Source: a virus. From it: a stretch of 64,000 nucleotides of DNA. Below, one piece after another: positions 1 through 64,000 of this stretch. Location of the stretch: the IMG/VR virus record IMGVR_UViG_3300001765_000033, positions 30,583 to 94,582 of that record. The stretch is one strand, 5' to 3'. The notes under the pieces are model-generated. The model saw only the letters and a list, made by a program, of their open reading frames with translations, did no database searches and had not been told where the DNA came from. The translations under genes were made by a program, and so were the position numbers. The number at the start of each line of letters is the position of its first letter. The first letter of the stretch is position 1.

Positions 1-292
1 CAGCAGCACCACCGGATATTCCTCCAGTGCCACCCGCACCAACAATAACGTACATCGCAGAACTGAGCATTGCTAATGGAACTATGTTGATGGCCCTACC
101 ACCGCCACCGCCACCGCCACCACCACCTTTAACAACACCCTGTGCAGCAGTGAACCCAGCACCACCGCCACCACCAGCACCTTGGCAATAGACCCATGCG
201 CCCTGTGCCCAACGTGGGATGTCAATGGTATAATTACCGGGAGAATTGAAGATCGTTTTATCTGATCCTACTATATGTGATAAATCGTACAT
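1..292 (-). CDS. Glycine-rich tail/adhesin-like protein, paralog 3 (runs off the window start)
   Basis: Read manually: ATG at 292 overlaps the upstream TAA (TAATG). MYDLSHIVGSDKTIFNSPGNYTIDIPRWAQGAWVYCQGAGGGGG matches the two upstream paralogs. Confidence 0.8.
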   Translation of the reverse strand, partial: MYDLSHIVGSDKTIFNSPGNYTIDIPRWAQGAWVYCQGAGGGGGAGFTAAQGVVKGGGGGGGGGGRAINIVPLAMLSSAMYVIVGAGGTGGISGGAA

Positions 293-1185
293 TACCAAAA
301 TCCTACAATAATTAGACCATCACCACCACGACCACCTGAACCACCTATGAGTCCAGCGCCACCGCCACCGCCACCGCATCCAAATGCTCCATTGCCTCCA
401 TTGCCTCCATTGCCGTTGAATGATGTGCCACCGCCAGACCCAGCGAGAGAGAGTGGGAATGGGGTAAAAATGGATGATCCGTTCCCACCCGGTTCAGCAG
501 CACCAGCAACACCGAAAGGTAGTGAAGGTATTAACGTGGGAAATGGAGAATTGCTCTGACCACCAGCAAAGTTAGACCCAGCACTAGCACCAAGTGAGCC
601 ACCACCAGCACCACCAGCGGTGACGCCTGTTGCGTTAGACGTACCATTCATACCACCGATAGCACCACCAGCACCGCCAGCAACAGCATTAAAACTATTT
701 GCGTATAGGATTGTAGGGATTGTAGGGGCTGTTGTAGTTCCTGCAGTACCTACTGCACCAGCACCAGCACCACCACCAAAACCACCACCACCAGCGTTTC
801 CAATGCCACAATGTACGAGAGTTGAACCCCATGTTATATAAGCATGTGTTGCCCAATTAGCCATCGTTCCATTGCCAGCTGTAGCACCATCAGCACCTGT
901 CACACCACCTCTACCGCCATCACCAACAAAAAGTTGAAGTGATGCATTTAACAACATATTTGTAGGTAGCATCGACATTATGCGCCCACCACCACCACCA
1001 CCACCACCTCCACCTTTGGCATTAACTGAGGTATTAGAACCACCACCACCACCGCCGCCACCCGGCCCAACCATGTAAAGGAAAGCATTCCTAGCCCACC
1101 GTGGAATATCGATAGTGTAAATACCAGCAGCATTAAACACCGTCTGCTGTGTGACTCTACCAACCAAGTATGTGAAGTCGTACAT
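292..1185 (-). CDS. Glycine-rich tail/adhesin-like protein, paralog 2
   Basis: 297 aa. MYD..IDIPRWA start, poly-Gly motifs, ends GGRGGDGLIIVGFW. Confidence 0.75.
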   Translation of the reverse strand: MYDFTYLVGRVTQQTVFNAAGIYTIDIPRWARNAFLYMVGPGGGGGGGGSNTSVNAKGGGGGGGGGGRIMSMLPTNMLLNASLQLFVGDGGRGGVTGADGATAGNGTMANWATHAYITWGSTLVHCGIGNAGGGGFGGGAGAGAVGTAGTTTAPTIPTILYANSFNAVAGGAGGAIGGMNGTSNATGVTAGGAGGGSLGASAGSNFAGGQSNSPFPTLIPSLPFGVAGAAEPGGNGSSIFTPFPLSLAGSGGGTSFNGNGGNGGNGAFGCGGGGGGAGLIGGSGGRGGDGLIIVGFW

Positions 1186-2072
1186 TACCAGAACCCCACG
1201 ATCACTAAGCCATCACCACCACGACCACCAGAGCCTCCGGCGATACCTGCTCCGCCACCACCACCACCACAGCCGAAGCCGCCAGAGCCTCCGTTGCCTG
1301 CTGTGCCATCAAAGGATGTCGCACCACCACTACCAGCGATAGAGAATGGGAATGGTGTCATTACAGATGAACCATTTAGTCCATTTTTAGCAGAGTTGTA
1401 TCCTCCGCTTAGTGTAGGTATCAATGCTTGAAACCTGGAGTTACAGTTACCACCAGTGAAGTTGGCACCAGCACTTGCTCCAAGTGATGCTCCACCACCA
1501 CCACCTGCAGTGATACCACCAACATTATTGTTCCCGATACCACCAGCAATCACACCAGCAGACCCACCAGTAGCAGCACTTACATTGGTTGAATACGCGC
1601 AGATGTGCAGGGTGGGGGGCACAGTGATTCCAGCAGAGCCTACATTACCAGCAGCAGCACCACCACCTACCCCACCTCCGCCGTTAGACGCATTACCTAG
1701 ATTCACTGTTGCCGAACCCCACACTATTTCAGCCGTACTTAACCCGCCTGCACTTCCATTAGCCGCAGTAGCTCCTGTGGCGCCCGTAGCACCACCGGCA
1801 CCACCAGCACCTACAGTTATTCTCAGCGAAGCATTAAGCAGCATCTTGCACGGCAGCACAGAGAAAATCCTACCGCCACCGCCACCGGCACCGCCCCCAC
1901 CTTTGGCTGAAGCGAGTACGTTTGACCCGCCACCGCCACCGCCACCAGCAGCACCAACCATATAAAGGTTAACCCCGTTCGCCCACCGTGGAATGTCTAT
2001 AGTGAAACTACCCGCCGCAGAAAAAACATGCTGCTGAGTAACACGACCCGTTAAATGGGAAAGGTCATACAT
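1185..2072 (-). CDS. Glycine-rich tail/adhesin-like protein, paralog 1
   Basis: 295 aa, colinear with 292..1185, ends GGRGGDGLVIVGFW. Confidence 0.75.
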   Translation of the reverse strand: MYDLSHLTGRVTQQHVFSAAGSFTIDIPRWANGVNLYMVGAAGGGGGGGSNVLASAKGGGGAGGGGGRIFSVLPCKMLLNASLRITVGAGGAGGATGATGATAANGSAGGLSTAEIVWGSATVNLGNASNGGGGVGGGAAAGNVGSAGITVPPTLHICAYSTNVSAATGGSAGVIAGGIGNNNVGGITAGGGGGASLGASAGANFTGGNCNSRFQALIPTLSGGYNSAKNGLNGSSVMTPFPFSIAGSGGATSFDGTAGNGGSGGFGCGGGGGGAGIAGGSGGRGGDGLVIVGFW

Positions 2073-2828
2073 TTAGTATGAACCACCTATACAAGACACC
2101 TGCCAACCACTGGTCACAGTCGCAGACAGCCCAACATAAATGGTATACCCAGGTGGTAAGGCTAAGTTAAGTGGGTAATCGATTTCAGCAGTGGCAGCAG
2201 TTGTTGAGGAGGTGACCGAAGCTAATGTAATCTCACCAAACAGGAATTGGCTGCCTGTCAGCGGATCATCCAGCGTGCCTGTCTCGGGCATTGCAGTTTG
2301 CACGAACGTAGTCGTCGCGCTGCTGAAATAGTATTGGGCTGTGCCTGTTGCAGCACCCACTGTAGTGACATAAACACGATACGACTCAGCACCGGCAATT
2401 GAAGGTAGAGTCCAAGTGATTGACCCTGTTACACCTGAAGCTACCGACACCGAGGCAGAGTATGTGCCGATGGGTGTTTGGCTATCATCAGGCCCGATAC
2501 CAACGACTGTGGCGAAATAAGCACCAGCAATCATCGTCCCACCGGAGTTTGACCCCACACCGGTGGGTGCTGCAGGTGTGCCTGTGCTGAAGTTTGTGTT
2601 TGCCGTACCACGGTTGATGTAGATACGTGCCACGGTTGCACCACCCGTACTGCCACGCGCTTTAAACCGCAGACGTTGAACGAATCCACCGTTACTAGCA
2701 TCAGCAACGAAAACGCATTTATTATATGGGCTTACGCCATTGTAATCATTTGCTGCTGTTGTCAGAAGAAAACTCTGACCGATTGCACCAACTTTAGAAT
2801 AGATCGGCTCGACATTTGGATTTGCCAT
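2073..2828 (-). CDS. Virion structural protein (beta-rich, tail module)
   Basis: 251 aa, Thr/Gly/Ala-rich, AAGGA SD, inside the tail operon. Confidence 0.55.
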   Translation of the reverse strand: MANPNVEPIYSKVGAIGQSFLLTTAANDYNGVSPYNKCVFVADASNGGFVQRLRFKARGSTGGATVARIYINRGTANTNFSTGTPAAPTGVGSNSGGTMIAGAYFATVVGIGPDDSQTPIGTYSASVSVASGVTGSITWTLPSIAGAESYRVYVTTVGAATGTAQYYFSSATTTFVQTAMPETGTLDDPLTGSQFLFGEITLASVTSSTTAATAEIDYPLNLALPPGYTIYVGLSATVTSGWQVSCIGGSY

Positions 2829-2846
2829 TATTATTTCCTTTTAATT

Positions 2847-3206
2847 TTAAGGCATTGCATTGCCAATAGCAATTTGGTACATTTGACCAGAGCTATTATA
2901 CTTATTGATCACATTTGCTGGTAATGTACAAAATACTTCTTTTACACCAGCAATAAAATCTACTGCAGCATTTGAATTACTACTTTCAAAAACTGCCATT
3001 CTTACCAATGTAGTAGAATTTGATAGATATCCTGATCCTATTTCCCATTGAGTACCACCTTGAGAAACGATACCATAATAAAAAGTTTCTCCAACAACAA
3101 AAGCATTGGAGAAACTTTGAAATTGAACTACTGGACCAAGTAAAGCAATATCACCAGTTGAAATGCTGGTGGTAGTTTCCTTTACTCTATCATGAACTTT
3201 AAACAT
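2847..3206 (-). CDS. Tail-associated protein
   Basis: DRVKETTTS..TG..L.G.V..FQSF and WEIGSG motifs typical of phage tail-fibre N-terminal modules. Confidence 0.6.
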   Translation of the reverse strand: MFKVHDRVKETTTSISTGDIALLGPVVQFQSFSNAFVVGETFYYGIVSQGGTQWEIGSGYLSNSTTLVRMAVFESSNSNAAVDFIAGVKEVFCTLPANVINKYNSSGQMYQIAIGNAMP

Positions 3207-3808
3207 TAGCTTAGAGTGGTAGAGTAAGTTACATTAAGCTGATCACCAGAAGATACAACTTTACCAGCACCAAACAAACCATATGAATACAAAATTGCAT
3301 TTGCGGTTGCAGTATCAGAAACTACACCTAAGTTACCTACAGCAGCAGCATTAAGAAGATTCAATGAAACTCCATAAATTGTACCACCAGCACCAGCAAT
3401 CGTTGCATTAACTGCAGCAGAAGTTGATTTAACTCCAGAAGCTGAAGCTGAAAATTGTGGAGAACCACGTGTAGCAATGACCGTGTTAGCAATCTCAGTA
3501 AATACATGAACTGCATATGTGAATGTAGCTAGAGCAGCGGTGTTTGAATTAACGAAACCCATTCTGAAAAACATATTCACTGAAGCAAGAGCACCTGTAC
3601 CTGCAGAGCCAGCAATCATGGTAGTATTCAAAAGGAAATCTTTTCCTTGTGTAGTTACCAGATTATCAAACTCTTCGACCCATTTTAGATTACCTTCTGA
3701 GTCTAAGCAAGTGGCAACATAACGACCATGTGCTTCCATTTGATTTGATTGATTGGCACCACGAGTTACTGATGCGGTTACGATATCCGTTGATGTTGAT
3801 TTTTCCAT
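3206..3808 (-). CDS. Tail-associated structural protein
   Basis: KWVEEFDNLVTTQGK start, KVVSSGDQLNVTY end; tail operon context. Confidence 0.6.
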   Translation of the reverse strand: MEKSTSTDIVTASVTRGANQSNQMEAHGRYVATCLDSEGNLKWVEEFDNLVTTQGKDFLLNTTMIAGSAGTGALASVNMFFRMGFVNSNTAALATFTYAVHVFTEIANTVIATRGSPQFSASASGVKSTSAAVNATIAGAGGTIYGVSLNLLNAAAVGNLGVVSDTATANAILYSYGLFGAGKVVSSGDQLNVTYSTTLS

Positions 3809-3825
3809 TTTAAATTTCCTTTTGT

Positions 3826-4887
3826 TTATATATTTATATTTAATGTTATAGACACTGGATTATAAGCAGGGTCAGTAATTGCTGCTCGTTGTCCAGCATC
3901 AAGAGCAAATTCGTATGTAGTATCGGTTGTAGTTAAAATTTGTGTCCAAATACACCCAGGAATAACTGAGCCAGATTGTTTTAAAGATACCGTTAAATTA
4001 TTTCCGATAGGGCTAGAACCTCTGACTTTAAGAACTACGTTTGAGCCTACTGGATATATAAAATGAGGTAAGGCTAATTCTGTAGTTCCTGCTAAGGTAG
4101 TACTGATATAATCTGCATCCGATGGTGTTGTTGGTTCGTCTACCACCGTACATAAATCTACCGTTGCTGGTATTAATCCTATTGTTGACGAAATTCTGCG
4201 TTTATAAGATTGATCGGCATTAGCATTATGAGATAATAATCCTGTTGGTCCCTCTACTGCATTTAATTTATATGATGATGTAAGTCTGTAGCTAATAGGG
4301 GTGGATGCTACGTCAGTAAATCCGATTGGCGGTGCTCCCATAGCAGTGCCAGTTTGTCCTTGAAACCATATCGCATAAACTGCATCACCAGCTTTTACGT
4401 CTATAGATGGTGTAGAATAATCTCCTGCAGGATTGCTAGTTCTATTAGCTATAGCGGATGTTCTTATTGGGCTTGTTAAATTAACATTAGCCCATGCAGT
4501 AATTCTTAAAATTCCTACCTGAAAGGGTATACTCGATAATACTATTGAGGCTACATCACCTCTAGCCAACCAAGTCGATAAGTTAGAATAAGATTCTCCT
4601 ACAGCATTTAACAAAGTCCACCCAGCCGACATTGATGGTTCAGTAGCTATTGGCGCCCCATTGAATACAGATACTTCAGCAATTAAAATATCAGTATCTA
4701 ATGTCCCAACAGGTTTTATTCCTGTTAATCCGTCAATCGTGCCAGTTACTTCTGCATACCCTCTAAACTCAATAGATTTATTTACATTAGCAATCCAAGT
4801 ACCCGCAGAAATATCTCTGGATGGCTGAACTACAGATACATCATGTAGTTCAGAAGTTGCACCTTGTAGAAGTACCGAAAACCACAT
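3826..4887 (-). CDS. Putative virion protein, beta-sandwich
   Basis: 353 aa ORF, TAATG-coupled within the tail operon. Confidence 0.5.
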   Translation of the reverse strand: MWFSVLLQGATSELHDVSVVQPSRDISAGTWIANVNKSIEFRGYAEVTGTIDGLTGIKPVGTLDTDILIAEVSVFNGAPIATEPSMSAGWTLLNAVGESYSNLSTWLARGDVASIVLSSIPFQVGILRITAWANVNLTSPIRTSAIANRTSNPAGDYSTPSIDVKAGDAVYAIWFQGQTGTAMGAPPIGFTDVASTPISYRLTSSYKLNAVEGPTGLLSHNANADQSYKRRISSTIGLIPATVDLCTVVDEPTTPSDADYISTTLAGTTELALPHFIYPVGSNVVLKVRGSSPIGNNLTVSLKQSGSVIPGCIWTQILTTTDTTYEFALDAGQRAAITDPAYNPVSITLNINI

Positions 4888-6146
4888 TATCCAGCTTTCC
4901 AGTAAGAGATTCTAGCGTAACCATCACCACCTTTTCCACCGACAGCCGAACCGCCTGCACCACCCCCGCCTGATCCATATCCAGTAGCGGCAGCGCCATT
5001 TACTCCACCATTTCCGCCCTTACCACCTTTGCCAAATAATGAAAATGCACCACAACCACCACCACCATAAGAGTTTGTTCCTGTAGTTGAACCTGTGCCA
5101 CCGCCAGCACCAGTACCCATAAAAGCTTGTGCCCATCGATTTCCCTGTGATGCGTTACCCCCATTACTACCAGCAACAGATGCCACAGAATTTGAGCCGC
5201 CACCGCCACCACCAGAAGCACTCCATGTAACACCATCAAATGCTGCAGTAAAAGCAAGCTCGCCGCCAACGCCGCCACCACCACCAATAGCACCAGCAGC
5301 GCCAACAGTAGCTTGTACGCCACCACTCACGCCACCACTCACGCCACCAGACCCCAATGTTGCAGCACCTGTTACCGGTCCCACTGTTGCCGCCCCATAC
5401 AGTAGTAAACTTCCATCTATTGCAGTTAAGGGTAATAACCCAGTTATAGTAGTATTACCACCAGACCCAGCGAAAGCACCACCACCAGCACCATTAGACC
5501 CTACTCCCACAGTTACAGTTAACGTAGATAATGGATTAGCAGACGCCCTAGCACCGATAATAGACATAGCACTGCCACCTCCACCTCCACCTCCATTATA
5601 GATATTACCAGTACCACCAGACCCACCCCCAGCACCGCCTCCGCAACCGTCTATAGTAAGTTCAGCAACACCCTCTGGCACAATCCAAGACCAAGGACCA
5701 TTAGGTGATGTAACATCAGCAACACCATTTGTGACAATTCCTGTACCACGAATAAACTCAACGACATATTGCTTAGGAACCATTGAAGGCCCAACACTGC
5801 CTTCTGGTGCTCTGATAGACCAAACGATTGATCGGTCAGTGCCTGCAGTTTTTCTAAGAGTTATATCCCATCCAGATAATAATGCAAATGCTGGTATAAC
5901 ATAAAGTGGTTCAGATTGAACACCGGAAATTGCTATATGTTGAATTACTCTTTGAGTAGCTCCAACCGTAGCTTTTTCTTTGATTAAAATTTCGTATGAT
6001 TCGGTTGCAGTTAATGTGCTAAAATCAATGAAGGCTTGGTAGATACCAGAAACTGTGTTACTAGCTAATGTTGTTGATGCACTAACTATACTGAATTCAG
6101 TAGACCCTATTGTGGCAGAGCCACCATGTGTTTGAGTTAATGCCAT
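4887..6146 (-). CDS. Glycine-rich tail protein with an extra ~120-aa N-terminal domain
   Basis: C-terminal ~300 aa paralogous to 6147..7079 (VVEFIRGTG..V..G...NGPW.W.VP.GVAE). Confidence 0.7.
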   Translation of the reverse strand: MALTQTHGGSATIGSTEFSIVSASTTLASNTVSGIYQAFIDFSTLTATESYEILIKEKATVGATQRVIQHIAISGVQSEPLYVIPAFALLSGWDITLRKTAGTDRSIVWSIRAPEGSVGPSMVPKQYVVEFIRGTGIVTNGVADVTSPNGPWSWIVPEGVAELTIDGCGGGAGGGSGGTGNIYNGGGGGGGSAMSIIGARASANPLSTLTVTVGVGSNGAGGGAFAGSGGNTTITGLLPLTAIDGSLLLYGAATVGPVTGAATLGSGGVSGGVSGGVQATVGAAGAIGGGGGVGGELAFTAAFDGVTWSASGGGGGGSNSVASVAGSNGGNASQGNRWAQAFMGTGAGGGTGSTTGTNSYGGGGCGAFSLFGKGGKGGNGGVNGAAATGYGSGGGGAGGSAVGGKGGDGYARISYWKAG

Positions 6147-7079
6147 TTAATCTGCACTCCAGTATGTAAATCTTATGTATGCATCACCACCAGCACCACC
6201 AGCAGCATTACCACCACCACCACCACCGCCGTAACCATATCCAGTGCCAGCAGATGCTGGAGAATTGCCGTTACCAGCATTACCAGGACGACCAAATAAT
6301 GAGTAACCACCGGCACCACCGCCACCAAAACTTTGAGTCGTGTTTGTTGTTCCTGTAGAGGACATAACTGACTGCGGCACAAATGCATGTGGTGCGTTAT
6401 ACCCACCATTTGCCCCTGCTACAGTTACTGTAGTGGATGCACCACCACCACCACCTGCAGAAGCAAACCATTCTCCAGCATTACCCATTGATATAACTGC
6501 AAAACCACCACCAGAGCCAACAGTCGGAGATGCTTGAGTTGTTCCTCCCCCTGCCCCAGAAGCCATTCTTCCTGCCCAAGCATCGTCATTACCAGCATTA
6601 GCCCCAGTTCCTCCGCCACCAGAAGTACCAGCATTACCAACTTGACTCAAACGAAATTTAAATGTACCAGAAACCGGACTCACTGTATATTGCGAGGCAA
6701 GAGTCATTACAGTATTGCCAAGACCAGTAATAGTCGTTTGTCCAGAAGCGGCACCAGCAGCACCAGCAGCACCACCTCCACCGCCAGCAGTTAATGTAAC
6801 AGTTACGTTATTGCCAGGTATTAGCCATAATTTAAATCCAGTAACACAGGCACCACTACCACCACCTCCGCCCCCAGCCATTGAGTTTCCAACATTGTAT
6901 CCTCCGCCCCCACCAGACCCAGAATTACAACCATCCATTGTTGCTTCAGCGACTCCATAAGGAACCGCCCAAGTCCAAGGTCCATTCAACGATGTAGCAT
7001 CAACAACGCCATCAGTAACAACCCCTGTACCACGGATAAACTCTACAACATGCTGTCTTAATCTAGCCCCACCAATCAT
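6147..7079 (-). CDS. Glycine-rich tail protein
   Basis: 310 aa, poly-Gly motifs, ends GGDAYIRFTYW. Confidence 0.7.
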   Translation of the reverse strand: MIGGARLRQHVVEFIRGTGVVTDGVVDATSLNGPWTWAVPYGVAEATMDGCNSGSGGGGGYNVGNSMAGGGGGGSGACVTGFKLWLIPGNNVTVTLTAGGGGGAAGAAGAASGQTTITGLGNTVMTLASQYTVSPVSGTFKFRLSQVGNAGTSGGGGTGANAGNDDAWAGRMASGAGGGTTQASPTVGSGGGFAVISMGNAGEWFASAGGGGGASTTVTVAGANGGYNAPHAFVPQSVMSSTGTTNTTQSFGGGGAGGYSLFGRPGNAGNGNSPASAGTGYGYGGGGGGGNAAGGAGGDAYIRFTYWSAD

Positions 7080-7525
7080 GGTGCTACCCCTGCTAAAATC
7101 TGTGCTGGACGATCTACCCCAATAAGACCTAAAGCAGCATAAAGTCCAAGCATTGGCGGAATCGCTGGGTCTTCAAGATGCACTTCCGATGCAGCATAAA
7201 AATTCTTATATCCAGTTCGCAGACTTCTTTTTTGTTCAGCAGTCAGCAAAGCATTTGTTTCAAAAGTGACTTCCAATTCATCACAAAGTTCTTGCTCTGC
7301 AATCGTAAATAATCTTCTGAATTCTAGATGAGTCAGGACTTTTTTTGTTATAATAGGGAGTGGTTCAGGTGCAGTGAAAACACCATCAGCGTAAGTAAAT
7401 CCTACACTCTCAGAACCAGTTTGTTCAAGACACAAATAATCTGGATAAAATAAAAGTGCTCTCTCAACTGAATCAGCAGAAATGCAGTTTTCAACTTTAC
7501 CGTCTTTAATTAATAACACATTCAT
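7076..7525 (-). CDS. Tail fibre assembly/chaperone-like protein
   Basis: IKDGKVENCI, G.TY.DG.FTAP and LT.LEF.RLFT.AE motifs typical of small fibre-associated proteins. Confidence 0.55.
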   Translation of the reverse strand: MNVLLIKDGKVENCISADSVERALLFYPDYLCLEQTGSESVGFTYADGVFTAPEPLPIITKKVLTHLEFRRLFTIAEQELCDELEVTFETNALLTAEQKRSLRTGYKNFYAASEVHLEDPAIPPMLGLYAALGLIGVDRPAQILAGVAP

Positions 7526-7542
7526 TATATATTATCCTAAAA

Positions 7543-7935
7543 TTAAGTTGGTTGGTTTGAAGTATATGTGATATTAGCAATAGGAAAGTTAATGGTATTT
7601 CCTGATGTAATTGGTTGGTTTGAAGTTTCATCAGTAACCCAAATAACATTTGCAGAACCATCGGTAAATGCAATATGTAAATCTGGTGATGCTGAAGTTG
7701 CTGTTGCCAATCCACTTTTATTATTGGTAGTTGCGGTTAAAACTCTATTATTTCCAGAAGACGTGATATTGAAATCACCAGAAACCATAGTAACACCAGC
7801 GTTCAATTTATTTGCAACCACAGTCGCATATGAATCGCCAGCAGCGTATGTGCTCAAAAGCAACATCTGTGTTGCTGTATTTTTAATATCATTTAGGCCA
7901 TTATCTAAAACGCCTGCTCGTACCCATTTAGCCAT
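7543..7935 (-). CDS. Tail-associated structural protein (first gene of a late operon)
   Basis: 130 aa, GAGG SD, downstream of TATAAATA. Confidence 0.6.
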   Translation of the reverse strand: MAKWVRAGVLDNGLNDIKNTATQMLLLSTYAAGDSYATVVANKLNAGVTMVSGDFNITSSGNNRVLTATTNNKSGLATATSASPDLHIAFTDGSANVIWVTDETSNQPITSGNTINFPIANITYTSNQPT

Positions 7936-7968
7936 TTATATACCTCTTTAAGATGTGGTTGTTTTTAT

Positions 7969-7976
7969 TATTTATA
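7969..7976 (-). promoter_or_regulatory. T4-type late promoter TATAAATA
   Basis: Exact gp55 consensus upstream of the tail operon. Confidence 0.8.
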
Positions 7977-9272
7977 CTAAGATTCATTAGCAATTTTTTC
8001 GTGCCAATTTATTTTATCTTGGGCTGTCCTACGAATCGACTGATTAGGATGATTTAGCGCAGCTTTCCAATGTTCCATTTTTGAATTTTTTTGACTCACT
8101 GCAGATAATGCGGTTTCGTGATCTTTATTTTTAAGAGCATCATGTATGTTTTCATCTGATGCATTAGGATGCATCGCTGCAATATGTCTTACTCTTGGAG
8201 TGTCATTTTTTAATGCTTCTTTGATGTTATCGCTATTTGCGTGTATGTTACTTATGGCACCAATTTTAACCATTTGATCAGAATCCTTTAGAGCTTTGCT
8301 TATATTCTCTGGCGTAGCATTTTTATGTTTTGCTGCCCATCTGCGAACCAGTGGAGCTTCATCATCTAATGCAGCATGGATATGTGAACCAGCTATACTA
8401 GGATGCTCTAAGGTCGCTAATTTTTGGTACGAATTCCCAGTTTTTAATGCTTTATGTAAGGTTTCATCCGTGGCATTATGATTATATTTTGCTGGTGTAT
8501 TGTCGTCATCATATAAATCCTCGTGCTTAGTGTGTATAGCATCTTCATGGTGAATTGGATAGTGATGTTTCGTGAATTTATCTACAGCAGCATTAGCAGT
8601 TTCTGGAAATGCTCCATATTTTTTCTGCTCTCGATGATATGAAATATTATTACCATCGTCAGATACATGTTTTTTGATTAAAGTTCTACCTAAAATATCT
8701 TTAGAATCGTATTCACCATGTTCGTTTGGTTTTGCGTCCTTATGAACATGTAATGCAGACATAGTACCATGATGCAACTCATGAGTCATTGCTTCCCATG
8801 CTGGACCAGGAACATAACCATCTTTTACCGCTTTTGCACAAGAATCCCAATGAGTGCCAGTTGATGCAGAGGCTACTTCGCCTTTGTGTCTGCTGATTAC
8901 AAGTTTTGAATTTCCATCTTCTGATTTATTTCTATGATAATGACCATAAGAATCAACAATATGTTGTGGAGCTTTTGCTTGTCCAAGATATTTTGTCGTC
9001 TTTACAGTTCTCCCTGATTTTAATATCACATGTTCATTATCTTCATGACTTTTATCTCCCTTTGAATGAATGTACTCTTTAACCGAATCTGGCATATCAT
9101 TCTTAAAAGGAATCTCAATATGATGATTTCCTTTACCAAAAACTTTATCATGCATTTTCTGTGTTTTTGAATCAACTTTGGTATCTAGTAGATGTTTTGT
9201 TTCTTTTTCGCCGATAGCTTTATGCAAATCTTTGGTTGATTCTGACAACTGAATATATTCTTTGAATCTCAT
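7977..9272 (-). CDS. Putative internal head protein with CTS-like leader and C-terminal helical (LRV/HEAT-like) repeats
   Basis: Starts MRFKEYIQLSE; His-rich; ~23-aa repeats such as HPNASDENIHDALKN. Confidence 0.6.
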   Translation of the reverse strand: MRFKEYIQLSESTKDLHKAIGEKETKHLLDTKVDSKTQKMHDKVFGKGNHHIEIPFKNDMPDSVKEYIHSKGDKSHEDNEHVILKSGRTVKTTKYLGQAKAPQHIVDSYGHYHRNKSEDGNSKLVISRHKGEVASASTGTHWDSCAKAVKDGYVPGPAWEAMTHELHHGTMSALHVHKDAKPNEHGEYDSKDILGRTLIKKHVSDDGNNISYHREQKKYGAFPETANAAVDKFTKHHYPIHHEDAIHTKHEDLYDDDNTPAKYNHNATDETLHKALKTGNSYQKLATLEHPSIAGSHIHAALDDEAPLVRRWAAKHKNATPENISKALKDSDQMVKIGAISNIHANSDNIKEALKNDTPRVRHIAAMHPNASDENIHDALKNKDHETALSAVSQKNSKMEHWKAALNHPNQSIRRTAQDKINWHEKIANES

Positions 9273-9274
9273 TT

Positions 9275-9719
9275 TTAATCCTTTGGAATATTTAGTACAA
9301 TATTATTTTCCCAATAACTTTTCTTACCAATATAAGCAGATTCGCCTTTTTTAACCAAAGGTTTCCATGCTTCTGATCTTTTTTTGCTTTTCTCCACGTC
9401 AAACCCCTTGTAGTCATCACCAACCCACTGATGCTTATGATGCCATATCCAAGGGTCTTTTAACGCCTTGGTGGTCTTTGTGGTGCCATCTGTATTGACT
9501 TTAACGCTGTCACCAACTGTCGGTTCTGGAGCAGTATCAAAATCATGCGATTTGATAAATGACATTGAATTTGTTTTTCTGTCATGCTTTACTGCGGCAT
9601 AATCAAAATCTTTTGGTAAATGTGTGTTCGTAGTCTTTATGGACGTAAGTACAACCACCAATATCTTTACCAATTTTCTTTTCTTTTATTTCTGCAAGGT
9701 ATTCTTTGAATGATTTCAT
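9275..9719 (-). pseudogene. Frameshifted gene: CTS-like leader plus a domain resembling the non-catalytic repeat of phosphorothioation-associated putative methyltransferases
   Basis: ATG 9719 reads MKSFKEYLAEIKEKKIGKDIGGCTYVHKDYEHTFTKRF* (stop 9603-9605). The rest (HLPKDFDYAAVK..HDFDTAPEP..DPWIWHHK..YIGKKSYW) is in another frame; the break is near 9621-9627. Confidence 0.65.
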
Positions 9720-9723
9720 TTAG

Positions 9724-9754
9724 TATAAATATTAAACAACTTATTATATTTATC
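9724..9754. promoter_or_regulatory. Face-to-face late promoters: TATAAATA (+, 9724-9731) and GATAAATA (-, 9747-9754)
   Basis: Both motifs lie in the 40-bp gap between divergent genes. Confidence 0.7.
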
Positions 9755-9759
9755 CTAAC

Positions 9760-10425
9760 ATGAAAACTTTATACGATTTCTTAATTGAGGCTATAGAACA
9801 TAAAATAGCTGGTCAAATAGGCTCAGCAACAACTCAAGTTGCCACAACTGGCGGGTCATTTGAAAAATCAGGAGCAGAACTTAAAGATAAAATTCCAGAT
9901 AACGGAAGAGTATTAAATTATGGTGCTGGATTAGATCATACGACAGAAGCATTAAAAAAAGGTCTTGGTGGAAAAGATTCTAAGCATAAAGTAGAAGATT
10001 ACGAACCATTTCCAGAAAGAAGAAAATCTAAACCGACATATATTAAATCTGAAGATATTCCTACAGATTCACATCATGCGGTAGTTTGCCATAACGTAGT
10101 TAATGTTGTTGACCGTGAGACTAGGGATCATATTATGCACCACATATTTTCTACAACAAAAGAAGGTGGACATATTCATATCATCGCCAGAAAATTTAAA
10201 GGTGATGTTGATGGTGCAAAAAATGCTAGACCAGGAAATGAAAAAGGTTCTTTGTTAATTAAAAAAGGCAGTCAGGAAGTTTACCAAAAAGGTTTTGATG
10301 GTAGTGAACTTAGTGATTATGTAAAAGACCTGGCAGAAAAGCACGGTCATAAAGTAGAAGTATCTAAACTTGGTTTTGGTGCATCTGGAGTAAAAATTAA
10401 AATGATTAAAAAGAATAAGGAATAA
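9760..10425 (+). CDS. Class I SAM-dependent methyltransferase-like protein with CTS-like leader
   Basis: Starts MKTLYDFLIE; VLNYGAG (motif I-like), DYEPFP, VVCHNVVNVV, YQKGF..EL. Confidence 0.65.
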   Translation: MKTLYDFLIEAIEHKIAGQIGSATTQVATTGGSFEKSGAELKDKIPDNGRVLNYGAGLDHTTEALKKGLGGKDSKHKVEDYEPFPERRKSKPTYIKSEDIPTDSHHAVVCHNVVNVVDRETRDHIMHHIFSTTKEGGHIHIIARKFKGDVDGAKNARPGNEKGSLLIKKGSQEVYQKGFDGSELSDYVKDLAEKHGHKVEVSKLGFGASGVKIKMIKKNKE

Positions 10426-10428
10426 GTC

Positions 10429-11313
10429 ATGTTATCATTCAAAGAATTTCTGCAAAATGTAATTGTTGAAAATTTGCACCCAGAATTGCAGAGTGTTGTA
10501 ACTTCAACAAATTCTAACATTTCAAAACAAACTCAGTTATCTAAAAAGATAAAAGATTTGACTTCTCGTGGAGAATCTACTGGTATTGAAGGTAATATGC
10601 CAAAAGGATCATCGAGAGCATATCTACAACATAAAGACGAACACCACACTGTGATTGATGGTAAACCTGCTTCATTTAAAACGGGAACTAAAGTAGCTAT
10701 AACCGCCACTTTAGACAAACATCACAATAAAAAAGCATATGATGGTAAGAATTTAGGTCAGATGCAAAATGAGGCTGAAGGTGGTGATCATTGGGCAAAT
10801 AAAAATTACAGAATTCTTACTAAACATGATGATAAAAACGAATATACTACAAATAAAGAATCTGGAATATTTCCACCTTTAGTTGATCATGATCATGATC
10901 ATCATAATTGGACTCATGTTGGGCATTCAAGAGATATTAAAGGTCCAGAATTTAAAAAACTGACTAAATGTAAGTCTCATCCAGAGGGCATATCACATAA
11001 AGATTTTTGTGAATCTATGGAGAGATTTCATAATAGAAATAATGGTAAACATTGGACTCAAAGTGAAGGAAGAGAACATCAACTCGATCATATAGATAGT
11101 CATCCATTGGTTCAAAAATTTCAAGATTATCATGGGAACACTGGAGCACCACCACATGATTATAGACAAATTAAAAACATGGGAGTTTTTGAGCATCCAG
11201 ATGGCTCAAAGCACATTGTTGCTAGAGATCATGGATTTAATTCTGACGTTCAAAGAGCGTATCAAGTAGCAAATAAAAACAGAAATATACACGAATTTAA
11301 TAGATATAGATAA
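10429..11313 (+). CDS. Protein-kinase/APH-like fold protein with CTS-like leader
   Basis: Starts MLSFKEFL..IVE; KGSSRAY, TKVA, QNEAE, HDYRQIKNMG, IVARDHGF in kinase order. Confidence 0.55.
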   Translation: MLSFKEFLQNVIVENLHPELQSVVTSTNSNISKQTQLSKKIKDLTSRGESTGIEGNMPKGSSRAYLQHKDEHHTVIDGKPASFKTGTKVAITATLDKHHNKKAYDGKNLGQMQNEAEGGDHWANKNYRILTKHDDKNEYTTNKESGIFPPLVDHDHDHHNWTHVGHSRDIKGPEFKKLTKCKSHPEGISHKDFCESMERFHNRNNGKHWTQSEGREHQLDHIDSHPLVQKFQDYHGNTGAPPHDYRQIKNMGVFEHPDGSKHIVARDHGFNSDVQRAYQVANKNRNIHEFNRYR

Positions 11314-11314
11314 T

Positions 11315-11710
11315 ATGGAATACTTAAAAGCAATTATTGATATATTCACAAATAATATAGGAATATTAAATAATATTATATTAGCTGGTTTCTTTTTATT
11401 TTTCGTTTATATAATAAACAAAGCAAGCAAAGATAAACATAACAAATTAAATTGGGCTGATATGTTTTTGGATTCTAAAACCCAAAAAATGTCATTAACA
11501 AAAGTTGGAAATTTCTGGGGTATTGGAATTTCAAGCTGGATAGCTATTTACTTTGCTCAGAAAATCCCAGCAGATAAAATTGCAGATTTGTATTCCTATG
11601 TTTTCGGAATTTGGATGGCATTCCTACTGGGTTCATATTCTGTATCGTCTGTTTTGAAAACAAAAGATGGAAGTGTAACTGAAATAAAAAAAGAAAGTGA
11701 AAAAGAATGA
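11315..11710 (+). CDS. Membrane protein, putative holin
   Basis: Three hydrophobic segments and a charged C-terminal tail. Confidence 0.5.
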   Translation: MEYLKAIIDIFTNNIGILNNIILAGFFLFFVYIINKASKDKHNKLNWADMFLDSKTQKMSLTKVGNFWGIGISSWIAIYFAQKIPADKIADLYSYVFGIWMAFLLGSYSVSSVLKTKDGSVTEIKKESEKE

Positions 11711-12201
11711 CTTGTAATGTAGAACAAATTGGTCAACTTTTGTCATATGACGGTTCACCGGTGTCATTTGATGCTCTAGGACAACATGCATTCAAAATGG
11801 ATTTTGCAAAAATTCCAAACACTATGTTTTTTCTGCAAGGTGTTACATTTCCTGGACTTTCAGTTTCCATTGTAGAACAAGCAACACCACATCTGGATTT
11901 TCAGGAAATAGGAACAAAAGTTAGATATGATCCTTTGATAATCCATTTCTTAGTAGATGCAAGAATGAGAAATCATTTTGAAATAACTAATTGGTTAAAG
12001 GAAATGACAGAAGCAAGAAATCAACGAGAGTATGTTTCTGATGCTTTGATGACCATCAATGACTCCATGCAAATAAGATTCATTGATGCTTTCCCTGTTA
12101 GCATCGGAAGTATTGAATTTGTTTCAAATCAAGATTCGTTGAAATATATCCAATGTTCAGCAACATTTAATTTTGACTGGTTTGAAATAATTCCAATCTA
12201 A
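11707..12201 (+). CDS. 3: Tail completion / sheath stabiliser, T4 gp3-like
   Basis: IPNTMFFLQGVTFPG, YDPLIIHFLVD..MRN, RFIDAFPVSIG; precedes uvsY-uvsW. Confidence 0.8.
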   Translation: MTCNVEQIGQLLSYDGSPVSFDALGQHAFKMDFAKIPNTMFFLQGVTFPGLSVSIVEQATPHLDFQEIGTKVRYDPLIIHFLVDARMRNHFEITNWLKEMTEARNQREYVSDALMTINDSMQIRFIDAFPVSIGSIEFVSNQDSLKYIQCSATFNFDWFEIIPI

Positions 12202-12217
12202 ATTCTTGATGTTTGTA

Positions 12218-12418
12218 AAATAAATTCTAAAACACCAGAATTACTGAGCGAAGCGAAGGCGAACGAAGTGAGCTAAGAATCTCATTTGCAAACTAGAATT
12301 TCTGGTTCAATTTCTGAACACAATTACCACCAAAAATATAAAAGTTTCTAATTGGTTTCTTAGCTCACTTCGTTCGCCTTCGCTTCGCTCAGTAATTCTG
12401 GTGTTTTAGAATTTATTT
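12218..12418. repeat. Perfect 62-bp inverted repeat with 77-bp AT-rich spacer; candidate replication origin
   Basis: 12218-12279 is the exact reverse complement of 12357-12418; lies in the ~500-bp gap before uvsY. Confidence 0.9.
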
Positions 12419-12549
12419 AAAATCATTTCTAGAAACCATTAAAATTTATCACTTACGACTAAATATATTCTCTTAATTAGAGGGGACTGCGAGAGCTTAA
12501 CAGGTTCTATGGTTCTTGTCAAGCACTTTCTTCAAATTGACCATACTTC

Positions 12550-12581
12550 CCGATGAACGGCAGTGATTAGCCGATGAACGG
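12550..12581 (+). repeat. Direct repeat CCGATGAACGG x2, 21-bp period
   Basis: Copies at 12550-12560 and 12571-12581. Confidence 0.75.
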
Positions 12582-12710
12582 TAAACATTTGTAAGTTTCT
12601 GTAAGGCCGCCTTTTTGCTGTTTCTAGTGTTTTCCATAGGAATTCTGCTTTTCAGGTTAAAATAGGACACTAAATAGGAAGTCAACCAAACGTGACTTGA
12701 GGACTAAATT

Positions 12711-13154
12711 ATGAAACTTACCATTGACGACATCATTGCAGAGTGGAAAGCAGACAACACTATCGATGAAACCAAGCTACCGTCAGAGCTAATGAAGACA
12801 CCACTGCTTCATTCAAAATATCTTGAGGTCTATCTTCAGATCAAAAGAAAATTCATTGCAGCCACAGCATCCTACAACAAGCTAAAATTCCTAAGAAAGA
12901 AATATTTCAGAGGCGAAATGACTCGGGAAGAACTTGATGCTCAAGGATGGGGCCAATATCAGGGTCTGAAAATGTCTCAGACCGAATTCAATTCAATGTC
13001 AGAAATTGATCCTATGCTTAGTGACGAATGGGTCAAAGTTGAGTACCTAAAGAGTCTTGTTGAAGGTCTTACCTACATTCTCAAAGAAATCCAAAACAGA
13101 GGTTATACCATAAAAACGATGGTAGAGTACAACAAAATGATGATGGGTGGCTAA
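12711..13154 (+). CDS. uvsY: Recombination mediator UvsY
   Basis: EWKAD..ID, TPLLHSKYL, I.NRGYTIK; adjacent to uvsW. Confidence 0.9.
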   Translation: MKLTIDDIIAEWKADNTIDETKLPSELMKTPLLHSKYLEVYLQIKRKFIAATASYNKLKFLRKKYFRGEMTREELDAQGWGQYQGLKMSQTEFNSMSEIDPMLSDEWVKVEYLKSLVEGLTYILKEIQNRGYTIKTMVEYNKMMMGG

Positions 13155-14682
13155 AATGACAGACAATGTTACCATAACAAAGTTCAATGAAGTCTGGTTT
13201 TATGTCGAATGCTCTACTGACATAAAGTACGAATTGAATGATCATTTTCAGTTTGAGGCTAACAACGCCAAATATCATCCATTGGTAAAGCTTGGTCGAT
13301 GGGATGGTATGATCAGGATGTTCAATCCTCAAAAATCATTGCTACACATCGGATTGCTGCCACTTTTAGAAGATTTTTGTCAGGCTAGAGAGTACACCTT
13401 ATCGTTTAAAAATCATCCAGAGTTTGGCAGTCCAGTTTATGTTTCTGTGCTACCTGATCAAGATGTTATCGACTATGTTGATTCTTTGGACATTCATTCT
13501 GGTGGTAATAAGATAACTCCATATGATTATCAGTATGATGCTATTAAATTGGGAGTATTGAAGCGAAGAGCAGTATGCATTAGCGCAACAGGTTCTGGCA
13601 AAAGTCTCATGATTTACGGCATATCCAGACATACACTTTCATTGGGATATAAGGTTTTGATCATTTGTCCTACGGTTCAGCTTACCGAACAAATGGCATC
13701 AGATTTTGCTGATTACTCCAGCCACAACGGATGGGATGCAGAATCAAATATTCACAAGATTCATTCTGGAAAAGAAAAAGAGTCAAATAAATCTATTACG
13801 ATTTCTACTTGGCAGAGTCTGTTAAAGATGCCAGCCGAATATTTCAATAAATTTTCATGTGTTATCTGTGACGAAGTGCATCTGGCATCTGGCAAATCCA
13901 TAACTGATATTATGGAAAAATGCACAGATGCAAATATTAGACTTGGATTTACTGGTTCCTTGGATAAGAGTTTGACAAATAAACTTCAGATTCAGGCGTT
14001 ATTTGGAAAAATAACTAAAGTATCATCATCAAGAGATTTGATTGATAAGGGGCACTTGACAGAAATCAAAATATCTGCTATAATGCTTGATTACTCTGTA
14101 AATACCAAAGCAGCATTAAAGTTATTCCTTGATAAAGACAAGAAAACTGCATATCAGAGAGAAATTAAATTTTTAACTGCGCATGAAAAGAGAAATAAAT
14201 TCATTTCAAATTTGGCTGCTTCTACAAAAGAAAATACTTTGGTATTTTTTAACTTAATTGAGCACGGTAAAACATTATTTGAGTTGATAAAAGAAAAAGC
14301 ACCAGATAAAAAAGTTTACTTTATTGACGGTCATGTAGATGTAGATATTCGTGAGGAATATAGAGAAGAAATTGAAGCTAGGAATGATCTTGTTATCGTA
14401 GCATCTAGCCAAACTTCAGCAACTGGAGTTAATTTTAAAAATCTGCATCACATTGTTTTTGCTGCTCCGACAAAATCTTTGGTTAGGGTCTTACAATCGA
14501 TTGGTAGAGGTCTGAGAAAATCAAAAGGAAAAGATATAGTTAAGCTATATGACATTGGTGATAATTTAACGAAATCGAAAGTTAAAAAGAACCATACTTA
14601 TAATCATTTTATTGAAAGGTTGGCCATTTATGCTAAAGAAGATTTTTCCTACAAACTTATTGATTTGGTTATCGAAAAATGA
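13147..14682 (+). CDS. uvsW: DNA helicase UvsW
   Basis: WDGMIRMF, ATGSGKS, DEVH, QSIGRGLR. Confidence 0.95.
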   Translation: MAKMTDNVTITKFNEVWFYVECSTDIKYELNDHFQFEANNAKYHPLVKLGRWDGMIRMFNPQKSLLHIGLLPLLEDFCQAREYTLSFKNHPEFGSPVYVSVLPDQDVIDYVDSLDIHSGGNKITPYDYQYDAIKLGVLKRRAVCISATGSGKSLMIYGISRHTLSLGYKVLIICPTVQLTEQMASDFADYSSHNGWDAESNIHKIHSGKEKESNKSITISTWQSLLKMPAEYFNKFSCVICDEVHLASGKSITDIMEKCTDANIRLGFTGSLDKSLTNKLQIQALFGKITKVSSSRDLIDKGHLTEIKISAIMLDYSVNTKAALKLFLDKDKKTAYQREIKFLTAHEKRNKFISNLAASTKENTLVFFNLIEHGKTLFELIKEKAPDKKVYFIDGHVDVDIREEYREEIEARNDLVIVASSQTSATGVNFKNLHHIVFAAPTKSLVRVLQSIGRGLRKSKGKDIVKLYDIGDNLTKSKVKKNHTYNHFIERLAIYAKEDFSYKLIDLVIEK

Positions 14683-15158
14683 CAAATAGCCCATTCGTAT
14701 GTATTAAATTACAATCTGGAGAAACATTATTTGCCGAAGTTATTAGCAACACCAAAGAAAAAATAAGAGTATTGCATCCGATGCTTACTAAAACTTCTGT
14801 GATGCAAAACAAACAAGATGGCTTTATGCTGTCCAATTGGATTCCGTGGGTAGACGAAGTAGAATTTGATATTTCTTTATTCCAGATCATTTATATCGGC
14901 GCATTGAAAGAAATGTTTATTAAATTTTATGGCTCAAATGTCATTAAAGAAGAATTTAATAAAATAAATGCTAGGGGGTTTGCTAGGGTAGAAGATGGTG
15001 AAAATCCTAAAGTTGTTACCGCTGAAATTGTTGAAGAAATGAGAAACTTACTTGATTTGTATTCGATGAAATATAATTTAGATTCCGACGAATTTAAAGA
15101 AAGATTTTCTTTGGATGAAATTGATACCGACACCGATACTAAAAAAGTTTTACATTAA
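14679..15158 (+). CDS. Conserved hypothetical protein (Sm-like N-terminus)
   Basis: IKLQSGETLFAEV..WIPW; between uvsW and gene 55. Confidence 0.6.
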   Translation: MTNSPFVCIKLQSGETLFAEVISNTKEKIRVLHPMLTKTSVMQNKQDGFMLSNWIPWVDEVEFDISLFQIIYIGALKEMFIKFYGSNVIKEEFNKINARGFARVEDGENPKVVTAEIVEEMRNLLDLYSMKYNLDSDEFKERFSLDEIDTDTDTKKVLH

Positions 15159-15166
15159 GGGGTTCA

Positions 15167-15712
15167 ATGGCATCAAAAAATTATGTAAATAATAAGGACT
15201 TTTTAAACAGCCTTATTGCTAGAAAAGAAGAAAATGAAAGGTTGGCGCTAGAAGGAAAAGAAAAAGCACCGATCAGCAGATATCTAGGTCATGTTGTTAT
15301 GGAGATTGCTAGACGATTGGCATACCGACCTAATTTCATAAATTATAGCTATCGTGAGGATTTGATTGGTGATGCTATCGAAGTTGGTCTAAAAGGACTT
15401 GACAAATTTGATTGTTCTTATGAAAATCCTTTTGCTTACATCACTCAAATCATGTGGAATGCCTTCATTCGCAGAATACAAATTGAGAATGGACAGCAGG
15501 CGATTAAGGGTGCTTTAATAGCCGATATGCCACTTAGTGAGTTGTTTGATACCCAAGAGCATGACGAAGATGGCATTCAATATTCATCGCATATCATGAG
15601 CTACCTAAGAGATAATAATTTTTATCATGCATCGGTTGAAGTCTCTGACGTAAAAACAATCGAAGTAAAAGATGGTAAAAAGCCTAGTGGTTTAGAAGTA
15701 TTTTTTGAGTGA
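15167..15712 (+). CDS. 55: Late sigma factor gp55
   Basis: NYVNNKDF, RPNFINYSYREDLIGD, NPFAYITQI; C-terminal LEVFF. Confidence 0.95.
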   Translation: MASKNYVNNKDFLNSLIARKEENERLALEGKEKAPISRYLGHVVMEIARRLAYRPNFINYSYREDLIGDAIEVGLKGLDKFDCSYENPFAYITQIMWNAFIRRIQIENGQQAIKGALIADMPLSELFDTQEHDEDGIQYSSHIMSYLRDNNFYHASVEVSDVKTIEVKDGKKPSGLEVFFE

Positions 15713-15715
15713 TTT

Positions 15716-16777
15716 ATGGCACGTATTATTTTGCTTGGGGACACCCACGTAGGTGTTAGAAATGCTAGCCCAATCCTGTGTGACTATCAGATAAAGTTTT
15801 TCAAAGAGTTGCTATTTCCATACATGAAAAAGAATGGATTGACAACGATTTTTCAAACTGGTGATGTTTTCGACACAAGAAAATTCAGCAATCATTTTAT
15901 CATCGATAAATGGAAGCGCGATGTTTTCGATTACATGCAAGAAAACAACATAATTTTTCATTGCATCATTGGAAACCACGATGCTCTTTACAAAAACACT
16001 CTTAGCGTCAATTCGCCGACTCTGTTTTTATCATCGTACAAAAATGTTATCGTCCACTCAACACCAGAAGATATAGATTTTGATGGCACATCGATTTTAG
16101 CTCTACCTTGGATTTGCCAAGACAACCAAGCAGAGTCATATGATAAAATAAGGACTTCAAAATCACCTATCGTTATTGGACACCTTGAGTTGGCAAAGTT
16201 TGAAATGTATCGTGGGCAGCTTTGTGAATATGGAATGGATCACACACTTTTTGAAAAATATGAACATGTTTTCTCTGGACATTTTCATCATAAAAGTGAC
16301 TACGGAAACATTGCTTACCTTGGATGCCCTTACGAATTCACGTGGATAGATTACAATGACCCAAGAGGGTTTCATGTTTTTGACACTAAGACATATAAAA
16401 ATAAATTTGTCCAAAATAAGGACACTTTGTTTAGAAAAGTAGAGTATAATGATAAGGATAAAGACTCCAGCTATTGGAAGTCTTTTGATATGGCTTTGTA
16501 TAAGGACAAATATGTAAAATTAGTTGTTGTCAATAAAACCGACATTATTCAGTTTGACATGCTGGTCGCGTCTTTTTATGCTTCTGGTGCTGCAGACTTT
16601 AAGATCGTTGAAGATTTAATTGAAGATGACGTAGAGATTGATGATGAGATTGAAACTGAGGCGTCCATTGATTTGGTTGATCTTTATATCGATGCCTTCA
16701 ATTTTGATGGAGACAAGGTTAAACTTAAAACAATGATGAAGTCTTTATACGTTGAAGCTCTCGCAACATTGGAGTAA
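15716..16777 (+). CDS. 47: Recombination endonuclease subunit gp47 (Mre11-like)
   Basis: GDTHVG, GDVFD, GNHD, SGHFH. Confidence 0.95.
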   Translation: MARIILLGDTHVGVRNASPILCDYQIKFFKELLFPYMKKNGLTTIFQTGDVFDTRKFSNHFIIDKWKRDVFDYMQENNIIFHCIIGNHDALYKNTLSVNSPTLFLSSYKNVIVHSTPEDIDFDGTSILALPWICQDNQAESYDKIRTSKSPIVIGHLELAKFEMYRGQLCEYGMDHTLFEKYEHVFSGHFHHKSDYGNIAYLGCPYEFTWIDYNDPRGFHVFDTKTYKNKFVQNKDTLFRKVEYNDKDKDSSYWKSFDMALYKDKYVKLVVVNKTDIIQFDMLVASFYASGAADFKIVEDLIEDDVEIDDEIETEASIDLVDLYIDAFNFDGDKVKLKTMMKSLYVEALATLE

Positions 16778-16780
16778 AAT

Positions 16781-18487
16781 TTGATAAAATTTGAATATAT
16801 ACAGGCACAGAATTTTATGTCTGTCGGGAACTCACCTATTAAAATCGAAGTCAATAAAGATCAGTCTACCCTAGTAACTGGTAAAAATGGTTCTGGAAAA
16901 TCACAGTTGTTACCAGATGGTATGTGTTTTTGTTTGTACGGAAAGCCCTATAGGAACATCAATAAACCGAACTTGATAAATTCAATCAACGGTAAAAAGT
17001 GTTTGGTAGAAGTTGGATTCTCATCAAACGGTAAATCCTATCTTGTTAAGCGAGGCATGAAGCCAACAATTTTTGAAATTTATGAAAATGAAAAGTTGTT
17101 GAATCAGGATGCAGACTCAAGAGATTACCAAAAAATTCTTGAGCAGCAAATTCTTAAAATGAATTATCGGGCATTCACTCAGGTCGTTATTATCGGTACA
17201 GCAGCGTTTGTTCCTTTTATGAAATTAAAACCAGAACATCGTAGAGAATTCATTGAGGATTTGCTTGATATCAGAGTGTTTTCTGTGATGAATAAGCATT
17301 TGGCGGTCAAGGTAAAAGAGGTCAAAGACGAGCTGAAATTGGTGACTGCTGAGATTGCTTCAGCGAAAGAAATTATTGCTGTTATAGAAGGTCATGTTGA
17401 ATCCCATAAAGACGATCTAAAAAATAAAATTGCATCTCTTAAATCTGAAAAACAGACAATAGTAGATGCTTCAAAATTGATAGTAGAAGAAAAAGAAGCA
17501 TTGGATGATTATTTGGGCAATAAATTGGTATCAATTGATACCATGAAATCGTATCAAAAAGCACATGAAAAAACTAAGGAAACAAAAAGAACGATAGAAT
17601 TTAAGCGCGATAAATATGTTGCAGAGTTAGAAAATTTGGCGGAGGTTTGTTATGCCTGCTCTCAAAAATTACCCCACGAACACAAAGAAACTTTACGGAT
17701 TTCCATCCAAGAAAACATAGACAACTGCGACAAAACAATAGCATTGTGTGTCTCAAGGGAAGTAGAGTTGATCGAGTCATATAAAAATTTGAGTGATCTT
17801 ACGCAAGAGGCGATCCAAATCGAAAATCAGATTCATTTTAAAAATGAGAAAATTTATGGGAATTCTCTTCTGATTAAAAAAATCAATAGTGATTTTTTGG
17901 GATTGGAGAATGATTTGTCCAAAGAAACGCCAGACAAATCAAAGCTAAAATCTACAGCCAAGAAAATTATTTCTTTGGTTAAACGAAAAAAAGAGTTGCT
18001 AGAGACTCAACAGCTTCAATCGGCAGCGCAAGTATTATTGCATGATAGCGGAATTAAATCTAAAATTATCAAGCAATACATTCCAACTATCAACAAATTT
18101 GTTAACAAATATCTGAATAAGCTGGACCTTTTTGTGAATTTTAATTTAGACGAAAATTTCAATGAGGTCGTTAAATCGAGACATCGTGATCAGTTCACAT
18201 ATGATTCTTTCAGCGAGGGAGAAAAAACACGGATTTCTCTAGCTTTAATTTTCACTTGGAGAGCAATTGCTGCTATGAAAAATTCAGTGAATGCTAATTT
18301 AATCGTGCTTGATGAAGTGGCTGATGCGTCGATGGACACAGAAGGGTTTGATCAATGTGTGAATTTATTTCATAGTATGAAAAACAACAATGTGTTTGTA
18401 GTTTCACATCGTGAAATTATCTCTGATAAATTTGATGCTGTCCTAAAATTTGAAAAAAAGAACAATTTTACTTCTATAACGCAATAA
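16781..18487 (+). CDS. 46: Recombination endonuclease subunit gp46 (Rad50-like)
   Basis: GKNGSGKS, CYAC hook, SFSEGEK, LDEV; TTG start. Confidence 0.95.
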   Translation: MIKFEYIQAQNFMSVGNSPIKIEVNKDQSTLVTGKNGSGKSQLLPDGMCFCLYGKPYRNINKPNLINSINGKKCLVEVGFSSNGKSYLVKRGMKPTIFEIYENEKLLNQDADSRDYQKILEQQILKMNYRAFTQVVIIGTAAFVPFMKLKPEHRREFIEDLLDIRVFSVMNKHLAVKVKEVKDELKLVTAEIASAKEIIAVIEGHVESHKDDLKNKIASLKSEKQTIVDASKLIVEEKEALDDYLGNKLVSIDTMKSYQKAHEKTKETKRTIEFKRDKYVAELENLAEVCYACSQKLPHEHKETLRISIQENIDNCDKTIALCVSREVELIESYKNLSDLTQEAIQIENQIHFKNEKIYGNSLLIKKINSDFLGLENDLSKETPDKSKLKSTAKKIISLVKRKKELLETQQLQSAAQVLLHDSGIKSKIIKQYIPTINKFVNKYLNKLDLFVNFNLDENFNEVVKSRHRDQFTYDSFSEGEKTRISLALIFTWRAIAAMKNSVNANLIVLDEVADASMDTEGFDQCVNLFHSMKNNNVFVVSHREIISDKFDAVLKFEKKNNFTSITQ

Positions 18488-18528
18488 TTTGTGGTACTAT
18501 ATAGACTTCACTACTAATAAAGTTTACT

Positions 18529-18720
18529 ATGATAACGTATGACGATGACTCTATTCGATGCACTAAAGATTTTGATGCTGTCAACTTTTCTTTGCCTGAA
18601 CCAGAAGTGTCTGTTTTTAGCTACACAGAAGAATTAAATGATGTTTTTTTGCAGTGGTCTGAGATTGATCTAAAAAGCATGGTATACTCTAGTTCTTCCA
18701 AACACCTTTTAGACGAATAA
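18529..18720 (+). CDS. Hypothetical protein
   Basis: 63 aa downstream of the TGTGGTACTAT promoter motif (18490). Confidence 0.45.
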   Translation: MITYDDDSIRCTKDFDAVNFSLPEPEVSVFSYTEELNDVFLQWSEIDLKSMVYSSSSKHLLDE

Positions 18721-18721
18721 A

Positions 18722-20800
18722 ATGCAATTAAATCAGCATAGCAACCCAAGCACTTCCAACATTGCATCCAAGGTGCAATTCGGGATTTCAAAGAACAGCA
18801 CAAAGTTGTTCTCGATGTTGTCTACTTCATTGTATAGCAACAAAGAGCTTGCTGTGCTGTTTGAAATTGGAGCAAATTGCTCTGATGCACATGCTTTGAA
18901 TGGCAATCAATACAAGCCTTGGGATTTGATTTGCCCAACGTCACTCGATCCAACAATTCGCTTTCGTGATTATGGGCCAGGTTTGTCTGAAGATCAGGTT
19001 TATTCTCTGCTGACAACTTATGGTGAATCCACAAAAGCAAATTCCAATGAGTTCATTGGAGCTTATGGTATTGGGTCAAAATCACCAGCAGCAGTGACTT
19101 CAAACTGGACTGTCATCAGCCGATTTGAAGGTGTGCTGACTGAATACTTGGTGTTCATTGACCAAAATGGTGTCCCTTCATTGTCAAAGATTCGTGAAGA
19201 TTTGGATGATGTTTCTGGTCTTGAGGTTATCATTCCAGTGACACTAAATCGTTTTTATCTTTGGACTGACAAGATCAAAGTTGCTTATGCAAATTATAAG
19301 GTTCGCCCGAATGTAATCAATTATGTGCCATCTTATCCAGAAAATACCTCAGTAGCTTCTGGGGAAAATTGGAATTTGCATGGCGCAGTTTCGTATGGTA
19401 ATCAGATTAAGTTTATTACTACGCAACGGGAATACAGCTTTTCCGACAACGTAAAACATGAATTTGAAAAAGAAGATTTCATGAAGTTGTTGAGCACATC
19501 TATAAGTGTTCATTTTCCGATTGGTACTTTGGAAACATCTTTGTCTCGGGAAGATATTCAATACACACGCCACACGATTGAAAATATTCGCAAAACAATG
19601 CGTCAGGTTTTTGCTGATGTTCGTGCGGAAATTGACACTATCTTAGCGCCCTCTACAGATCGTTTTCAGTTTTGTGAGAATGTCTATCTTGCTGCCAACA
19701 AATTTTTTGGTAGCGATGGTGGAATTTTGCAAATTCTGCAGATTGCAAGCCCTAATACATTCGGTATTGTCAATCGTGAAAATTTGCGTAACTATGAATT
19801 GAAGTTACAAAACTTTGAAAAAGAATGCAAGCCTAAAATCTTTAATGGTATTTCTTCAGTCAATGCTTTGACGAATCGATCAACCTGCTTTAAGTCTTTC
19901 AATATCATGATGGATAAAACTCATGGTTTGATTGATAATTTTACCGTTAAATTATCAATGTCGGCTATTGGTAGAATCGTTATCGTTATTAATGATAGCA
20001 AAAATACCATCGCTAAAGTCAAATATAATCTAAAAGGAAAATATGCTCTTATTTCTGATAAAAACGTATTCCCTGAAGAATTGCAGCGACTTGTTATTCT
20101 ATCGTCTTCGCTTGCATTGGCTCCAAAAGAAGTTAAGGTAAAAGTAAAGCGAGTTAAGCCAGCTTATGATATGTGGGAAATTCGTAAGAACTCGTTTGGA
20201 CGTGTAGATTACAACACTCTTACTGACATGTCACACCCTTATGTTGCAGTTTCATTCACTGACAGTTTCAAAACTTCCAGTATGTCAACATTGCATTATA
20301 AATTGTGGCAAGCACTTAAAGACGATTCTAGCCTTAATATTGTTGCTCGTAAAGAAGGGGCAGACCTACCAAAGAATGTGGTAGACATTGAAGAATATGC
20401 TAACAATTATGTAGCAACCCATAACACAGATGCTTTTTTCATAGAGCACAATGCTTACAATTTAATCAACCAAATTGATTATGATTATTCTTTTGCTGTC
20501 AATAGGCTAAAATCATCATCTATTTGTACAACTGGAAATAGCAAATGGAATGAACTACAGCAAATGATAAAAACTGCGAGGTCTACTGCACCAAAAGACT
20601 CTGAAATTTCAACCAAAATTTATAACACGCTGTTGCGTATTTGTACCATCCTTGGTGTTGCACCAAAGACACAACAATCATCAATGACACTTGACCAAAT
20701 CAAGAATTCGTTGTATACTACATATCCTATGCTAAAGTATGTTAACAGAGATGTTGATATGACTGCGCTAGAATCTTATCTTAATTTAACCGGAAAATAA
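18722..20800 (+). CDS. rIIA: rIIA protein
   Basis: LYSNKELAV..E..AN..DAH, RDYGPGL, IGAYGIGSKSP. Confidence 0.92.
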   Translation: MQLNQHSNPSTSNIASKVQFGISKNSTKLFSMLSTSLYSNKELAVLFEIGANCSDAHALNGNQYKPWDLICPTSLDPTIRFRDYGPGLSEDQVYSLLTTYGESTKANSNEFIGAYGIGSKSPAAVTSNWTVISRFEGVLTEYLVFIDQNGVPSLSKIREDLDDVSGLEVIIPVTLNRFYLWTDKIKVAYANYKVRPNVINYVPSYPENTSVASGENWNLHGAVSYGNQIKFITTQREYSFSDNVKHEFEKEDFMKLLSTSISVHFPIGTLETSLSREDIQYTRHTIENIRKTMRQVFADVRAEIDTILAPSTDRFQFCENVYLAANKFFGSDGGILQILQIASPNTFGIVNRENLRNYELKLQNFEKECKPKIFNGISSVNALTNRSTCFKSFNIMMDKTHGLIDNFTVKLSMSAIGRIVIVINDSKNTIAKVKYNLKGKYALISDKNVFPEELQRLVILSSSLALAPKEVKVKVKRVKPAYDMWEIRKNSFGRVDYNTLTDMSHPYVAVSFTDSFKTSSMSTLHYKLWQALKDDSSLNIVARKEGADLPKNVVDIEEYANNYVATHNTDAFFIEHNAYNLINQIDYDYSFAVNRLKSSSICTTGNSKWNELQQMIKTARSTAPKDSEISTKIYNTLLRICTILGVAPKTQQSSMTLDQIKNSLYTTYPMLKYVNRDVDMTALESYLNLTGK

Positions 20801-20809
20801 GGAATCATC

Positions 20810-21829
20810 ATGACACATACTTTTTTTATGACGGACGATCAAGTAACATTGATCAATTTGAGCAATGGCAATCGAGTTACCATCCATAGTGGCGACTCTC
20901 GTTTTGCAGAATTTTCAAAACTGGTGGCTGAAGGTGATTTTGTAAAAGCAGAATCCCTTGACGTTAAGGCAGTCGTTGCCACATTTGCCAGTGACTCAAA
21001 TACCAAAGATTTTCGCGTGGAAATCAAAAATGGCGTCGGTTCTATCTACATTAACAATGTTTCTTATTTGCTTGAGCAAACTATTGTTAACAAGATCATC
21101 AAGATGCAGGCTCAGGGATTTGATTCTAAGCCATTGATTGCTTTCCTGAAGAATTTGTATAACAACCCAAGCAAGGTTGCCGTTCAAGAGCTTTATTTGT
21201 TCTTGGAAAAAGCAGAATTGCCAATTACTACAGATGGTTGCTTTATTGCATACAAGGTAATCCGCAACAATTACCTAGATATTCATTCTTCTACGTTTGA
21301 TAACTCAGTTGGTGCAGTGTGCTCAATGCCTCGCTTTGAAGTGGACGATGTTCGTTCAAATACATGTTCAGCTGGTTTGCATTTTTGCAGTCGCAGTTAT
21401 CTATCTCAGTTTGGTTCTGGCCGCATGGACGATGACCGTTGCGTCTTGGTTAAGATTAATCCTGCTGATGTGGTGTCTATTCCATCCGATTACAACAATG
21501 CAAAAGGACGCACATGCCGCTATGAAGTTGTTGGTGAAGTTACCGCCGAAAACTGGCGCAGTGATTTGACAAACAAGGACTTTACTGAAAGTGCTGTGGT
21601 CGATGATTATGACGAAGATGAAGACGAGTATGACGAAGACGAATTTGATGAAGCTGAAGCTGAATATAAAACATTTTCGCAAACATTGGCTTCTCGTATC
21701 GTAGACGATGGTTACTATTTTGATGATACAGTTGATCGTTGGCGCAATGAGTCAGGTCGGATGGTTTCTCGTGTGACACTATCTGATCTTTTTGATGTCG
21801 ATGTTTCAGATATCGTAGAACTAGAATAA
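20810..21829 (+). CDS. rIIB: rIIB protein
   Basis: NPS..AV.ELY.FL, PIT.DG.F.AYK, CSAGLH, VKINPADVVSIP.DY. Confidence 0.93.
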   Translation: MTHTFFMTDDQVTLINLSNGNRVTIHSGDSRFAEFSKLVAEGDFVKAESLDVKAVVATFASDSNTKDFRVEIKNGVGSIYINNVSYLLEQTIVNKIIKMQAQGFDSKPLIAFLKNLYNNPSKVAVQELYLFLEKAELPITTDGCFIAYKVIRNNYLDIHSSTFDNSVGAVCSMPRFEVDDVRSNTCSAGLHFCSRSYLSQFGSGRMDDDRCVLVKINPADVVSIPSDYNNAKGRTCRYEVVGEVTAENWRSDLTNKDFTESAVVDDYDEDEDEYDEDEFDEAEAEYKTFSQTLASRIVDDGYYFDDTVDRWRNESGRMVSRVTLSDLFDVDVSDIVELE

Positions 21830-21841
21830 AAATTCTAACAT

Positions 21842-21882
21842 TTAAAGACCTAACTGTGCTAAAATGGCAGTTAGGTCTTTAA
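21842..21882 (+). promoter_or_regulatory. 15-bp-stem hairpin (terminator-like) enclosing extended -10 TGTGCTAAAAT
   Basis: TTAAAGACCTAACTG / CAGTTAGGTCTTTAA. Confidence 0.7.
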
Positions 21883-21898
21883 CGCATCTAAGGAAATA

Positions 21899-22210
21899 AT
21901 GACAAAAGGTATAAAATTTGATCAAGGTAAACCAGAGTATGGTTTGATTCCGCCACATGCTTTACATGAAATGGTTAAGGTGTTGACGGTTGGCGCATCT
22001 AAGTATGCTAGAGATAATTGGCAGATTGTGTCAGATCGTGAACGAAGATATTTTGATGCCCTACAACGACATTTATGGGCATGGAAACGAGGCGAAAAAT
22101 ATGATGCTGAAGACGGGTTACACCATTTAGCTCATGCTGCTTGCTGTGTATTTTTTCTATATGAAGTAGATGAAATTTTTGGTGAAAATTTAAATAATGA
22201 AGGAAAATAA
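21899..22210 (+). CDS. dATP/dGTP diphosphohydrolase-like domain protein (DUF5664-like)
   Basis: GIKFDQGKP, VLTVGA.KY..DNW, RY.DAL.RH, GLHHLAHA. Confidence 0.8.
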   Translation: MTKGIKFDQGKPEYGLIPPHALHEMVKVLTVGASKYARDNWQIVSDRERRYFDALQRHLWAWKRGEKYDAEDGLHHLAHAACCVFFLYEVDEIFGENLNNEGK

Positions 22211-22875
22211 TGTTAATCTCTAAACAAACACTGGATATCGCTAAGAATTTTGCTGCTATTAATAGCAATTTCTTGATTAAGAAAGGCAAAATTCAACAGA
22301 CAATGAGTGTGTCTCGTGATATTATGGCTGAAATCGAATTCGCAGAAGACTTTCCTCAAGAGGCTGGTATCTTTAATATGAACGAATTCCTTGGAGTAAT
22401 CTCACTGTTTTCTACTCCAGACTTTGCATTTGATACAAAATATGTCACTGTCAGCGAAGGTAAAAATAAAATCAAATATGTTTATGCTGATGCATCGTTA
22501 CTAACAGTGCCTAATAAAACTCTCGTTATGCCTACTCCAGAAGTGACCCTTGACCTATCAGAAGATAGCTTAAAAAAGATGCAGAAGGCTGCGAATGTTT
22601 TGTCAGTTGGTGATCTAGCTATCATTGGTGATGGTAAGACATTGACCGCAAAAGTGTTTGATATCAAAAATCCGACCAGTAACAATTTTGAATTGGAATT
22701 GGGTGAACACACAGGAAACGAGTTTGAAGTTTATTTCAAGTTAGATAAGTTAGTTAAGCTGTATCCTGGCAGCTATACGGTGCAGGTATCGTCTAAGAAA
22801 ATTAGCCAATTCAAGCACAATGACATTAACCTAAAAGTATGGATTGCGATTGAAGCTAACTCAAAATTTGTTTGA
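22210..22875 (+). CDS. 45: Sliding clamp gp45
   Basis: KNFAAIN, FPQEAGIF, WIAIE; 45-44-62-regA order. Confidence 0.93.
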   Translation: MLISKQTLDIAKNFAAINSNFLIKKGKIQQTMSVSRDIMAEIEFAEDFPQEAGIFNMNEFLGVISLFSTPDFAFDTKYVTVSEGKNKIKYVYADASLLTVPNKTLVMPTPEVTLDLSEDSLKKMQKAANVLSVGDLAIIGDGKTLTAKVFDIKNPTSNNFELELGEHTGNEFEVYFKLDKLVKLYPGSYTVQVSSKKISQFKHNDINLKVWIAIEANSKFV

Positions 22876-22877
22876 TC

Positions 22878-23831
22878 ATGGCGTTATACCAAAAAGAAAA
22901 TCAGTATGTCTGGAGCGAAAAATTTAGACCCAATAGGATTGCTGATTTAATTTTACCAGAGCATATTAAATCTACCTTGCTTGGATATGTTAAGCAAGGT
23001 AAGATTCCAAATCTGCTGTTTTCTGGTGGTGCGGGTCAAGGAAAAACTTCTGCCGCTAGAGCATTGTGTGAAGAGGTAGGTTGTGATTATATTTTAATCA
23101 ATGCGTCCAATGAAGGTAGCGTTGATGTTCTACGAACAAAAATAACGCAATTTGCGTCCACAACTTCTTTTAGTGATGCTAAAAAAGTTATCATTTTGGA
23201 TGAATTTGATCATGCTGGTGCTATTTTTTCGGTAGCACTACGAGCATTCATCGAAGAGTATTCATCAAATTGCACTTTTATTTTGACCTGCAATTTTCCA
23301 AAAAGAATTATTGAGCCAATTCATTCTCGTTGCGGGTTCGTTGATTTTAAGATTGCAGCTAAAGAACGGCCAGAATTGGCGAATCAATTTTATAAACGTG
23401 TCATACAAATTCTCGAAAATGAAAATGTAGAATACGATAAAAAGGTTGTTAGCGAAGTCGTTTCAAAGCACTTTCCAGACTTCAGAAGGTGCCTTAGTGA
23501 GCTTCAAAAATATTCTGCGTCTGGTAGGATAGATTCTGGTATTTTGGTCAACATGGACGAGGCATCGTTCAAATTGTTGATAACTTCACTGAAGGCTAAA
23601 AAATGGATGGACATGCGCAAATGGGTTTCTAACAATCCAGACATCGATTCTGCTCAGTTTTTCAGAATGTTTTATGATACTGCAGTTCAATTGGTTAAAC
23701 CAAAATGCATTCCAGAGTTGATTCTTTTGATCAGCCAGTATCAGATTTATGCCTCTCAAGTTGCTGATCAGGAAATTAACAATGTCGCCTTCTTAACGGA
23801 AATGCTGACTGGCAGCATTGAATTCAATTGA
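22878..23831 (+). CDS. 44: Clamp loader large subunit gp44
   Basis: WSEKFRP, GGAGQGKT, IILDEFD, HSRC. Confidence 0.95.
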   Translation: MALYQKENQYVWSEKFRPNRIADLILPEHIKSTLLGYVKQGKIPNLLFSGGAGQGKTSAARALCEEVGCDYILINASNEGSVDVLRTKITQFASTTSFSDAKKVIILDEFDHAGAIFSVALRAFIEEYSSNCTFILTCNFPKRIIEPIHSRCGFVDFKIAAKERPELANQFYKRVIQILENENVEYDKKVVSEVVSKHFPDFRRCLSELQKYSASGRIDSGILVNMDEASFKLLITSLKAKKWMDMRKWVSNNPDIDSAQFFRMFYDTAVQLVKPKCIPELILLISQYQIYASQVADQEINNVAFLTEMLTGSIEFN

Positions 23832-24196
23832 GTCCATTTGATTATGTGAAGTCATTCTCATCCAAAGAAAATGTTTGGACAGAAGATGATGGCAAAAATT
23901 ACGAACCGTGGATGATAAATAAAAGCTTATCGTTCATGAAGGATTGTATTTTTGCTGCTAATGAAATGAATAAAAAATTCAACTTGGATAAAAAGTTGCA
24001 ACATGATTTTCTTTTTAATTTCATTCCAAAGGGTAAAAGATTTGGTGCATGGATGAAAAAAGAAATCGATCCGAATGTTCAAATTATTTCTGAATATTTT
24101 TGTATAAATAATGTGTTGGCAGAGAAATATATTTCTCTTCTGACACAAGAACAATTACAAGAAATCAAAAATAAAATGAACAGAGGTGGCAGGTGA
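23828..24196 (+). CDS. 62: Clamp loader small subunit gp62
   Basis: PFDYV, INKSLS...D....ANEMN, LQHDF. Confidence 0.9.
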   Translation: MSPFDYVKSFSSKENVWTEDDGKNYEPWMINKSLSFMKDCIFAANEMNKKFNLDKKLQHDFLFNFIPKGKRFGAWMKKEIDPNVQIISEYFCINNVLAEKYISLLTQEQLQEIKNKMNRGGR

Positions 24197-24591
24197 ATGA
24201 TGAATTAAATATTGGAGTTGCCGTTGAATTAAAAAATCCAGATGACTTTCTTTTAATCAAAGAGTCATTAACGAGAATTGGTGTAGCTAATATAAAAGAT
24301 AAAAAGTTATACCAAAGTGTGAATTTACTTCATAAAAGAGGTAAATATTATATTATGCACTTTAAGGAAATGTTTCTGCTAGATGGTAAATCTGCAGACA
24401 TTTCTGATGAAGATATTGGACGAAGAAATTTGATCGTGTCGTTATTGCAAGATTGGGGTTTGCTCAAAGTTAAAAATTTAGAGCAAATTGCCTTTAAGTC
24501 TTCAATGTCAACAATTAAAATTTTATCGTTCGTTGAGAAATCGCAGTGGTCGTGTATCCCTAAATACACAATTGGAAATCGTAAACACTAA
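24193..24591 (+). CDS. regA: Translational repressor RegA
   Basis: DDFL.IKESLTRIGVA, LHKRGKYYIMHFKE.F.LDG. Confidence 0.95.
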   Translation: MNDELNIGVAVELKNPDDFLLIKESLTRIGVANIKDKKLYQSVNLLHKRGKYYIMHFKEMFLLDGKSADISDEDIGRRNLIVSLLQDWGLLKVKNLEQIAFKSSMSTIKILSFVEKSQWSCIPKYTIGNRKH

Positions 24592-24606
24592 ATAATGGAG
24601 TAAAGT

Positions 24607-24804
24607 ATGGATGAAAAACTAAATTTGTCGCTAGAAGTAAAAGATATTAATAACACTTTGAACGCATTGGGTCAAATGCCTTATGTTCAGGTTGTTGATT
24701 TGATTGGAAATATTAAATCACAAGCAGAATCACAGCTACAACGGAAACAGCAACAAGCAGAATCTGTTGAGCAAAAACCGCAGTTTCTACAAGAATCTGC
24801 GTAA
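24607..24804 (+). CDS. Small coiled-coil hypothetical protein
   Basis: 65 aa, GGAG SD. Confidence 0.65.
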   Translation: MDEKLNLSLEVKDINNTLNALGQMPYVQVVDLIGNIKSQAESQLQRKQQQAESVEQKPQFLQESA

Positions 24805-24832
24805 TAAAAATTTGGGGAGTATTTCTCCAAAT

Positions 24833-24890
24833 CATTGATGCCCATTATGGGGTCAATGCCATTTAAATCGTCCTTAAAGGAGAAAATAAA
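24833..24890 (+). promoter_or_regulatory. Structured hsp20 leader, candidate RNA thermometer
   Basis: Hairpin CATTGA..CCC/GGG..TCAATG, then TCCT-TAA-AGGA pairing over the SD. Confidence 0.45.
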
Positions 24891-25337
24891 ATGAGTATAT
24901 CACGTCAATATATGCCCAGCAATTGGGTTGGTTTCGAGTCATTTTTTAATGATCTTGATCGTTTGTCTTTATCCGGTGATCGGAGTCCAAATTGGCCCCC
25001 ATACAACATCAAAAAAATTGATGACACTAACTTTGCAATTGAACTTGCAATTTCTGGTTTCGCAATTAAAGATGTTGTTATTACATCAAAAGAAAACGTC
25101 TTGACTATCGTGGGCGATCAGCCAACTACAGATGATAATCAATATATCTACAAAGGTATCGCATCGAGGAAATTTTCAAGGTCGTTCACCATCGCTGATA
25201 ATGTATTTATCAAAAATGCATCTTTGGTAAATGGTATGTTGACTGTATACCTTGAACGAATTTTACTAGAGGCAAAGAAAATGAAGACAATCGAGATTCT
25301 TCCCGATGATCCAGTGCCAAAAATTGCACTGACCTGA
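24891..25337 (+). CDS. hsp20: Small heat shock protein (IbpA/Hsp20)
   Basis: PPYNI, IELA..GF, YKGIA.R.F.R.F, NG.L. Confidence 0.93.
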   Translation: MSISRQYMPSNWVGFESFFNDLDRLSLSGDRSPNWPPYNIKKIDDTNFAIELAISGFAIKDVVITSKENVLTIVGDQPTTDDNQYIYKGIASRKFSRSFTIADNVFIKNASLVNGMLTVYLERILLEAKKMKTIEILPDDPVPKIALT

Positions 25338-25348
25338 TCTAAATAATT

Positions 25349-25368
25349 GAGGGCGCAAGCCCTCTTTT
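25349..25368 (+). terminator. Intrinsic terminator
   Basis: GAGGGC-GCAA-GCCCTC-TTTT. Confidence 0.75.
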
Positions 25369-25389
25369 CAATTTCAGGGAGATACAAAA

Positions 25390-25584
25390 ATGCTAAAGTC
25401 CTTTGAAAAAGTTTGCTCAAATCAGTGGATTTTCAAAATGTCCGTTGATGATTATATGAAGTCGGTGATGTTGGTTTCTATAAATTTTCCTCATGACTGG
25501 ACTAACGTAAGATTTTTTAAGTGTGTCGAAGACGCAACACTTTTTGCAAATTGTTTAAATATTCAAGGAAAAATCATAACCTAA
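25390..25584 (+). CDS. Hypothetical protein
   Basis: 64 aa, GGAG SD. Confidence 0.5.
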   Translation: MLKSFEKVCSNQWIFKMSVDDYMKSVMLVSINFPHDWTNVRFFKCVEDATLFANCLNIQGKIIT

Positions 25585-25638
25585 GAGTAAAGCATGATAC
25601 AATTCAGTCTTCAGCAAACACTTTAGGATTGAATCATC

Positions 25639-25953
25639 ATGGCAAACGTCCTCACTGTCGGTATCTTCAATGTTAGCATCGTAGAAATCGGTGAAAAGTA
25701 TGGTAATGGTGCAGTAAACAATTATTCTGAGCCTTTGGTTGTTTTTCATGACAACCGTTTCGTTCGTCCTGACATTGGTTGGGTTCACGGTCAACAAGTG
25801 TCTTCTTATTTGGTGTCTACCATGCTTGAACGTAACTCTCGTTATGGTCTGAACTTGGATGGTGGAATCCCTGAGTGGTCTGTCAGTGCTTCCGACATGA
25901 ATAAAGTTTCTTTGTGGTTGAACGAATATTTGTTGCAATCCGTAGAATTCTGA
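25639..25953 (+). CDS. Early hypothetical protein
   Basis: Follows the TGATACAATTCAGTCTTCAGC promoter/leader; AGGA SD. Confidence 0.7.
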   Translation: MANVLTVGIFNVSIVEIGEKYGNGAVNNYSEPLVVFHDNRFVRPDIGWVHGQQVSSYLVSTMLERNSRYGLNLDGGIPEWSVSASDMNKVSLWLNEYLLQSVEF

Positions 25954-25995
25954 GTTATAATTCAGTTCTTCCAATAAACTTCGTAGGATTTTATT

Positions 25996-26172
25996 ATGAA
26001 ACACGATTCTTGGGTTCCTGCTTGTGGTGGTACTGAATTGCCTTTCAAGACTCGTTCTGGTAAGGTTTTGCAATATATGTGGAACCGTACCACTGGTGAT
26101 CACGCTTACTACTGTGTGACCGATGATCTTTTCTTGTCTGATGAAGACGCTCGTTTGTATTTAGGAGTTTGA
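25996..26172 (+). CDS. Small early protein (58 aa, absent from the ORF track)
   Basis: MKHDSWVPACGGTELPFKTRSGKVLQYMWNRTTGDHAYYCVTDDLFLSDEDARLYLGV; AGGA SD. Confidence 0.7.
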   Translation: MKHDSWVPACGGTELPFKTRSGKVLQYMWNRTTGDHAYYCVTDDLFLSDEDARLYLGV

Positions 26173-26525
26173 TTGTGAATAAAACTGCATGGGTAGCTTG
26201 GTCCAATACTGATTTGAATGAGGGTAGAGGGTTAATTTTTCCTCTTTTTGTCTGCGAATTAAAAGAAACCGCATTGCGAAAAGGTAAAGGACATGATGTA
26301 CAAGGGTCAGATTGTAGCGTCACAGAAGTCGAGCTTGTACAGAAAGGTTCTTTAGTGTATGGTCCTATTGTCCTCATTCCTGGATCAAAAGAAGATATTG
26401 CATTAGCAGCCAAAAATAAAATTGCAGACGAACGAAAAGAAAAACTTAAAGAAGTGATAGGTAGAGCTAAAGACCTTGGGATGTCTGATAAAGATATTAA
26501 TTTGTTGTTGCAAGGTTTAGTGTAA
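26169..26525 (+). CDS. Hypothetical protein
   Basis: 118 aa, AGGAG SD. Confidence 0.65.
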   Translation: MIVNKTAWVAWSNTDLNEGRGLIFPLFVCELKETALRKGKGHDVQGSDCSVTEVELVQKGSLVYGPIVLIPGSKEDIALAAKNKIADERKEKLKEVIGRAKDLGMSDKDINLLLQGLV

Positions 26526-26785
26526 TGCGTACAAAATTTTTACCATCATGTAGGTCGTGTGAACATTACAGTGTTCACAAAGAAACTGAAAGTTGGGAAA
26601 TGCCTCACATTGCTTGGTGGGGTCATTTGTGTGATGCAAAACCTGGTGTTTCAAATTTGAGACAATTTCCGTTTCAAAACACCAAGTGTGCTAAACACTC
26701 CAATAAAAATAAGAGTGTTCCTGCTGGCTACACTGAAGAAGAGCTTGAACGCGACAGCCCTTACAATGGTTGGTTGTCAGAATGA
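26525..26785 (+). CDS. Hypothetical Cys-containing protein
   Basis: 86 aa, CxxC, TAATG coupling. Confidence 0.55.
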   Translation: MRTKFLPSCRSCEHYSVHKETESWEMPHIAWWGHLCDAKPGVSNLRQFPFQNTKCAKHSNKNKSVPAGYTEEELERDSPYNGWLSE

Positions 26786-26875
26786 GACACTTTTAAAAAT
26801 ATTTGTGCTTGGTTTCGTTTTTGATAAAAATTGCTGCTATAATTCAGTCATCGGCAACAAAACCGGAAATTGAAA

Positions 26876-28075
26876 ATGTCAAACTTCTACGAAATTCCTT
26901 CTCACAACTTCAGCTTCTTGGAAGCCCACATCGAAAAGCTGAACAAGACTGCCACGAAACTCGGTTGCGTTCCGACCGAAATGTTTGTGATGTTTCCTTT
27001 TTCCAAGAACATCGGTACTGCCGATGAGCCTAAGTTCATCGAGTTTCTGAAGGTGTCTGTTGATGGTAAGTCTCCTGTTTTGGATGGTTGGACTTTCATT
27101 GGTAAGCGTGAGCCAATTGAAGGTTCCACTTCTGTCTTGACAAAAACTGCTCCTAATTCGGTAGTACCTGTTGAATTTTCTGATGACCATGCTCTGAAAT
27201 GCGATCATTGCCACAAGAAAAATTCTCGTCGCATTTTCACCTATTTGGTTCAAAAAGAAGAGCAAACTCTTGAAGTTGGTAAAACTTGCCTGAAAGATTT
27301 CATCGGTCATGGTGATCCAGAAAAGCTTGCTGCTTATGCTGAATCGCTGTTTGATATCAATTCTTATGCTCAATCTTTGATTGACCCAGATTACATGGGT
27401 GGTGGTCGTGTTGTTTTGACTGCTGATCTTGAATACATGGTTACTCTTGCTGTTGCTCAAATTCGCCAACACGGGTTTGTGTCAGGTAAGCTTGCTTCAG
27501 AAGAAATGATTATTGCGACTTCTTCTTATGTCCACGATCACCTTTTTCCTCCCATGTTTTCTAAACTCAATGAGCACACGATTAGCTTTAATGAGCAAGA
27601 TGAAAAGAATGCAGTTGCTGCTATTGCTTTCTTGAAAAATCATCCTAAAGCTGGTGTCGAAGAGTTTTGGACAAATCTTTCTAAGATCGTTTCTCTTGAC
27701 TATGCGCCAGGTAAAATGCTTGGTTACATTTGTGCCGGTGTCAATTTCTACCTGAAATCTCTCGTTGTTTCCTCTGGTGATTTTGATCAAGCTCCGATTG
27801 CAGAAGCTGGTCAAAAAGTCGAAGTTTCTGGTGAAGTTTTGTCAGCTTTTGCTTACGATACAGCTTTCGGCACAAAACACATTTTTACAGTCAAGACCGA
27901 TTCTAACAAGCTGATCAAAATGTTTACATGTAGTGGTTGGAATGTCGAAAAGGGTTCTCGTGTTTGCATCAAGGGCAAGGTTGGTTCTTTTGAAGTCGAG
28001 TCTTTTGCTCGTAGCCCATTCAAAGGTAAATTCGTCACGACAATGGCTCCACGAGCCAAAATCGTTCTAGCCTAA
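26876..28075 (+). CDS. Early protein with Zn-binding motif and C-terminal OB-fold-like domain
   Basis: CDHC..RR, VG.TCL.DF.G, YDTAFGT; own promoter at 26835. Confidence 0.65.
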   Translation: MSNFYEIPSHNFSFLEAHIEKLNKTATKLGCVPTEMFVMFPFSKNIGTADEPKFIEFLKVSVDGKSPVLDGWTFIGKREPIEGSTSVLTKTAPNSVVPVEFSDDHALKCDHCHKKNSRRIFTYLVQKEEQTLEVGKTCLKDFIGHGDPEKLAAYAESLFDINSYAQSLIDPDYMGGGRVVLTADLEYMVTLAVAQIRQHGFVSGKLASEEMIIATSSYVHDHLFPPMFSKLNEHTISFNEQDEKNAVAAIAFLKNHPKAGVEEFWTNLSKIVSLDYAPGKMLGYICAGVNFYLKSLVVSSGDFDQAPIAEAGQKVEVSGEVLSAFAYDTAFGTKHIFTVKTDSNKLIKMFTCSGWNVEKGSRVCIKGKVGSFEVESFARSPFKGKFVTTMAPRAKIVLA

Positions 28076-28091
28076 AAATTAGGTAAATAAC

Positions 28092-28125
28092 AAGGCCTGT
28101 GGTACAATATCACAGGTCTTTTTTT
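28092..28125 (+). terminator. Intrinsic terminator enclosing extended -10 TGTGGTACAAT (gp43 promoter)
   Basis: AAGGCCTGTG/CACAGGTCTT followed by a T-tract. Confidence 0.75.
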
Positions 28126-28136
28126 ATTGGAGAATT

Positions 28137-29624
28137 ATGGATTTTTATACAGACGTTCGCAGGTATGGAAATAATATTTTGTTTCGTGGAATAAACAACG
28201 GAAAGCAAGAAATTGGTAAGGTAAAGTTTCAGCCGACTTTGTTCGTTAAATCAAAGGACAAAAATTCAGAATGGAAATCGTTGTATGGCGATCCTCTTGA
28301 GCCTAAAAAGTTTGCTGATATCAATGAGGCAAAGGGATATCTAGAAAAGTATAAGGACGTTAATGGGTTTGAAGTTCATGGTATGGAAGATTATCAATAT
28401 CAATTTATTGCTGAAAAATATCCGACTAAGATTGATTACGATGTTAACCAAATGAAAATTTCAATCATAGACATTGAGGTCATTGATCCGACTGGTAATA
28501 CCCCTTTTCCTGATGTTCAGGAAGCTCAAGTGCCAATTGTGTTGATTTCTTTGGTTGATAAAACTTCTGGAAAAACCGATGTTTTTGGCTGGAAAGATTA
28601 CATCAAAGATTTAGATGATAATTTTGAATATCATAATTACAAATCTGAAAACGAAATGTTGAAAGCTTTTGTTGGCTTTTGGCAGCAGAATTATCCTCAT
28701 ATTTTTTCTGGATGGAATACACTAACATTCGATACTCCATATTTGGTAAATCGAATTCGCAGAGTTCTCAGTGATGATTGGGTAAATAAGTTATCTCCGC
28801 ATGGTATCGTAAAAGAAAAAATAAAAAAAGGCATGAACGGGCAAGAGATTCAGACATATGAGATATATGGTATTGTTGAATTAGATTATTTGGAATTATA
28901 TCGAAAATTTACCTATGGTAGCAGAGAATCTTATACTTTAGGATTTATTTCTGAATTGGAGTTGGGGGAAACGAAATTAGAAATTGAAAGTGAATCTTTT
29001 TATGATAGCTATGTAAATCATTATCATCAACTTATCAAATATAACGCCATCGATTCTCAGTTAGTGAATAAGATTGATTCTAAAATGCGTTTGTTAGAAT
29101 TGATTATATCTATTGCATATATGGCTAAATGTAATATGTCAGATGTATTTGGCCCGGTGAAAACTTGGGATGTTTTCATTTACAATTATATGATAACTAA
29201 GAAAATAGTTCCTCCACCTAAAAAACATTCATCTGGTGGTTCGTTTGAGGGCGCATGGGTGAAAGAACCAGTTCCTGGTATGTATGGGTGGATGGTGTCT
29301 TTTGACGCAACCAGCCTCTATCCAACGATCATTAGGCAGTGGAATATGAGTCCAGAGACTTACGTTTCTGATTACAGCGAACCTATAAAAGTTGTTGACG
29401 TTCTTTCGTGTGAGCAAGGTCTATCTAAATACGCTTTCGATAACAATTGTTCGGTAGCGGCAAACGGCACTTTTTATCGAAAGGATAAAAAGGGTATATT
29501 ACCATCTTTGATGGAAAATATGATGATTCAAAGAACTGTCGTAAAAAAGGAAATGCTAAAATTAGAGCAAGAATATCAGGACATTAAAGAAGAGCTAATG
29601 AAACGCGGCGTAAGTTGTAAGTAA
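28137..29624 (+). CDS. 43A: DNA polymerase gp43, subunit A (exonuclease, motif A, first fingers helix)
   Basis: DIEV, FDTPY, YNAID, SFDATSLYP; stops at KRGVSCK*. Confidence 0.93.
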   Translation: MDFYTDVRRYGNNILFRGINNGKQEIGKVKFQPTLFVKSKDKNSEWKSLYGDPLEPKKFADINEAKGYLEKYKDVNGFEVHGMEDYQYQFIAEKYPTKIDYDVNQMKISIIDIEVIDPTGNTPFPDVQEAQVPIVLISLVDKTSGKTDVFGWKDYIKDLDDNFEYHNYKSENEMLKAFVGFWQQNYPHIFSGWNTLTFDTPYLVNRIRRVLSDDWVNKLSPHGIVKEKIKKGMNGQEIQTYEIYGIVELDYLELYRKFTYGSRESYTLGFISELELGETKLEIESESFYDSYVNHYHQLIKYNAIDSQLVNKIDSKMRLLELIISIAYMAKCNMSDVFGPVKTWDVFIYNYMITKKIVPPPKKHSSGGSFEGAWVKEPVPGMYGWMVSFDATSLYPTIIRQWNMSPETYVSDYSEPIKVVDVLSCEQGLSKYAFDNNCSVAANGTFYRKDKKGILPSLMENMMIQRTVVKKEMLKLEQEYQDIKEELMKRGVSCK

Positions 29625-29642
29625 GGTGATAATTTAATAAAT

Positions 29643-29681
29643 GATAAATAGTATGGTAGTCTTATTCAATCAAGGAACCAT
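29643..29681 (+). promoter_or_regulatory. Late promoter GATAAATA plus SD-sequestering hairpin for the HNH gene
   Basis: TATGGT..CTT / AAG..ACCATA stem covers AAGGA. Confidence 0.6.
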
Positions 29682-30875
29682 ATGTTACCAATTAACACTT
29701 TTCATTATGACAGATATATTCGATTTTTATCTCTATTACCAAAAAGAGATAAACCAAAAGCTAAATTTAGTGGATTAGAAAAACATCACATATACCCAAA
29801 ATCTTTCGGTGGAACTGATGATTTAAGTAATTTGATATATTTAACTTGCCGAGAACATTATCTAGCCCATTGGATGCTTGCTAAGGCGTATGGCGGAGTT
29901 ATGTGGTTTGCGTTTAATCAAATGAAGCGAGTCATACAAGGCGATATTAAGAAAAGCAGTTTATATTCTTTATCCAGAAAATATATTTCTGAGCAAATAA
30001 GTATTTCTAATACTGGAAATACTATGAGTGATTATGCTAAAAACCTTAAGACTATTATGTTTTCCGGTAAAGTTTGGGTAAAAAATAAAGATGATTATTC
30101 CGATTATATGTTAATTTCTAATACTGATGAGAGATATTTAAGTGGTGAATATGTTGGAATTCAAACTGGATTGCTTAGGTCTGAAAGTTCTAAGAAAAAT
30201 ATGGCAGATAAAAACGGACTGAGAGGAAAAGTTAGTGCGTATAATATCCAAACTAAGGAAGTGTCGTATTTTTATGAAAGTGAAATTCCATTAGACTATA
30301 TAAAAGGCAGAACCCCCGAATTTAAGAATATAATATCAGAAAGATACACAGATATGAAATTTTATAAGAATTTTGATACTGGTGAAACCAAAAGAATAAA
30401 AGATGGTAGCCCAATACCATATGGATTTATTCTTCACAGAAATTTGGATGATATGCAGAATGGATTGAACAAAATGAACGATCCTAATAGTATGTTAGTT
30501 TATGATGTATCGTCCAAAATTTCAAAAATAATACCCAAAACCGAATTTAATTCAAGTAAATTTTATACTTCTGTGGCTACCACTGCAAATGCTGTTGTTT
30601 TTGAAAATTATGTTTTTGATTCCGTAGATACATTTAATAAACTTCTTCCGGATTTTAAAAAAATTAGTAAAAAAAATGCTACGGATAAAATCAAAATGGG
30701 TAAGCTACAGAAGAGAAAATTCTGTGAAAAATTTAAAGATATGTGTTATAATGATATAGGTTTCTTCGTAATTAAAATTACGGAGTTAGTTTGGAATGAA
30801 GATATGATTTTTATAAGGAAAATTGATGAATCTCTCGCAAATGAGTGTAGAAGAATTGTTATGTGCGAAGCATAA
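29682..30875 (+). mobile_element. Free-standing HNH homing endonuclease (Mob-like) inserted in gp43
   Basis: EKHHIYPKSFGGTDDLSNLIYLTCREHYLAHWML. Confidence 0.88.
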
Positions 30876-32168
30876 TCTTGAAAGTAAAATTTCTGCTTTA
30901 AATAATGAGCAGATGGCGATAAAAATCCTTAGAATTTGTGAGGCTTGATTCGGTAACGAATTTTGAAAACCCTGTGAATTCGGTGAAACTCCAGAACGGA
31001 CAATACCGAGCCAAACCCAAAATGGGAAGCGTGTAACGACTAGATCGAAAGATCGTACATTCAAGTGAATGGAAGCGCAGGGCATCCTATTAGGATGATG
31101 ATATAGTCTGATCTGTATAGGAATATACAGCAGCTTAATAAGCGGGATAAGATTAACGATCTTATTTGAACATAAATGAATAATTCTTTATATGGCGCTA
31201 TAACTCAGAACAGCTTTAGGTATTACATTTTGGCAATTGGTGAGGCTATCACTTTGTCAGGGCAAGCCAGTAATCGACATTTAGAATTGCATCTAAATAA
31301 GTATTTCAATAAAATATTGAAGACTGATGATATTGATTATGTGGCGTATTCGGATACCGATTCAAATTATATCAATTTTGATAGCATAGTGAATAAGCTA
31401 TGCAAAGATAAATCGGACACGATTAATATTGTGGAGTTTCTTGAAAAGCTTGCATTAAAATTACAAGATACTGTTATTAAAGAATCAACAGATCATATTT
31501 TCAATTTGTGTAATTGTTTTGAAAATTTGATGAGTTATAAAATCGATACGGTTTCCGAAAAGGCAATTTGGACTTCAAAGAAACGATACTGCATGATAGT
31601 CCATAGCGCAGAATTGGTTAGGTATCATCCTCCGAAACTTAAAATCATGGGTATGGATATTATTAAATCCAGCACACCAAAAGCTATTCGTGCGGAATTA
31701 AAATCTTGTTTGCCTATTATTTTTAATAAAGGTGAGATTGCTTTAAGAGAATTTGTGACATCCGTTAAAGATCGATTCTATTCTTTACCAGTTTCTGATA
31801 TCGCATTCCCTCGCGGCACAAATGACATTGAAAAGTGGATGGATGGTAATGGATATAAGATCAGAGTGCCTGTTCATGTGCGCGGTTCTATAAATTACAA
31901 CAATCTCACTACTTCATTCCCGAAGTATGATAAAATACGCAGTGGCGATAAAATTAAATATGTGTATCTGAAAATTCCAAACACGATAAAGGAAAATGTT
32001 ATATCATTTCCAACATCAAAAACTTTGCCACTCGAATTTGGATTGGAAAAATATATTGATAAAGAACTTCAGTTTGAAAAAGCGTTCTTAAATCCACTGG
32101 AAGCAATCACTAACGCAATAGGTTGGCAACTGGAAGAGAAGTCAGATTTGAGTGAGTTCTTTTGCTAA
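30826..32168 (+). CDS. 43B: DNA polymerase gp43, subunit B; spliced join(30826..30930,31179..32168), 364 aa
   Basis: AAGGAA SD, then MNLSQMSVEELLCAKHNLESKISALNNEQMAIKIL; splicing gives KIL|NNSLYG (motif B), then YSDTDS and KKRY; ends LSEFFC. Confidence 0.88.
30931..31178 (+). ncRNA. ORF-less group I intron (phage IA2-like), 248 nt
   Basis: Exon CCUU pairs with IGS GAGG (U.G at the splice site); core GAATTCGGTGAAA, ACCGAGCCAA, AACGACTAG, GATATAGTCT; terminal G at 31178. Confidence 0.9.
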
Positions 32169-32181
32169 TCACTATTTCATC

Positions 32182-32400
32182 ATGAAACAAAAACTTACAC
32201 AATCTGACATTAAGCAACTTCTGATCTATCAGCAGGCACTTTTGAAGTTAGCTTCTGAAATATCAAACCTGATATATACCAAATCTTCTTACGAAAGTCA
32301 AGATGTTTTTGTAAAAAATGTCGCTTCTGTGGTACAATCGACAGCTAAGGTATGCGACTCTATCGATGTTCCTTACCAGCTTATCGAATCAAATTTTTAA
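32182..32400 (+). CDS. Hypothetical protein
   Basis: Short ORF filling the gap after 43B. Confidence 0.45.
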   Translation: MKQKLTQSDIKQLLIYQQALLKLASEISNLIYTKSSYESQDVFVKNVASVVQSTAKVCDSIDVPYQLIESNF

Positions 32401-32411
32401 AGGATAATATA

Positions 32412-32846
32412 ATGGCAAAGAAAAAAGCCGAAAAAGCCGAAAAAGCTGAAGCAGTAGACGAACCTAAAGTAGATCATATCGAAAACTGGTCGGTTTTCGG
32501 TGCTAAAATGGCTATTGTCGATGTACATACTCATCTTGGCGACAATGATAAGAAACTTTATCAGCCAGCAATATCAATTTTGCTAGATGATTTTTCTGAC
32601 GAAGAGGATACCGCAGAAAATCGAAAATTTATTTCTATCGTCCTAGATAAGATTTATAAAGACGTTAATGAAGCAATTTATACTTCTGTTAATTGTGCTA
32701 TGTCCATGTTCGATAATGTGGCGAATAAAGTAAATGTTTATGACGTAAATCATGAAATGTCGAAAGAATATTCTGTGGATAAAGTTTTTGCAAAGATGGA
32801 AAAGGCGTCTAGAAATAAGTATAAATCCAGTGTAAGTTTTTGGTAA
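32412..32846 (+). CDS. Hypothetical protein
   Basis: AAGGA SD, starts MAKKKAEKAEKAE. Confidence 0.65.
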   Translation: MAKKKAEKAEKAEAVDEPKVDHIENWSVFGAKMAIVDVHTHLGDNDKKLYQPAISILLDDFSDEEDTAENRKFISIVLDKIYKDVNEAIYTSVNCAMSMFDNVANKVNVYDVNHEMSKEYSVDKVFAKMEKASRNKYKSSVSFW

Positions 32847-32859
32847 AAAAGGAAATTAA

Positions 32860-33930
32860 ATGGCAGAATCAATGATTGAACGGTTACGAAAAAATAGCAC
32901 TATCAAGGCAACTTCTGCCCTTAGTGATTCAAAATTATATAATAATATTGATGAAACTTCGACCGATATTTTTGCAATGAATATTGCTTTATCTGGAAGT
33001 ATTAATGGTGGTTTGAAATCTGGTATTACTACAATTTGTGGATTATCTCGGCATTTTAAAACAATGTATGGCATGATTCTAGCATCGGCATATTTGAAAA
33101 AGAACAAAGACTCAGTTTTCATTTTCTACGATAATGAATTTGGTGCAAATAAAGATACAATGTCATCTTTGGGTATTGATACCTCTAGGGTGTTGCATAC
33201 TCCAATTACAGATATTGAAGAGTTGACATTTGATATTGTGAAGCAGTTAAAAGGCATCGAGCGTGGTGAAAAAGTTTTCATCATGATTGACAGTATAGGA
33301 AATATTGCCAGTAAAAAAGAGGTCGAAAATGCAGAGAATGAAAAATCTGTTTCGGACCTCACGAGACAACGAATGCTAAAATCAATGTACCGAATAATTA
33401 CGCCATACTTACGATTAAAAGATATTCCATTAGTACAAGTTGCGCACCTGTATATGTCGCTAGAATTATTCCCTAAACCTATCATTTCTGGTGGTCAAGG
33501 TATCCTACTTGCTTCTGATACAGCTTGGATTATCAATAAATCTCAAGAAAAAGAAGGAACTGAGCAGGTAGGCAGTAATTTCACCATCAAGGTCGAAAAA
33601 TCAAGATTTGTCAGAGAGAAAACTGCAATTCCAATCACGGTTAAATTTGAAGGTGGTCTTTCACGATATACCGGATTGCTTGATATTGCGTTAGAATCTG
33701 GCTTAGTTGTCAAACCTAATATGGGTTGGTATTCTAGAGTCAATGATGATGGTGAAATTGAAGCTAAAAAATGGAGAGCAAAAGATACCGATTGTTCTGA
33801 ATTTTGGCAACCATTATTGAAGTCCAAGAAATTCAATGAGTATATCGAATCTACATACAAGCTATCGCAGAATCTATTAATCTCAGACGAAGAAATCAAA
33901 ACTGAAATCGAATCAGTAACAGCAGAGTAA
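32860..33930 (+). CDS. uvsX: RecA-like recombinase UvsX
   Basis: NIALSG, GLSRHFKT, FYDNEFG, DSIGN.ASKKE, KSRFVREK. Confidence 0.95.
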   Translation: MAESMIERLRKNSTIKATSALSDSKLYNNIDETSTDIFAMNIALSGSINGGLKSGITTICGLSRHFKTMYGMILASAYLKKNKDSVFIFYDNEFGANKDTMSSLGIDTSRVLHTPITDIEELTFDIVKQLKGIERGEKVFIMIDSIGNIASKKEVENAENEKSVSDLTRQRMLKSMYRIITPYLRLKDIPLVQVAHLYMSLELFPKPIISGGQGILLASDTAWIINKSQEKEGTEQVGSNFTIKVEKSRFVREKTAIPITVKFEGGLSRYTGLLDIALESGLVVKPNMGWYSRVNDDGEIEAKKWRAKDTDCSEFWQPLLKSKKFNEYIESTYKLSQNLLISDEEIKTEIESVTAE

Positions 33931-33941
33931 AAGGAAACAAA

Positions 33942-34265
33942 ATGTCAGAATCACTAAAAAAAGTTAAGCATCTAGTTCAGGCAACTGGAAATTTTCATAA
34001 AACAGATGCAGGCGAAGATACAGAGTTAGAAATCGTATCTGGTAAATTTAAAGGCTGTAGATTTTATTTTTCGGAAATGAAATTTGCAGATGAAGAAAAT
34101 GAAGATGGTACAATCGACATGACATTCCAAAAAGATATTACAAATGATTTTAAAGTATCTGAGGATGACGAAAAAGAATTTAATACATTCTTGGGTGATA
34201 CCATTATCCGTATTCTGCAAGAAATGATTGAAAAAAATGAGGCAGTGTATAAAGGTGGAATTTAA
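33942..34265 (+). CDS. 40: Head vertex assembly chaperone, gp40-like
   Basis: GKFKG..F, LGD.I..IL; between uvsX and 41. Confidence 0.7.
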   Translation: MSESLKKVKHLVQATGNFHKTDAGEDTELEIVSGKFKGCRFYFSEMKFADEENEDGTIDMTFQKDITNDFKVSEDDEKEFNTFLGDTIIRILQEMIEKNEAVYKGGI

Positions 34266-35644
34266 TGTCGGATCGTATCGAAACGATAATTCTTTCAAAT
34301 TTAATCAATGACGAAGAATTTTGTAGAAAGACATTACCATTTTTAAAACCTGAATATTTTTCTGAGCGATCCGATAAAGTAATTTTCTCTGATATAGAAA
34401 GTTTTTTCCACAAATATAACAAGCTGCCTACACAACAAATCCTCAAAATTCACCTTGATGATCGTACTGACATGAAGCAGTCGGAATTTGATAAGGCTGT
34501 TGAGTTAGTAGATACTTTGGTCGTTAAGGAACCCAACGCATCGTGGTTGCTTGAAAGGACTGAAAAGTTCTGCAAAGATCAAGCCCTGTATGGGGCTGTT
34601 CTAGAGTCTATTTCCATTCTTGATGGTAAGGATACCAAGTATACAAAAGAAGCGATTCCGGGGCTTCTACAGGATGCTCTAGGGATATCATTTGATAATT
34701 CTGTGGGGCATGATTTTTTTGTTGATGCTGAAAGGCGTTATGATCAATATCATACAAAAGAAGACAAACTACCGTTTGGGTTGGATATATTCAACCGAAT
34801 AACTTCTGGTGGTCTACCTAAAAAGACTTTATCTATCGTTTTAGCTTCAGTGAATGCCGGGAAGAGTCTCTTTATGTGTGATTGTGCCGCTAAAGCTTTA
34901 CAACAAGGAAAAAATGTTCTGTTTATAAGTTTAGAAATGGCAGAGGAAAAAATCGCAGAGCGCGTGGATTGTAATTTATTGGAGATTAATATTGGAGATT
35001 TACCAAAGGTTAGAAAAAAAGATTTTATTGAGGGTATTCAAGAATTAAAAAATAAATCATATGGGAAGCTTGTAGTAAAAGAATATCCAACAGGCGGGGC
35101 ACACGCTGGACATTTTAAGTCATTGATTGATGAATTAAAAACAAAAAAGAATTTTGTCCCTGATTTTATTATTATTGATTATTTGAATATATGTGCAAGC
35201 CAAAGAATTAAAAACGGAAATAGTAATTCGTACAGTATATGTAAATCAATTTCTGAGGAATTTAGAGGGTTAGCAGTAGAATATAATGTTCCTGTTCTCA
35301 CTGCCAGCCAATTAACTAGATCGGGTATGACTAGCACAGACGTACAGATGACCGATGTGTCCGAGAGTATCGGTATTGTTGCTACCTGTGACTTTGCTAT
35401 AAATCTTATGCGTACACCTGAGCTTGATGAAATTGGTCAGGTGTTAATAAAACAATTAAAATCGCGGCTGGGGTCAGTAAGCTATTATACCCGTTTTGTT
35501 GTTGGTATAAATTTAGATCAATTCAAGCTCTATGACGTAGATCAGCCGGGGGCTAATTTATCGGATGCTGGTAAAACCGATGACTCCCCTAAAGGATATG
35601 TTTCGTCTAAAACCATTAATGTCGATGGATTAGATTTTACCTAA
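34265..35644 (+). CDS. 41: Replicative helicase gp41
   Basis: ASVNAGKS, SLEM.EE.IAER.D, IDYLNIC, KQLKSR. Confidence 0.95.
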   Translation: MSDRIETIILSNLINDEEFCRKTLPFLKPEYFSERSDKVIFSDIESFFHKYNKLPTQQILKIHLDDRTDMKQSEFDKAVELVDTLVVKEPNASWLLERTEKFCKDQALYGAVLESISILDGKDTKYTKEAIPGLLQDALGISFDNSVGHDFFVDAERRYDQYHTKEDKLPFGLDIFNRITSGGLPKKTLSIVLASVNAGKSLFMCDCAAKALQQGKNVLFISLEMAEEKIAERVDCNLLEINIGDLPKVRKKDFIEGIQELKNKSYGKLVVKEYPTGGAHAGHFKSLIDELKTKKNFVPDFIIIDYLNICASQRIKNGNSNSYSICKSISEEFRGLAVEYNVPVLTASQLTRSGMTSTDVQMTDVSESIGIVATCDFAINLMRTPELDEIGQVLIKQLKSRLGSVSYYTRFVVGINLDQFKLYDVDQPGANLSDAGKTDDSPKGYVSSKTINVDGLDFT

Positions 35645-35679
35645 GATAAATATTGGAAGCAATAACTATTATTACTCCA

Positions 35680-36246
35680 ATGAAAACTTTCTCAGAATTA
35701 AAATCGTATCTACTTGAGCATATCAGAACTCCAAAGGCAGATTCTCCTAAATTCCAAAAACTAGACGACTCTTATCTTAAATCCAGACCTTTGAAGCTTG
35801 AAACTAAGTCATTCAGGTTTCATATCAAAGATCATTCTGACCCAAAAGATAAGACTACTGGATTGGTTACTGTGCATGATTCAGCTGGAAATCATGTTGG
35901 TTCAATGTCGTATAGCAGACTGCAAAAAAGTGGTCATGTTATTTCTGAATTGACAAAAGATAAAAGCTGCAAACATGATCACATGATGGCAGAGGTAATG
36001 TCGCACTTGAATGATCATCATGGATATAAATTCTTTGGTTCACATACGGTTTCATCTGATGGTGAAAGACCTTGGGCTTCTTTGGCTAAACATTACAATG
36101 TCCACGTCTTAGAGGGAAAAACTGCATTGAAAAAAGTCAAATCTAGCGTCACGCCAGAGTCTATCATTAAAGGCGATCATGTTCAGAAAGGTCTAAGTCC
36201 AGATAGCGAACTTCTTAGACAGTATTACCTTGGGGCTAAAAAATGA
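35680..36246 (+). CDS. GNAT-like protein with CTS-like leader
   Basis: MKTFSELKSYLLE after GATAAATA (35645-35652); S..G...W..L GNAT-type C-terminal motif; His-rich. Confidence 0.5.
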   Translation: MKTFSELKSYLLEHIRTPKADSPKFQKLDDSYLKSRPLKLETKSFRFHIKDHSDPKDKTTGLVTVHDSAGNHVGSMSYSRLQKSGHVISELTKDKSCKHDHMMAEVMSHLNDHHGYKFFGSHTVSSDGERPWASLAKHYNVHVLEGKTALKKVKSSVTPESIIKGDHVQKGLSPDSELLRQYYLGAKK

Positions 36247-36914
36247 GTTTAGTTCATTTAGTATTGGAAGCTATAGCTCATCAAAAATCTCTAGATTATG
36301 AGAAAAGTATAGCTAAAAAACTTTATGATAATGGACGTGGCGTTAATTCTGATGGTGCAGGACATAATTCAAAACGAGCAGATGCCACAATAATTGCTGA
36401 TGATGGTTCACATCACAGTCTTGAGATTAAAAAAAGTCACTCTGCCAGAATGACTCAATTATCGATTGCACATACTAAAGAAAAAGGTTGGCATATTCCA
36501 GTTATCAGTAGACTATCAAAACCAGCCTATGCTAAACACGTTGAAAAATCTGGAATATTGCAAAAACTAAATGATACTTGGGGTGATCCTACTGGCAAAG
36601 AAAAGCCAAAAGATTTATATCATGATGATGTTAATGGTGCTGAAGGTGTCGGCGCACATTATGGCAAAGACAAAAAGACCCCATACATTCATATTGGTGG
36701 TGGACATGGATTTTTTAAGACAACCGATGATGATCCTGCTAAAATAGGAGCACCAAAAATTTCTGGTGATGGCTGGAGACTTCGCGCTAGAGTCAAATCT
36801 TTAGGTAGAACTAAGGCTGATGGTACAGCAGACAAAATGTTTATCATAAATAGCACGATATCTAAAAAAGGTTTGGGTAGATCACATTTATCTTTGGACG
36901 CTGACCCTACCTAA
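36243..36914 (+). CDS. PD-(D/E)XK nuclease-like protein, possible internal head protein
   Basis: MSLVHLVLE leader; YE, RAD, SLEIK motifs. Confidence 0.55.
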   Translation: MSLVHLVLEAIAHQKSLDYEKSIAKKLYDNGRGVNSDGAGHNSKRADATIIADDGSHHSLEIKKSHSARMTQLSIAHTKEKGWHIPVISRLSKPAYAKHVEKSGILQKLNDTWGDPTGKEKPKDLYHDDVNGAEGVGAHYGKDKKTPYIHIGGGHGFFKTTDDDPAKIGAPKISGDGWRLRARVKSLGRTKADGTADKMFIINSTISKKGLGRSHLSLDADPT

Positions 36915-36955
36915 ATACAAAATCTTTTAACCTATAAAAATGGAGAATGTGAAAT

Positions 36956-38434
36956 ATGTCAAAATGTAATAATTGTGGTGGCGACAATGTAAAAAATCTT
37001 GGTATGCGATTGATTGGTAAATCTCAAAAATTTAAATTCCAATGTCAAGATTGTGGTTACACTGAAATGTTGACGAAGTATCAAACTAAGAGTGTTCATC
37101 GATATATCATTTCTTCAATCCAAAATGATACTGAGGTCAACGAAGATTTTTTCAAAACTCTAAAATCTTTCGCAAAATTAAAAGATGTGGAGATTATGTT
37201 ACTGCCAACAAAATATCTAGGCCATTTAAAAACCGCAAATTGGGACGATCAATATCAAAATTATATTGTCAATACAGAAAGAAATATTGGTAATAGCATT
37301 AAGGTTCTTGGTGATCTATATCTACTTGCGTCATTGGAGAATCCAATTTCTGGTTTTGATGCGGTATCTAAGGGCAGAACGGTTATCGTTGGTCATGGGC
37401 AGTATCAAATGAAATCATTGCCGACAGCGGTTAATTCGCATCCTTTGATGCTGACTTCAACTGGATCGGTGACACATCCAAATGTAAATTCTAATACTAA
37501 AGTAGGCAAGAAAGCTATATTCAATCATAGTTATTCCGCATTATATATTTCAGTATTAAATGAGGGAATGTTAGATGAAGAATTTCATATTAGGGCATTA
37601 ATGTGGGACGGTGAGGGATTCTATGATATTGATGGATATTATGTAGATAATGCAGTAAAGAAATTAAAACATATTTCTGCATTAATTACTGGCGATGAAC
37701 ATATTATTGAAATTGATCCAATTGCTGCAAAATCTGTATATGGTAAAAATGGTATTGTTGAGAAACTAAATCCAGAATTTATTATTAGGCATGATGTATT
37801 ATCTTCAAATGCAATATCTCATCATAATAATGGGTTGATAGTTAAGCAAAATCTAATGAATGCTGCTAATGAGGATGATTTGCAAAAAGAATTAGATATT
37901 ACTTGCAAATTTATTGTAGATACTACTCCAAAATATTTGACCTCATATATTGTCGCGTCGAACCATCATGACCACCTAGACCTTTGGTTACAAAATGTAG
38001 ATTCAAATTTAGATAAGAAAAATGCCAAGTTATATCATTGGTTCTTGTATAAGAAATTGAGCGATGACAGTTATTATAAAACTGCATTTGAGACATACTT
38101 TAGATTCAAATACCCAAATGTCAATAATGTTGAATTTCTTGATAGAGATAATCCTGTTTTGATTCACGATATCGAAGTGCATCATCATGGTGATTTATCT
38201 CATAGTGGCGGCAGGGATGGTAAAAATTACTTCCCAAAACATACGCATAAAGTAGTTCATGGACATTACCACTCACCATCTGTAAATAAAGGCTCGTATG
38301 CTGTTGGCACTATGTCTAAATTTAAATTATCATATACTTCTGGACTTACTTCGTGGATGCACTCAAATGTGATTATCTATCCAAATGGAAAACGCCAACA
38401 CGTTAATATTATCAATGGTCGCTGGTTTGTCTAA
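36956..38434 (+). CDS. T5 A1-like metallophosphoesterase/nuclease with N-terminal Zn ribbon
   Basis: CNNC..CQDC, ISSIQNDT, STGSVT, GKKA.FNH, GDEH, HD, SNHH, HGD, HGHYHSP. Confidence 0.7.
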   Translation: MSKCNNCGGDNVKNLGMRLIGKSQKFKFQCQDCGYTEMLTKYQTKSVHRYIISSIQNDTEVNEDFFKTLKSFAKLKDVEIMLLPTKYLGHLKTANWDDQYQNYIVNTERNIGNSIKVLGDLYLLASLENPISGFDAVSKGRTVIVGHGQYQMKSLPTAVNSHPLMLTSTGSVTHPNVNSNTKVGKKAIFNHSYSALYISVLNEGMLDEEFHIRALMWDGEGFYDIDGYYVDNAVKKLKHISALITGDEHIIEIDPIAAKSVYGKNGIVEKLNPEFIIRHDVLSSNAISHHNNGLIVKQNLMNAANEDDLQKELDITCKFIVDTTPKYLTSYIVASNHHDHLDLWLQNVDSNLDKKNAKLYHWFLYKKLSDDSYYKTAFETYFRFKYPNVNNVEFLDRDNPVLIHDIEVHHHGDLSHSGGRDGKNYFPKHTHKVVHGHYHSPSVNKGSYAVGTMSKFKLSYTSGLTSWMHSNVIIYPNGKRQHVNIINGRWFV

Positions 38435-38445
38435 AATTCTATTAG

Positions 38446-38453
38446 TATAAATA
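38446..38453 (+). promoter_or_regulatory. Late promoter TATAAATA
   Basis: Exact consensus before the 38484-44498 late operon. Confidence 0.8.
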
Positions 38454-38483
38454 TAAGATACTAGCAAATTTAGGATTATATAA

Positions 38484-38855
38484 ATGTCTGATTTAGAACT
38501 TAATCAATCACATCGTTTAGCTGCAGCAAGACTGCAATCAGCTAAACGTAGAGCATTAAAAAGGGGAAAGAGATTTGACCCTAAACTTGCGACTGAATTG
38601 GAGTTTCATAGGAGTTCTATTTCCGATGACGTTCAAGTATCTACGGAAATTCCTGAGTTGACCGAATCATATAATTTCTTTTTGTATTATGCATTAAAAG
38701 CAGATGAAGCTGGAAAAGATGCAGATAGCATTCGCAAACATTTGCTTAATGCCGAAAAGTCAAGACTTAGATTAAAGAAATTTGATGTTGAACATAATAA
38801 GGTTCGTTTGGGTAAAGAAATGTGGCTTAGAAAAAAATACGACTTGCCAGTGTAA
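38484..38855 (+). CDS. Late hypothetical protein
   Basis: 123 aa, AGGA SD. Confidence 0.65.
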   Translation: MSDLELNQSHRLAAARLQSAKRRALKRGKRFDPKLATELEFHRSSISDDVQVSTEIPELTESYNFFLYYALKADEAGKDADSIRKHLLNAEKSRLRLKKFDVEHNKVRLGKEMWLRKKYDLPV

Positions 38856-38858
38856 ATT

Positions 38859-39425
38859 ATGAAAAAATATTCGGATATTTCCAAAGAATTAAAGCTTAAA
38901 AGCAGAACAGAATCATATTGTGGTTATGATCGTGATTCGTTTTTAAAAGGTAGCTTATTCAAAGTTGGGGATATCGTAGAAAATCATGGGCGAAATGCTG
39001 AAGTTATTGATATTGGTCCAAACTATGTGACACTCATACGTGAAGGTAAAACTTTCAAAAGCTGGATTACCGATATAAGCAGGCCAGTTTCTGAATGCAA
39101 AAGCTCAGTACCAAAAAATAAAAATGGTCAGTTGAGTTATAAGGGATATGTCACCAAGAACTTTAATGAAGAATTGACTTCCATTTTCTTAGATAAATAT
39201 TCAAATAATTCAGATTCTTATGCTTATTATAATTGTATAGTATCTTGTGATAATCTAATGTCGGTTAAATCGAGTGCTTTAATAGAATACTATAATAAAT
39301 ATAATAATGAATATTTAAAGGTATCTAAATATTTAAATAAATTTGATATATTTATTCCTAGAGTTTCTATTATCGGAGAAGCTTTGGAAATGATTAGATA
39401 CAATAAGGAACAATATGTTGTTTAA
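38859..39425 (+). CDS. Late protein with SH3/KOW-like motif
   Basis: FKVGDIVE...EVIDIGPNYV...KSWITDI. Confidence 0.6.
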   Translation: MKKYSDISKELKLKSRTESYCGYDRDSFLKGSLFKVGDIVENHGRNAEVIDIGPNYVTLIREGKTFKSWITDISRPVSECKSSVPKNKNGQLSYKGYVTKNFNEELTSIFLDKYSNNSDSYAYYNCIVSCDNLMSVKSSALIEYYNKYNNEYLKVSKYLNKFDIFIPRVSIIGEALEMIRYNKEQYVV

Positions 39426-39666
39426 TGAGTACGCAAATATAAAAATAGAAGGTTATAAAAGCCTAGGTTGGAATATTTACGAATTAGTATCTAATGATAA
39501 AGAAGTTTCATTTAAAACTAGAGATACTACAGGGCAAAGTAGATACCATTATTATTCAGAAAATGCTATTGAAGTGTCAGACATTGAGAACATAGAAGAG
39601 ATTTTGCCAGAACAAAAAAAGAATAAAAGAACCAAAAAGGCACGAAATGAAAAAGACTGTATTTAA
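39415..39666 (+). CDS. Hypothetical protein
   Basis: 83 aa, AAGGA SD. Confidence 0.55.
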   Translation: MLFNEYANIKIEGYKSLGWNIYELVSNDKEVSFKTRDTTGQSRYHYYSENAIEVSDIENIEEILPEQKKNKRTKKARNEKDCI

Positions 39667-40912
39667 TTTTACTTATGAAACAAACCATGTGGAAGAGGTT
39701 ATTATAGAACCTGTCAAGATTCTACCTGATTCATTGTTAGAGTCTTTTGATAAGAAAATTGCTTGCTTTACTAACGTGGTTCCTCTTGATGAATTGTCTA
39801 AAAAAACTTTAGATTCATATGGTGATAAAAAATTAGAAAAGGCCGATGCAGAATATTTTGATGGTCCTAAAAACGAATTGATTAAAAAAGCAAATAAGGC
39901 ATTGGGAAGAGGGTTCTTTTCTCCCAGTAAAGTAAGTAAACCAAAAGAGGATACTAAGGTAGAATCGGTTACTCCAAAAACTCAAAAATTTACTGCGCAT
40001 TTGGTGGATGCAGATGGCAAGAAATCAAAAATATCAAAAGAATCCTATAGCCATGTTGGGTTAGCTAAGAGTGCATCAGATTTTAATCAAGGTGATTTAT
40101 TTTCTGCAAGGCAAAAAATGACTCACATTACTGACGCAACAGGAAAAAAAGTGTGGACAAATCCAAATTTAAAAGAATCTGATAATCTTTCAGAATTTGC
40201 AATGCCTACAACTAAAAATCCAGAAATATCCAAACATGCAGAAGTTTTAGCTGCTGTTCATGGCGGCGCGGCTGAAAGCGCAAAAGCAAAAGGTCAAATT
40301 GATTCTGCAAAAAAGCTTGCACAGAAAGCGATTAAAGCACATGCTGTGGTCAAAGGTGTCAAACACAGTATTGTTAAAAATGAGTCAGTAAAAGCAGACA
40401 CAAACAAAGTTGATCCTGATCTTGCTGGCGACAATGAGTTTTCAAAAGATTTTGACGCTGGTATCAAGAAAAATGAAATGCCAGGAATCAAGAAAATCGA
40501 GCCAATACAAAAACAAAAAGCGGATTCTGCAAAAGATAAAACTGAAGCTGATGCTCTAGCTGCTCATGGTCCAAATATAAATCAAGAACCAATGCACAGA
40601 ATGGCTAAAAAGGATGCTAAGATGGAATCAGTAACTTTTACATACAAAGAACTTTTAGATATTTTCTCAGAGTCGGAATTAACAGAATCAACTCTCGCTA
40701 ATGCTTGGGGAATTGAAGTATTTACTGATGGCGATGTTCATAGATTTTTGGTAAAAGATGGTGATGATATTATTGCTGAAGGCGTAAATCTAGCGATGAA
40801 ATCAGCCGCAAAGTCTGCTTATCGAAAATGTCTACACTTAGAATCTCATGTTACATCTAAAGTAGAGCAACCATCTAGAGTTTTAAATGCAATTAAATTT
40901 TTAAATAAATAA
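39647..40912 (+). CDS. Lys/Glu-rich putative prohead core/internal protein
   Basis: Many (L/V/M)xE-S/L/F sites, including LDELSKKTLDSY. Confidence 0.55.
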   Translation: MKKTVFNFTYETNHVEEVIIEPVKILPDSLLESFDKKIACFTNVVPLDELSKKTLDSYGDKKLEKADAEYFDGPKNELIKKANKALGRGFFSPSKVSKPKEDTKVESVTPKTQKFTAHLVDADGKKSKISKESYSHVGLAKSASDFNQGDLFSARQKMTHITDATGKKVWTNPNLKESDNLSEFAMPTTKNPEISKHAEVLAAVHGGAAESAKAKGQIDSAKKLAQKAIKAHAVVKGVKHSIVKNESVKADTNKVDPDLAGDNEFSKDFDAGIKKNEMPGIKKIEPIQKQKADSAKDKTEADALAAHGPNINQEPMHRMAKKDAKMESVTFTYKELLDIFSESELTESTLANAWGIEVFTDGDVHRFLVKDGDDIIAEGVNLAMKSAAKSAYRKCLHLESHVTSKVEQPSRVLNAIKFLNK

Positions 40913-40935
40913 TATAAGAAATTAAAGGAAACAAA

Positions 40936-41811
40936 ATGTCACAACAAAATCTCTCTCAGACTGCTGCAAATTTCGCTGCTCCAGCTGATCTTTTTGCTAA
41001 ATTAACGGTTGGTGGTACTACTGCCAATTTATCCAATGTTATAGTTGGTGAAAAAGTAACTGCTGCTGGTGGTGGCACTGCTAAAGTTTCTGGTCTTGGT
41101 GTGACTGCCAATACTTTGAGACTAAAAGCAGTAAAGGGTGCTGCAGGAACATGGACAGGCGCATTAACATTTAACAAATCTGCTGCTGCTGCAATGACAG
41201 CTTCTGCTTTTGCCTATACAAGCGAATTAAAACGTATTGATGCTGCAGATGGTACTGTTGAAGTTGTCACTGAATATACCTATGAATTGACCGACAAGGG
41301 TTTTGTGGTTGATACCGCGTCGCGTTTGAATTCAAAAGCAAATGCGCCTAAGAAGGTGGTTTCTGCTATTCGGGCTGGTGTGTCAAAATCTCAAAATACT
41401 GACCAATCTAATGCGCCTACTTTGACAGCAACTGGATTCACAGTTATCGCAGGTAAGACTTCTCGTGCTGCTACGCAATCTATCTCTAAGGCAGCTAAGG
41501 GTATTATCCGCATTTTAGTTACTTCAAACGAGTCTCTAAATGTTACTGTTGGTGGCACTGCTCTCAAGTACACGTTGACTTTTGCTGCTGGTGGTGGCAC
41601 AGTTACTGCTGCTGCAGTTTATAACTCTCAGGCATCAAGCGCCACCCGCTTAGTGTTTGAATACACAATGACTGGCCTAGAAAACAATGGCGTTATGGTT
41701 TCTGCTGTATATGCTGCAGGAACTTCAACGATCACTGATATCGGTGACGTAGGAAATACTGCTCGTACTCCTGGTAACGTGACCGTAACTGGCTGGACTG
41801 TTGCTGCTTAA
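40936..41811 (+). CDS. Virion structural protein (Ala/Thr-rich, Ig-like C-terminus)
   Basis: AATAAATA and AAGGA upstream; strongly biased codons. Confidence 0.65.
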   Translation: MSQQNLSQTAANFAAPADLFAKLTVGGTTANLSNVIVGEKVTAAGGGTAKVSGLGVTANTLRLKAVKGAAGTWTGALTFNKSAAAAMTASAFAYTSELKRIDAADGTVEVVTEYTYELTDKGFVVDTASRLNSKANAPKKVVSAIRAGVSKSQNTDQSNAPTLTATGFTVIAGKTSRAATQSISKAAKGIIRILVTSNESLNVTVGGTALKYTLTFAAGGGTVTAAAVYNSQASSATRLVFEYTMTGLENNGVMVSAVYAAGTSTITDIGDVGNTARTPGNVTVTGWTVAA

Positions 41812-41813
41812 AC

Positions 41814-42248
41814 ATGGCTGATTTAAAAATATCAGAATTAGTTTCTGCAACTTCGGTTGCAGTTACCGATTACTTTGTTATTGTGCAGAGTGGAGAAACC
41901 AGAAAGATAACTCCAAAAACTTTATTTGGTAATATTCCAAGTCCAGTTTATTGTAAAGAAGCCACAGAAACCGTAGCTTCAGGGGTAGTTTCTTTATTGG
42001 TTTCAACTTCGGTAATTAGTTCAGCAAGTTCTGCTAATCAAATTCTTACTTTGGCAGCTGGTACTCATGGAATGGTAAAAGAAATTGTTGTCGGCGTTTT
42101 GTCTAATACTTACACCGCAACATTGAATGTGACTGGAGGTAAAGGTTTTACTTCGGTAGTTTTTAATTCAGTCGGCGATACGCTTAGTTTGAGAAATATT
42201 TCTGGATCGTGGTATATCCTTGGTTCAAATGGAGTTACAATTGTATAG
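41814..42248 (+). CDS. Virion structural protein
   Basis: MADLKISEL..AT....DY..IVQ.GETRKIT N-terminal motif. Confidence 0.65.
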   Translation: MADLKISELVSATSVAVTDYFVIVQSGETRKITPKTLFGNIPSPVYCKEATETVASGVVSLLVSTSVISSASSANQILTLAAGTHGMVKEIVVGVLSNTYTATLNVTGGKGFTSVVFNSVGDTLSLRNISGSWYILGSNGVTIV

Positions 42249-42891
42249 TTCTAAACCGAGTATCAAAATCTCTCAACTGCCAGAAGTTTTAGCGACTACT
42301 GGATCAGAAAGAATGTTGCTCGTTCAAGGTGGGGTTTCTAAGCAAGTTTTCATCAATAAATTTTTTGATGGATTGAAGTCTGATAGGAATTTCTCTTTTA
42401 ATGTACAAACGAATACTTTTTCAGTAGTAAATGATTCGATTGCGCTAATTACCGCAATTGGTAATAGCATTAACAAAGTCGGCATTTCGCAAACAAACCC
42501 ACAGACAACATTACATGTCGGTGGTTCTGTGACTATTGGTACTTCTGCGACAATTGCGAATTATACAACTTCTGCACCAGCGGTAGGTGTTGGTGTTTTT
42601 ATTACTCCGTATGAGTTTATCCGTGATGTTGGTACAATTACTATAGGTGTAGATACTACCCTATTTTCGGTGTCTTCTGCTAGAACTTATTCTTTAGCTG
42701 ACGGTACAAAGGGGCAAACAAAAACTTTTATTTTGTTGGATAAAGTAGGTTCTGGTTCGGTTATTATTACTCCGACTCATTTACTTAAACATACAAGCAT
42801 AACGCTGACCGAACTAGGAGCTTCGGCTACCCTCAAATTTGTACATGATAAATGGGTTGTTGTTTCCGCAGTCAATGTATCCCTAGCTTGA
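42241..42891 (+). CDS. Virion structural protein, paralog of 41814..42248
   Basis: IKISQLP..LLVQGG.SK, LADGTKGQ.K vs LAAGTHGM.K; TTG start after GGAG. Confidence 0.6.
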   Translation: MYSSKPSIKISQLPEVLATTGSERMLLVQGGVSKQVFINKFFDGLKSDRNFSFNVQTNTFSVVNDSIALITAIGNSINKVGISQTNPQTTLHVGGSVTIGTSATIANYTTSAPAVGVGVFITPYEFIRDVGTITIGVDTTLFSVSSARTYSLADGTKGQTKTFILLDKVGSGSVIITPTHLLKHTSITLTELGASATLKFVHDKWVVVSAVNVSLA

Positions 42892-42895
42892 TTTT

Positions 42896-43264
42896 ATGAA
42901 TGAGGCTGATCTTTTTAATTTTGCCATAAAACATTATAATAATCCAATATGCAAGACAGCAGAAGAATTTTCGTTGGATTATAATACAACGGCAAAAATA
43001 AGAAAGATCATAAATCGACATTTTTTAGGTGAAGAGTTAAATTGTAGGTTATTGTTAAATCATTTTATGACATTTTATAATGTCTTTGTTCCTAGCGCAG
43101 CGACAATAATTTTATTTTTAAAACTTCCAGAAGAACACTATCCAATAATAAAAACAATAGCAACTTTTTTAAATTATATGCCTCAAAATTTAAAAGATTA
43201 TGGATTGGATGTTGATAGCGTCGAGTTTGATTCTCAGTTGGTAAAATTTTTAAGGGAAATCTAA
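42896..43264 (+). CDS. Conserved T4-like hypothetical protein
   Basis: FAIKHYNNP.C...EEF..D, RLLLNH....YNVF. Confidence 0.75.
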   Translation: MNEADLFNFAIKHYNNPICKTAEEFSLDYNTTAKIRKIINRHFLGEELNCRLLLNHFMTFYNVFVPSAATIILFLKLPEEHYPIIKTIATFLNYMPQNLKDYGLDVDSVEFDSQLVKFLREI

Positions 43265-43265
43265 A

Positions 43266-43880
43266 ATGGATCAGGCAGCAATTGACAATATGACAGCACA
43301 GAGAATGGTGCATTATTTGATCACGCCATATAATCAATGGGAAGCTGCAAGAATTGGTCTGTTGGATGATAATGGTAAATTGAAACGAGAACCAAAAACT
43401 TCAAATGAAACTCGTTATTTCAATATGTTTCATATCCTTGCTATTAAATTGAGAGATATTATGAAAACCAGTGGCAGAGGTACAAACTTTGTTTTACCTG
43501 GAACTGCTGGACAATTTTATTTGAATAATAAAAGCATTCCTGCTGGTAACTTCACAAACTGGACCATTGCCAATAGATCAAATTTGCCAATTTTAGGTGC
43601 CGCATATTCGTCAATGAAAGAATGTGTGATGTTGGATGACGACGAATTATTTGAGTCCTTTTTCGATAAATATTTGAAATTTCCTATTAAAAAAGATTTG
43701 CGAGAAATGTCTTTAGTTTTAGAAGATAGCGAATCTCCCGGTAATGTTGCTTCACAGGTTGTTGGTATTGAACAACCTCTTGGAATGCCGATTATGAACA
43801 GATATAAAAAACAAAATATAAAGAAAACTGCTATGGATAAGGCTATTTCAAAATTGAAAGGTGAGAATGTTCCCGCTTAA
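43266..43880 (+). CDS. Conserved T4-like hypothetical late protein
   Basis: LITPY..WEA...GL.D.NG; VLED..P.N. Confidence 0.65.
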   Translation: MDQAAIDNMTAQRMVHYLITPYNQWEAARIGLLDDNGKLKREPKTSNETRYFNMFHILAIKLRDIMKTSGRGTNFVLPGTAGQFYLNNKSIPAGNFTNWTIANRSNLPILGAAYSSMKECVMLDDDELFESFFDKYLKFPIKKDLREMSLVLEDSESPGNVASQVVGIEQPLGMPIMNRYKKQNIKKTAMDKAISKLKGENVPA

Positions 43881-44238
43881 TTATTTGTATATTGCTGCTG
43901 CTATCGCAGTTGCTGGAATGCTTGGTACAATTGGATATCAGAGCAATAAAATTTCTGGATTAGAGGCAGAAGCTGCTGTTTATACTTCAAAGAATATCGA
44001 ATTAGTAAAGAAAATTGAAGATCAAAACGCTGCACTAAAAGCAGGCGAAGCTAGTTATATTGAAGTTCAGAGAAATTTTGATATTGCCACTGGTAAAAAT
44101 GTCGCACTGACTGCAGAGTATGCTAAACTTAGAAACTCATGGAAAGTTGCGCCAGTTCCTAAAGATTGTCCAAGTTCTGTGATAGAATTACAAGTTAGGT
44201 CAAGTGAAATTTCAACAAAATGGAATGAGAAAAAGTGA
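43867..44238 (+). CDS. Inner-membrane spanin (Rz-like)
   Basis: N-terminal TM helix, coiled coil, C-terminal Cys. Confidence 0.75.
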   Translation: MFPLNYLYIAAAIAVAGMLGTIGYQSNKISGLEAEAAVYTSKNIELVKKIEDQNAALKAGEASYIEVQRNFDIATGKNVALTAEYAKLRNSWKVAPVPKDCPSSVIELQVRSSEISTKWNEKK

Positions 44239-44498
44239 AATATTTAATTTTATGTGCAGCTATTTTTCTTAGTGGGTGTGTAACAATTCCACAAGATCAG
44301 TGTGCTGATAGACCAATTTATAAACCATATAAGGTTGAGATACCAGACCGCCCGGTTCTTGTGTCCAATGCTTCGTTAGCCACTGAAGGCGAAGTTGTTC
44401 GCGCAGTCGAGTCTGATCTTAGCGCACTAGCAGAGTACGCACAAAAGCTTGAAAATCTAATCAAAGCTTTACCACAAAATCTTTCTGTCCCCAAGTAA
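44235..44498 (+). CDS. Outer-membrane spanin lipoprotein (Rz1-like)
   Basis: Lipobox FLSGC; Pro-rich; overlaps the i-spanin stop. Confidence 0.8.
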   Translation: MKYLILCAAIFLSGCVTIPQDQCADRPIYKPYKVEIPDRPVLVSNASLATEGEVVRAVESDLSALAEYAQKLENLIKALPQNLSVPK

Positions 44499-44507
44499 AT
44501 TCTGAGT

Positions 44508-44540
44508 TTTTGTGTTACAATGTAATGTTGTAACACAAAA
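44508..44540 (+). promoter_or_regulatory. 13-bp inverted repeat containing extended -10 TGTGTTACAAT
   Basis: TTTTGTGTTACAA / TTGTAACACAAAA, just upstream of primase. Confidence 0.7.
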
Positions 44541-44547
44541 TTATATT

Positions 44548-45600
44548 ATGGCCGTTTGGATTGATGTAAAGTATCTAAAACAAATTTCTTATAGGTTGGA
44601 TCGCTGGATTGAGAAAAAAATCTCGCCTCATCAATCGATTTGTAAGTGTCCAATTTGTGGAGATTCCCTAAAAAAAGCAAATAAAAAGCGTGGATACTTT
44701 TACGAAAAAGGTGCGTCTATTTTATTCAGATGCTTCAATTGTGATGCATCAATGTCGTTTGGTAAGTTTCTAAGAGAGTTCGATCCATTTGTATACAAGC
44801 AGTATGCAATGGAATCATACAAAGAGAGAGTACAAGACACACCTAAGCCATTAAAAGAAGAAATTTCTCCGTTACTTGGTTCCAAAAAATCCACTCAGAT
44901 TGCGTTAAAACAGGCTCAGACAGAATCAAATTCTGTGCTTGGTGATGCAGTGCCATTGATGACATTGGACTCAAAACACCCTGCTAGATTGTACTATGAT
45001 GCCAGAAAACTGCCTTCTAAATACAATTCCATGTTCTACTTTGCAGAAAACTTTTTCAGTTGGGCATCGAAAAACACGGATAAATTTGAAGCAGCAGAGG
45101 AAAATTGTAAAGACCATCCAAGAATCATAATTCCGTGGTATAATGGTAAGCAAGAATTATTCGCATATCAGGCTAGGTCTATTTTTGGACAAGAACCGAA
45201 ATACTATACTATTGTGCTAGACACAGAGACTCCTAAATTCTTTGGTGTAGATAGAGTTGATCTTAGTAAGAAAATTTATTGCTGTGAAGGTTTATTTGAT
45301 TCTTTATTTTTGGACAATTCTTTAGCTGTTGGTTCTAGTGCTCTAACAACATTTTCCGATAAAAATTTAGATGTAGTATATGTGTGGGACAATGAAAAAA
45401 GAAATTTAGAAATATGTAAATTGATGAAAAAAGCAATTTTAGCAAATAAACAAGTAGTTATTTGGCCCAATAATTTGATACAGAAAGATATAAACGATAT
45501 GGTTTTATCTGAATTAGATGTAAAATCTATAATAAAAGAAAATACTTTTTGTGGTATTAGAGCAAAGCTTAGATTTTCTAATTGGAATAAGTGTTTGTGA
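44548..45600 (+). CDS. 61: DNA primase gp61
   Basis: CPICGDS..K.RG, CFNC, RIIIP, EG.FDSLF, KDINDM. Confidence 0.95.
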
Positions 45601-46243
45601 TATCTATGGCTTGCCATCCTATCATGTGTTCACATCCTAGTTTCGGTTTTGATTTATGATAAAATGGCTGGTTTGTTTTTAATGAATTATAAATTATTAC
45701 TCTAGGGATTTTTAATATTTTACATTCTTTTAAAAATGTTCCGTTAAATTCATATAATATTTCATTATTAATGTCTATAATTTGTATTATTTTTGCCCTT
45801 ACATTTAATGCGCCTTTTCTCTTTTCTGACATTTTTTGTTTAGATTCATTTGTATGTCTTTGATTTCTTGCTGCTTCTATACATATCTGCTTGGTTTCTT
45901 CTGTATGTTTTTTATTGTAAAATGGATTAAGATGCCCAAACCTTGCAGAACCATACATAGGATTGTCTTTTCCAGCAGCACCATCGCCACCATCAGTTAA
46001 ATTTCTAAGGATTCCTGTTTTGTTATCTTTTCTGCCGTACCATTTAATTAATTGTCTTTCTATTGCCAATGCACCTAAATTGGTTAGATTTTTTTCGACA
46101 AAAACTATTTTTGTTTTATTTTTTGGAACTGCTACGTTGTGATGTTTAGAGAATGCTCTATTCTTTTTACCTTTACCTATATAATAGGGAGTACCGTCTT
46201 CTCTTAAATACGCATATACATAATAGATTAATTCGCTGGTCAT
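45578..46243 (-). mobile_element. GIY-YIG homing endonuclease with NUMOD3-like repeats
   Basis: [35 protein letters not shown]; antisense overlap with the primase end. Confidence 0.88.
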
Positions 46244-46331
46244 AAAGACTCCTTAAACTGGGTTGACTAGAGTAGGCAGATGTTGAAGCATCGTGGTCTA
46301 CACATATATTTAGAGTTTTATAACTTTATAA

Positions 46332-46418
46332 GAATCTGAGTTATTGGATTTGATAACTCAAAATACGTTTAGTGGTGCGTCAGCATTGCTAAGATTTAAT
46401 CAATGGAAAAGGAGCTAA
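46332..46418 (+). pseudogene. Relic of a previous primase C-terminus
   Basis: ESELLDLITQNTFSGASALLRFNQWKRS* aligns with current [30 protein letters not shown]. Confidence 0.8.
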
Positions 46419-46420
46419 AC

Positions 46421-46636
46421 ATGAAAAAATACACATTTATTTGTGAAGATACTGAAAATAATTCGGTGGCGAAACATGAGTTTTCAACTGAGCATGATGC
46501 TTGGTCAGGTTATGATGGTCCAGCGTATGCATTTTTCAACTTTCTAAAAGGTTGTGGATTTTCATTTTTTTCTGATTCAGAATTGGGTGTAATGGATCAC
46601 GAAAGCGGCAAATGGTATGGCTGCTACAATGAGTGA
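46421..46636 (+). CDS. Hypothetical protein
   Basis: AAGGAG SD before ATG 46421; F..FLKGCGF motif. Confidence 0.65.
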   Translation: MKKYTFICEDTENNSVAKHEFSTEHDAWSGYDGPAYAFFNFLKGCGFSFFSDSELGVMDHESGKWYGCYNE

Positions 46637-47090
46637 TACTATGCTGAAAATTCAAGTCAAGTGTAAAGTTTTTAATGAATCTGATAATCCACTGCCAAAG
46701 TATGAAACTTCTGGCGCTGCTGGTATGGATGTTTGTTCAAATGAAGATGTAGAAATTGCGCCAGGAAAAGTTGTCGCAGTTAAAACTGGTTTGTATTTTG
46801 AAATTGCAGAAGGTTATGAAATTCAGGTCAGACCTCGTAGCGGGTTGTCGATGAAAACTGGCTTGAGGGTAGCGAACTCTTTAGGAACTTTGGATTCTGA
46901 TTGGCGTGGAAATTCCGCTGTTTTATTGTGGAACACTGATAATGTCAGTTATTTTGTGAAAAAAGGTGATAGAATTGCTCAATTGGTTTTGAGTGAAGTG
47001 CCTAAAATTTCGTGGGTTTCTGTTGCGTCTAAAAATGAACTATTGTCTACTGATCGTGGTGAGTCGGGTTTCGGTTCTACCGGGAAATAA
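46629..47090 (+). CDS. dut: Trimeric dUTPase
   Basis: AAGMD, RPRSG, GTLDSDWRG, GDRIAQ, RG.SGFGSTG. Confidence 0.95.
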   Translation: MSDTMLKIQVKCKVFNESDNPLPKYETSGAAGMDVCSNEDVEIAPGKVVAVKTGLYFEIAEGYEIQVRPRSGLSMKTGLRVANSLGTLDSDWRGNSAVLLWNTDNVSYFVKKGDRIAQLVLSEVPKISWVSVASKNELLSTDRGESGFGSTGK

Positions 47091-47112
47091 TTTTAATAAA
47101 AAGGAAAAATAA

Positions 47113-48963
47113 ATGGATAAAAGTCAGAAAATTTTGAGCGATGTTATCATATTTCAAAAATATGCAAAATACAAACAAGGCATTCAGCGAAGAGAAACAT
47201 GGGAAGAAATTTGTGATAGAAATTCTTCCATGCATATTAAAAAATATCCGATGTTGGCTAAAGAAATTTCTGATGTATATCGTGAATATGTATATACTAA
47301 AAAGGTGTTACCTTCGATGAGGTCAATGCAATTTGCCGGTCGTCCGATTGAATTAAATCACACTAGAATTTTTAATTGTGCGTATGCTCCGGTGGATCAT
47401 CCATTTATTTTTGCAGAAGCGATGCAGTTACTATTGGGTGGCACTGGATTTGGATATTCTGTACAATCCCATCATATTGAAAAATTGCCAGTTATTCAAG
47501 GCCCATCGCCAAAAACTCGTAGATTTTTGGTGGCCGATTCTATTGAAGGTTGGGCTGATGCCATTAAGGTTTTAGTTAAAGCGTATACCACTGGAAAAAG
47601 TAATCCAGAGTTCGATTATGGAGATATCAGGCATAAAGGCGCACAATTAATTACTGCCGGCGGAAAGGCTCCTGGCCCAGACCCATTGCGTATTTGTGTT
47701 GAGCAAGTTCGTAGTATTTTAAATAATTCTCTTGGGCGCAAATTGATGTCCATTGAATGTCATGATATAATGTGTCATATTGCTGACGCTGTACTTTCTG
47801 GGGGAATTCGTCGCGCAGCAATGATCGCGTTCTTTGATAGATTTGATATGGATATGATTTCATGCAAGTCCGGTTCATGGTGGGAGTTAAATCCTCAACG
47901 TGGTCGAGCTAATAATTCTGCTGTTCTTGAGCGAGATAAAATCACTATATCACAATTTAATGATTTATGGGAAAGAATTAAAAATTCTGGTTCTGGTGAG
48001 CCTGGAGTTTACTTTACAAATGATAAAAATATTTTGTCGAACCCATGCGTCGAAGCCACATTAAACGCTTTTCAGTTTTGTAATTTGTCAGAACTAAATG
48101 TTTCAGATTTGGTGTCTCAGGAAGATTTTAATTCAAGAGCAAAAGCAGCCGCGTTTATTGGCACTTTACAAGCTGGATATACAGACTTTCATTATCTACG
48201 CCCTCAATGGAAAGAAACTACTGAAAAAGAAGCACTACTTGGTGTTGGTATGACAGGAATTGGGTCTGGTGTCGTGTTAAACTATGATATGACAGAAGCT
48301 GCTAAATTCGTAGTTGAAGAAAATAAGAGGGTAGCTAGTATTATCGGAATTAATCAAGCTGCACGAACGACTTTAACAAAACCGTCTGGAACATCATCAA
48401 TTGTTGTAGGCTCATCTTCTGGAATTCATGCGTGGCATAATGATTATTATATTCGTACCGTTAGAGTCGGAAAATCAGAGCCATTATATAATTATATGGT
48501 AAAGCATTTATCTAATTTAATCGAAGATTGTAAATTCAAACCACACTTAGATGCAGTTATGAGTTTTCCACAAAAGGCACCAGAAGGTTCGATTATGCGA
48601 ACAGAATCTGCGATTCATTTACTGGATAGAGTTAAAAGGGTTAGTGAAGAGTGGATTTTACCTGGGCATAATTCTGGCACACAAACTCATAATGTCTCTT
48701 GTACAATTTCTGTTAAACCTAATGAATGGTGGTCTGTCGGGGCATGGATGTGGGATAATAGATATAATTATAATGGGGTTGCAGTTTTGCCTTACGATGG
48801 TGGCACATACATACAAGCACCATTTCAAGATTGCACAAAAGAAGTTTATGACAATATGTACCAACAATTATCAGATATTGATTTAACTAAAGTTGTAGAA
48901 TTTAATGATAATACTAACCATGTCCTAGAGGCAGCATGTTCTGCTGGTGGTTGTTCAATTTAA
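47113..48963 (+). CDS. nrdJ: Class II (B12-dependent) ribonucleotide reductase
   Basis: PSMR, FNC, GGIRR.A, NPCVE, KPSGT, C-terminal CSAGGC. Confidence 0.9.
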   Translation: MDKSQKILSDVIIFQKYAKYKQGIQRRETWEEICDRNSSMHIKKYPMLAKEISDVYREYVYTKKVLPSMRSMQFAGRPIELNHTRIFNCAYAPVDHPFIFAEAMQLLLGGTGFGYSVQSHHIEKLPVIQGPSPKTRRFLVADSIEGWADAIKVLVKAYTTGKSNPEFDYGDIRHKGAQLITAGGKAPGPDPLRICVEQVRSILNNSLGRKLMSIECHDIMCHIADAVLSGGIRRAAMIAFFDRFDMDMISCKSGSWWELNPQRGRANNSAVLERDKITISQFNDLWERIKNSGSGEPGVYFTNDKNILSNPCVEATLNAFQFCNLSELNVSDLVSQEDFNSRAKAAAFIGTLQAGYTDFHYLRPQWKETTEKEALLGVGMTGIGSGVVLNYDMTEAAKFVVEENKRVASIIGINQAARTTLTKPSGTSSIVVGSSSGIHAWHNDYYIRTVRVGKSEPLYNYMVKHLSNLIEDCKFKPHLDAVMSFPQKAPEGSIMRTESAIHLLDRVKRVSEEWILPGHNSGTQTHNVSCTISVKPNEWWSVGAWMWDNRYNYNGVAVLPYDGGTYIQAPFQDCTKEVYDNMYQQLSDIDLTKVVEFNDNTNHVLEAACSAGGCSI

Positions 48964-48972
48964 GGATAAAAT

Positions 48973-49194
48973 ATGACACTAACCGTATATTCAAAGAAAA
49001 ATTGTCCAGCTTGTGATAAAGCTAAACAATTTCTAATGTCGAAAGCAGTAGAATTTTCTGAAATAAAAATTGATGAAAATTTAGAAGCAAGAAACTTTTT
49101 ATTGGAAAGTGGACATCGATCAGTCCCACAAATTTATCAAGATGGTAAACTATTTGTCAATTCTGTTTCGGAGCTTACAGAAATGGCATTTTAG
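48973..49194 (+). CDS. Glutaredoxin
   Basis: CPAC, SVPQIY.DG. Confidence 0.9.
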   Translation: MTLTVYSKKNCPACDKAKQFLMSKAVEFSEIKIDENLEARNFLLESGHRSVPQIYQDGKLFVNSVSELTEMAF

Positions 49195-49205
49195 AATTTC
49201 TGTGC

Positions 49206-49213
49206 TATAAATA
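49206..49213 (+). promoter_or_regulatory. Late promoter TATAAATA
   Basis: Exact consensus before the Zn-ribbon/PAAR pair. Confidence 0.75.
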
Positions 49214-49240
49214 GAAAAACTTTAACAAGGAAATCTGTTT

Positions 49241-49393
49241 ATGGCTAAAAAAGAAATTATATGTTTTTCGTGTGATATGAATTTTACTGTTTCATATCAA
49301 GGAAAAGAGGATATCGTATATTGCCCATTTTGTGGAGAAAATTTAGAACAAAATGATGGTAATGAATACGAAGATGATCAAGAAGACGAATAA
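49241..49393 (+). CDS. Small Zn-ribbon protein with acidic tail (50 aa, absent from the ORF track)
   Basis: MAKKEIICFSCDMEF...YCPFCGENLEQNDGNEYEDDQEDE; AAGGA SD. Confidence 0.8.
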   Translation: MAKKEIICFSCDMNFTVSYQGKEDIVYCPFCGENLEQNDGNEYEDDQEDE

Positions 49394-49704
49394 TGCCAGC
49401 TATAGCTAGAAAAGACGATTTAGTATTATCTCCAACTGGAGCAGGAGATGGCTGTGCAGGTTCAATGATTGTTCATGTATATGAGGTAAATTCAAACCAA
49501 GTATATGCTAATGGAAAATTAATTGTCGTTGCTGATAACATGGTCGAACCACACCCACAAATAGGGTGTATGACTACTGATACTTCGCGTCTAAATAAAT
49601 TCTCAGATAAAGTCTTTATCGGCAGTAAAGGTGTTGGCAGAATCGAAGATTTGTATAATGATAATCGTATTATTACTGGGTCAGATAATGTGTTTTCAGG
49701 GTAA
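49393..49704 (+). CDS. PAAR-like spike tip protein (gp5.4-like)
   Basis: MPAIARKDD, V.ANG, V.IG..GVGR..D, TGS.NVF.G. Confidence 0.8.
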   Translation: MPAIARKDDLVLSPTGAGDGCAGSMIVHVYEVNSNQVYANGKLIVVADNMVEPHPQIGCMTTDTSRLNKFSDKVFIGSKGVGRIEDLYNDNRIITGSDNVFSG

Positions 49705-50145
49705 CTTGTTTAAGGCGGTTCGCAATTCTTTTGCTTCGTCCGGTTTTACCCAACTGGAAAATATTTTTGATCTTATATTTTGATTAATCCAATCATCACT
49801 TTCCAATGCCCCAACGTGATATAGTGCCAATTCTTCAGCATATAGAAGTGATCCTTTTCCTGAGCAAAACACTAGGATTTCTCTCGTGAAATCGTCTGTG
49901 CCATGTTCTGCTATGTACTCAAGTAAAGTAGGTGACGATGACCAATAATTTTTCCAATCAGATTGGACTTTTACCTTCTTTTTTACGCCTTTGATCGTCT
50001 TTGTTTTTGAAAATTGTAAAAGTTTTTTCCCGATGTACTTTTTTCCAGTTGAAATCTGTGTTATAATGTAAATGAAACCTATGGCGGAAACCGGAACATC
50101 TTCATCTGTAATGTCTTTTCCCTTGAATTTCCAGTTGTTTTCCAT
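49696..50145 (-). CDS. GIY-YIG family nuclease
   Basis: GFIYII...TGKKYIGKK, SDWKNY.SSS. Confidence 0.8.
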   Translation of the reverse strand: MENNWKFKGKDITDEDVPVSAIGFIYIITQISTGKKYIGKKLLQFSKTKTIKGVKKKVKVQSDWKNYWSSSPTLLEYIAEHGTDDFTREILVFCSGKGSLLYAEELALYHVGALESDDWINQNIRSKIFSSWVKPDEAKELRTALNKLP

Positions 50146-50183
50146 CTTAACCCCTTATAAAATAAAGAAAGTGTGCTATACTT

Positions 50184-50432
50184 ATGTATGAATTAAAAGA
50201 GCTTCTTAAAACTTCTGTCGTCAATGTGACTTTTACAAAAGTCGATGGTACAGAACGTAAAATGGTGTGTACTCTAGCAGAAGAATTTTTACCAGAAAAG
50301 AAGGCTACTACCATTGAAGTTGATGTTGAAAATGTTAAGCCTAAAAATGATAATATTTTTATTGTCTACGATCTGGAAAAAGATGCGTGGCGATCATTTC
50401 GGTTAGATAGTGTGATTTCGTATTTTGTTTAA
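50184..50432 (+). CDS. WYL-like (DUF2693-type) protein
   Basis: FTKVDG.ER.M.CTL, D.EK.AWRSFR.DSV. Confidence 0.8.
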   Translation: MYELKELLKTSVVNVTFTKVDGTERKMVCTLAEEFLPEKKATTIEVDVENVKPKNDNIFIVYDLEKDAWRSFRLDSVISYFV

Positions 50433-50457
50433 TGTGTTTTTATAGGAGTATTTTATT

Positions 50458-50730
50458 ATGGCTAGTGCAAAAACTTTTGTTATCCCTTCATCGCCTGCTG
50501 ACCTCAAAAAGCTTAAAGATGCTATGGTTGAAGGTTCGGGTGCGTTGATTCGCATTGATTCCGAAAAAGAATTCCTAAAGGATATCGCAGAAAAGCTATC
50601 AGAAGAACTGGAATTACCAAAGTCAGTTATTGCGTCTTTGATTCGATATTATCACAAATCAAATTTTGAAGCCAAAGCCACGGAATTTGACGATTTTAGT
50701 ACCCTTTGGGAAGAAGTTTCTAAGGTCTGA
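50458..50730 (+). CDS. dsbA: dsDNA-binding protein, T4 DsbA-like
   Basis: Helical, KDI......E, YHK.NF; near rnh. Confidence 0.7.
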   Translation: MASAKTFVIPSSPADLKKLKDAMVEGSGALIRIDSEKEFLKDIAEKLSEELELPKSVIASLIRYYHKSNFEAKATEFDDFSTLWEEVSKV

Positions 50731-50734
50731 AATC

Positions 50735-51778
50735 ATGACAAGAACAACTTGGAAAGATCATGAGCCAGAGTTTAATCCAATTGATTATAAAGGGTCAATG
50801 ATTGCTAATCTGAAGTTCTATAATTCTGAAGTTGAAGATGATCTAAAAAAAGATTGGACATTATCTTATTGGAAAGCACAAGGAAAATCTACTGCTTACA
50901 TGGATAAAGTACATCCTGCGTCTTTTGCTCAACTTGGTGTTCTTGTCAGAATTATGGAGCGTGGATATGGTATTGAAGATAATCATCAAAAATTCATTGA
51001 TGATGAATATTTAAGAATTGCCGCTAGAGTTCGTAAACCAAAAGATGAAACTAAGGTTGTTGAAAAAATATCAACTGAAGATAAAGTAGAAAAAGCAGCA
51101 GCCGATTTGATGTGTGATATTGATGCTGAATTTGATCAAATTTCTGAGCACGGCACTCGAAAATATGATTTGAATAAACATCTTGATCGTTCAAAACTTT
51201 TATTGGCTATTTCTGATATCCTGCTTAAACGATATCAACCAAAGTTAGAGGAATTGAAAATTGCTCTCGATGGTTCTGATAAACAAATCAAAGAAGGCTA
51301 TTCTCAATATTCAAAAAAGAATTTGAGGATGCTTTGTGATTTTGCAGAATCAATCGTCAAAACATGCGAGTCAGCAACGCCAGTTGTTAGGACAAGAAAA
51401 TCAAAACCAGTTAGCATAAGTAAGATGGTATCTAAAGTTGTATATCTTAAAGAATATCCAGCTTTACAGCTTAAATCGGTAAACCTAGAGTCTTTGGTAG
51501 GTGCCAAAGTTATCTATCTTTTTAACGTGAAAGTTAGAAAGTTAATTAGGTATGAAGTCGCCGATGGAGAAAAGCTTACGGTTAAAGGTACGACCTTGAT
51601 TGGGTATGATGAAAAGAAATCTTTTGGTAAAACTATCAGGAAACCTGAAGTGTTTTTCCAAGGAATTAATTCTATGGCTCAAAGAGCTATGGACAAAAAG
51701 TGTTTTGATGTCGCTGGTGTTAATGCAAATGTGTCAGGCAGAATCAATGGTGATATGATTATTTTAAAAGTGTTTTGA
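50735..51778 (+). CDS. Conserved T4-like hypothetical protein
   Basis: VKGTTLIG, KTIRKPE, GRIN.D.IIL. Confidence 0.7.
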   Translation: MTRTTWKDHEPEFNPIDYKGSMIANLKFYNSEVEDDLKKDWTLSYWKAQGKSTAYMDKVHPASFAQLGVLVRIMERGYGIEDNHQKFIDDEYLRIAARVRKPKDETKVVEKISTEDKVEKAAADLMCDIDAEFDQISEHGTRKYDLNKHLDRSKLLLAISDILLKRYQPKLEELKIALDGSDKQIKEGYSQYSKKNLRMLCDFAESIVKTCESATPVVRTRKSKPVSISKMVSKVVYLKEYPALQLKSVNLESLVGAKVIYLFNVKVRKLIRYEVADGEKLTVKGTTLIGYDEKKSFGKTIRKPEVFFQGINSMAQRAMDKKCFDVAGVNANVSGRINGDMIILKVF

Positions 51779-51788
51779 AAGGTAAATT

Positions 51789-52082
51789 ATGACAAGAATT
51801 GAAGCAGTAGCAAAAGCGCGAGAAGCAAGGGCGGCTAAGAAATTGGCGCGAGACGCGAATCCACAGGCCACTGAAACGACTCAGGTTGAATTGATTGAAG
51901 ATTCTGATGGCATTGAGGCTGCTATTGCAGAAGCAAGCTTAGAGGGGCTTAAAATCAGTCTGTGGCGTGAATGTATGGTTGCGAATATGCTCAATGGTCG
52001 GTTGTTACATCCTGCTCAATTTGAGTCTATAAGTAAATTCGCCGATGCTTATGTCGAACTAGCTATGGAGAAATTTGAATGA
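51789..52082 (+). CDS. Hypothetical protein
   Basis: AKAREARAAKK N-terminus. Confidence 0.6.
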   Translation: MTRIEAVAKAREARAAKKLARDANPQATETTQVELIEDSDGIEAAIAEASLEGLKISLWRECMVANMLNGRLLHPAQFESISKFADAYVELAMEKFE

Positions 52083-52996
52083 TTTTAATTGATCTAAGTC
52101 AAATTGTATGGATGAATACATACAAGTTCTTTGGCAAAGATGGGGGCAAGATAGAATTAGTTGATGATACTAATTCAATGGATATTTTACGAACTGCTAT
52201 GTTATCCAGCATTTTGTTCTACAAAACCAAATTCAAAGAGTATGGTAAGGTAGTAATTTGTTGCGATAGTAATGATGGTTATTGGCGATTATCGGTATCA
52301 AAATACTACAAAGCAGCCCGCAAAGAAAAACGAGAGGCTTCTGTTGTTGATTCAAAACTGGTAGCAAAATTTATTGATTCATTCAAGCAAGAGTTGATTG
52401 ACAATTTTACATTTCCAGTGATTGAAGTTAGTAAATCAGAAGGCGATGATGTGATTGCTGTAATTTCTAAGTGGGCACAATCAAATGATTTAACTGAATC
52501 TTTATTTGACTCAGAAGCAAAGCCAATCATGATCATTTCTGCAGATCAAGATTTTCTTCAACTTGGTTTATTGAATAAAAATATCAAGCAATATTGTCCA
52601 CGAAAAGGCGAGTTGATTAAAGCAGATAAGCCTTTAGATCAATATCTGATCCAGCACACGATTGCTGGAGATTCGGTAGATTGCATTTGCAATGTGATTT
52701 CTCCTGAAAATTCACTTTTCGATCATATCAAGCAAAAATCAATTACTAAGAAAATTCTAGAATCTTTTTATGAAAAAGGTATTGATGCTTGTGAGAATGA
52801 TTTTCAGCGAGAGAATTATATCAGGAATCAGAAGCTGGTCGATTTCAATTTTATTCCAAAAGAAATTTCCGATAGAATTATTGAGGCATATATATCATAT
52901 CAAGTGAATGGTTCACTACAGAAGATTATGAATTATCTAATAAAGCATAAATGTGGCAAAAAATTAATATCTTCCTACGGAGACTTCGTTATATGA
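52079..52996 (+). CDS. rnh: T4-type RNase H / 5'-3' exonuclease
   Basis: ILIDLSQ, YWR, YKA.R, EGDD.I, S.D.DF.QL, GD..D. Confidence 0.93.
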   Translation: MILIDLSQIVWMNTYKFFGKDGGKIELVDDTNSMDILRTAMLSSILFYKTKFKEYGKVVICCDSNDGYWRLSVSKYYKAARKEKREASVVDSKLVAKFIDSFKQELIDNFTFPVIEVSKSEGDDVIAVISKWAQSNDLTESLFDSEAKPIMIISADQDFLQLGLLNKNIKQYCPRKGELIKADKPLDQYLIQHTIAGDSVDCICNVISPENSLFDHIKQKSITKKILESFYEKGIDACENDFQRENYIRNQKLVDFNFIPKEISDRIIEAYISYQVNGSLQKIMNYLIKHKCGKKLISSYGDFVI

Positions 52997-53466
52997 AAAC
53001 TTATTCCAATGTTAACCCGAAATTTATTCCAGAATTTCTAAAAATTATTGAGACTGCCCCAGATCAAAAGGCAAAACTTAAAGAATTTGGCGCGATTCCG
53101 CCGTTAAATTTTATTTTAGCAATGAATTTTGATGATAGGGTCGAATTCGATTTGCCAAACGGCAACCCTCCTGAACCGGAAGGTAGGGTTGTAGGTCATT
53201 CGGACCTGTTCGCCCCGGCAGCAAGTTCACTTCGTCGCATTCTAGTATGTTTAAAGAGTGACCCTAGATTACCTCGTTACAAAAAAGAGGCGGTTTTTTT
53301 GCAACTTTTGGAAGGATTGAATCCAGAGGAAGCTAAGATCGTTGTGTTCGCAAAAGATAAGGCGCTAAATGAGCTATATCCTTGGCTTACTCGTGAATTG
53401 GTAGCTAGTTCGTGTCCTAGTTTAGTTTATTCAAATACTACTTGGTTAGATAAGACCGAACAGTAA
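52993..53466 (+). CDS. Conserved hypothetical protein
   Basis: FDLP.G.PP, KKE..F.QLLEGL.P.EA. Confidence 0.7.
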   Translation: MKTYSNVNPKFIPEFLKIIETAPDQKAKLKEFGAIPPLNFILAMNFDDRVEFDLPNGNPPEPEGRVVGHSDLFAPAASSLRRILVCLKSDPRLPRYKKEAVFLQLLEGLNPEEAKIVVFAKDKALNELYPWLTRELVASSCPSLVYSNTTWLDKTEQ

Positions 53467-53472
53467 ATACAA

Positions 53473-53745
53473 ATGCCTACATACACATACAAATGTTCAA
53501 ATTGTGAATATGAAAAAGATCGTGTTTTAAAAATTTCAGAATACGATATTCCATGCAATGAGCCATGTCCAGAATGTGGTTCAGAAAAAAGTATTAGCAG
53601 AGTAATTTATGCGACAGGATTTGGTGATGTTCACCGAATGAAAATGCATAAAATTGATCCAGATTGGCGTGATGTTTTACGCAAGGTGCAGAAAACCACT
53701 CCTGGTGCTAATCTGGATCGATCATCGACGTTAGTTCCAATTTAA
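53473..53745 (+). CDS. FmdB-like Zn-ribbon protein
   Basis: MPTYTYKCSNC...CPECG. Confidence 0.85.
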   Translation: MPTYTYKCSNCEYEKDRVLKISEYDIPCNEPCPECGSEKSISRVIYATGFGDVHRMKMHKIDPDWRDVLRKVQKTTPGANLDRSSTLVPI

Positions 53746-53778
53746 GAAAGGTAGCTTCTAAGATTTCGGTAGATTCAT

Positions 53779-53805
53779 GGTTACACAGGTTACACAGGTT
53801 ACACA
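53779..53805 (+). repeat. Tandem repeat (GGTTACACA)x3 upstream of phoH
   Basis: Three exact 9-bp copies. Confidence 0.85.
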
Positions 53806-53834
53806 ATAATAACAACATAAAGACTGGAAATATA

Positions 53835-54659
53835 ATGGCACGATCACCCGCGACACCACGTAAAACAACATCAACACAAGTGGATAGAGTAGCAAAAAGA
53901 TTGACTAAACAACAAGCTGCTCTTGAAAAACAGATGATAAATGACATGAATTTGAAAGTTGTGGCTAATGGGGGTAGGATGCCGAAACTTAGTGATCTTA
54001 GGAAATTATCTCCATTGACAGATATGCAAGCGAATATTTTTGATTCTTTTGAGAATGACCCATCTGATGTTTTAGGTCGTGTATTTTTTGGTTCGGCTGC
54101 GGTTGGCAAATCTTTTTTGGCAATTTATTTTGGGTTAAAAGAAATTCTTAATCCAGACTCAATTTATAAGAGGCTGATAATTATCAGATCAGCTGTGCCC
54201 GGAAGGGCACAGGGTTTCCTTCCCGGTGAAATTGATGCTAAAGAGGAAATTTACGCTGCTCCTTATCATAGTATTTGCGCTGAATTGACAAATAACAAAA
54301 TGGCGTTTGAAAAGCTATCTGAAGCAGGTTTGATAGAATTTCGGTCAAGTTCATATCTAAGAAGCTTGACCTTTTCGGATTCTTTTATAGTGTGCGACGA
54401 AATGCAAAATTTTTCGTGGCAAGAAATTTTCACTGTTATTACTCGACTAGGTAAAAATTCTCAGATCGTTTGTTGTGGTGACGGGCATCAGTGTGACCTA
54501 ACTACCAACAAATATGATATGTCTGGATTAAGTGCATTTTTAGGTGTTACTTATAAAATGCCTGCATTTAGGCATTTCAAATTTACTCCAGATGATATTT
54601 GTAGGTCGGATTTCGTGAAGCAATTTGTGCTTGCGTGTCAATCGGAAGGCATTAATTAG
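53835..54659 (+). CDS. phoH: PhoH family ATPase
   Basis: GSAAVGKS, GFLPG, DEMQN, ITRLG, GD..Q.D, DI.RS..V. Confidence 0.92.
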   Translation: MARSPATPRKTTSTQVDRVAKRLTKQQAALEKQMINDMNLKVVANGGRMPKLSDLRKLSPLTDMQANIFDSFENDPSDVLGRVFFGSAAVGKSFLAIYFGLKEILNPDSIYKRLIIIRSAVPGRAQGFLPGEIDAKEEIYAAPYHSICAELTNNKMAFEKLSEAGLIEFRSSSYLRSLTFSDSFIVCDEMQNFSWQEIFTVITRLGKNSQIVCCGDGHQCDLTTNKYDMSGLSAFLGVTYKMPAFRHFKFTPDDICRSDFVKQFVLACQSEGIN

Positions 54660-55886
54660 ACATTAAATTCTACGATTTTTTCTTCAATAAAATTCAATAT
54701 ATCCTGTGGGTTACATCCAGAAAATGTTTCTGTGTAACCTACTTTTTTATATTCTTGTTCTTCTTGGGGTATTAAAAAATCTGAAAATTTGTCCTTAATG
54801 AAGTATTCCATACCAAGTGCAAAAGAACCTTCAAATGCTTTTTCATATAAAATTTCACATTTAGTAATAAAAGCAGGAGAATATCTTTCACTTATAGATT
54901 CTTTTGATGTTATGCCGACTTTAATTTGATTGTTTGGCATTTACTACATCTGTTTCTGAATATCTATCGACGAAAGAAAATCTGCTACGTTTTCTGTTGA
55001 TTTCGTCTTTTTCATCTTGAGGTTTAGAATTTAAATTATCTTGCCATTTATCTTGTCTTGCTTGCCAGATTTTTGTTCCTTCAACTTCTCCGTGTTTCTC
55101 AATACATTTTTCTAAAGAGAATGTTGATTGTCTTTCTGATATTTTTCTTATAGCCTCTTCTTCGGTCATGTTATGTCTAGACATCCAATATTCTTTGCAC
55201 GTTACATTTTTATATGCTCTTTCGTCTTTTGTGGTAGATGAATAATATGCATTTGCGTTGTATTTCTGTCTTGCGGATACTTCTGCGATTGCTTGATCTA
55301 ATGAATATCCACGAATTGTCCAATAATCTACTGTTAAATTAGAACATTGTTTTGTCTTTTTTAATTCTTCTTCTGATACTGTTTTCATGAAGAATTTAAA
55401 CGCTAAATCTTTCACAACTTCTGGTAGGTAATTTCTCTTTAACCAGAATTCCTCAAATTCTTTTTTCTTATTTCTGTTTTTATCTTTAGAAGATAGTAGT
55501 AATTTATATGTTTCTATTGTTCGGTTGTCTCCGATTTCATCTAAAAATGTTGGTGGATTTGGTAGAAAATGTTTTGTTATTTCTTCATAAAACCCTTTTT
55601 GTTTAGCCATAATATACGCTGAGTTATCATTTGTATAAAAATCCTTACTACATTTAAATTTCGATGCTATTTCTTTTAAATTATCAAAAGATAAATCTCG
55701 ACCTACCGCATGAGTTGATCTTATAATATTTCTTTTTAGTTTTAGTGATATTGCTTTATTTGTAATTTCGTATGCTAATTTGTTGTATAATTTATTTCTT
55801 ATAAATTTTAATGGAACATCTTGTCCATACAATTCAACTAAAATTTCAATCTCTGCGTCCGACCACTGTGTTCTGGTATTTGTCAT
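54656..55886 (-). pseudogene. Hef-like homing endonuclease gene broken into two frames (54921..55886 and 54656..54940)
   Basis: ATG 55886 after AGGAG; YW..RG and FSLE.CI.KHG..EG...W repeats; the IKVGIT..E..GYTE nuclease portion is out of frame. Confidence 0.6.
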
Positions 55887-56035
55887 TTGATATAAACTCC
55901 TAAATATATTGATATACAGGGACAACGGAATTTAAACTCCTTCGCTGAAAAAAGTATCTGACCACTTTTTTCTAACCTGTACTTATATTTAGCATTTTCA
56001 ATTCTTCACTCTTTTCGCTACGCTTCACAAAAAGC

Positions 56036-56065
56036 TTGACACTTTCGCAAATTCTGTGTTACAAT
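56036..56065 (+). promoter_or_regulatory. Sigma70-type early promoter TTGACA-N18-TACAAT with TG extension
   Basis: TTGACA 56036-56041; TGTGTTACAAT 56055-56065. Confidence 0.8.
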
Positions 56066-56071
56066 ACATCC

Positions 56072-56329
56072 ATGAACAAAACTCAAGCCCAAATCTCCGA
56101 AATTCTCTACAATCTTGACCCTATGAACACAGGGTGTGTGGAGAATTCTATGTTAGACGAATACGATGCTGAAGCAGAGGGAATCGCACACTATCTTGAA
56201 AAAGGTCATCCTCTGAAGTATGCTATTGTTTTAGTTTTTGAGTATAATTTTTGGATAGGTTGTCTCAATGATCACCAAATCGAAGCAATCATGAAAGAAA
56301 TGACTTCAATAAACAACGAAGAAATTTAA
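56072..56329 (+). CDS. Early hypothetical protein (possibly leaderless)
   Basis: ATG 6 nt after the -10; IL..LDP...DEYD.EA motif. Confidence 0.6.
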   Translation: MNKTQAQISEILYNLDPMNTGCVENSMLDEYDAEAEGIAHYLEKGHPLKYAIVLVFEYNFWIGCLNDHQIEAIMKEMTSINNEEI

Positions 56330-56531
56330 ATCTTCTGACTAAAATTTTTGACGAAGTTGATCCAATCTCGATTGCCAATGAAAATCAATCCGAATATAGG
56401 AATCTAGCTGGTTTCACTGTCTGTAATTACGATGATAATCCTGAAGCTGGAATTATTTCTGCGATAAATAAATCAATTGTCGAGTTATTCGATGTTGATT
56501 TTATTTTAACCGAAGAAGAAGAAAAGCTGAT

Positions 56532-56909
56532 ATGTCAAAAACTTATAGGGAACTTATTGAATCGCTAAATTCCAAGAAATATGGGGATTGGGATTTTGTA
56601 AATACTAAACACGGCAAAGAACGTGATGGCGAAAGATCATCAGATGTTTCTGATTCTGATTGGGATGATCACATTCAAAAAATAATCAAAAAAGTTGCTG
56701 GAACTAAACACGGCTCTGAAAAAGGTGGTCGAGAAATTATGTTTCATCAGGCTAAGAAACGATTAGCGACTGTTATGAATGTTGATCAACAAGCTAAACA
56801 ACTTCGATGTATTACAGTTATGCCAAAGAAAGATAATCCGATACCAAAAGCAGGCACTAAAAAAGTTATGGTTGAGGATTATTCTCATTTGGAATGTATC
56901 GAAATCTAA
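56532..56909 (+). CDS. RelE/BECR-like fold protein with CTS-like leader
   Basis: MSKTYRELIE; TKHGKERDGER ... CITVM; GATAAATA at 56463-56470. Confidence 0.5.
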   Translation: MSKTYRELIESLNSKKYGDWDFVNTKHGKERDGERSSDVSDSDWDDHIQKIIKKVAGTKHGSEKGGREIMFHQAKKRLATVMNVDQQAKQLRCITVMPKKDNPIPKAGTKKVMVEDYSHLECIEI

Positions 56910-56920
56910 ATAGGAGCAGC

Positions 56921-57523
56921 ATGGTAACATCATTACAATTAAAAAAGATTTGTCCAAACATGAGGAACCCCGATCTTTGGGTTCCTTTACTCAATTCTGC
57001 ATTTGAATTAAATGAATTTTCGTCTGTCGATCAGGCTATGTTTATTGCTCAATGTGCTCACGAATCTGGCGAATTTAATACACTTTCTGAAAATTTGAAT
57101 TATTCTGCCGAAAGGCTTTTGGTAATTTTTCCAAAATATTTCAAAGCAGATACTGTCCAAAAGTTCAACAGAAACCCACAGGCTATCGCTAATACAGTGT
57201 ATGCTAATAGGATGGGTAATGGCGATTTTGCGTCTGGTGATGGGTTTAAATATGCAGGTCGTGGCCTAATTATGCTTACTGGTAAAGACGCTTACCGTAA
57301 ATTTAGTATCGATACTTATGGTGACGAAAAAATTCTACTAAACAATCCAGAAACTCTCAGAGAACCAGCAATTGCAATTAAAAGTGCTATGTGGTTTTGG
57401 AAAAAAAATCACATCAAATCTTGTGGGTCTGTTGTTACGTGTGCAACCAAAAAAATTAACGGTGGGCTTAACGGTATTTCTTCTAGAGTAGAATATTTTA
57501 ATAAGGCAATGCAAATTTTATAG
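56921..57523 (+). CDS. Endolysin, glycoside hydrolase family 19
   Basis: FIAQCAHESG, ENLNYS, YANRMGN, GDG..Y.GRG, INGG.NG. Confidence 0.92.
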   Translation: MVTSLQLKKICPNMRNPDLWVPLLNSAFELNEFSSVDQAMFIAQCAHESGEFNTLSENLNYSAERLLVIFPKYFKADTVQKFNRNPQAIANTVYANRMGNGDFASGDGFKYAGRGLIMLTGKDAYRKFSIDTYGDEKILLNNPETLREPAIAIKSAMWFWKKNHIKSCGSVVTCATKKINGGLNGISSRVEYFNKAMQIL

Positions 57524-57532
57524 GAGTTTATT

Positions 57533-57658
57533 ATGTATGTTTTGAAATCTCCAAATGGAGAAGAGACTCCGTTCTTTATAGAATCTTGTGCCGAATTGTT
57601 TAAAATTTGCTATGGCGGTTCTGTCATCTTTATTGAAAATTATAACATGTTACATTGA
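57533..57658 (+). CDS. Small hypothetical protein (41 aa)
   Basis: AGGAG SD; MYVLKSPNGEETPFFIESCAELFK. Confidence 0.55.
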   Translation: MYVLKSPNGEETPFFIESCAELFKICYGGSVIFIENYNMLH

Positions 57659-57710
57659 CTCATAAATAGTTATGTGTAAGTACAATACTATTTTATGAGG
57701 GACATGCAAC

Positions 57711-58277
57711 ATGCTGATAAATTTAAACGATAAGAGTTTTGGTAAGAAAAATCCACAGCAATCTTTTTATTTGTTGTTTTCAGAAATTGATGATGGGGTT
57801 TCTAAAGACGTATGTGGTTGGATTTTATCTGAGAATTTTTCTGACCAAGATGAAAAACCAGAAGTTTTGAATTTATTCGTCAACAGCCCAGGCGGTAATT
57901 TACACGATGCTATGGCAATCATAGCAGTGATGCGAGGCTCACAGATACCTGTGCGAACAGTAGCATTAGGCATGGTAGCATCTGCTGGTTTGATGATTTC
58001 TATGGCTGGTACAAAAGGACATCGTTGTATGGTAGAAAGCTGTAGTGTTATGAGTCATAGCTGGTCTGGATTTGCCCAAGGCAGTAGCCACGAATTAATG
58101 AATTTGACCAAAGAGCATAATTTGACGACTGAGCGTATGCGGGATCACTACAGACTTTGTACTGGCCTCAGTGACGACCAGATTGCAAAGTGTTTGCTGC
58201 CAGCTAAAGATGTCTATTTGACACCAAAAGAAGCTCTAAAATACGGAATCTGTGATACAATTACAAAATTGAAATAA
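57711..58277 (+). CDS. clpP: ClpP-like serine protease
   Basis: NSPGG, G.VASAG (Ser), MSHS (His), KDVYLT..EA..YG..D; CATAAATA at 57661. Confidence 0.88.
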   Translation: MLINLNDKSFGKKNPQQSFYLLFSEIDDGVSKDVCGWILSENFSDQDEKPEVLNLFVNSPGGNLHDAMAIIAVMRGSQIPVRTVALGMVASAGLMISMAGTKGHRCMVESCSVMSHSWSGFAQGSSHELMNLTKEHNLTTERMRDHYRLCTGLSDDQIAKCLLPAKDVYLTPKEALKYGICDTITKLK

Positions 58278-58304
58278 ACTAATTTTTTATTATGAAGGCT
58301 ACGC

Positions 58305-58853
58305 ATGGCATATGATTCTCAGGTGATGTTAGATATTGAAACACTCAGCACAAAAAATAATGCTGTTATTGTTTCAATCGGCGCATGTAAATTTGCTGCT
58401 GAAAAGGGTGTCATCTTAGACACTTTCAAAGTCAATGTTGATCCAAGGGACTGTAAAAAACTTGGGCTGCACGTCAGTAAATCCACTATGGAATTTTGGG
58501 CAAAACAATCACCTGAAGCACGAAAATGTTGGCAGATCGACCCTAAACCATTGAAAGAAGCGTTAGAATCTTTTAGTGATTGGTATGGCACAAAATCAAT
58601 AAACACCTACTCAAAAGGCACGGTGTTCGATATAGGCATTCTTGAAAACGCATATTCTGTGGTAGGTCTAAATCCACCTTGGAAACCATTTCAGATTTGT
58701 GATTATCGGACAATTCTCACAATTCTTAGGTTGGATGACAAATCATCTAAAAACGTTGGCACAACATATCATGATGCATTGGACGATGCTGTTAATCAAG
58801 CAGAATTCTTGATGCCTTTATTGCAAGCATTCGCAGACTACGAAGACTTTTGA
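58305..58853 (+). CDS. DEDDh 3'-5' exonuclease (DexA-like)
   Basis: MLDIETL, SIGA, FD..IL, D.RT, H.ALDDA. Confidence 0.88.
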   Translation: MAYDSQVMLDIETLSTKNNAVIVSIGACKFAAEKGVILDTFKVNVDPRDCKKLGLHVSKSTMEFWAKQSPEARKCWQIDPKPLKEALESFSDWYGTKSINTYSKGTVFDIGILENAYSVVGLNPPWKPFQICDYRTILTILRLDDKSSKNVGTTYHDALDDAVNQAEFLMPLLQAFADYEDF

Positions 58854-58907
58854 TGATAAATCTCACATACATGTGATATAATCGAGACTCTTTTATAGGA
58901 GTCTATC

Positions 58908-59042
58908 ATGTGTGTAATTGTTTACTCTGGCGAATCAATCATTGAACAAGTTATTTGCTTGTCTCAAGAGCAATTGGTAAAAATAGCTTATTACTGGACA
59001 GAAGAGGGCTTCAAAATTAAAATTGTTGACTCTCTCGTATAA
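58908..59042 (+). CDS. Small hypothetical protein (44 aa)
   Basis: TGTGATATAAT promoter; AGGAG SD inside an AGACTC/GAGTCT hairpin. Confidence 0.5.
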   Translation: MCVIVYSGESIIEQVICLSQEQLVKIAYYWTEEGFKIKIVDSLV

Positions 59043-59051
59043 ATCAAAAAT

Positions 59052-59681
59052 ATGATAAAACTAAATCCTATACCAAGGCAGCAAGATGTTGTCTTTAAAA
59101 ATGGAGCATTTGTTGAAAAGCCAAATAAAAAATTTGTTAAGCTTTTGGTTGCTTCCATTGTGACTATTTTATTTTCCTGCTCTTATCACCCGGCTACTTT
59201 GCCAGAAATGGTTGTTGAAAAAGTTCCTGTTAAAACCGTAGAAAATAAAATTGGTGAATATATCTCTAAGCAAAATAAGACAATTCCAGTCTCCGATGTT
59301 GAGCAAATTGCTACATCCATTGTAAAATGGTCAGATCATTTTAAAGTTGATCCTAAGCTTTTGGTTGCTGTCGCCCAAGTCGAATCTGGATTTAATAAAT
59401 TCAGTATTAGCTCTGGTGGTGCTTTGGGTGTTATGCAGATGATACCATCTTGGCATCTTGATAAACTAAAGGTGGCAACAAAAGAACTTGGTTCGCCTGA
59501 GTTGTTTGATCCAAACGTAAACATTTATGTTGGGGCTTGGATTCTGAAAGACTGCATGAAAAAATTTAACTCACAGGTTAATGCGCTTCGTTGCTATTCT
59601 GGTAGTAACGCAGTTCCTAACGGGTATGAAGATAAAGTTAAGGCAGCAGTAACATCTGTTTCTAGGTTTGTTTCAATTTGA
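59052..59681 (+). CDS. Membrane-anchored lytic transglycosylase (SLT)
   Basis: TM segment, VES.F, S.GA.G.MQ, LFDP..NI..GA.IL. Confidence 0.88.
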   Translation: MIKLNPIPRQQDVVFKNGAFVEKPNKKFVKLLVASIVTILFSCSYHPATLPEMVVEKVPVKTVENKIGEYISKQNKTIPVSDVEQIATSIVKWSDHFKVDPKLLVAVAQVESGFNKFSISSGGALGVMQMIPSWHLDKLKVATKELGSPELFDPNVNIYVGAWILKDCMKKFNSQVNALRCYSGSNAVPNGYEDKVKAAVTSVSRFVSI

Positions 59682-60346
59682 AAGTCGTTTCCATCAATAA
59701 AGAGACTGCGGATTATTTTGTTTTGAATAAACATTACACCAAACGCGCTTCTATATTTTGGAAAGGATTTGGGTTGGTTATTGGAGACAAAATTGATGGC
59801 GTCTGTGTGTATGGACAACCATCACCAGCAATCCAGTCTCATGCATTCGCTGGTCGTGATTTTAGACTTTATGAATTGTCAAGGTTAGTGATTCAGACTA
59901 CTCAGAGAAATGCTGCTTCGTTCTTGATAGCAAACTCTCTTAGGATGCTCGAAACGCCTTGTGCAGTGGTGTCATATGCCGACACCGATAAAGGTCACTG
60001 TGGCATCGTTTATCAGGCTACAAACTGGCTATATACTGGGTCTACAGTGTCACATGATAAGAAATTTTTGATCGATGGTAAAGTGTGTCACTCAATGACG
60101 GTCATGAATAAAAATGGGATTACTGATCCTGTCAGATGGGCTAAAGAAAATGATGTTGAAATGATTGACCAAAAACCAAAACATCGATATTTTTATTTTT
60201 GTGGCAATAAGTACGAAAAGAAAATGATGAAGTCGAAATTGGTGTATAATGAGCAACCTTATCCAAAATCGGATAAGACAATGTATGACGCTGGAGCAAA
60301 TTTAGAAGTTTTTGCTCCAAGTTCTCTTGATGAATTTTTTAGTTAA
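59678..60346 (+). CDS. Mom-like GNAT DNA modification enzyme
   Basis: HY, ELSRL, N.AS.LI..SLR, VSYAD...H.G.VYQA.NW.YTG, KHRY. Confidence 0.8.
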   Translation: MKVVSINKETADYFVLNKHYTKRASIFWKGFGLVIGDKIDGVCVYGQPSPAIQSHAFAGRDFRLYELSRLVIQTTQRNAASFLIANSLRMLETPCAVVSYADTDKGHCGIVYQATNWLYTGSTVSHDKKFLIDGKVCHSMTVMNKNGITDPVRWAKENDVEMIDQKPKHRYFYFCGNKYEKKMMKSKLVYNEQPYPKSDKTMYDAGANLEVFAPSSLDEFFS

Positions 60347-60360
60347 TATGAAGGGCAATT

Positions 60361-60639
60361 ATGAAAATTAGTGTTTTAAAACTTATCAGTGGTGAAGAAG
60401 TCCTAGCTAGAGAAAATGAATCTCTAAGTGGTTCGACCTATTCAAAACCAATGATGATTCAGATGATGCAAAGTCAACAGGGAATGGGTATGGGGTTGGT
60501 TCCTTGGATTATGTCAGCACCAGATGCAGACGTTGAAATTGATCCAAAGTTTATTGTGTGTAAGGTTGGCGCAAGTAAGCAAGTTGAAGATGCATATTTA
60601 CAACAAACTTCTGGTATTGATTTGAGTGGTAGGGCGTAA
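60361..60639 (+). CDS. Conserved Sm-like hypothetical protein
   Basis: KLISGEEVLAR, Y.Q.TSGI. Confidence 0.75.
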   Translation: MKISVLKLISGEEVLARENESLSGSTYSKPMMIQMMQSQQGMGMGLVPWIMSAPDADVEIDPKFIVCKVGASKQVEDAYLQQTSGIDLSGRA

Positions 60640-60640
60640 A

Positions 60641-60889
60641 ATGTATAACGTGAATGGACAAGAATACGAAGATTTGCAATCTGCAACCGTAGCAGCAATT
60701 AAACATTCTTCTGGTGGAAACCGCAGTCAAATAACTAAACACTTTCATAAAGGTGCTTCTGGTCAAGGTTATGCTGGATTAAGAAGCGTTGTTGCAAGTT
60801 TCCATGATGGAAGAGATTTGGATGCATCTGCTGCTGACGAAGATGGTAATCCTGATTTAGAAGTTAGAGCAAAAGCTTTGACTAAATAA
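60641..60889 (+). CDS. Hypothetical protein
   Basis: Open frame in the operon. Confidence 0.55.
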   Translation: MYNVNGQEYEDLQSATVAAIKHSSGGNRSQITKHFHKGASGQGYAGLRSVVASFHDGRDLDASAADEDGNPDLEVRAKALTK

Positions 60890-60915
60890 ATTTTTTAAAC
60901 GTGAAAGGGTATATT

Positions 60916-61110
60916 ATGCGTAAACAAATTAAAGTTGGGGTTCGTGTTACAATCCCGGTTGGGACATTGGTTCACTCTCAGGCTTCAAAAAGTCATCGGG
61001 TTAAGCAATCGGTTGTTACAGTTCGTGAAATGACCACTAAAATGTCTGGTGTTGTTCAGATTTCGTGGAAAAGCCGTGGTTATAAAGCAACAACTTCTTT
61101 TAAAAGATAA
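60916..61110 (+). CDS. Basic hypothetical protein
   Basis: Open frame, AAGGG SD. Confidence 0.55.
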   Translation: MRKQIKVGVRVTIPVGTLVHSQASKSHRVKQSVVTVREMTTKMSGVVQISWKSRGYKATTSFKR

Positions 61111-61138
61111 ATAAAGTTAAAAAGTTGTTGCGTGACTC

Positions 61139-61459
61139 AAAAACTGTGTTACAATACATACATGGAACAAAATGATCGAGTTAGGTTCCAAGAAAAGCAA
61201 AAGCAAAATCAAATTTGGTAGTTAAGGTTTATAGCCAGGGCATATTTTCGCTAGCTTGTTGTAACCTCCGTAGTCGGTAGTTAGATGCCGGGCATAGAGG
61301 AAACTGAATAGGTGCGGTGCCGTAGATTATAGAGTTAGCGCAGAGTTGCTGTAAAAAGCGTGATAGCCCTGCCTATAAACCTTAAAAATAAGTGTTGATA
61401 ATACTAAAAACTGTGTTACAATACATACATGGAACAAAATGATCGAGTTAGGTTCCAAG
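61139..61459 (+). repeat. Perfect 54-bp direct repeat (promoter plus GGAAC/GTTCC hairpin) at 61139-61192 and 61406-61459
   Basis: AAAAACTGTGTTACAATACATACATGGAACAAAATGATCGAGTTAGGTTCCAAG, two copies. Confidence 0.92.
61222..61385 (+). ncRNA. Unassigned structured RNA (~164 nt)
   Basis: 13-bp and 6-bp closing stems, inner CGCTAGCT/AGTTAGCG stem; lies between the tandem promoters. Confidence 0.65.
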
Positions 61460-61468
61460 GATTTAGAA

Positions 61469-61479
61469 GCTCTTTAAAA
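61469..61479 (+). promoter_or_regulatory. boxA-like antitermination element
   Basis: GCTCTTTAAAA vs rrn boxA GCTCTTTAACA, just before the first tRNA. Confidence 0.65.
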
Positions 61480-61486
61480 GATTAAT

Positions 61487-61558
61487 GTCGCTATAGTTTA
61501 ATGGTTAGAACCACAGGTTTTCATCCTGTAGATGGGGTTTCGATTACCCCTAGCGACT
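61487..61558 (+). tRNA. tRNA-Glu (UUC), CCA not encoded
   Basis: Acceptor GTCGCTA/TAGCGAC; anticodon arm ACAGG-TTTTCAT-CCTGT; T arm GGGGT-TTCGATT-ACCCC. Confidence 0.88.
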
Positions 61559-61560
61559 CA

Positions 61561-61612
61561 AAATTATGATATTCCTGAGACAATAGCGCGAATATATCAG
61601 GGGTCATAATTT
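61561..61612 (+). ncRNA. Hairpin RNA, short homolog of 62249..62345
   Basis: 27-nt identity (61565-61591 = 62249-62275); AAATTATGA..CCTGA / TCAGG..TCATAATTT stem. Confidence 0.55.
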
Positions 61613-61688
61613 GGGGGCGTAGTGATAGAGGGCTACACGCTGGTTTTGCAATCCAGAGATTGGGGATCGTTACCCCACGCTTCCACCA
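61613..61688 (+). tRNA. tRNA-Ala (UGC)
   Basis: G3.U70 pair, A73, encoded CCA, anticodon loop TTTGCAA; atypical T loop ATCGTTA. Confidence 0.85.
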
Positions 61689-61706
61689 AAATTATTCTCA
61701 AAATTA

Positions 61707-61785
61707 TTCTCGTGTTTAGCGGGGCTAGCGCAAGCTCTTGCCAATGATTAGATAACGTGTTATGCAATGAACACCACGAGAGCCA
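61707..61785 (+). ncRNA. tRNA-like RNA with acceptor stem and CCA but no cloverleaf
   Basis: TCTCGTG / CACGAGA-G-CCA. Confidence 0.55.
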
Positions 61786-62037
61786 AGATACTAAGACAAT
61801 ACAGACTACTATGAGTAGATGAAAACCGAGCCGGAAGATGTTCCGGTCTTCACAGTGCGTGTGGACACAATGAGAAACGTAAGGTGACGATGCGAGAGTA
61901 AGTCGGTCCAGTAGGGGTAGGAAATGTGTTGTTAGCGGAAAGAGTTGCTAGAACGACAAAAGTTATGTAGAAAGCCCGGATGTAAAAATCCCATGACACT
62001 ACTACGATAACGCCGTGCAATCGTTCAAGAATTAAAT

Positions 62038-62061
62038 GTCGCATTAGACTTCTAGTGAGGT
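62038..62061 (+). pseudogene. 5' fragment of a tRNA (acceptor and D-arm-like)
   Basis: GTCGCATTAGACTTCTAGTGAGGT resembles a tRNA-Glu 5' half; no anticodon or T arm follows. Confidence 0.35.
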
Positions 62062-62175
62062 AGAGTGTGCCCGCAATATGGAAATGTCGAGTGCCAATTA
62101 AAAGAACTCACTTCTGCCGAACCTGTAAGTAACACGTGACGATACTATCCGTGTGGCATGGTTCTTAGTTATCAT

Positions 62176-62250
62176 ATTCAAATTCATTGCTGAAGTTGGT
62201 TCAGTTAGACAGGGATATCCAATTGCCTATGTCGTTAGTGAATTTGAATA
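62176..62250 (+). ncRNA. Three-way-junction structured RNA
   Basis: TATTCAAATTCATTG / TAGTGAATTTGAATA closing stem; inner CTGAA/TTCAG and GACA-GG/CC-TATGTC hairpins. Confidence 0.5.
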
Positions 62251-62345
62251 TGATATTCCTGAGACAATAGCGCGACGATAGCACAGCGATAAAACACCGG
62301 GTGACAATAGCATTAGTAGCAACGATATCAGGTATCATACCACCA
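62249..62345 (+). ncRNA. CCA-ended RNA with repeated (G)AC(A/G)ATAGC motifs
   Basis: TATGATA..CCTGA / TCAGG.TATCATA stem followed by CCACCA. Confidence 0.55.
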
Positions 62346-62582
62346 ATTTTCAAAGGCAGTGACGCATGTTTAATAATTATTGGGGAACTACTGAAAGTCC
62401 AAGTTTGGATTTTATTAACTTTCTCGTTAGTGTAGCTCAAGGTGATGAAGATTTTCTAGATTACATCTATGGAGAAGGTCAGTGAGATGCTGATGTTGGT
62501 TATAAACTACACTATTTAAAAACAGTTGTTGTCCATTGTAAAAGTGTGATACAATTCAGTCTTCAACAAAACGGAACCTTTC

Positions 62583-62975
62583 ATGAAAAATCTATCTAAA
62601 TTCGTTGACGTTCTTTCTAAGGGTGAGTATTCACCACAAGAGGTTTGCTTGCAATTAGCAAAGACTGACCCTGAGTTGTTTCTTCAGTTGGTCGAATTGA
62701 CAAATATTAAACGTCAAGATTTGCCTATGTGGGTTAAGCCAGTGACACATGAAATTCGATATGTCGGATTTATCCAATCAATTAAGTTGCTTCGTCAGCA
62801 TACTGGTCTTGGTCTTAAAGAAGCAAAAGAAACCGTTGAAAATCTGATCAATTACAGACTCCATGTTTTGGGTGAGCGTTCTCATTATGATGTTTCGCAT
62901 AAATCAAACAATGAACTTAGTCAAGATTGTGCTAAAATCTTTGATGTTGTGTGTGAAGGATTTGCTAGGTATTAA
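62583..62975 (+). CDS. Protein with ribosomal L7/L12 C-terminal-like domain
   Basis: IQSIKLLRQHTGLGLKEAKETVE; early promoter at 62545. Confidence 0.75.
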   Translation: MKNLSKFVDVLSKGEYSPQEVCLQLAKTDPELFLQLVELTNIKRQDLPMWVKPVTHEIRYVGFIQSIKLLRQHTGLGLKEAKETVENLINYRLHVLGERSHYDVSHKSNNELSQDCAKIFDVVCEGFARY

Positions 62976-62976
62976 C

Positions 62977-63456
62977 ATGAAATTCTTTACTGAGTTAAAA
63001 TCAAAGTTTTTCGGTAAAAAAGATAAGAAAATTGCATTTTTGGATGGCGATCAAAACATTCCTTCGATGCTATCTGCTTATGATATGTATTTGAAAGGCA
63101 TCGAAACTCACCTAGTGCGGGTAGCAAGTTCAAAAAATAGCGAACCAAAGATTTTGCGTAAACTTGATGCCAACATCAATAAAATTTATTTGATGGACTA
63201 CACAGTCGGTAAAGAAATTACTGACAAGTTTATCGGTGCATATATTCAAAAGGCAGTGGACGATGGTTACACTCATATTACGGTCGTATCAAGCGATTAT
63301 GATTTTATTGACATTTTCAAAATGGCAGTTATATTAAATCCTGCTGCAATCGATGTATCGTTTCGTATGATTGTGCCAGATGCTCAGGGTCGGCTAGCTG
63401 ATGTAGATTCTAAAGTAATGAACATTGAAATTGTAAAGATGAAAGATGAAAGATGA
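62977..63456 (+). CDS. NYN/PIN-like nuclease domain protein
   Basis: AFLDGD, GKEITD, VVSSD.DF. Confidence 0.7.
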   Translation: MKFFTELKSKFFGKKDKKIAFLDGDQNIPSMLSAYDMYLKGIETHLVRVASSKNSEPKILRKLDANINKIYLMDYTVGKEITDKFIGAYIQKAVDDGYTHITVVSSDYDFIDIFKMAVILNPAAIDVSFRMIVPDAQGRLADVDSKVMNIEIVKMKDER

Positions 63457-63662
63457 ATAACCTAATCAAAGAGTTGTTAGAAAAATCTGCTGTGTATGAT
63501 GATGCCAGTGGGTATTTTATTAAAACCGATCAAGAAAAATTTGCAAAGTTAATTGTTGAAGAATGTGCTTCTCAATTGTGCTGTGAAAAATTTGTAAATT
63601 CCACGGACAAAAATAAAGTAATGGTAGGCCAAGCAGTTATTCTTAATTATTTTGGTCTTTAA
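63453..63662 (+). CDS. Hypothetical protein
   Basis: MN..IKEL..., EKFA.LIV.EC motif. Confidence 0.65.
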   Translation: MNNLIKELLEKSAVYDDASGYFIKTDQEKFAKLIVEECASQLCCEKFVNSTDKNKVMVGQAVILNYFGL

Positions 63663-64000
63663 TAGTAGTATGAAAATATTTTGGATGAGTTGCGCAGAGT
63701 GTTCTATGACACAACCAATGCAGCCTTGTGAGGCTTGCCCTAATAGGAAGGGCCAAGGATTATGAACGAACGAATTCAGGAACTTTAATATGTCTCCATA
63801 TAAACAAATGCAAGTTATTAGTTATTGCAGGGGGTTAGTTGGGAGTATGTTCGCAGACTTCCATGATGATAATATGAAAGGTAGTAATTTTACATGGGAA
63901 AACTTTCCAAATATGATGGCAAGTTTAGCATCTGCTAATGTTAGTTGTGTTATTCGTACAAATAAAAATACGAAAAAAGATATTGAAACTTTTGCCACTA

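Follow-up and report, generated by a model that had tools for sequence, protein, structure and literature searches.

Mullaney and Black reportedly treated the T4 internal proteins and their capsid targeting sequence in 1996. [quoted passage not shown] The experimentally defined targeting sequence accepts an aromatic or hydrophobic residue at 4 and 7; these two positions are the determinants of targeting, positions 8 and 10 are those of processing, and the head protease gp21 cuts after L/I-x-E (PMC9026906). The cargoes are mutually unrelated, have only the leader in common, and are 8-20 kDa inhibitors of GmrSD-type restriction enzymes. T4 also packages an enzyme, the ADP-ribosyltransferase Alt, which is processed by gp21, ejected, and acts on the host before phage genes are transcribed (PMC9026906). 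In the giant phages phiKZ, 201phi2-1 and SPN3US, a diverged protease of the gp21 type cuts many head proteins after glutamate, and these proteins, among them enzymes like the virion RNA polymerase, are ejected (PMC9026906). Capsid targeting is known from T-even coliphages and, less strictly defined, from giant phages. Reviews on the cyanomyoviruses, the wider group of the phage analysed below, report neither alt nor gp67 or gp68 genes and make no reference to internal proteins.

We analysed a 64,000-nucleotide window of a 94.6-kb viral contig, in which a first-pass annotation had seen seven unrelated genes with T4-like leaders and proposed an injected enzyme toolkit. The contig belongs to a T4-like marine myovirus, a distant marine relative of the T-even phages, and its capsid protein is 60% identical to that of Pelagibacter phage HTVC008M. 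On balance we think it probable that six of the seven genes (c1-c5 and c7) encode basic, His-rich proteins that each carry a T4-type capsid targeting propeptide, are packed into the head and are injected. By analogy with T4, the genes would be transcribed from (T/G)ATAAATA late promoters by a gp55-type sigma factor, and the first 10 or so residues of each protein would dock onto the gp22 scaffold core while the prohead assembles. The gp21-type protease would then cut after the glutamate of a hydrophobic-x-E site at residues 10-14, and the mature proteins would remain alongside the DNA inside the head and pass into the next host with it.

The required head genes are present. The contig encodes a gp21-type head protease (profile match to phrog_207 at 4e-63) and a gp22 scaffold (phrog_237 at 2e-64), both at 16663-18653 in contig coordinates, so that one genome holds the protease and the scaffold core of a T4-type internal-protein system. 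The protease gene lies 30 kb upstream on the contig. A gp23 gene is found on the same contig; gp23 has an L-Q-E↓A site, and an F-L-I-E site is present near the gp21 N-terminus. The window also encodes a homologue of the gp55-type late sigma factor (15167-15712, plus strand) with 42% identity to the HTVC008M protein annotated as 'late sigma transcription factor', which would be the machinery that reads the late boxes.

The candidate genes form four transcription units. On the minus strand, c2 (9275-9719, about 148 residues) is followed by c1 (7977-9272, 431 residues) as second gene of the operon. On the plus strand, the other units are c3-c4 (9760-10425 and 10429-11313; 221 and 294 residues), c5 with c6 behind it (35680-36246 and 36243-36914; 188 and 223 residues), and c7 (56532-56909, 125 residues), which adjoins a GH19 endolysin gene. 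As first annotated, each unit is preceded by a (T/G)ATAAATA late-promoter-like box, 35-69 nucleotides upstream, and only 21 such boxes occur on the two strands of the contig. The c2 box (GATAAATA, 9747-9754, minus strand) and the c3 box (TATAAATA, 9724-9731, plus strand) face each other in a 40-bp gap, 35 and 36 nucleotides before their respective starts. On the plus strand, GATAAATA recurs 35 nucleotides before c5 (35645-35652) and 69 nucleotides before c7 (56463-56470). The boxes and the gp55 homologue fit late expression of all four units, which we consider the likely mode.

All seven N-termini were found where the first-pass annotation had placed them. Its reading frame for c2 needed revision: the ORF from 9719 on the minus strand runs for only 38 codons and continues in another frame (9673-9275). 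We interpret this copy as +1 frameshifted near position 9620 (frame A, 9603-9719; frame B, 9275-9673) because intact homologues show one gene. Those homologues, in related loci L075-L077, carry leaders.

We defined a T4-type propeptide as an N-terminal segment of 10-19 residues with the determinants at 4, 7, 8 and 10 (L/I-x-E). The pattern predicted for the leaders is M, K/L, S/T, aromatic 4, K, E, aromatic 7 and L/I 8, and the comparison with T4 drawn in the first-pass annotation agrees with these determinants (PMC9026906). The 10-residue leaders of c2 (F4, Y7, L8, E10) and c3 (L4, F7, L8, E10) match in register. The 11-residue leader of c1 (ending L-S-E) and the leader of c7 (Y5, L8, E10) match with a shift of one residue, and in c4 (F4, F7, L8) and c5 (ending L-L-E) the predicted cuts fall at residue 14, after I-V-E, and at residue 13. 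The seventh candidate, c6, has no such propeptide. Its N-terminus aligns with an internal stretch of longer homologues and scores -12.3 bits on the matrix described below, and we rejected it as a leader; six of the seven proposed leaders therefore stand.

To score these starts we used a matrix trained on leaders of other phage contigs only and ranked 2,325 start candidates. On this scale c2 and c4 rank first (19.1 bits for c2, the joint top score), c1 fourth (8.6) and c5 sixth (4.3), and the T4 tag itself obtains 8.3 bits. Lower scores were found for c7 (2.2) and c3 (-0.1), and the weak values of c3, c5 and c7 count against the leader reading. By BLOSUM score against the T4 tag, c7 is the best in the contig (26) and c3 obtains 22. 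HTVC008M genes have similar M-K-T/S-F starts without the Glu site, which also counts against it.

With just seven short N-termini, and with hydrophobic-x-E common by itself within the first 14 residues, the resemblance might be due to chance or to low-GC composition. Enrichment over random N-termini, whose absence the first-pass annotation had named as a refutation of its reading, makes this highly improbable. Gene starts scoring at least 2, 4 and 8 bits number 6, 4 and 3, compared with 0.55, 0.21 and 0.03 for shuffled N-termini; the observed counts were reached in 0 of 2,000 shuffles, and of 497 internal Met windows just one scores 4 bits or more. Dozens of homologues show the motif as well, as do unrelated families of other phages. 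The shuffles reject chance for the leader set; for c6 alone it remains the true explanation.

The leader is conserved throughout the c1, c3 and c4 families and also occurs in the small number of relatives identified for c2 and c5 (two homologues in the case of c5), and the c1, c2, c3 and c4 families have unrelated folds. Nearly all c1-family members (45 homologues) begin M-x-x-F-K-x-Y-x-x-L-S-E, followed by a conserved S/A-T-K-D-L. The c3 family (44 homologues, 35 aligned) has the consensus M-K-x-F-x-x-F-x-x-E and then a variable linker. Among 134 representative relatives of c4, E14 is nearly invariant and precedes a conserved L-H-P-E-L. In the c1 and c4 families conservation extends beyond the predicted cut, so that the glutamate there could be part of the folded domain instead of a cleavage site. 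In related loci, DUF6267, cytidylyltransferase and c6-family genes with leaders occur in clusters, and all five long contigs tested encode gp21. Taken together, these results show a T4-type address conserved almost to the residue in marine T4-like phages.

The same N-terminal motif could instead serve another purpose in late proteins that stay in the cytoplasm of the producing cell: it might make translation of leader-poor late mRNAs start efficiently, act as a degron, or form a helix that docks to another machine. Each unit's first gene has no Shine-Dalgarno sequence and an AT-rich start, M-K-T/S starts are common in AT-rich genomes, and plausible cytoplasmic roles exist for a methyltransferase and a cytidylyltransferase. 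We nevertheless regard this explanation as unlikely, since conservation falls at residue level on exactly the four positions that are important in T4, and the hydrophobic-x-E site always comes next. The variable linker of the c3 family argues in the same direction, as do the c6-family leaders, which are of several types but terminate alike, at one E↓G-R-G site.

Two leader-bearing proteins are also physically present in virions. In cyanophage S-SM1 the two top-scoring annotated gene starts are those of gene 190 (T4-GC190, cytidylyltransferase) and gene 192 (T4-GC1455), and purified S-SM1 virions gave peptide counts of 25 and 7, respectively, for their products (PMC3037559 Table S8; Sullivan 2010). 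S-SM1 is a member of the same broad group of phages (Kyanoviridae-like), and its two genes have the same leader type and lie downstream of gp41, in the position of c5-c6. The two proteins are not His-rich, and neither has a homologue among c1-c7. T4-GC190 was not detected in the virion proteomes of S-PM2 and Syn9 (PMC3037559), and Sullivan et al. 2010 make no reference to internal proteins or to processing by proteolysis (PMC3037559). A T4-type leader would explain the cytidylyltransferase in the S-SM1 virion proteome.

Under the packaging and injection reading that we prefer, the cargo would comprise a kinase-like protein (c4), a SAM-methyltransferase fold (c3), a HEAT-repeat protein (c1), a probable GNAT (c5) and the small proteins c2 and c7. 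Of the assignments in the first-pass annotation, methyltransferase and helical repeats were recovered, and a kinase-like fold is probable. The AF2 model of c4 has a pLDDT of 94, and the listed Foldseek matches are without exception kinases or small-molecule kinases of that fold (best E 2.4e-3, at a TM of about 0.3 a middling fold match). Nearly all 50 listed VIA-align rows are also kinase-like, the exceptions being SAICAR synthetase and PAICS, with a best Z of 7.2 and an rmsd of 4.5 over 149 residues; across matches the similarity is again middling (Z 5-7, TM about 0.3). An alignment of 48 sequences at 27-53% identity has G60, R63, K88, D244, D267 and G269 invariant and S61, S62, E117 and N250 nearly so. 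The kinase catalytic set is thus complete, with the Gly-rich loop, beta3 Lys, helix C Glu, catalytic Asp/Asn and DFG-like Asp.

The c3 family has the class I SAM-methyltransferase hallmarks, G-x-G in motif I and an acidic residue after beta2, with G55, G57 and E82 invariant. Pfam models PF13489, PF13649 and PF08242 match family members, c3 itself falling under the Pfam cut-off (PF13489, E 5e-3), and the best ten of 18 matches of the family profile against the PDB are all methyltransferases (E 0.006-0.14). Tandem HEAT helical hairpins are assigned to c1 via its homologues, many of which match Pfam HEAT/Cnd1 models (PF02985, PF12717, PF13646); c1 itself is below the HEAT cut-off (E 5.7e-4). One distant member of the c1 family contains an ADP-ribosyltransferase toxin domain (PF03496).

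The assignments of the remaining candidates are weaker. The proposal of a GNAT fold for c5 holds as a lead: viral GNAT clusters in the ESM Atlas match it from residue 17-19 onward (feature score 0.95, TM 0.64-0.76), and Pfam gave no match. The PD-(D/E)XK fold proposed for c6 was not recovered, as its AF2 model has a pLDDT of 41 and its family profile found no match in the PDB. This protein matches phrog_26930 at 3e-16 and is a truncated member of a family of about 325 residues (27 sequences; D37, E61 and K63 invariant), other members of which carry leaders. Nor was the RelE/BECR fold recovered for c7, which matches phrog_17629 at 1e-6, has no Pfam match, and shows in the Atlas only a DUF4258 feature (0.84, rank 30). 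For c2, which matches phrog_16075 at 1e-14, similarity to TIGR04096 is local, confined to the model's C-terminal part (positions 364-462; E 6e-4), and reaches 18.7 bits against a curated cut-off of 150, and we rejected its assignment as a DNA phosphorothioation-associated methyltransferase; c3 has no match to TIGR04096 at E <= 1. In all, the analysis shows six leaders, the late boxes, the gp21, gp22 and gp55 genes, the methyltransferase and HEAT folds and a probable kinase-like fold; the c6 leader was rejected, and the folds proposed for c6 and c7 were not recovered.

Composition marks the same protein set independently of the leader. Ranked by histidine content, c1, c4, c5, c6 and c3 are the top five proteins of the contig; the first-pass annotation had called most candidates His-rich. 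Histidine makes up 5.9-9.5% of these whole proteins (9.5% in c1), the contig median being 1.2%, and all seven candidates are basic (pI 7.9-9.6).

Basic, His-rich proteins of this kind resemble DNA-associated internal proteins, and the leaders might send them into the prohead to act there, by condensing DNA, neutralising charge or forming part of the core, and not in the next host. The enzyme folds would in that case be relics or serve assembly only. A head-morphogenesis role is known for T4 IPIII (PMC9026906), and c1 is a repeat protein without a catalytic signature. The probability of this explanation nonetheless appears small to us, given that K88, E117, D244, N250 and D267 of c4 are invariant or nearly so and that the SAM motif I glycines and E82 of c3 are invariant; this conservation of catalytic residues implies that enzyme activity is under selection. 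The methyltransferase and other enzymes could equally act in the cytoplasm late in infection.

Injection of the cargo into the next host, the reading we favour, resembles the T-even system in principle; the cargo is new. Searches with Pfam, NCBIfam and PHROG found no homology to Ip1, Ip2, Ip3 or Alt. The likeness to the T-even internal proteins concerns function and, in sequence, no more than the leader, just as those proteins resemble one another. In contrast to their small inhibitors, the cargo here is 12-47 kDa, enzyme-like and His-rich. Alt is likewise a packaged enzyme, but it differs in fold and chemistry and has propeptides at both ends. The giant phages differ in their S/A-x-E cleavage, their inner body, their much larger genomes and the lack of a defined shared 10-residue address. 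A more speculative extension, to which we give roughly one chance in three or less, is that the head is loaded with active kinase-like, SAM-methyltransferase and GNAT enzymes that modify targets of the host or the phage within seconds of injection, before phage genes are read, and that the high His content is an adaptation for packaging or release. If this is true, His might provide, for example, pH- or metal-dependent binding to condensed DNA, and two things would be new: a kinase packaged beforehand and a compositional code for head cargo.

The enzyme-like families that bear the leader have hundreds of metagenomic relatives, and marine T4-like phages are very abundant. The leader could provide a simple sequence rule for predicting which "hypothetical" marine-phage genes code for injected proteins. 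It could also supply candidates for counter-defence or for taking over the host immediately (roles that the cargo here may have), and natural leaders for packaging foreign proteins. The c3 domain also occurs, without a leader, inside Myrna gp97, annotated as a tape measure, and inside an 835-residue protein (gp40) adjoining the portal of CRP-738. Myrna and CRP-738 are phages of other types, in which the effector domain is fused to a structural protein and not to a removable leader, pointing to other routes of virion delivery.

The window comprises bases 30583–94582 of one virus contig, which is 94.6 kb long and has a G+C content of 36%. The contig's major capsid protein shares 60% identity with its counterpart in Pelagibacter phage HTVC008M and 55–56% with the capsid proteins of Methylophilales phage Melnitz and T4-like cyanophages; its gp41 helicase and cyanophage gp41 are ~50% identical. 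A T4 head module lies on the contig upstream of the window, with terminase, sheath, tube, portal, a gp21-type head maturation protease (phrog_207 match, 4e-63), the gp22 scaffold and gp23. A gp55-type late sigma factor is encoded at window positions 15167–15712. The contig therefore comes from an uncultured, T4-like marine myovirus equipped with the full T4 machinery for loading and trimming internal head proteins. Its own gp23 has L-Q-E|A at the position corresponding to the T4 gp23 cleavage site, and its gp21 has F-L-I-E close to the N-terminus, comparable to L-I-E in T4 gp21. The portal protein (contig positions 12182–15127, locus L001, upstream of the window) is 981 residues long, nearly double the usual length, and an insert at residues ~250–355 resembles other PHROG families.

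The first-pass annotation had quoted seven late-gene N-termini resembling the T4 capsid targeting tag and ending in hydrophobic-x-E; all seven are present in the window. The genes, termed c1–c7, occupy 7977–9272 (c1) and 9275–9719 (c2) on the minus strand, and 9760–10425 (c3), 10429–11313 (c4), 35680–36246 (c5), 36243–36914 (c6) and 56532–56909 (c7) on the plus strand. Late boxes of the form (T/G)ATAAATA, also proposed at that stage, precede c2, c3, c5 and c7, the first genes of four units, by 35, 36, 35 and 69 nt, and those of c2 and c3 face one another with a 40-bp gap between them. The motif occurs 21 times on both strands of the contig, with no excess over the composition expectation; it is the placement of the boxes, not their number, that is non-random. 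The c2 leader is present at 9719 on the minus strand, but the gene behind it is broken. Its frame ends after 38 codons and the remainder lies in the +1 frame, the switch falling in a short stretch of Ts around 9620 (window positions 9603–9673). Homologues in three IMG/VR contigs (L075–L077) are intact as one continuous gene. The break reflects misassembly, a pseudogene or programmed frameshifting.

We scored every possible start codon of the contig with a foreign position matrix, built from 37 distinct leaders at IMG/VR loci L010–L057 and none from the window. Among 2,325 start candidates, c2 and c4 rank joint first (19.1 bits), c1 fourth (8.6 bits), c5 sixth (4.3 bits) and c7 twelfth (2.2 bits); the ten-residue T4 tag scores 8.3 bits. 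The leader is enriched over shuffled N-termini, as 6, 4 and 3 real gene starts reach 2, 4 and 8 bits against 0.55, 0.21 and 0.03 for shuffled ones, and 0 of 2000 shuffles reach the observed counts. Only one of 497 internal methionine windows reaches 4 bits. The score of c3 is near zero because Leu stands where the training set forced Phe; Phe occupies that position in most aligned c3 homologues. In the reverse direction, BLOSUM comparison with the T4 tag ranks c7 first in the contig and c3 third. Ten N-terminal residues of the T4 internal protein IPIII are enough for packaging, with targeting mainly from residues 4 and 7, processing from residues 8 and 10, and gp21 cleavage after L/I-x-E (PMC9026906). 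The leaders here have an aromatic residue or Leu at position 4, an aromatic residue at 7, Leu or Ile at 8, and Glu at 10 or a second hydrophobic-x-E a few residues on. The predicted cuts would follow Glu at residue 11 in c1, 10 in c2, c3 and c7, 13 in c5 and 14 in c4. On balance we favor a reading in which c1–c5 and c7 would be internal proteins of the T4 kind, targeted to the capsid, processed by gp21 and delivered along with the DNA; we infer each step in this phage (packaging, cleavage and ejection) as well as the proteins' function.

The strongest argument is that the leader is conserved across unrelated families. Nearly all of the 45 c1 homologues begin M-x-x-F-K-x-Y-x-x-L-S-E, and c2 homologues bear leaders too. 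The c3 family has 44 homologues at 40–73% identity, and in the 35 that were aligned the N-termini follow the consensus M-K-x-F-x-x-F-x-x-E and are joined to the conserved domain by a linker that varies in length and sequence. At the 50% level, the c4 family forms 134 representative clusters; most of its full-length members open with this same motif, followed by a variable spacer, hydrophobic-x-E and a conserved L-H-P-E-L; the Glu preceding L-H-P-E-L is nearly invariant. Longer fused members keep hydrophobic-x-E before L-H-P-E-L in mid-protein. Some c4-family members (observed in P0074, P0075 and P0119) have the kinase-like domain fused behind another domain, with hydrophobic-x-E just before its conserved start, and one protein of 2192 residues contains nine partial copies; such proteins may be polyproteins that the head protease processes. 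Close-relative scans of IMG/VR gave no match for c1 or c5 and one weak match for c7. Megablast of the c1–c4 and gp41–c6 regions and tblastn of c4 against cultured phages gave no match, and no homologues of the cargo proteins were found in HTVC008M by tblastn.

The leader proposed for c6 is not credible, since it failed on the foreign matrix and the c6 N-terminus aligns inside its homologues. The alignment leaves c6 without the leader of those homologues and without their ~110-residue N-terminal domain. We considered c5 as the missing domain of a split gene and rejected this (hhalign probability <1%). The c6 gene shares the c5 operon, and its product is His-rich and basic; it may be carried in by a partner or may stay unpackaged. 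Its AF2 model reached a pLDDT of 41, and a nuclease assignment is left as a candidate because this model failed. The family has an invariant D ... E-x-K, and its profile found no match in the PDB. Immediately after c6, positions 36956–38434 encode a 492-residue protein with an N-terminal zinc-ribbon-like C-x-x-C pair, His/Asp motifs that look metallophosphoesterase-like by eye, 5.7% His and no leader.

The c6 homologues themselves, proteins of ~325 residues on 48 IMG/VR contigs (L010–L057; positions 114304–116345 in G001, a complete 160.7-kb freshwater or marine relative), have at least four leader forms, one short and T4-like and three of 16–27 residues, and all terminate at a common E|G-R-G junction. 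Exchanged leaders ahead of a fixed cut site are the expected product of a removable address. A paralogue next to the c6-family gene has the long leader form too. Adjoining genes with leaders encode a DUF6267 protein (Pfam 5e-95) and a cytidylyltransferase-plus-P-loop protein of 546–587 residues. A gp21-type protease (48–54% identity) is present in all five long contigs tested; one of these, the complete 160.7-kb G001 genome, has terminal repeats, and its leader cluster adjoins the GH19 endolysin, as c7 does here. Several phages have a small Cys-containing module directly after leaders (G001 108920–109435, protein P0040, locus L054), with a pattern of roughly C-W-x-G-Y ... G-x-K-x-K-x-G-x-x-V-P-N-C-V-P, in one case inserted in a c3 homologue.

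The cytidylyltransferase neighbors belong to the family that Sullivan et al. 2010 (PMC3037559) call T4-GC190. Their Table S8 gives 25 peptide counts for T4-GC190 and 7 for T4-GC1455 in purified S-SM1 virions, and also has T4-GC1453, 1454, 425 and 426, all in the cluster downstream of gp41. S-SM1 gene 190 begins M-K-K-F-S-A-F-L-N-E, gene 192 (T4-GC1455) has a similar leader, and Syn9 gp184 combines the same leader with a Pfam cytidylyltransferase domain. When the foreign matrix was run on the whole S-SM1 genome, no other annotated gene start scored as high as those of genes 190 and 192, which ranked 1 and 3 among 5,194 candidates; the products of both are among the 41 S-SM1 virion proteins, an outcome expected by chance in ~3 of 100 cases. 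This anchor concerns the presence of the proteins in virions, irrespective of a processed or unprocessed N-terminus. T4-GC190 was undetected in the S-PM2 and Syn9 virion proteomes, and the study makes no mention of internal proteins or proteolysis (Sullivan et al. 2010). A cyanomyovirus review records alt, gp67 and gp68 as lacking. The gp41–gp61 stretch is a conserved cluster in Kyanoviridae-like phages (S-SM1 146446–153353, Syn9, S-RSM4, and HTVC008M 103767–116426; the first three are loci L083, L080 and L079). It encodes six virion-found proteins in S-SM1, and c5–c6 lie at the corresponding position in this phage.

Among the cargo assignments made at first pass, that of a kinase-like fold for c4 gained support. 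Its AlphaFold model (pLDDT 94, pTM 0.89) retrieved with Foldseek, among the matches listed, only protein kinases or small-molecule kinases of that fold, such as Rio1, PINK1, FGFR and PsiK, with middling scores (best E 2.4e-3, TM ~0.3). In an independent all-against-all search, nearly all of the folds listed were kinase-like (best Z 7.2, again middling). Family invariants occur in kinase order: a G-S-S-R loop, K88, E117, D244 with N250, and D267-x-G269. We therefore take c4 to be a kinase-like enzyme that is divergent and probably active. The sole PDB profile match was weak (4jlx/4kb6, E 0.076, labeled "Uncharacterized protein"); these entries are porcine cGAS. A cGAS-like reading was set aside because both structure searches favor kinase-like folds.

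The methyltransferase and helical-repeat assignments also held: c3 has a class I SAM-methyltransferase fold, and c1 has a conserved N-terminal region followed by HEAT repeats. Beyond T4-like phages, the c3 domain lacks the leader and lies inside virion proteins, namely gp97, the annotated tape measure of Mycobacterium phage Myrna, and, in Roseobacter phage CRP-738, an 835-residue protein encoded two genes away from the portal; more than one route thus seems to bring this domain into virions. In P0222, a distant c1 relative, HEAT repeats occur together with an exotoxin domain of the ADP-ribosyltransferase type (PF03496), recalling the packaged T4 Alt enzyme. A GNAT-like fold for c5 is a lead from the ESM Atlas. 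Local similarity of c2 to the C-terminal part of TIGR04096 is far below cut-off, and the idea that c2 and c3 are two halves of TIGR04096 was dropped, as only c2 matches. For c7 there is a sub-threshold hint of DUF4258. Its gene lies directly next to that of a GH19 endolysin of the chitinase class I type (56532–57523 for the pair), and an Atlas cluster of 317-residue GH19 proteins aligns structurally with c7 (TM 0.60); a c7-like domain may be fused to a lysin in other phages.

Loading by a shared leader is a principle already established for T-even phages, whose internal proteins are described as having the leader as their sole common feature (PMC3012670, PMC12373910), and the tag has been suggested as a general T4-like means of loading varied proteins (PMC9026906). 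In the literature searched, "capsid targeting" and "cyanophage" occurred together only in that T4 review. What is new here is the lineage, marine HTVC008M-like and cyanophage-like myoviruses, together with the enzyme-like cargo families, the His-rich signature, and the tie to an S-SM1 virion enzyme that had been unexplained.

The His-richness first noted for most of the set holds for five of its seven members: c1, c4, c5, c6 and c3 are the top five in the contig among ORFs of at least 60 residues, with 5.9–9.5% His over the whole protein and 6.1–9.8% over the mature part (median 1.2%). All seven proteins are basic (pI 7.9–9.6), and composition is a signature independent of the leader. The leader-bearing proteins of S-SM1 are not His-rich (~1%). 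The leader-bearing proteins encoded at window positions 7977–11313 and 35680–36914 and at G001 108543–117536 contain 6–13% His, and such a high content may serve pH- or metal-dependent DNA binding.

Follow-up and report, generated by a model that had tools for sequence, protein, structure and literature searches.

An HNH endonuclease gene between the halves of a split T4-like DNA polymerase gene, and a group I intron in motif B of the second half

In the window, which is the whole stretch of 64,000 nucleotides that was analysed and comes from an uncultured phage of a microbial mat, the DNA polymerase gene 43 was found to be broken into 43A and 43B by a free-standing gene for a putative HNH homing endonuclease, and the motif B codons of 43B were found to be interrupted by an ORF-less group I intron. 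Taken as a whole, the locus likely encodes a three-piece gp43 that is spliced and assembled, and carries an HNH selfish element that takes part in collaborative homing. The two halves would be made by separate translation, and the 43B mRNA would first shed a self-splicing intron of 248 nt. The 43A protein and the spliced 43B would then associate without a covalent bond. The chain would be broken at the very tip of the fingers subdomain, where a short C-terminal tail of 43A and an N-terminal head of 43B would replace the tip loop. The anatomy of the locus, the intactness of the catalytic motifs and of the ribozyme core, and the comparative pattern were established directly at the sequence level.

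All features lie on the + strand. Gene 43A (28137..29624, an ORF of 495 aa) encodes the N-terminal domain, the 3'-5' exonuclease, the start of the palm and the first fingers helix. It matched PF03104, the exonuclease domain of PolB, and, over its initial third, PF00136, the PolB polymerase domain, and residues 3-505 of RB69 gp43 aligned to it with an E value of 1e-79. Its translation ends in ..KEELMKRGVSCK before the stop codon, and a 13-residue tail, IKEELMKRGVSCK, closes the gene. Residue 489 of 43A aligned with residue 505 of RB69 gp43 in the first long fingers helix, which places the break at the fingers tip and agrees with the preliminary description, where 43A was said to stop in the fingers. 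In the AF2 model of 43A, residues 454-489 formed a single helix that continued through the tail. The residues of exonuclease motifs I-III (DxE; Nx2-3FD; Yx3D), namely D112/E114, N194/D199/Y202 and Y302/D306, were invariant in the alignments, as were those of motif A (DxxSLYPS), present as SFDATSLYP. The 57-nt intercistronic spacer (29625..29681) contains the HNH gene's ribosome binding site (AAGGAA, 29672-29677); it also contains two in-frame stops, as seen in the stop-to-stop frames, and therefore allows no read-through fusion.

The second half of the gene begins inside the 3' end of the HNH gene, where the preliminary description had pointed out an unannotated start, and this start was found in the sequence: a ribosome binding site, AAGGAA (30813..30818), lies within the HNH coding sequence 7 nt upstream of ATG 30826. 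Exon 1 of 43B (30826..30930) begins MNLSQMSVEELLCAKHNLESKISALNNEQMAIKIL and comprises 35 codons, which encode a head of about 15 residues, MNLSQMSVEELLCAK, and the first part of the second fingers helix, as far as K-I-L in motif B. It overlaps the end of the HNH ORF by 50 nt, and the 43B start likewise overlaps the HNH 3' end in three relatives, L083, L084 and L085. Exon 2 (31179..32168, an ORF of 329 codons plus the stop) encodes NNSLYG of motif B, motif C (YxDTDS, here AYSDTDS), the remaining palm and the thumb. It gave a partial match to PF00136 and was 65% identical to residues 485-832 of the unsplit relative P0002. At the fingers tip, P0002 (72% identical) reads ..EQEYQD-THNSD-LVGKISALNNEQMAIKILANSGYG, and the same stretch of the window reads ..EQEYQD-IKEELMKRGVSCK and a stop, then MNLSQMSVEELLCAKHN-LESKISALNNEQMAIKIL up to the intron and NNSLYG after it. 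When residues 380-495 of 43A and the 35-aa peptide of exon 1 were submitted as alignments to a complex prediction, the score was 0.13 (mark 0.32), which speaks neither for nor against contact.

Excision of positions 30931-31178 yielded ..AIKIL-NNSLYGAITQ.., i.e. an in-frame KxxxNSxYG, so that motif B (K-I-L and N-N-S-L-Y-G) is complete only once the intron is removed. This agreement between the splicing frame and motif B is far beyond chance. The exonuclease and polymerase motifs were all intact over the three coding pieces in the alignments and translation. The split gene 43 gave the only PolB matches in the 94.6-kb record, and gene 43 as a whole is therefore apparently under selection.

The intron itself (30931..31178, 248 nt) has helices P1-P9, P7.1/P7.2 and two 3' hairpins and contains no ORF; the HNH stop lies 55 nt upstream of its insertion site. 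A covariance-model scan, proposed earlier as a check, matched Rfam RF00028 to positions 30921-31130 over its full length (model positions 1-253) with 96.2 bits and an E value of 1.2e-24, the gathering score being 50 bits. A separate genome search with RF00028 over the record that contains the window gave no match, which was taken to be a miss by the filter of that search. The final U of exon 1 (U30930) pairs with G in P1 (CCUU/GAGG), and the intron ends in G31178; both features, like the KIL-NNSLYG junction, bore out the preliminary description, in which every coordinate and sequence given proved right. The fold had a z-score of -3.3 with its helices recovered, and compensatory changes were found in 33 of 65 pairs when four homologues were compared. 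The U.G pair at the splice site was present in all four homologous introns, in differing exon contexts, and the P1 guide co-varied with the exon: the window has CCUU/GAGG, L083 has CGUU/GGCG, L085 has UCGU/GCGA and L069 has CGCU/GGUG. The 3' end was also conserved among homologues as GAACATAA(A)TG. The ribozyme core is intact, and splicing is predicted from it. Among cultured phages, megablast with the region found no match, and the intron core was the only match found by blastn.

The HNH gene (29682..30875, an ORF of 397 aa) encodes a putative free-standing Mob-like homing endonuclease. It matched PHROG 655, 'homing endonuclease', with an E value of 5e-30; the Pfam HNH model scored 20.1 bits, slightly under its cut-offs of 21.4 and 27.5, and HNH_5 scored 20 bits. 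Residues E33, H35, H36, N50, H59 and H63 were invariant in an alignment of five family members. Every one of its close relatives (L083-L085, L093-L098, L106 and L107) lay between 43A and 43B, and the gene was missing from the closest polymerase relatives of the window, i.e. its distribution is sporadic at a fixed genomic site. In L097 and L106 the gene seems to be spread over two overlapping frames and is possibly decaying. A related HNH gene was found antisense within the gp43 split of Acinetobacter phages and of L092, with no intron. As far as gene content indicates, an intron partner is not strictly required by the HNH family, since L084, L092 and the Acinetobacter phages carry the HNH gene without one. 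No exact T4 late promoter, TATAAATA, was found near the HNH gene, and sigma-70 and terminator scans returned nothing interpretable except two hairpins.

The split was also studied across related polymerases. A tail of the form ..[IV]K.EL..RG[IV].. followed by a stop, and a head of the form M..[ST].[DE]ELL.L.., recurred in many split gp43 genes and aligned with RB69's fingers tip, which is long and unsplit. The helical extensions on each side of the break, which had been described as new, are therefore not peculiar to this lineage. The split with these same motifs was scattered over metagenomic T4-like polymerases, and a tree of 119 polymerases called for no fewer than 15 changes of the split state; the closest polymerase relatives of the window (72% and 68% identical) were unsplit. 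In the AF2 model of the intron-less 43B of L084, mean pLDDT was 56, and the head region was below 50, too low for the model to be of use.

The motif B DNA was interrupted in 10 of the 11 distinct loci with a same-strand HNH gene, by an intron in eight and by a 1-nt insertion in two, and in none of the 72 unsplit loci, a contrast that is descriptive only, the loci being phylogenetically related and collected by searches with different queries. Among six split loci without an endonuclease, one was interrupted. The interrupting introns occupied at least three positions and belonged to at least two types; the gaps of L094 and L106, for which Rfam gave no match, were classed as group I introns by eye only, from P1 pairing and P7-like strings. 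For the intron of L093, the placement of the splice junction is ambiguous. The remaining HNH relative, L084, had an uninterrupted motif B. The 1-nt insertion of L095 and L096 falls in AAGGUG-NNN-CUU-UAA-Y, which looks like a prfB-type programmed +1 frameshift site; two pattern scans of viral contigs for more such cassettes found none within a polymerase. The HNH family at the gp43 split, the interrupted motif B and the co-varying P1 together strengthen the logic put forward earlier, namely that an active polymerase would need both protein complementation and RNA splicing and that the HNH enzyme may act on intron-less motif B, and this logic can be regarded as supported.

Like splicing and the assembly of 43A with 43B, the cleavage site of the HNH enzyme is a prediction from these data. 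The HNH gene would be a selfish element settled in the intercistronic gap, and its likeliest target would be motif B DNA that related phages carry uninterrupted, at a site about 50 nt from the HNH stop. The intron would shield the genome that carries it, and when a cut genome was repaired, the HNH gene, exon 1 and the intron would be copied in together. The sequences are consistent with such collaborative homing. A broader proposal, offered tentatively and with somewhat less than an even chance of being right, is that a single mobile module with loose boundaries, made up of the fingers-tip split, the tail and head, the HNH gene and the interruption of motif B, moves among very distant T4-like phages. 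The HNH family would recognise uninterrupted motif B, and immunity could be conferred by any break that spares the protein, either a group I intron (of two or more types, with guides that have been retargeted to four or more positions in a stretch of 22 nt) or the +1 frameshift insertion of L095 and L096.

A rather less probable explanation, which nevertheless deserves weight, is trans homing. The HNH enzyme would cut or nick elsewhere in gene 43, for example in the fingers-tip DNA of unsplit or endonuclease-less alleles, and the intron would be a hitch-hiker in the co-conversion tract. There is a precedent in T4 MobE, which mobilises the nrdB intron but does not nick the site where that intron inserts (PMC2790892); moreover, the HNH gene sits at the split with no intron in L084, L092 and the Acinetobacter phages, and it is associated more generally with the split site than with the intron. 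However, trans homing leaves unexplained why nearly all same-strand HNH loci, and no unsplit locus, have motif B interrupted, and by unrelated means. It is improbable that the HNH gene is instead an inactive passenger beside a split and an intron that have become fixed and no longer move. Phage homing endonucleases often degenerate, I-TevIII being an example (PMC2790892), and the two-frame HNH genes of L097 and L106 would fit such a fate, but the HNH ORF of the window is full length with all motif residues present, and the whole cassette is absent from the closest polymerase relatives. In addition, HNH and exon 1 pieces 97-99% identical to those of the window were found in a groundwater metagenome, a different habitat, beside a 43A piece that was only 85% identical.

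It is very unlikely that, with no splicing, 43B starts at ATG 31176 (MNNSLYG..) and exon 1 is a separate 41-aa peptide, giving either three subunits or a polymerase without the motif B lysine. The last three intron bases do supply an ATG that opens an ORF at 31176-32168, but no ribosome binding site is evident upstream of it, and ..ATG before the exon belongs to the conserved intron 3' end, also where the next exon base is out of frame. Furthermore, the lysine of KxxxNSxYG would drop out of the chain, and the ribozyme core is intact at 96 bits.

Only a very small probability attaches likewise to an assembly chimera, in which the intron halves, and hence exons 1 and 2, would derive from different phages sharing an intron core. 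When the probable source run was assembled independently into unitigs, these spanned 29490-31001 and 30985-31387; the unitigs broke inside the intron core (30985-31001), where summed depth reached up to 46, as chimerism would allow, but this depth is accounted for by related introns in the sample. Depth was even on either side (about 8.6 and 9.2), both halves matched the one relative P0002 (68% and 65%), the long-range P3 and P7 pairs across the break were intact, and L083 has the same order and insertion site. A single read-layout joint, 29503 to 30953, seen in one contig with only 29 letters on the short side, corresponds to no plausible allele and was dismissed as an artefact of a repeat or of another organism. 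Finally, the idea of a fractured gene, with the 43A tail and the 43B head as the two parts of a split intein that would join the polymerase by trans-splicing to a single chain, has practically no probability left: metagenomic 'fractured genes' with free-standing endonucleases exist for other replication genes (PMC2677866), and inteins occur in the related polymerases P0053, P0095 and P0105 and in exon 2 of L097 and L107, but a 13-residue tail and a head of about 15 residues are far too short, which excludes it, and there is neither an intein Pfam match nor a Cys/Ser/Thr nucleophile context at the junctions.

The three-part layout of split gene 43, free-standing endonuclease and ORF-less 43B intron was first described in 2010 for Aeromonas phage 25 (Petrov, Ratnayaka, Karam, J Mol Biol; summarised in the reviews PMC2988022 and PMC2993671), a precedent on which the preliminary description was silent. 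According to these reviews, the split subunits of Aeromonas phages 25 and 44RR co-purify and the polymerase is active, the phage 25 intron self-splices, and its free-standing endonuclease cuts intron-free 43B. The window is therefore not a new kind of system, since phage 25 of Aeromonas salmonicida, whose layout was read anew for comparison, has the same three elements: the same fingers-tip split with a related tail (..IKKILASRGIKTDH in phage 25 and ..IKEELMKRGVSCK in the window, each before a stop), an endonuclease gene between the halves that ends at the 43B start, and an ORF-less intron, 25.g43B, of the same family in the motif B codons, with the 3' end ..GATTAACGA..GAA.AACATG common to both. 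In contrast to the HNH enzyme of the window, the phage 25 endonuclease is GIY-YIG (seg-like, 267 aa), and its intron is 347 nt long and follows YGA-L(1), 22 nt downstream of the site in the window. The two polymerases are only about 35% identical, and phage 25 grows on cultured Aeromonas. What sets the window apart from phage 25 is thus the nuclease family and the intron position.

Similar arrangements were recognised in other phages. Escherichia phage vB_EcoM_G2285 (Mosigvirus, MK327933) has 43A (ending ..IIKEILASK), an endonuclease, an exon 1 (MNLTYTQDFSQDEISYL..) whose head shares its initial MNL with that of the window, and a group I intron, but it is of the phage 25 type, with a GIY-YIG endonuclease and the intron after YGAL. 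Its gene 43 annotation reads 'unable to determine intron/exon boundaries'. The Lazarusvirus phages of Acinetobacter, among them Apostate and AB-Navy4, share the gp43A/gp43B split, with the tail ..VIKKLMK, and a 'MobE mobile endonuclease' of the same HNH family (25-31% identical), the best cultured-phage match to that of the window; unlike in the window, this gene is on the opposite strand, the gap holds five small ORFs and 43B has no intron. A free-standing endonuclease beside an endonuclease-less intron is also found in collaborative homing, as with F-CphI and the cyanophage S-PM2 psbA intron or in T3/T7-like phages, and in trans homing by T4 MobE, a Mob-group HNH enzyme, with the nrdB intron (PMC2790892, PMC10448857, PMC6083498). 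In all of these cases the host genes are intact, whereas the endonuclease of the window also occupies a break in its host gene. In Aeromonas phage Aeh1, the essential nrdA is cut in two by the Mob-type HNH gene mobE (Crona et al., PMC3045599), and function requires the short tails, C-terminal on one side of the break and N-terminal on the other, through which the parts assemble (PMC3045599); that case differs in concerning ribonucleotide reductase, in having no intron, and in that the gp43 tail and head align with the pre-existing long fingers tip of T-even polymerases.

By itself, the window adds one more case of a documented kind: as two selfish elements have lodged in its gene, an essential replicative polymerase would depend on RNA splicing as well as on the assembly of subunits. 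Gene callers overlook the 35-codon exon, so that 43B ends up labelled as truncated or hypothetical, and the same error is present in public records such as MK327933. Together with the related loci, the window indicates that the phage 25 layout is no Aeromonas oddity but a recurrent, labile state in environmental T4-like phages, in which the endonuclease may be swapped, HNH for GIY-YIG, and introns of one family lie at several neighbouring sites with a guide that matches the site in each case. As a natural series, these loci can serve to study the way in which cooperation arises between free-standing endonucleases and introns without an ORF, and how far the fingers domain of PolB tolerates fragmentation.

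The preliminary description had proposed that gene 43, encoding the family-B DNA polymerase gp43, is split by an HNH gene and that its second part contains a group I intron, and this organization was borne out. The N-terminal part, 43A (28137-29624, 495 residues), carries the exonuclease domain of PolB together with the beginning of the polymerase domain. Because its alignment with RB69 gp43 (residues 3-505, E 1e-79) reaches residue 505, 43A ends within the first long fingers helix, in agreement with the stop in the fingers noted before. After a 57-nt spacer containing its own AAGGAA, 43A is followed by the HNH gene of 397 codons (PHROG 655, E 5e-30), the HNH residues of which are invariant in the alignment of its relatives. 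The start of the C-terminal part, 43B (AAGGAA-N7-ATG, with the ATG at 30826), indeed lies within the 3'-terminal part of the HNH coding sequence, and the first 43B exon has 35 codons ending in ..AIKIL. A complete group I intron was detected at 30921-31130 by the Rfam covariance model (96.2 bits, E 1.2e-24). As read from the sequence, U30930.G in P1 and the final intron base G31178 set the predicted splice geometry of the intron (30931-31178), and exon joining of KIL to NNSLYG would restore motif B, as had been described; exon 2 encodes motif C and the thumb.

The IMG/VR record containing this locus is a 94.6-kb sequence of an uncultured virus with an estimated completeness of 53%. The window harbors a T4-like gene set (rIIA, clamp loader, UvsX and gp41-type helicase), and no second PolB was found across the 94.6-kb record. 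Unitigs assembled independently from the probable source run, a microbial-mat metagenome, spanned all of the junctions; the sole break fell within the intron core, a sequence that recurs in that sample. At 28092-28120, 17 nt upstream of the 43A start codon, there is a strong hairpin of 13 bp with a run of T after it. This hairpin may terminate the upstream gene; alternatively, it may serve as a translational operator, in analogy to the autoregulation of T4 gp43. Elsewhere in the window, a second likely homing endonuclease gene (45581-46243, minus strand, 221 aa, NUMOD3 motif E 6e-8) is antisense to, and located at the 3' end of, the gene at 44512-45600.

The genomic position of the HNH family was also studied. 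All three IMG/VR relatives of the HNH gene (loci L083-L085) were located between 43A and 43B, as were the best matches from the metagenome scan (L092-L098, L106 and L107); in L129, the HNH gene follows 43A, and 43B was not seen downstream. In cultured phages, the best matches were the 'MobE' genes that lie, in antisense orientation, within the gp43 split annotated for Acinetobacter Lazarusvirus phages. In 11 distinct loci, the HNH gene was on the same strand and directly upstream of 43B. Motif B was interrupted by an intron in eight of these, including L094 and L106, whose introns are of a different, Rfam-silent type recognized by eye alone; a single extra T was present in two (L095 and L096), and motif B was uninterrupted in one (L084). 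The motif B region was uninterrupted in 72 of the 72 unsplit viral loci covering it, a contrast with the HNH loci that is descriptive, the sets coming from different queries and containing relatives. Among split loci without an endonuclease, only one of six had an intron. This descriptive contrast is what collaborative homing, the mobilization of an ORF-less intron by an adjacent free-standing endonuclease cutting intron-less alleles, would predict, and simple hitch-hiking would not. In a groundwater metagenome, the HNH gene and exon 1 were matched by short contigs at 97-99% identity, adjoining a 43A piece of only 85% identity, which is a weak hint of recent transfer.

Introns of the same type were found in L083, L085 (the same phage as L098), L069, L093, L097 and L107, and a more distant one was found in phage 25. 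The homologues had 72% column identity and the 3' end GAACATAA(A)TG in common. Counted from the start of the lysine codon in motif B, the insertion point was nt 9 in the window and L083, nt 19 in L085, L097 and L107, nt 20 in L069, and nt 31 in phage 25 and phage G2285; protein P0101, a polymerase relative, likewise terminates at ..KIL, the nt 9 site. In an alignment of four introns, 33 of 65 predicted pairs showed compensatory changes. The splice-site U.G was kept in all four, and the remainder of P1 changed together with the exon; therefore, each intron copy is fitted to its own site. Such fitting would be expected of working ribozymes and not of decaying insertions. The intervening sequences of L094 (5215-5425) and L106 (1955-2215) lie in the Leu codon of NS-L-YG and, by eye, have a P1 pairing, a terminal G and the P7-like strings ..CAGAGACTA.. 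and ..TATAGTC... An Rfam search gave no match to them even at E 0.1, and they probably represent a type of group I intron too divergent for the Rfam model.

L095 (1115-1290) and L096 (1378-1560) are metagenome contigs with a related HNH gene between 43A and 43B, in which the extra T within motif B breaks the 43B frame. L095 reads ..AAA AAG GTG TTA CTT TAA C.. (MAKKVLL, stop) and continues as NAGYGAL in the +1 frame; L096 reads ..AGA AAG GTG CAA CTT TAA T.. (IARKVQL, stop) and likewise continues in +1, as NACYGALGN. Both fit AAGGUG-NNN-CUU-UAA-Y, the arrangement of the programmed +1 frameshift site in E. coli prfB: an SD-like element, a 3-nt spacer, a CUU slip codon and a stop. No megablast similarity was detected between the two contigs, and the downstream frame lacks its own start codon. 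Each is a candidate site of programmed +1 frameshifting within a phage DNA polymerase gene. The extra T is possibly another means of disrupting an endonuclease target.

Both of the closest polymerases, P0002 (72% identical, 833 residues) and P0003 (68%, 836 residues), are unsplit single chains. In their alignment with the window polymerase, the five-residue fingers tip THNSD is replaced by the 43A tail IKEELMKRGVSCK, ending in a stop, and the 43B head MNLSQMSVEELLCAK. In an AlphaFold2 model of 43A (pLDDT 83), helix 454-489 was continuous through the tail. The helical extensions had been proposed to be new; tail and head do exist, but from sequence comparison they are not unique to the window phage and recur in other split gp43. 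Fourteen of the 120 best protein relatives have 483-501 residues and terminate as ..[IV]K.EL..RG[IV].., and the viral contigs L023, L024, L056, L062, L066 and L069 are split at the identical point. The 43B heads have M..[ST].[DE]ELL.L in common. Tail and head both align to the long unsplit fingers tip of RB69, and G2285, a close relative of RB69, is split exactly at that tip. On a tree of the N-terminal parts of 119 polymerases, the split state required 17 changes, at least 15 of them being forced by well-supported branches. Considering that identity within pairs of one split and one unsplit polymerase also reached 84%, the split has often been gained, lost or moved sideways.

In the split gp43 locus of L066 (2789-3718), the gap between 43A and 43B is occupied not by an endonuclease gene but by one resembling PurM (Pfam AIRS and AIRS_C, E 1e-21 to 1e-24). 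The split is a slot into which cargo genes are inserted. Some related polymerases have an intein in the C-terminal half (L097:3031-3837, L107:5551-7359, P0053, P0095 and P0105), as judged from Pfam PF14890 for P0053 and from intein-like ..VTEDHS..V.R.G.. stretches in the others; L097 and L107 combine split, HNH gene, intron and intein within one polymerase gene.

Broken gp43 genes were described in several T4-like phages by Dassa et al. (PMC2677866). In Aeromonas phage 25, 43A (498 aa) is followed by a seg-like endonuclease gene of the GIY-YIG family and by 43B, which contains an ORF-less intron of group IA2. According to reviews, the split subunits co-purify and are active, the intron, which has no endonuclease of its own, was predicted to rely on the free-standing enzyme, and in phage 44RR the split occurs alone (PMC2988022, PMC2993671). 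T4 MobE mobilizes the nrdB intron in trans with the insertion site uncut (PMC2790892), and in mobE-split Aeh1 NrdA the tails are required for function (PMC3045599). Escherichia phage vB_EcoM_G2285 (MK327933, 29902-33703), whose polymerase is annotated 'unable to determine intron/exon boundaries', has the layout of phage 25: 43A (506 aa), a GIY-YIG gene, and 43B exon 1 (MNLTYTQDF..) with a group I intron after YGAL. In contrast to phage 25, the window endonuclease is a Mob-like HNH and the intron site is 22 nt further upstream; a 43B start that lies inside the HNH 3' end, and a very divergent host phage, also distinguish the window locus. The mechanistic reading of split, intron and HNH in the preliminary description is reasonable, and the locus is a further member of the phage 25-like kind, not a new kind of system.

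Follow-up and report, generated by a model that had tools for sequence, protein, structure and literature searches.

What does a phage make from approximately 1.4 kb of DNA that holds two tRNA genes and no credible open reading frame? The locus lies in the last 64 kb (64,000 nt; referred to here as the window, whose numbering is used throughout) of a 94,582 bp contig from IMG/VR (IMGVR_UViG_3300001765_000033), which is 53% complete according to CheckV. The window encodes the T4-like genes rIIA, a gp46-like nuclease subunit, a gp41-like helicase, and a T4-type DNA polymerase (gp43). The nearest cultured relatives of the polymerase are cyanomyoviruses, and since its identity to these is only 43%, the phage is considered a distant, uncultivated T4-like phage. 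We give a probability of approximately 0.72 to the reading that the locus is a polycistronic stable-RNA operon of this phage, built like a bacterial rRNA operon. The more anatomical statement, that the gene-free stretch is an rRNA-style operon with two tRNAs and at least three conserved, uncatalogued folded RNAs (units C, D, and F; Table 1), is largely supported.

Table 1. Features of the RNA region, in window coordinates.
Feature	Position	Strand	Description
Promoter P1	61125..61155	+	extended -10 TGTGTTACAAT at 61145-61155; inside copy 1 of the 54-nt repeat
Leader hairpin, copy 1	61163..61190	+	GGAAC...GTTCC; fold z = -2.4
Unit A (164 nt)	61222..61385	+	inverted repeat with 20-bp closing stem, between the two promoter copies
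Promoter P2	61395..61422	+	TTGATA, 16 nt, TG-TACAAT; -10 at 61412-61422
Leader hairpin, copy 2	61430..61457	+	identical to copy 1 (offset +267); boxB-like position
BoxA GCTCTTTAAAA	61469..61479	+	perfect GYTCTTTAANA match, 8 nt ahead of the first tRNA
tRNA-Glu(UUC)	61487..61559	+	ARAGORN; Rfam 65.8 bits; CCA not encoded
Unit B	61561..61612	+	hairpin filling the entire tRNA-Glu/tRNA-Ala spacer; z = -2.9 to -3.5
tRNA-Ala(UGC)	61613..61688	+	ARAGORN and Rfam; G3:U70, encoded CCA, unusual T-loop AUCGUUA
Unit C (78 nt)	61708..61785	+	conserved tRNA-like RNA lacking an anticodon arm; ends G-CCA
Unit D (252 nt)	61786..62037	+	new structured RNA family (predicted fold) of phage tRNA arrays; bounds from profile
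Probable decayed tRNA	62040..62095	+	fold z = -1.9; acceptor pairing lost; weak evidence
Unit E	62103..62165	+	unsupported as a discrete RNA; z = -0.3 to -0.6
Unit F (86 nt)	62170..62255	+	conserved three-way junction; z = -5.9
Unit G	62249..62345	+	7+5-bp minihelix, 64-nt loop, ends A-CCA-CCA; fold not significant
Unit H (new)	62403..62497	+	long imperfect hairpin; overlaps a 39-aa ORF at 62366-62485
Next promoter of the same class (TGTGATACAAT)	62545..62555	+	marks the end of the RNA region

No credible ORF occurs in 61125-62500, nor in the whole interval between the stop codon of a 64-aa ORF (61110) and the promoter at 62545. The longest ORF on the + strand of 61111-62582 is 44 aa, and protein-coding ORFs inside the RNA region were rejected because none had a significant match in Pfam. 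The G+C content of 61690-62345 is 0.425 vs 0.364 for the contig, a real but modest rise that falls in the top 8% of windows. The locus had been described in an earlier note, made from the sequence alone, as approximately 1.2 kb with no credible ORF, higher GC, and two tRNAs; each of these points was borne out, ARAGORN and Rfam agreeing on the tRNAs, and the structured region runs past the end given then (62345) to approximately 62500, where hairpin H ends. Beyond the two tRNAs, Rfam models searched over the region returned nothing above chance at a threshold of E<=10; a permuted tmRNA (17.8 bits, E = 0.53) and a CRISPR repeat (E = 9.5) were rejected as chance-level.

The region is headed by a duplicated leader. 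A 54-nt exact direct repeat, with copies at 61139-61192 and 61406-61459, carries the extended -10 element TGTGTTACAAT and a hairpin in each copy. The extended -10 motif is a genuine promoter class: members (TGTGNTACAAT, which includes TGTGTTACAAT) occur eight times in the window, all eight on the + strand, vs approximately 0.4 expected from a composition estimate. From the second copy on, the order is -10, hairpin, BoxA, and tRNA (starting at 61412, 61430, 61469, and 61487, respectively), and boxB followed by BoxA is also the order in rrn leaders (PMC10250234). No BoxA lies downstream of P1's copy of the leader. GCTCTTTAAAA is the sole match to GYTCTTTAANA in the 64-kb window (both strands scanned), this being the published gamma-proteobacterial consensus (PMC5725501). 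An ATG stands 7 nt past the P1 -10 and could begin a leaderless mini-ORF; the promoter at 56055 has the same geometry as is seen at the P1 leader.

Since a single BoxA motif could be luck, the comparative result was taken as decisive. In 23 distinct 5-kb contexts from relatives (approximately 96 kb in all), GYTCTTTAANA occurs 15 times in the sense orientation (approximately 12 distinct leaders) and once antisense, with approximately 0.5 expected by chance. These copies stand upstream of tRNA arrays, nearly all of them after a TATAAT/TACAAT-like -10 and a 6-9-bp hairpin ending 2-5 nt ahead of BoxA. The double leader recurs as well: the spacing is 267 nt in the window and 230-285 nt in three relatives (L101, L106, and L112), and in L101 and L106 a 24-bp stem closes the segment between the two BoxA leaders, mirroring unit A. 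Tandem identical promoters and a hairpin with a boxA-like sequence, both reported previously from this DNA, are therefore accurate descriptions (an exact 54-nt repeat carrying the -10 twice, and a perfect BoxA after the hairpin), and the rrn-style interpretation built on them gains comparative backing. Like the BoxA leaders of rrn, suhB, and CRISPR loci, this one has a hairpin and GYTCTTTAANA after the promoter of a long untranslated transcript (PMC5725501; PMC10250234), and as in rrn, long stems flank some of the products. It differs from rrn in that the leader is phage-encoded, heads an array of tRNAs and small RNAs rather than rRNA, and is not accompanied by an identifiable boxC in the operon; Nus binding is putative. 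A literature search found no paper on BoxA ahead of phage tRNA genes.

Relatives were found by two routes. The promoter-plus-leader pattern matched one IMG/VR contig with 28 tRNAs, the record of which contains homologues of D and F, and an 18-mer from the core of D, taken from a 30-nt block identical between two phages, was carried by 22 IMG/VR viral contigs. In 185,579 prokaryote genomes the same 18-mer occurs in two MAG contigs, neither of which is recognized by the D profile; both were taken as chance matches, and the genome set thus holds no cellular copy of D. Blastn against 50,697 phage records gave no match, either for the whole region or for a consensus-like copy of D, and exact patterns of the B/G repeat and the tRNA-Ala T-arm in viral contigs gave nothing, or one chance coding match. 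At 83 loci around homologues of the Mom-like neighbor (IMG/VR and metagenomes), similar DNA and flanking proteins were absent, so the neighborhood is not syntenic, and no close relatives were found for the downstream 130-aa protein or the upstream exonuclease.

Judged from its aligned copies, D is a new RNA family with a predicted secondary structure that is supported by covariation across independent genomes. The 19 distinct copies (197-265 nt) align well and yield a consensus fold (RNAalifold) of 43 pairs in nine helices, with compensatory changes in 23 of the 43. Bases pair in 96.8% of cells vs 29-45% with slid partners, covariation scores 0.352 vs 0.05-0.08 in controls, and none of 500 shuffles reaches the observed values. 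A 30-nt core, ACGATGCGA(G/A)AGTAAGTCGGTCCAGTAGGG, is near-invariant; we take it to resemble RNase P CR-I and the 5S rRNA segment AUGCGAGAGUAGG. The DNA polymerases of the two carriers tested are 39-41% identical to that of the window phage. Against the family profile, which is an nhmmer profile and not a covariance model, the copy in the window reaches 168 bits. At most loci D sits inside a tRNA array on the same strand, with the CCA of the upstream tRNA just before its 5' end and the next tRNA approximately 10 nt past its 3' end. Two contigs with an identical copy of D have no tRNA within 2.5 kb; in one of them, G001, D has its own promoter (TTGACA-N17-TATAAT).

Unit C has an acceptor stem of 7 bp and a T stem of 5 bp with an 8-nt loop, and its homologues lie in L097, where D again follows, and L107. 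Each of the three sequences forms all 12 pairs, 7 of the 12 are compensatory, each copy ends G-CCA, and GCCAAU and UUAGAUAA are common to all. The pattern of acceptor, T arm, and NCCA occurs five times in the contig (both strands) vs 1.0 in shuffles. Tested as a canonical tRNA, C was rejected: tRNA models give no match at E<=10, it forms no cloverleaf with a 7-nt anticodon loop, and ARAGORN reports it in permissive mitochondrial mode only, with a poor anticodon arm.

Unit F is likewise represented by three sequences, with homologues 5' of tRNA-Ala in L105 and 5' of tRNA-Arg in G001. In both relatives no more than 3 nt separate its 3' end from the 5' end of the tRNA. Bases pair in 98.8% of cells, and nine pairs are compensatory, eight of them in the closing stem of 16-19 bp, which is rebuilt with a different sequence in each copy and includes G-U pairs; the inner hairpins are invariant, and their loops, GUUGG and CCAAU, could pair with one another.

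Thermodynamic z-scores are a weak guide here, as real tRNAs also fail to stand out. Only A (z = -4.2), B, and F exceed their shuffles, through long inverted repeats; C, D, E, and G do not. The whole 657 nt gives z = -0.16 and a 100-nt sliding scan against the flanks p = 0.14, so structure is not enriched. Despite weak folding statistics, C and D are conserved as RNAs by comparison, and F is conserved likewise. The "at least six" foldable units of the earlier note are thus too high a count: C, D, and F stand, with covariation and outside every Rfam family, E is unsupported, and homologues are lacking for A, B, and G. The Rfam search and the homologue collection that it had suggested were both carried out, and its phrase "several unassigned structured RNAs" holds for these three, in which compensatory pairs were found. 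It was also right that two units end in a stem and CCA, namely C (CCA at 61783-61785) and G (A-CCA-CCA at 62339-62345).

The remaining units are where the strongest of the rival explanations has its footing: the DNA outside the tRNA genes would be functionless debris, made up of spacers, decayed tRNAs, and scars of duplication in a tRNA region that changes fast. No homologue of A, B, E, G, or H was found by nhmmer in related contig sequences, E has no significant fold, and the first 21 nt or so of 62040-62095, in which acceptor pairing is gone, look like the 5' portion of an unusual tRNA-Glu-like gene of L104. Signs of recent rearrangement are present in the 27 identical nt common to B and G and in a 12-nt tandem duplication at 61687-61711, and the genes adjoining the region are not conserved in relatives. 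The motif GAC(A/G)ATAGC occurs three times in the loop of G, and B and G together hold four of its five copies in the contig. G occupies the slot after F where relatives have a tRNA, and because it overlaps 6-7 nt of the 3' arm of F, the two cannot fold at once. Spacers bounded by inverted repeats are common between the tRNAs of the G001 array. For C, D, and F, debris is refuted by the compensatory changes, by the near-invariance of the 30-nt core of D, and by the presence of D in carriers with so divergent a polymerase; as an account of the locus it is unlikely.

Highly improbable is a second alternative, in which the inverted repeats A, B, and F act as DNA, whether as sites of recombination, as miniature mobile elements, or as palindromes bound by proteins. 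The long stems of A, B, F, and G fold about equally on both strands, those of A and F being nearly perfect, and A and B may accordingly be repeats at the DNA level; H is the exception (-29.3 kcal/mol, z = -3.3 to -3.6 on the + strand vs -12.1 kcal/mol, z = -1.6 on the - strand). The structure of A depends on its stem (z = -4.2 for the whole vs -0.1 for the interior alone), and A is flanked by the 54-bp direct repeat, through which recombination could excise or amplify it. Module order also differs between phages, with F-tRNA-Ala-D in L105 vs tRNA-Ala-C-D...F-G here. Against a role as DNA, the stem of F is kept through its eight compensatory pairs, G-U included, around invariant internal loops, F is in every case on the strand of the tRNAs, its 3' end meeting the 5' end of a tRNA, and neither a transposase nor a target-site duplication was seen.

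Known RNA classes offer parallels to D. GOLLD and ROOL (RF01998 and RF03087, respectively) are likewise structured non-coding RNAs that phages and prophages encode, in many cases close to tRNA islands (PMC12286853), and manA (RF01745) is a structured RNA of T4-like phages, cyanophages among them (PMC2864571). D is much smaller than GOLLD or ROOL and matches neither model, and it lies between tRNAs vs the 5' UTRs in which manA is found. At E<=10, D has no match in Rfam, even with the 266-291 nt alone as the query, and with the same queries the RNase P RNA and 5S rRNA models give none; the manA model finds nothing at that threshold in four D-carrying records (G000-G003) and scores 121.8 bits in cyanophage S-SSM4. 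Least probable of all is that D is a diverged member of one of these classes (manA, GOLLD, ROOL, RNase P RNA, or 5S rRNA), which would suit its setting near tRNAs in a T4-like phage and the presumed likeness of its core, since none of their covariance models gives a match and the order of RNase P-like and 5S-like words in the D alignment fits neither topology.

T4 itself makes a pair of small RNAs, known as RNAC and RNAD (or species 1 and 2), from its tRNA region, and their function is still open (PMC3014915; PMC9697503). The likeness is that of a T4-type phage whose tRNAs are co-transcribed with adjoining non-tRNA stable RNAs, an arrangement that is read from sequence alone in the present case. 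What sets the window operon apart is a leader with BoxA, a duplication of the promoter, and a set of RNAs not the same as those of T4 (C, D, and F). Blastn and nhmmer comparisons with rnaC and rnaD in the T4 tRNA region detected only tRNA-to-tRNA similarity, and a BoxA search of the 5-kb T4 region with one mismatch allowed gave two matches, at chance level and on the strand opposite the tRNA genes. The comparison with T4 drawn earlier thus survives as an analogy of position and not as sequence similarity. As a class, GOLLD and ROOL are the closest precedent; by position, RNAC and RNAD are.

From the anatomy, from the conservation of the leader, and from the conservation and covariation seen in C, D, and F, we infer how the stable-RNA operon may be transcribed, loaded with Nus factors, and cleaved, and what its products may do. 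Host RNA polymerase would start at the two identical extended -10 promoters, which are presumably early. Past the second promoter, the transcript would present the hairpin and then BoxA, which, if it works as in the leaders of rrn, CRISPR, and suhB, would recruit NusB/NusE (S10) together with the other Nus factors and let the polymerase cross approximately 1 kb of untranslated RNA without termination by Rho. RNase P would generate the 5' ends of both tRNAs, of the tRNA-like C, and perhaps of G; exonucleases and RNase E/Z would act in the A/U-rich CAAAAUUAU trailers; and the stems of A, B, F, and H, which are 16-20 bp long, would probably be cut by RNase III. The predicted products are two tRNAs and a set of non-tRNA passengers, including the conserved D, C, and F. 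The use of host tRNA processing, proposed when the locus was first described, fits this anatomy, and in many contigs the ends of tRNAs are directly adjoined by D, C, and F.

The role as decoys or regulators that the earlier note proposed for the RNAs is hypothetical. Our best guess, based on position, is a trans-acting role for D and C, directed at tRNAs, the translation machinery, or anti-phage defenses that target tRNA. A bolder form of this idea is a long shot: D would be a new class of trans-acting RNA for tRNAs or translation, either a minimal RNase P-like or other catalytic RNA or a mimic of an rRNA protein site, carried in arrays with C as a tRNA mimic and F as a pre-tRNA leader and expressed through hijacked Nus antitermination.

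The three conserved, uncatalogued RNAs join the enigmatic RNAs of tRNA clusters, such as RNAC and RNAD of T4, GOLLD, and ROOL, and D, with 19 sequences, a well-supported fold, and a near-invariant core, is ready for experiments. The tRNA arrays of these phages appear to be driven by rrn-type leaders of promoter, hairpin, and BoxA, which is possibly a new use of BoxA. If confirmed, this would mean that phages employ host Nus antitermination on stable-RNA operons, apart from the lambdoid N system, and it would explain how kilobase-long untranslated arrays escape Rho.

The inner hairpin loops of unit F, the conserved three-way-junction RNA of the operon, are mutually complementary (GUUGG and CCAAU) and without variation across 3/3 homologues, and their complementarity and invariance suggest a kissing-loop contact between them; because the loops are invariant, covariation is no test of this contact. 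The near-invariant core of unit D, the 252-nt conserved RNA (columns 132-165 of A3, the alignment of D copies), shows a possible likeness to RNase P CR-I (GAGGAAAGUCCGGGCUCCAUAGGG) and to the 5S rRNA strand AUGCGAGAGUAGG. The matching words occur in an order that fits neither topology, and neither likeness was borne out by any covariance model.

In the related phage loci L101 and L106, a cassette flanked by two BoxA leaders contains a conserved element, GACGGCAAT...GCAGTCTGA...CTTGTCCC, plus a tRNA-like T-arm, and on account of these contents may be a further uncatalogued RNA.

Among tRNAs of the phage group, a deviant T-loop recurs (AUCGUUA or AGCGUUA in place of UUCGAAU), as though positions 54 and 58 had been exchanged, and several of these tRNAs were not called by ARAGORN. 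In L074, a relative reached via a Mom-like gene, the tRNAs are preceded by a 1.25-kb ORF-poor stretch; a 112-nt tRNA-like gene inside this stretch carries two T-arm-like segments and has an Rfam match of 40.4 bits and no ARAGORN call. Within the operon, tRNA-Ala, at its CCA, is joined to unit C (the tRNA-like RNA without an anticodon arm), at its acceptor stem, by a perfect 12-nt tandem duplication (CAAAATTATTCT x2.1). As CAAAATTAT is found 3' of tRNA-Glu too, it may be a common 3'-trailer processing signal.

Coordinates of RNA features, mini-ORFs and neighboring regions (L101 and L106, within 5-kb contexts)
Feature	Locus	Coordinates	Remark
D core	window	61886-61915
F loops	window	62195-62201, 62225-62229
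BoxA-flanked cassette	L101	1268-1524	24-bp closing stem
BoxA-flanked cassette	L106	1788-2062	24-bp closing stem
tRNA-Ala, deviant T-loop	window	61613-61688
tRNA, deviant T-loop	L068	5789-5863
tRNA, deviant T-loop	L068	5876-5950
tRNA-Glu-like gene, deviant T-loop	L104		downstream of D
ORF-poor stretch	L074	12272-13530
tRNA-like gene	L074	12813-12924
Tandem duplication	window	61687-61711
L7/L12-like protein gene	window	62583-62975	130 aa
GC island	whole contig	~30.0-32.2 kb	window ~-600 to 1600
Mini-ORF, promoter copy 1	window	61162-61221	ATG exactly 7 nt past -10; 19 aa
Mini-ORF, promoter copy 2	window	61429-61482	ATG exactly 7 nt past -10; 17 aa
ORF at promoter 56055	window	56072-56329	85 aa

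The protein encoded directly downstream of the operon has a segment like the ribosomal protein L7/L12 C-terminal domain, scoring 25.8 bits against Pfam PF00542 (cut-off 25.9). Elsewhere, the contig has a GC island of 0.54-0.58 (contig mean 0.364).

The mini-ORFs at the two promoter copies both encode MEQNDRVRFQ. An identical -10/ATG geometry is seen at the 56055 promoter, where the ATG starts a real-looking ORF. The phage may make leaderless early mRNAs.
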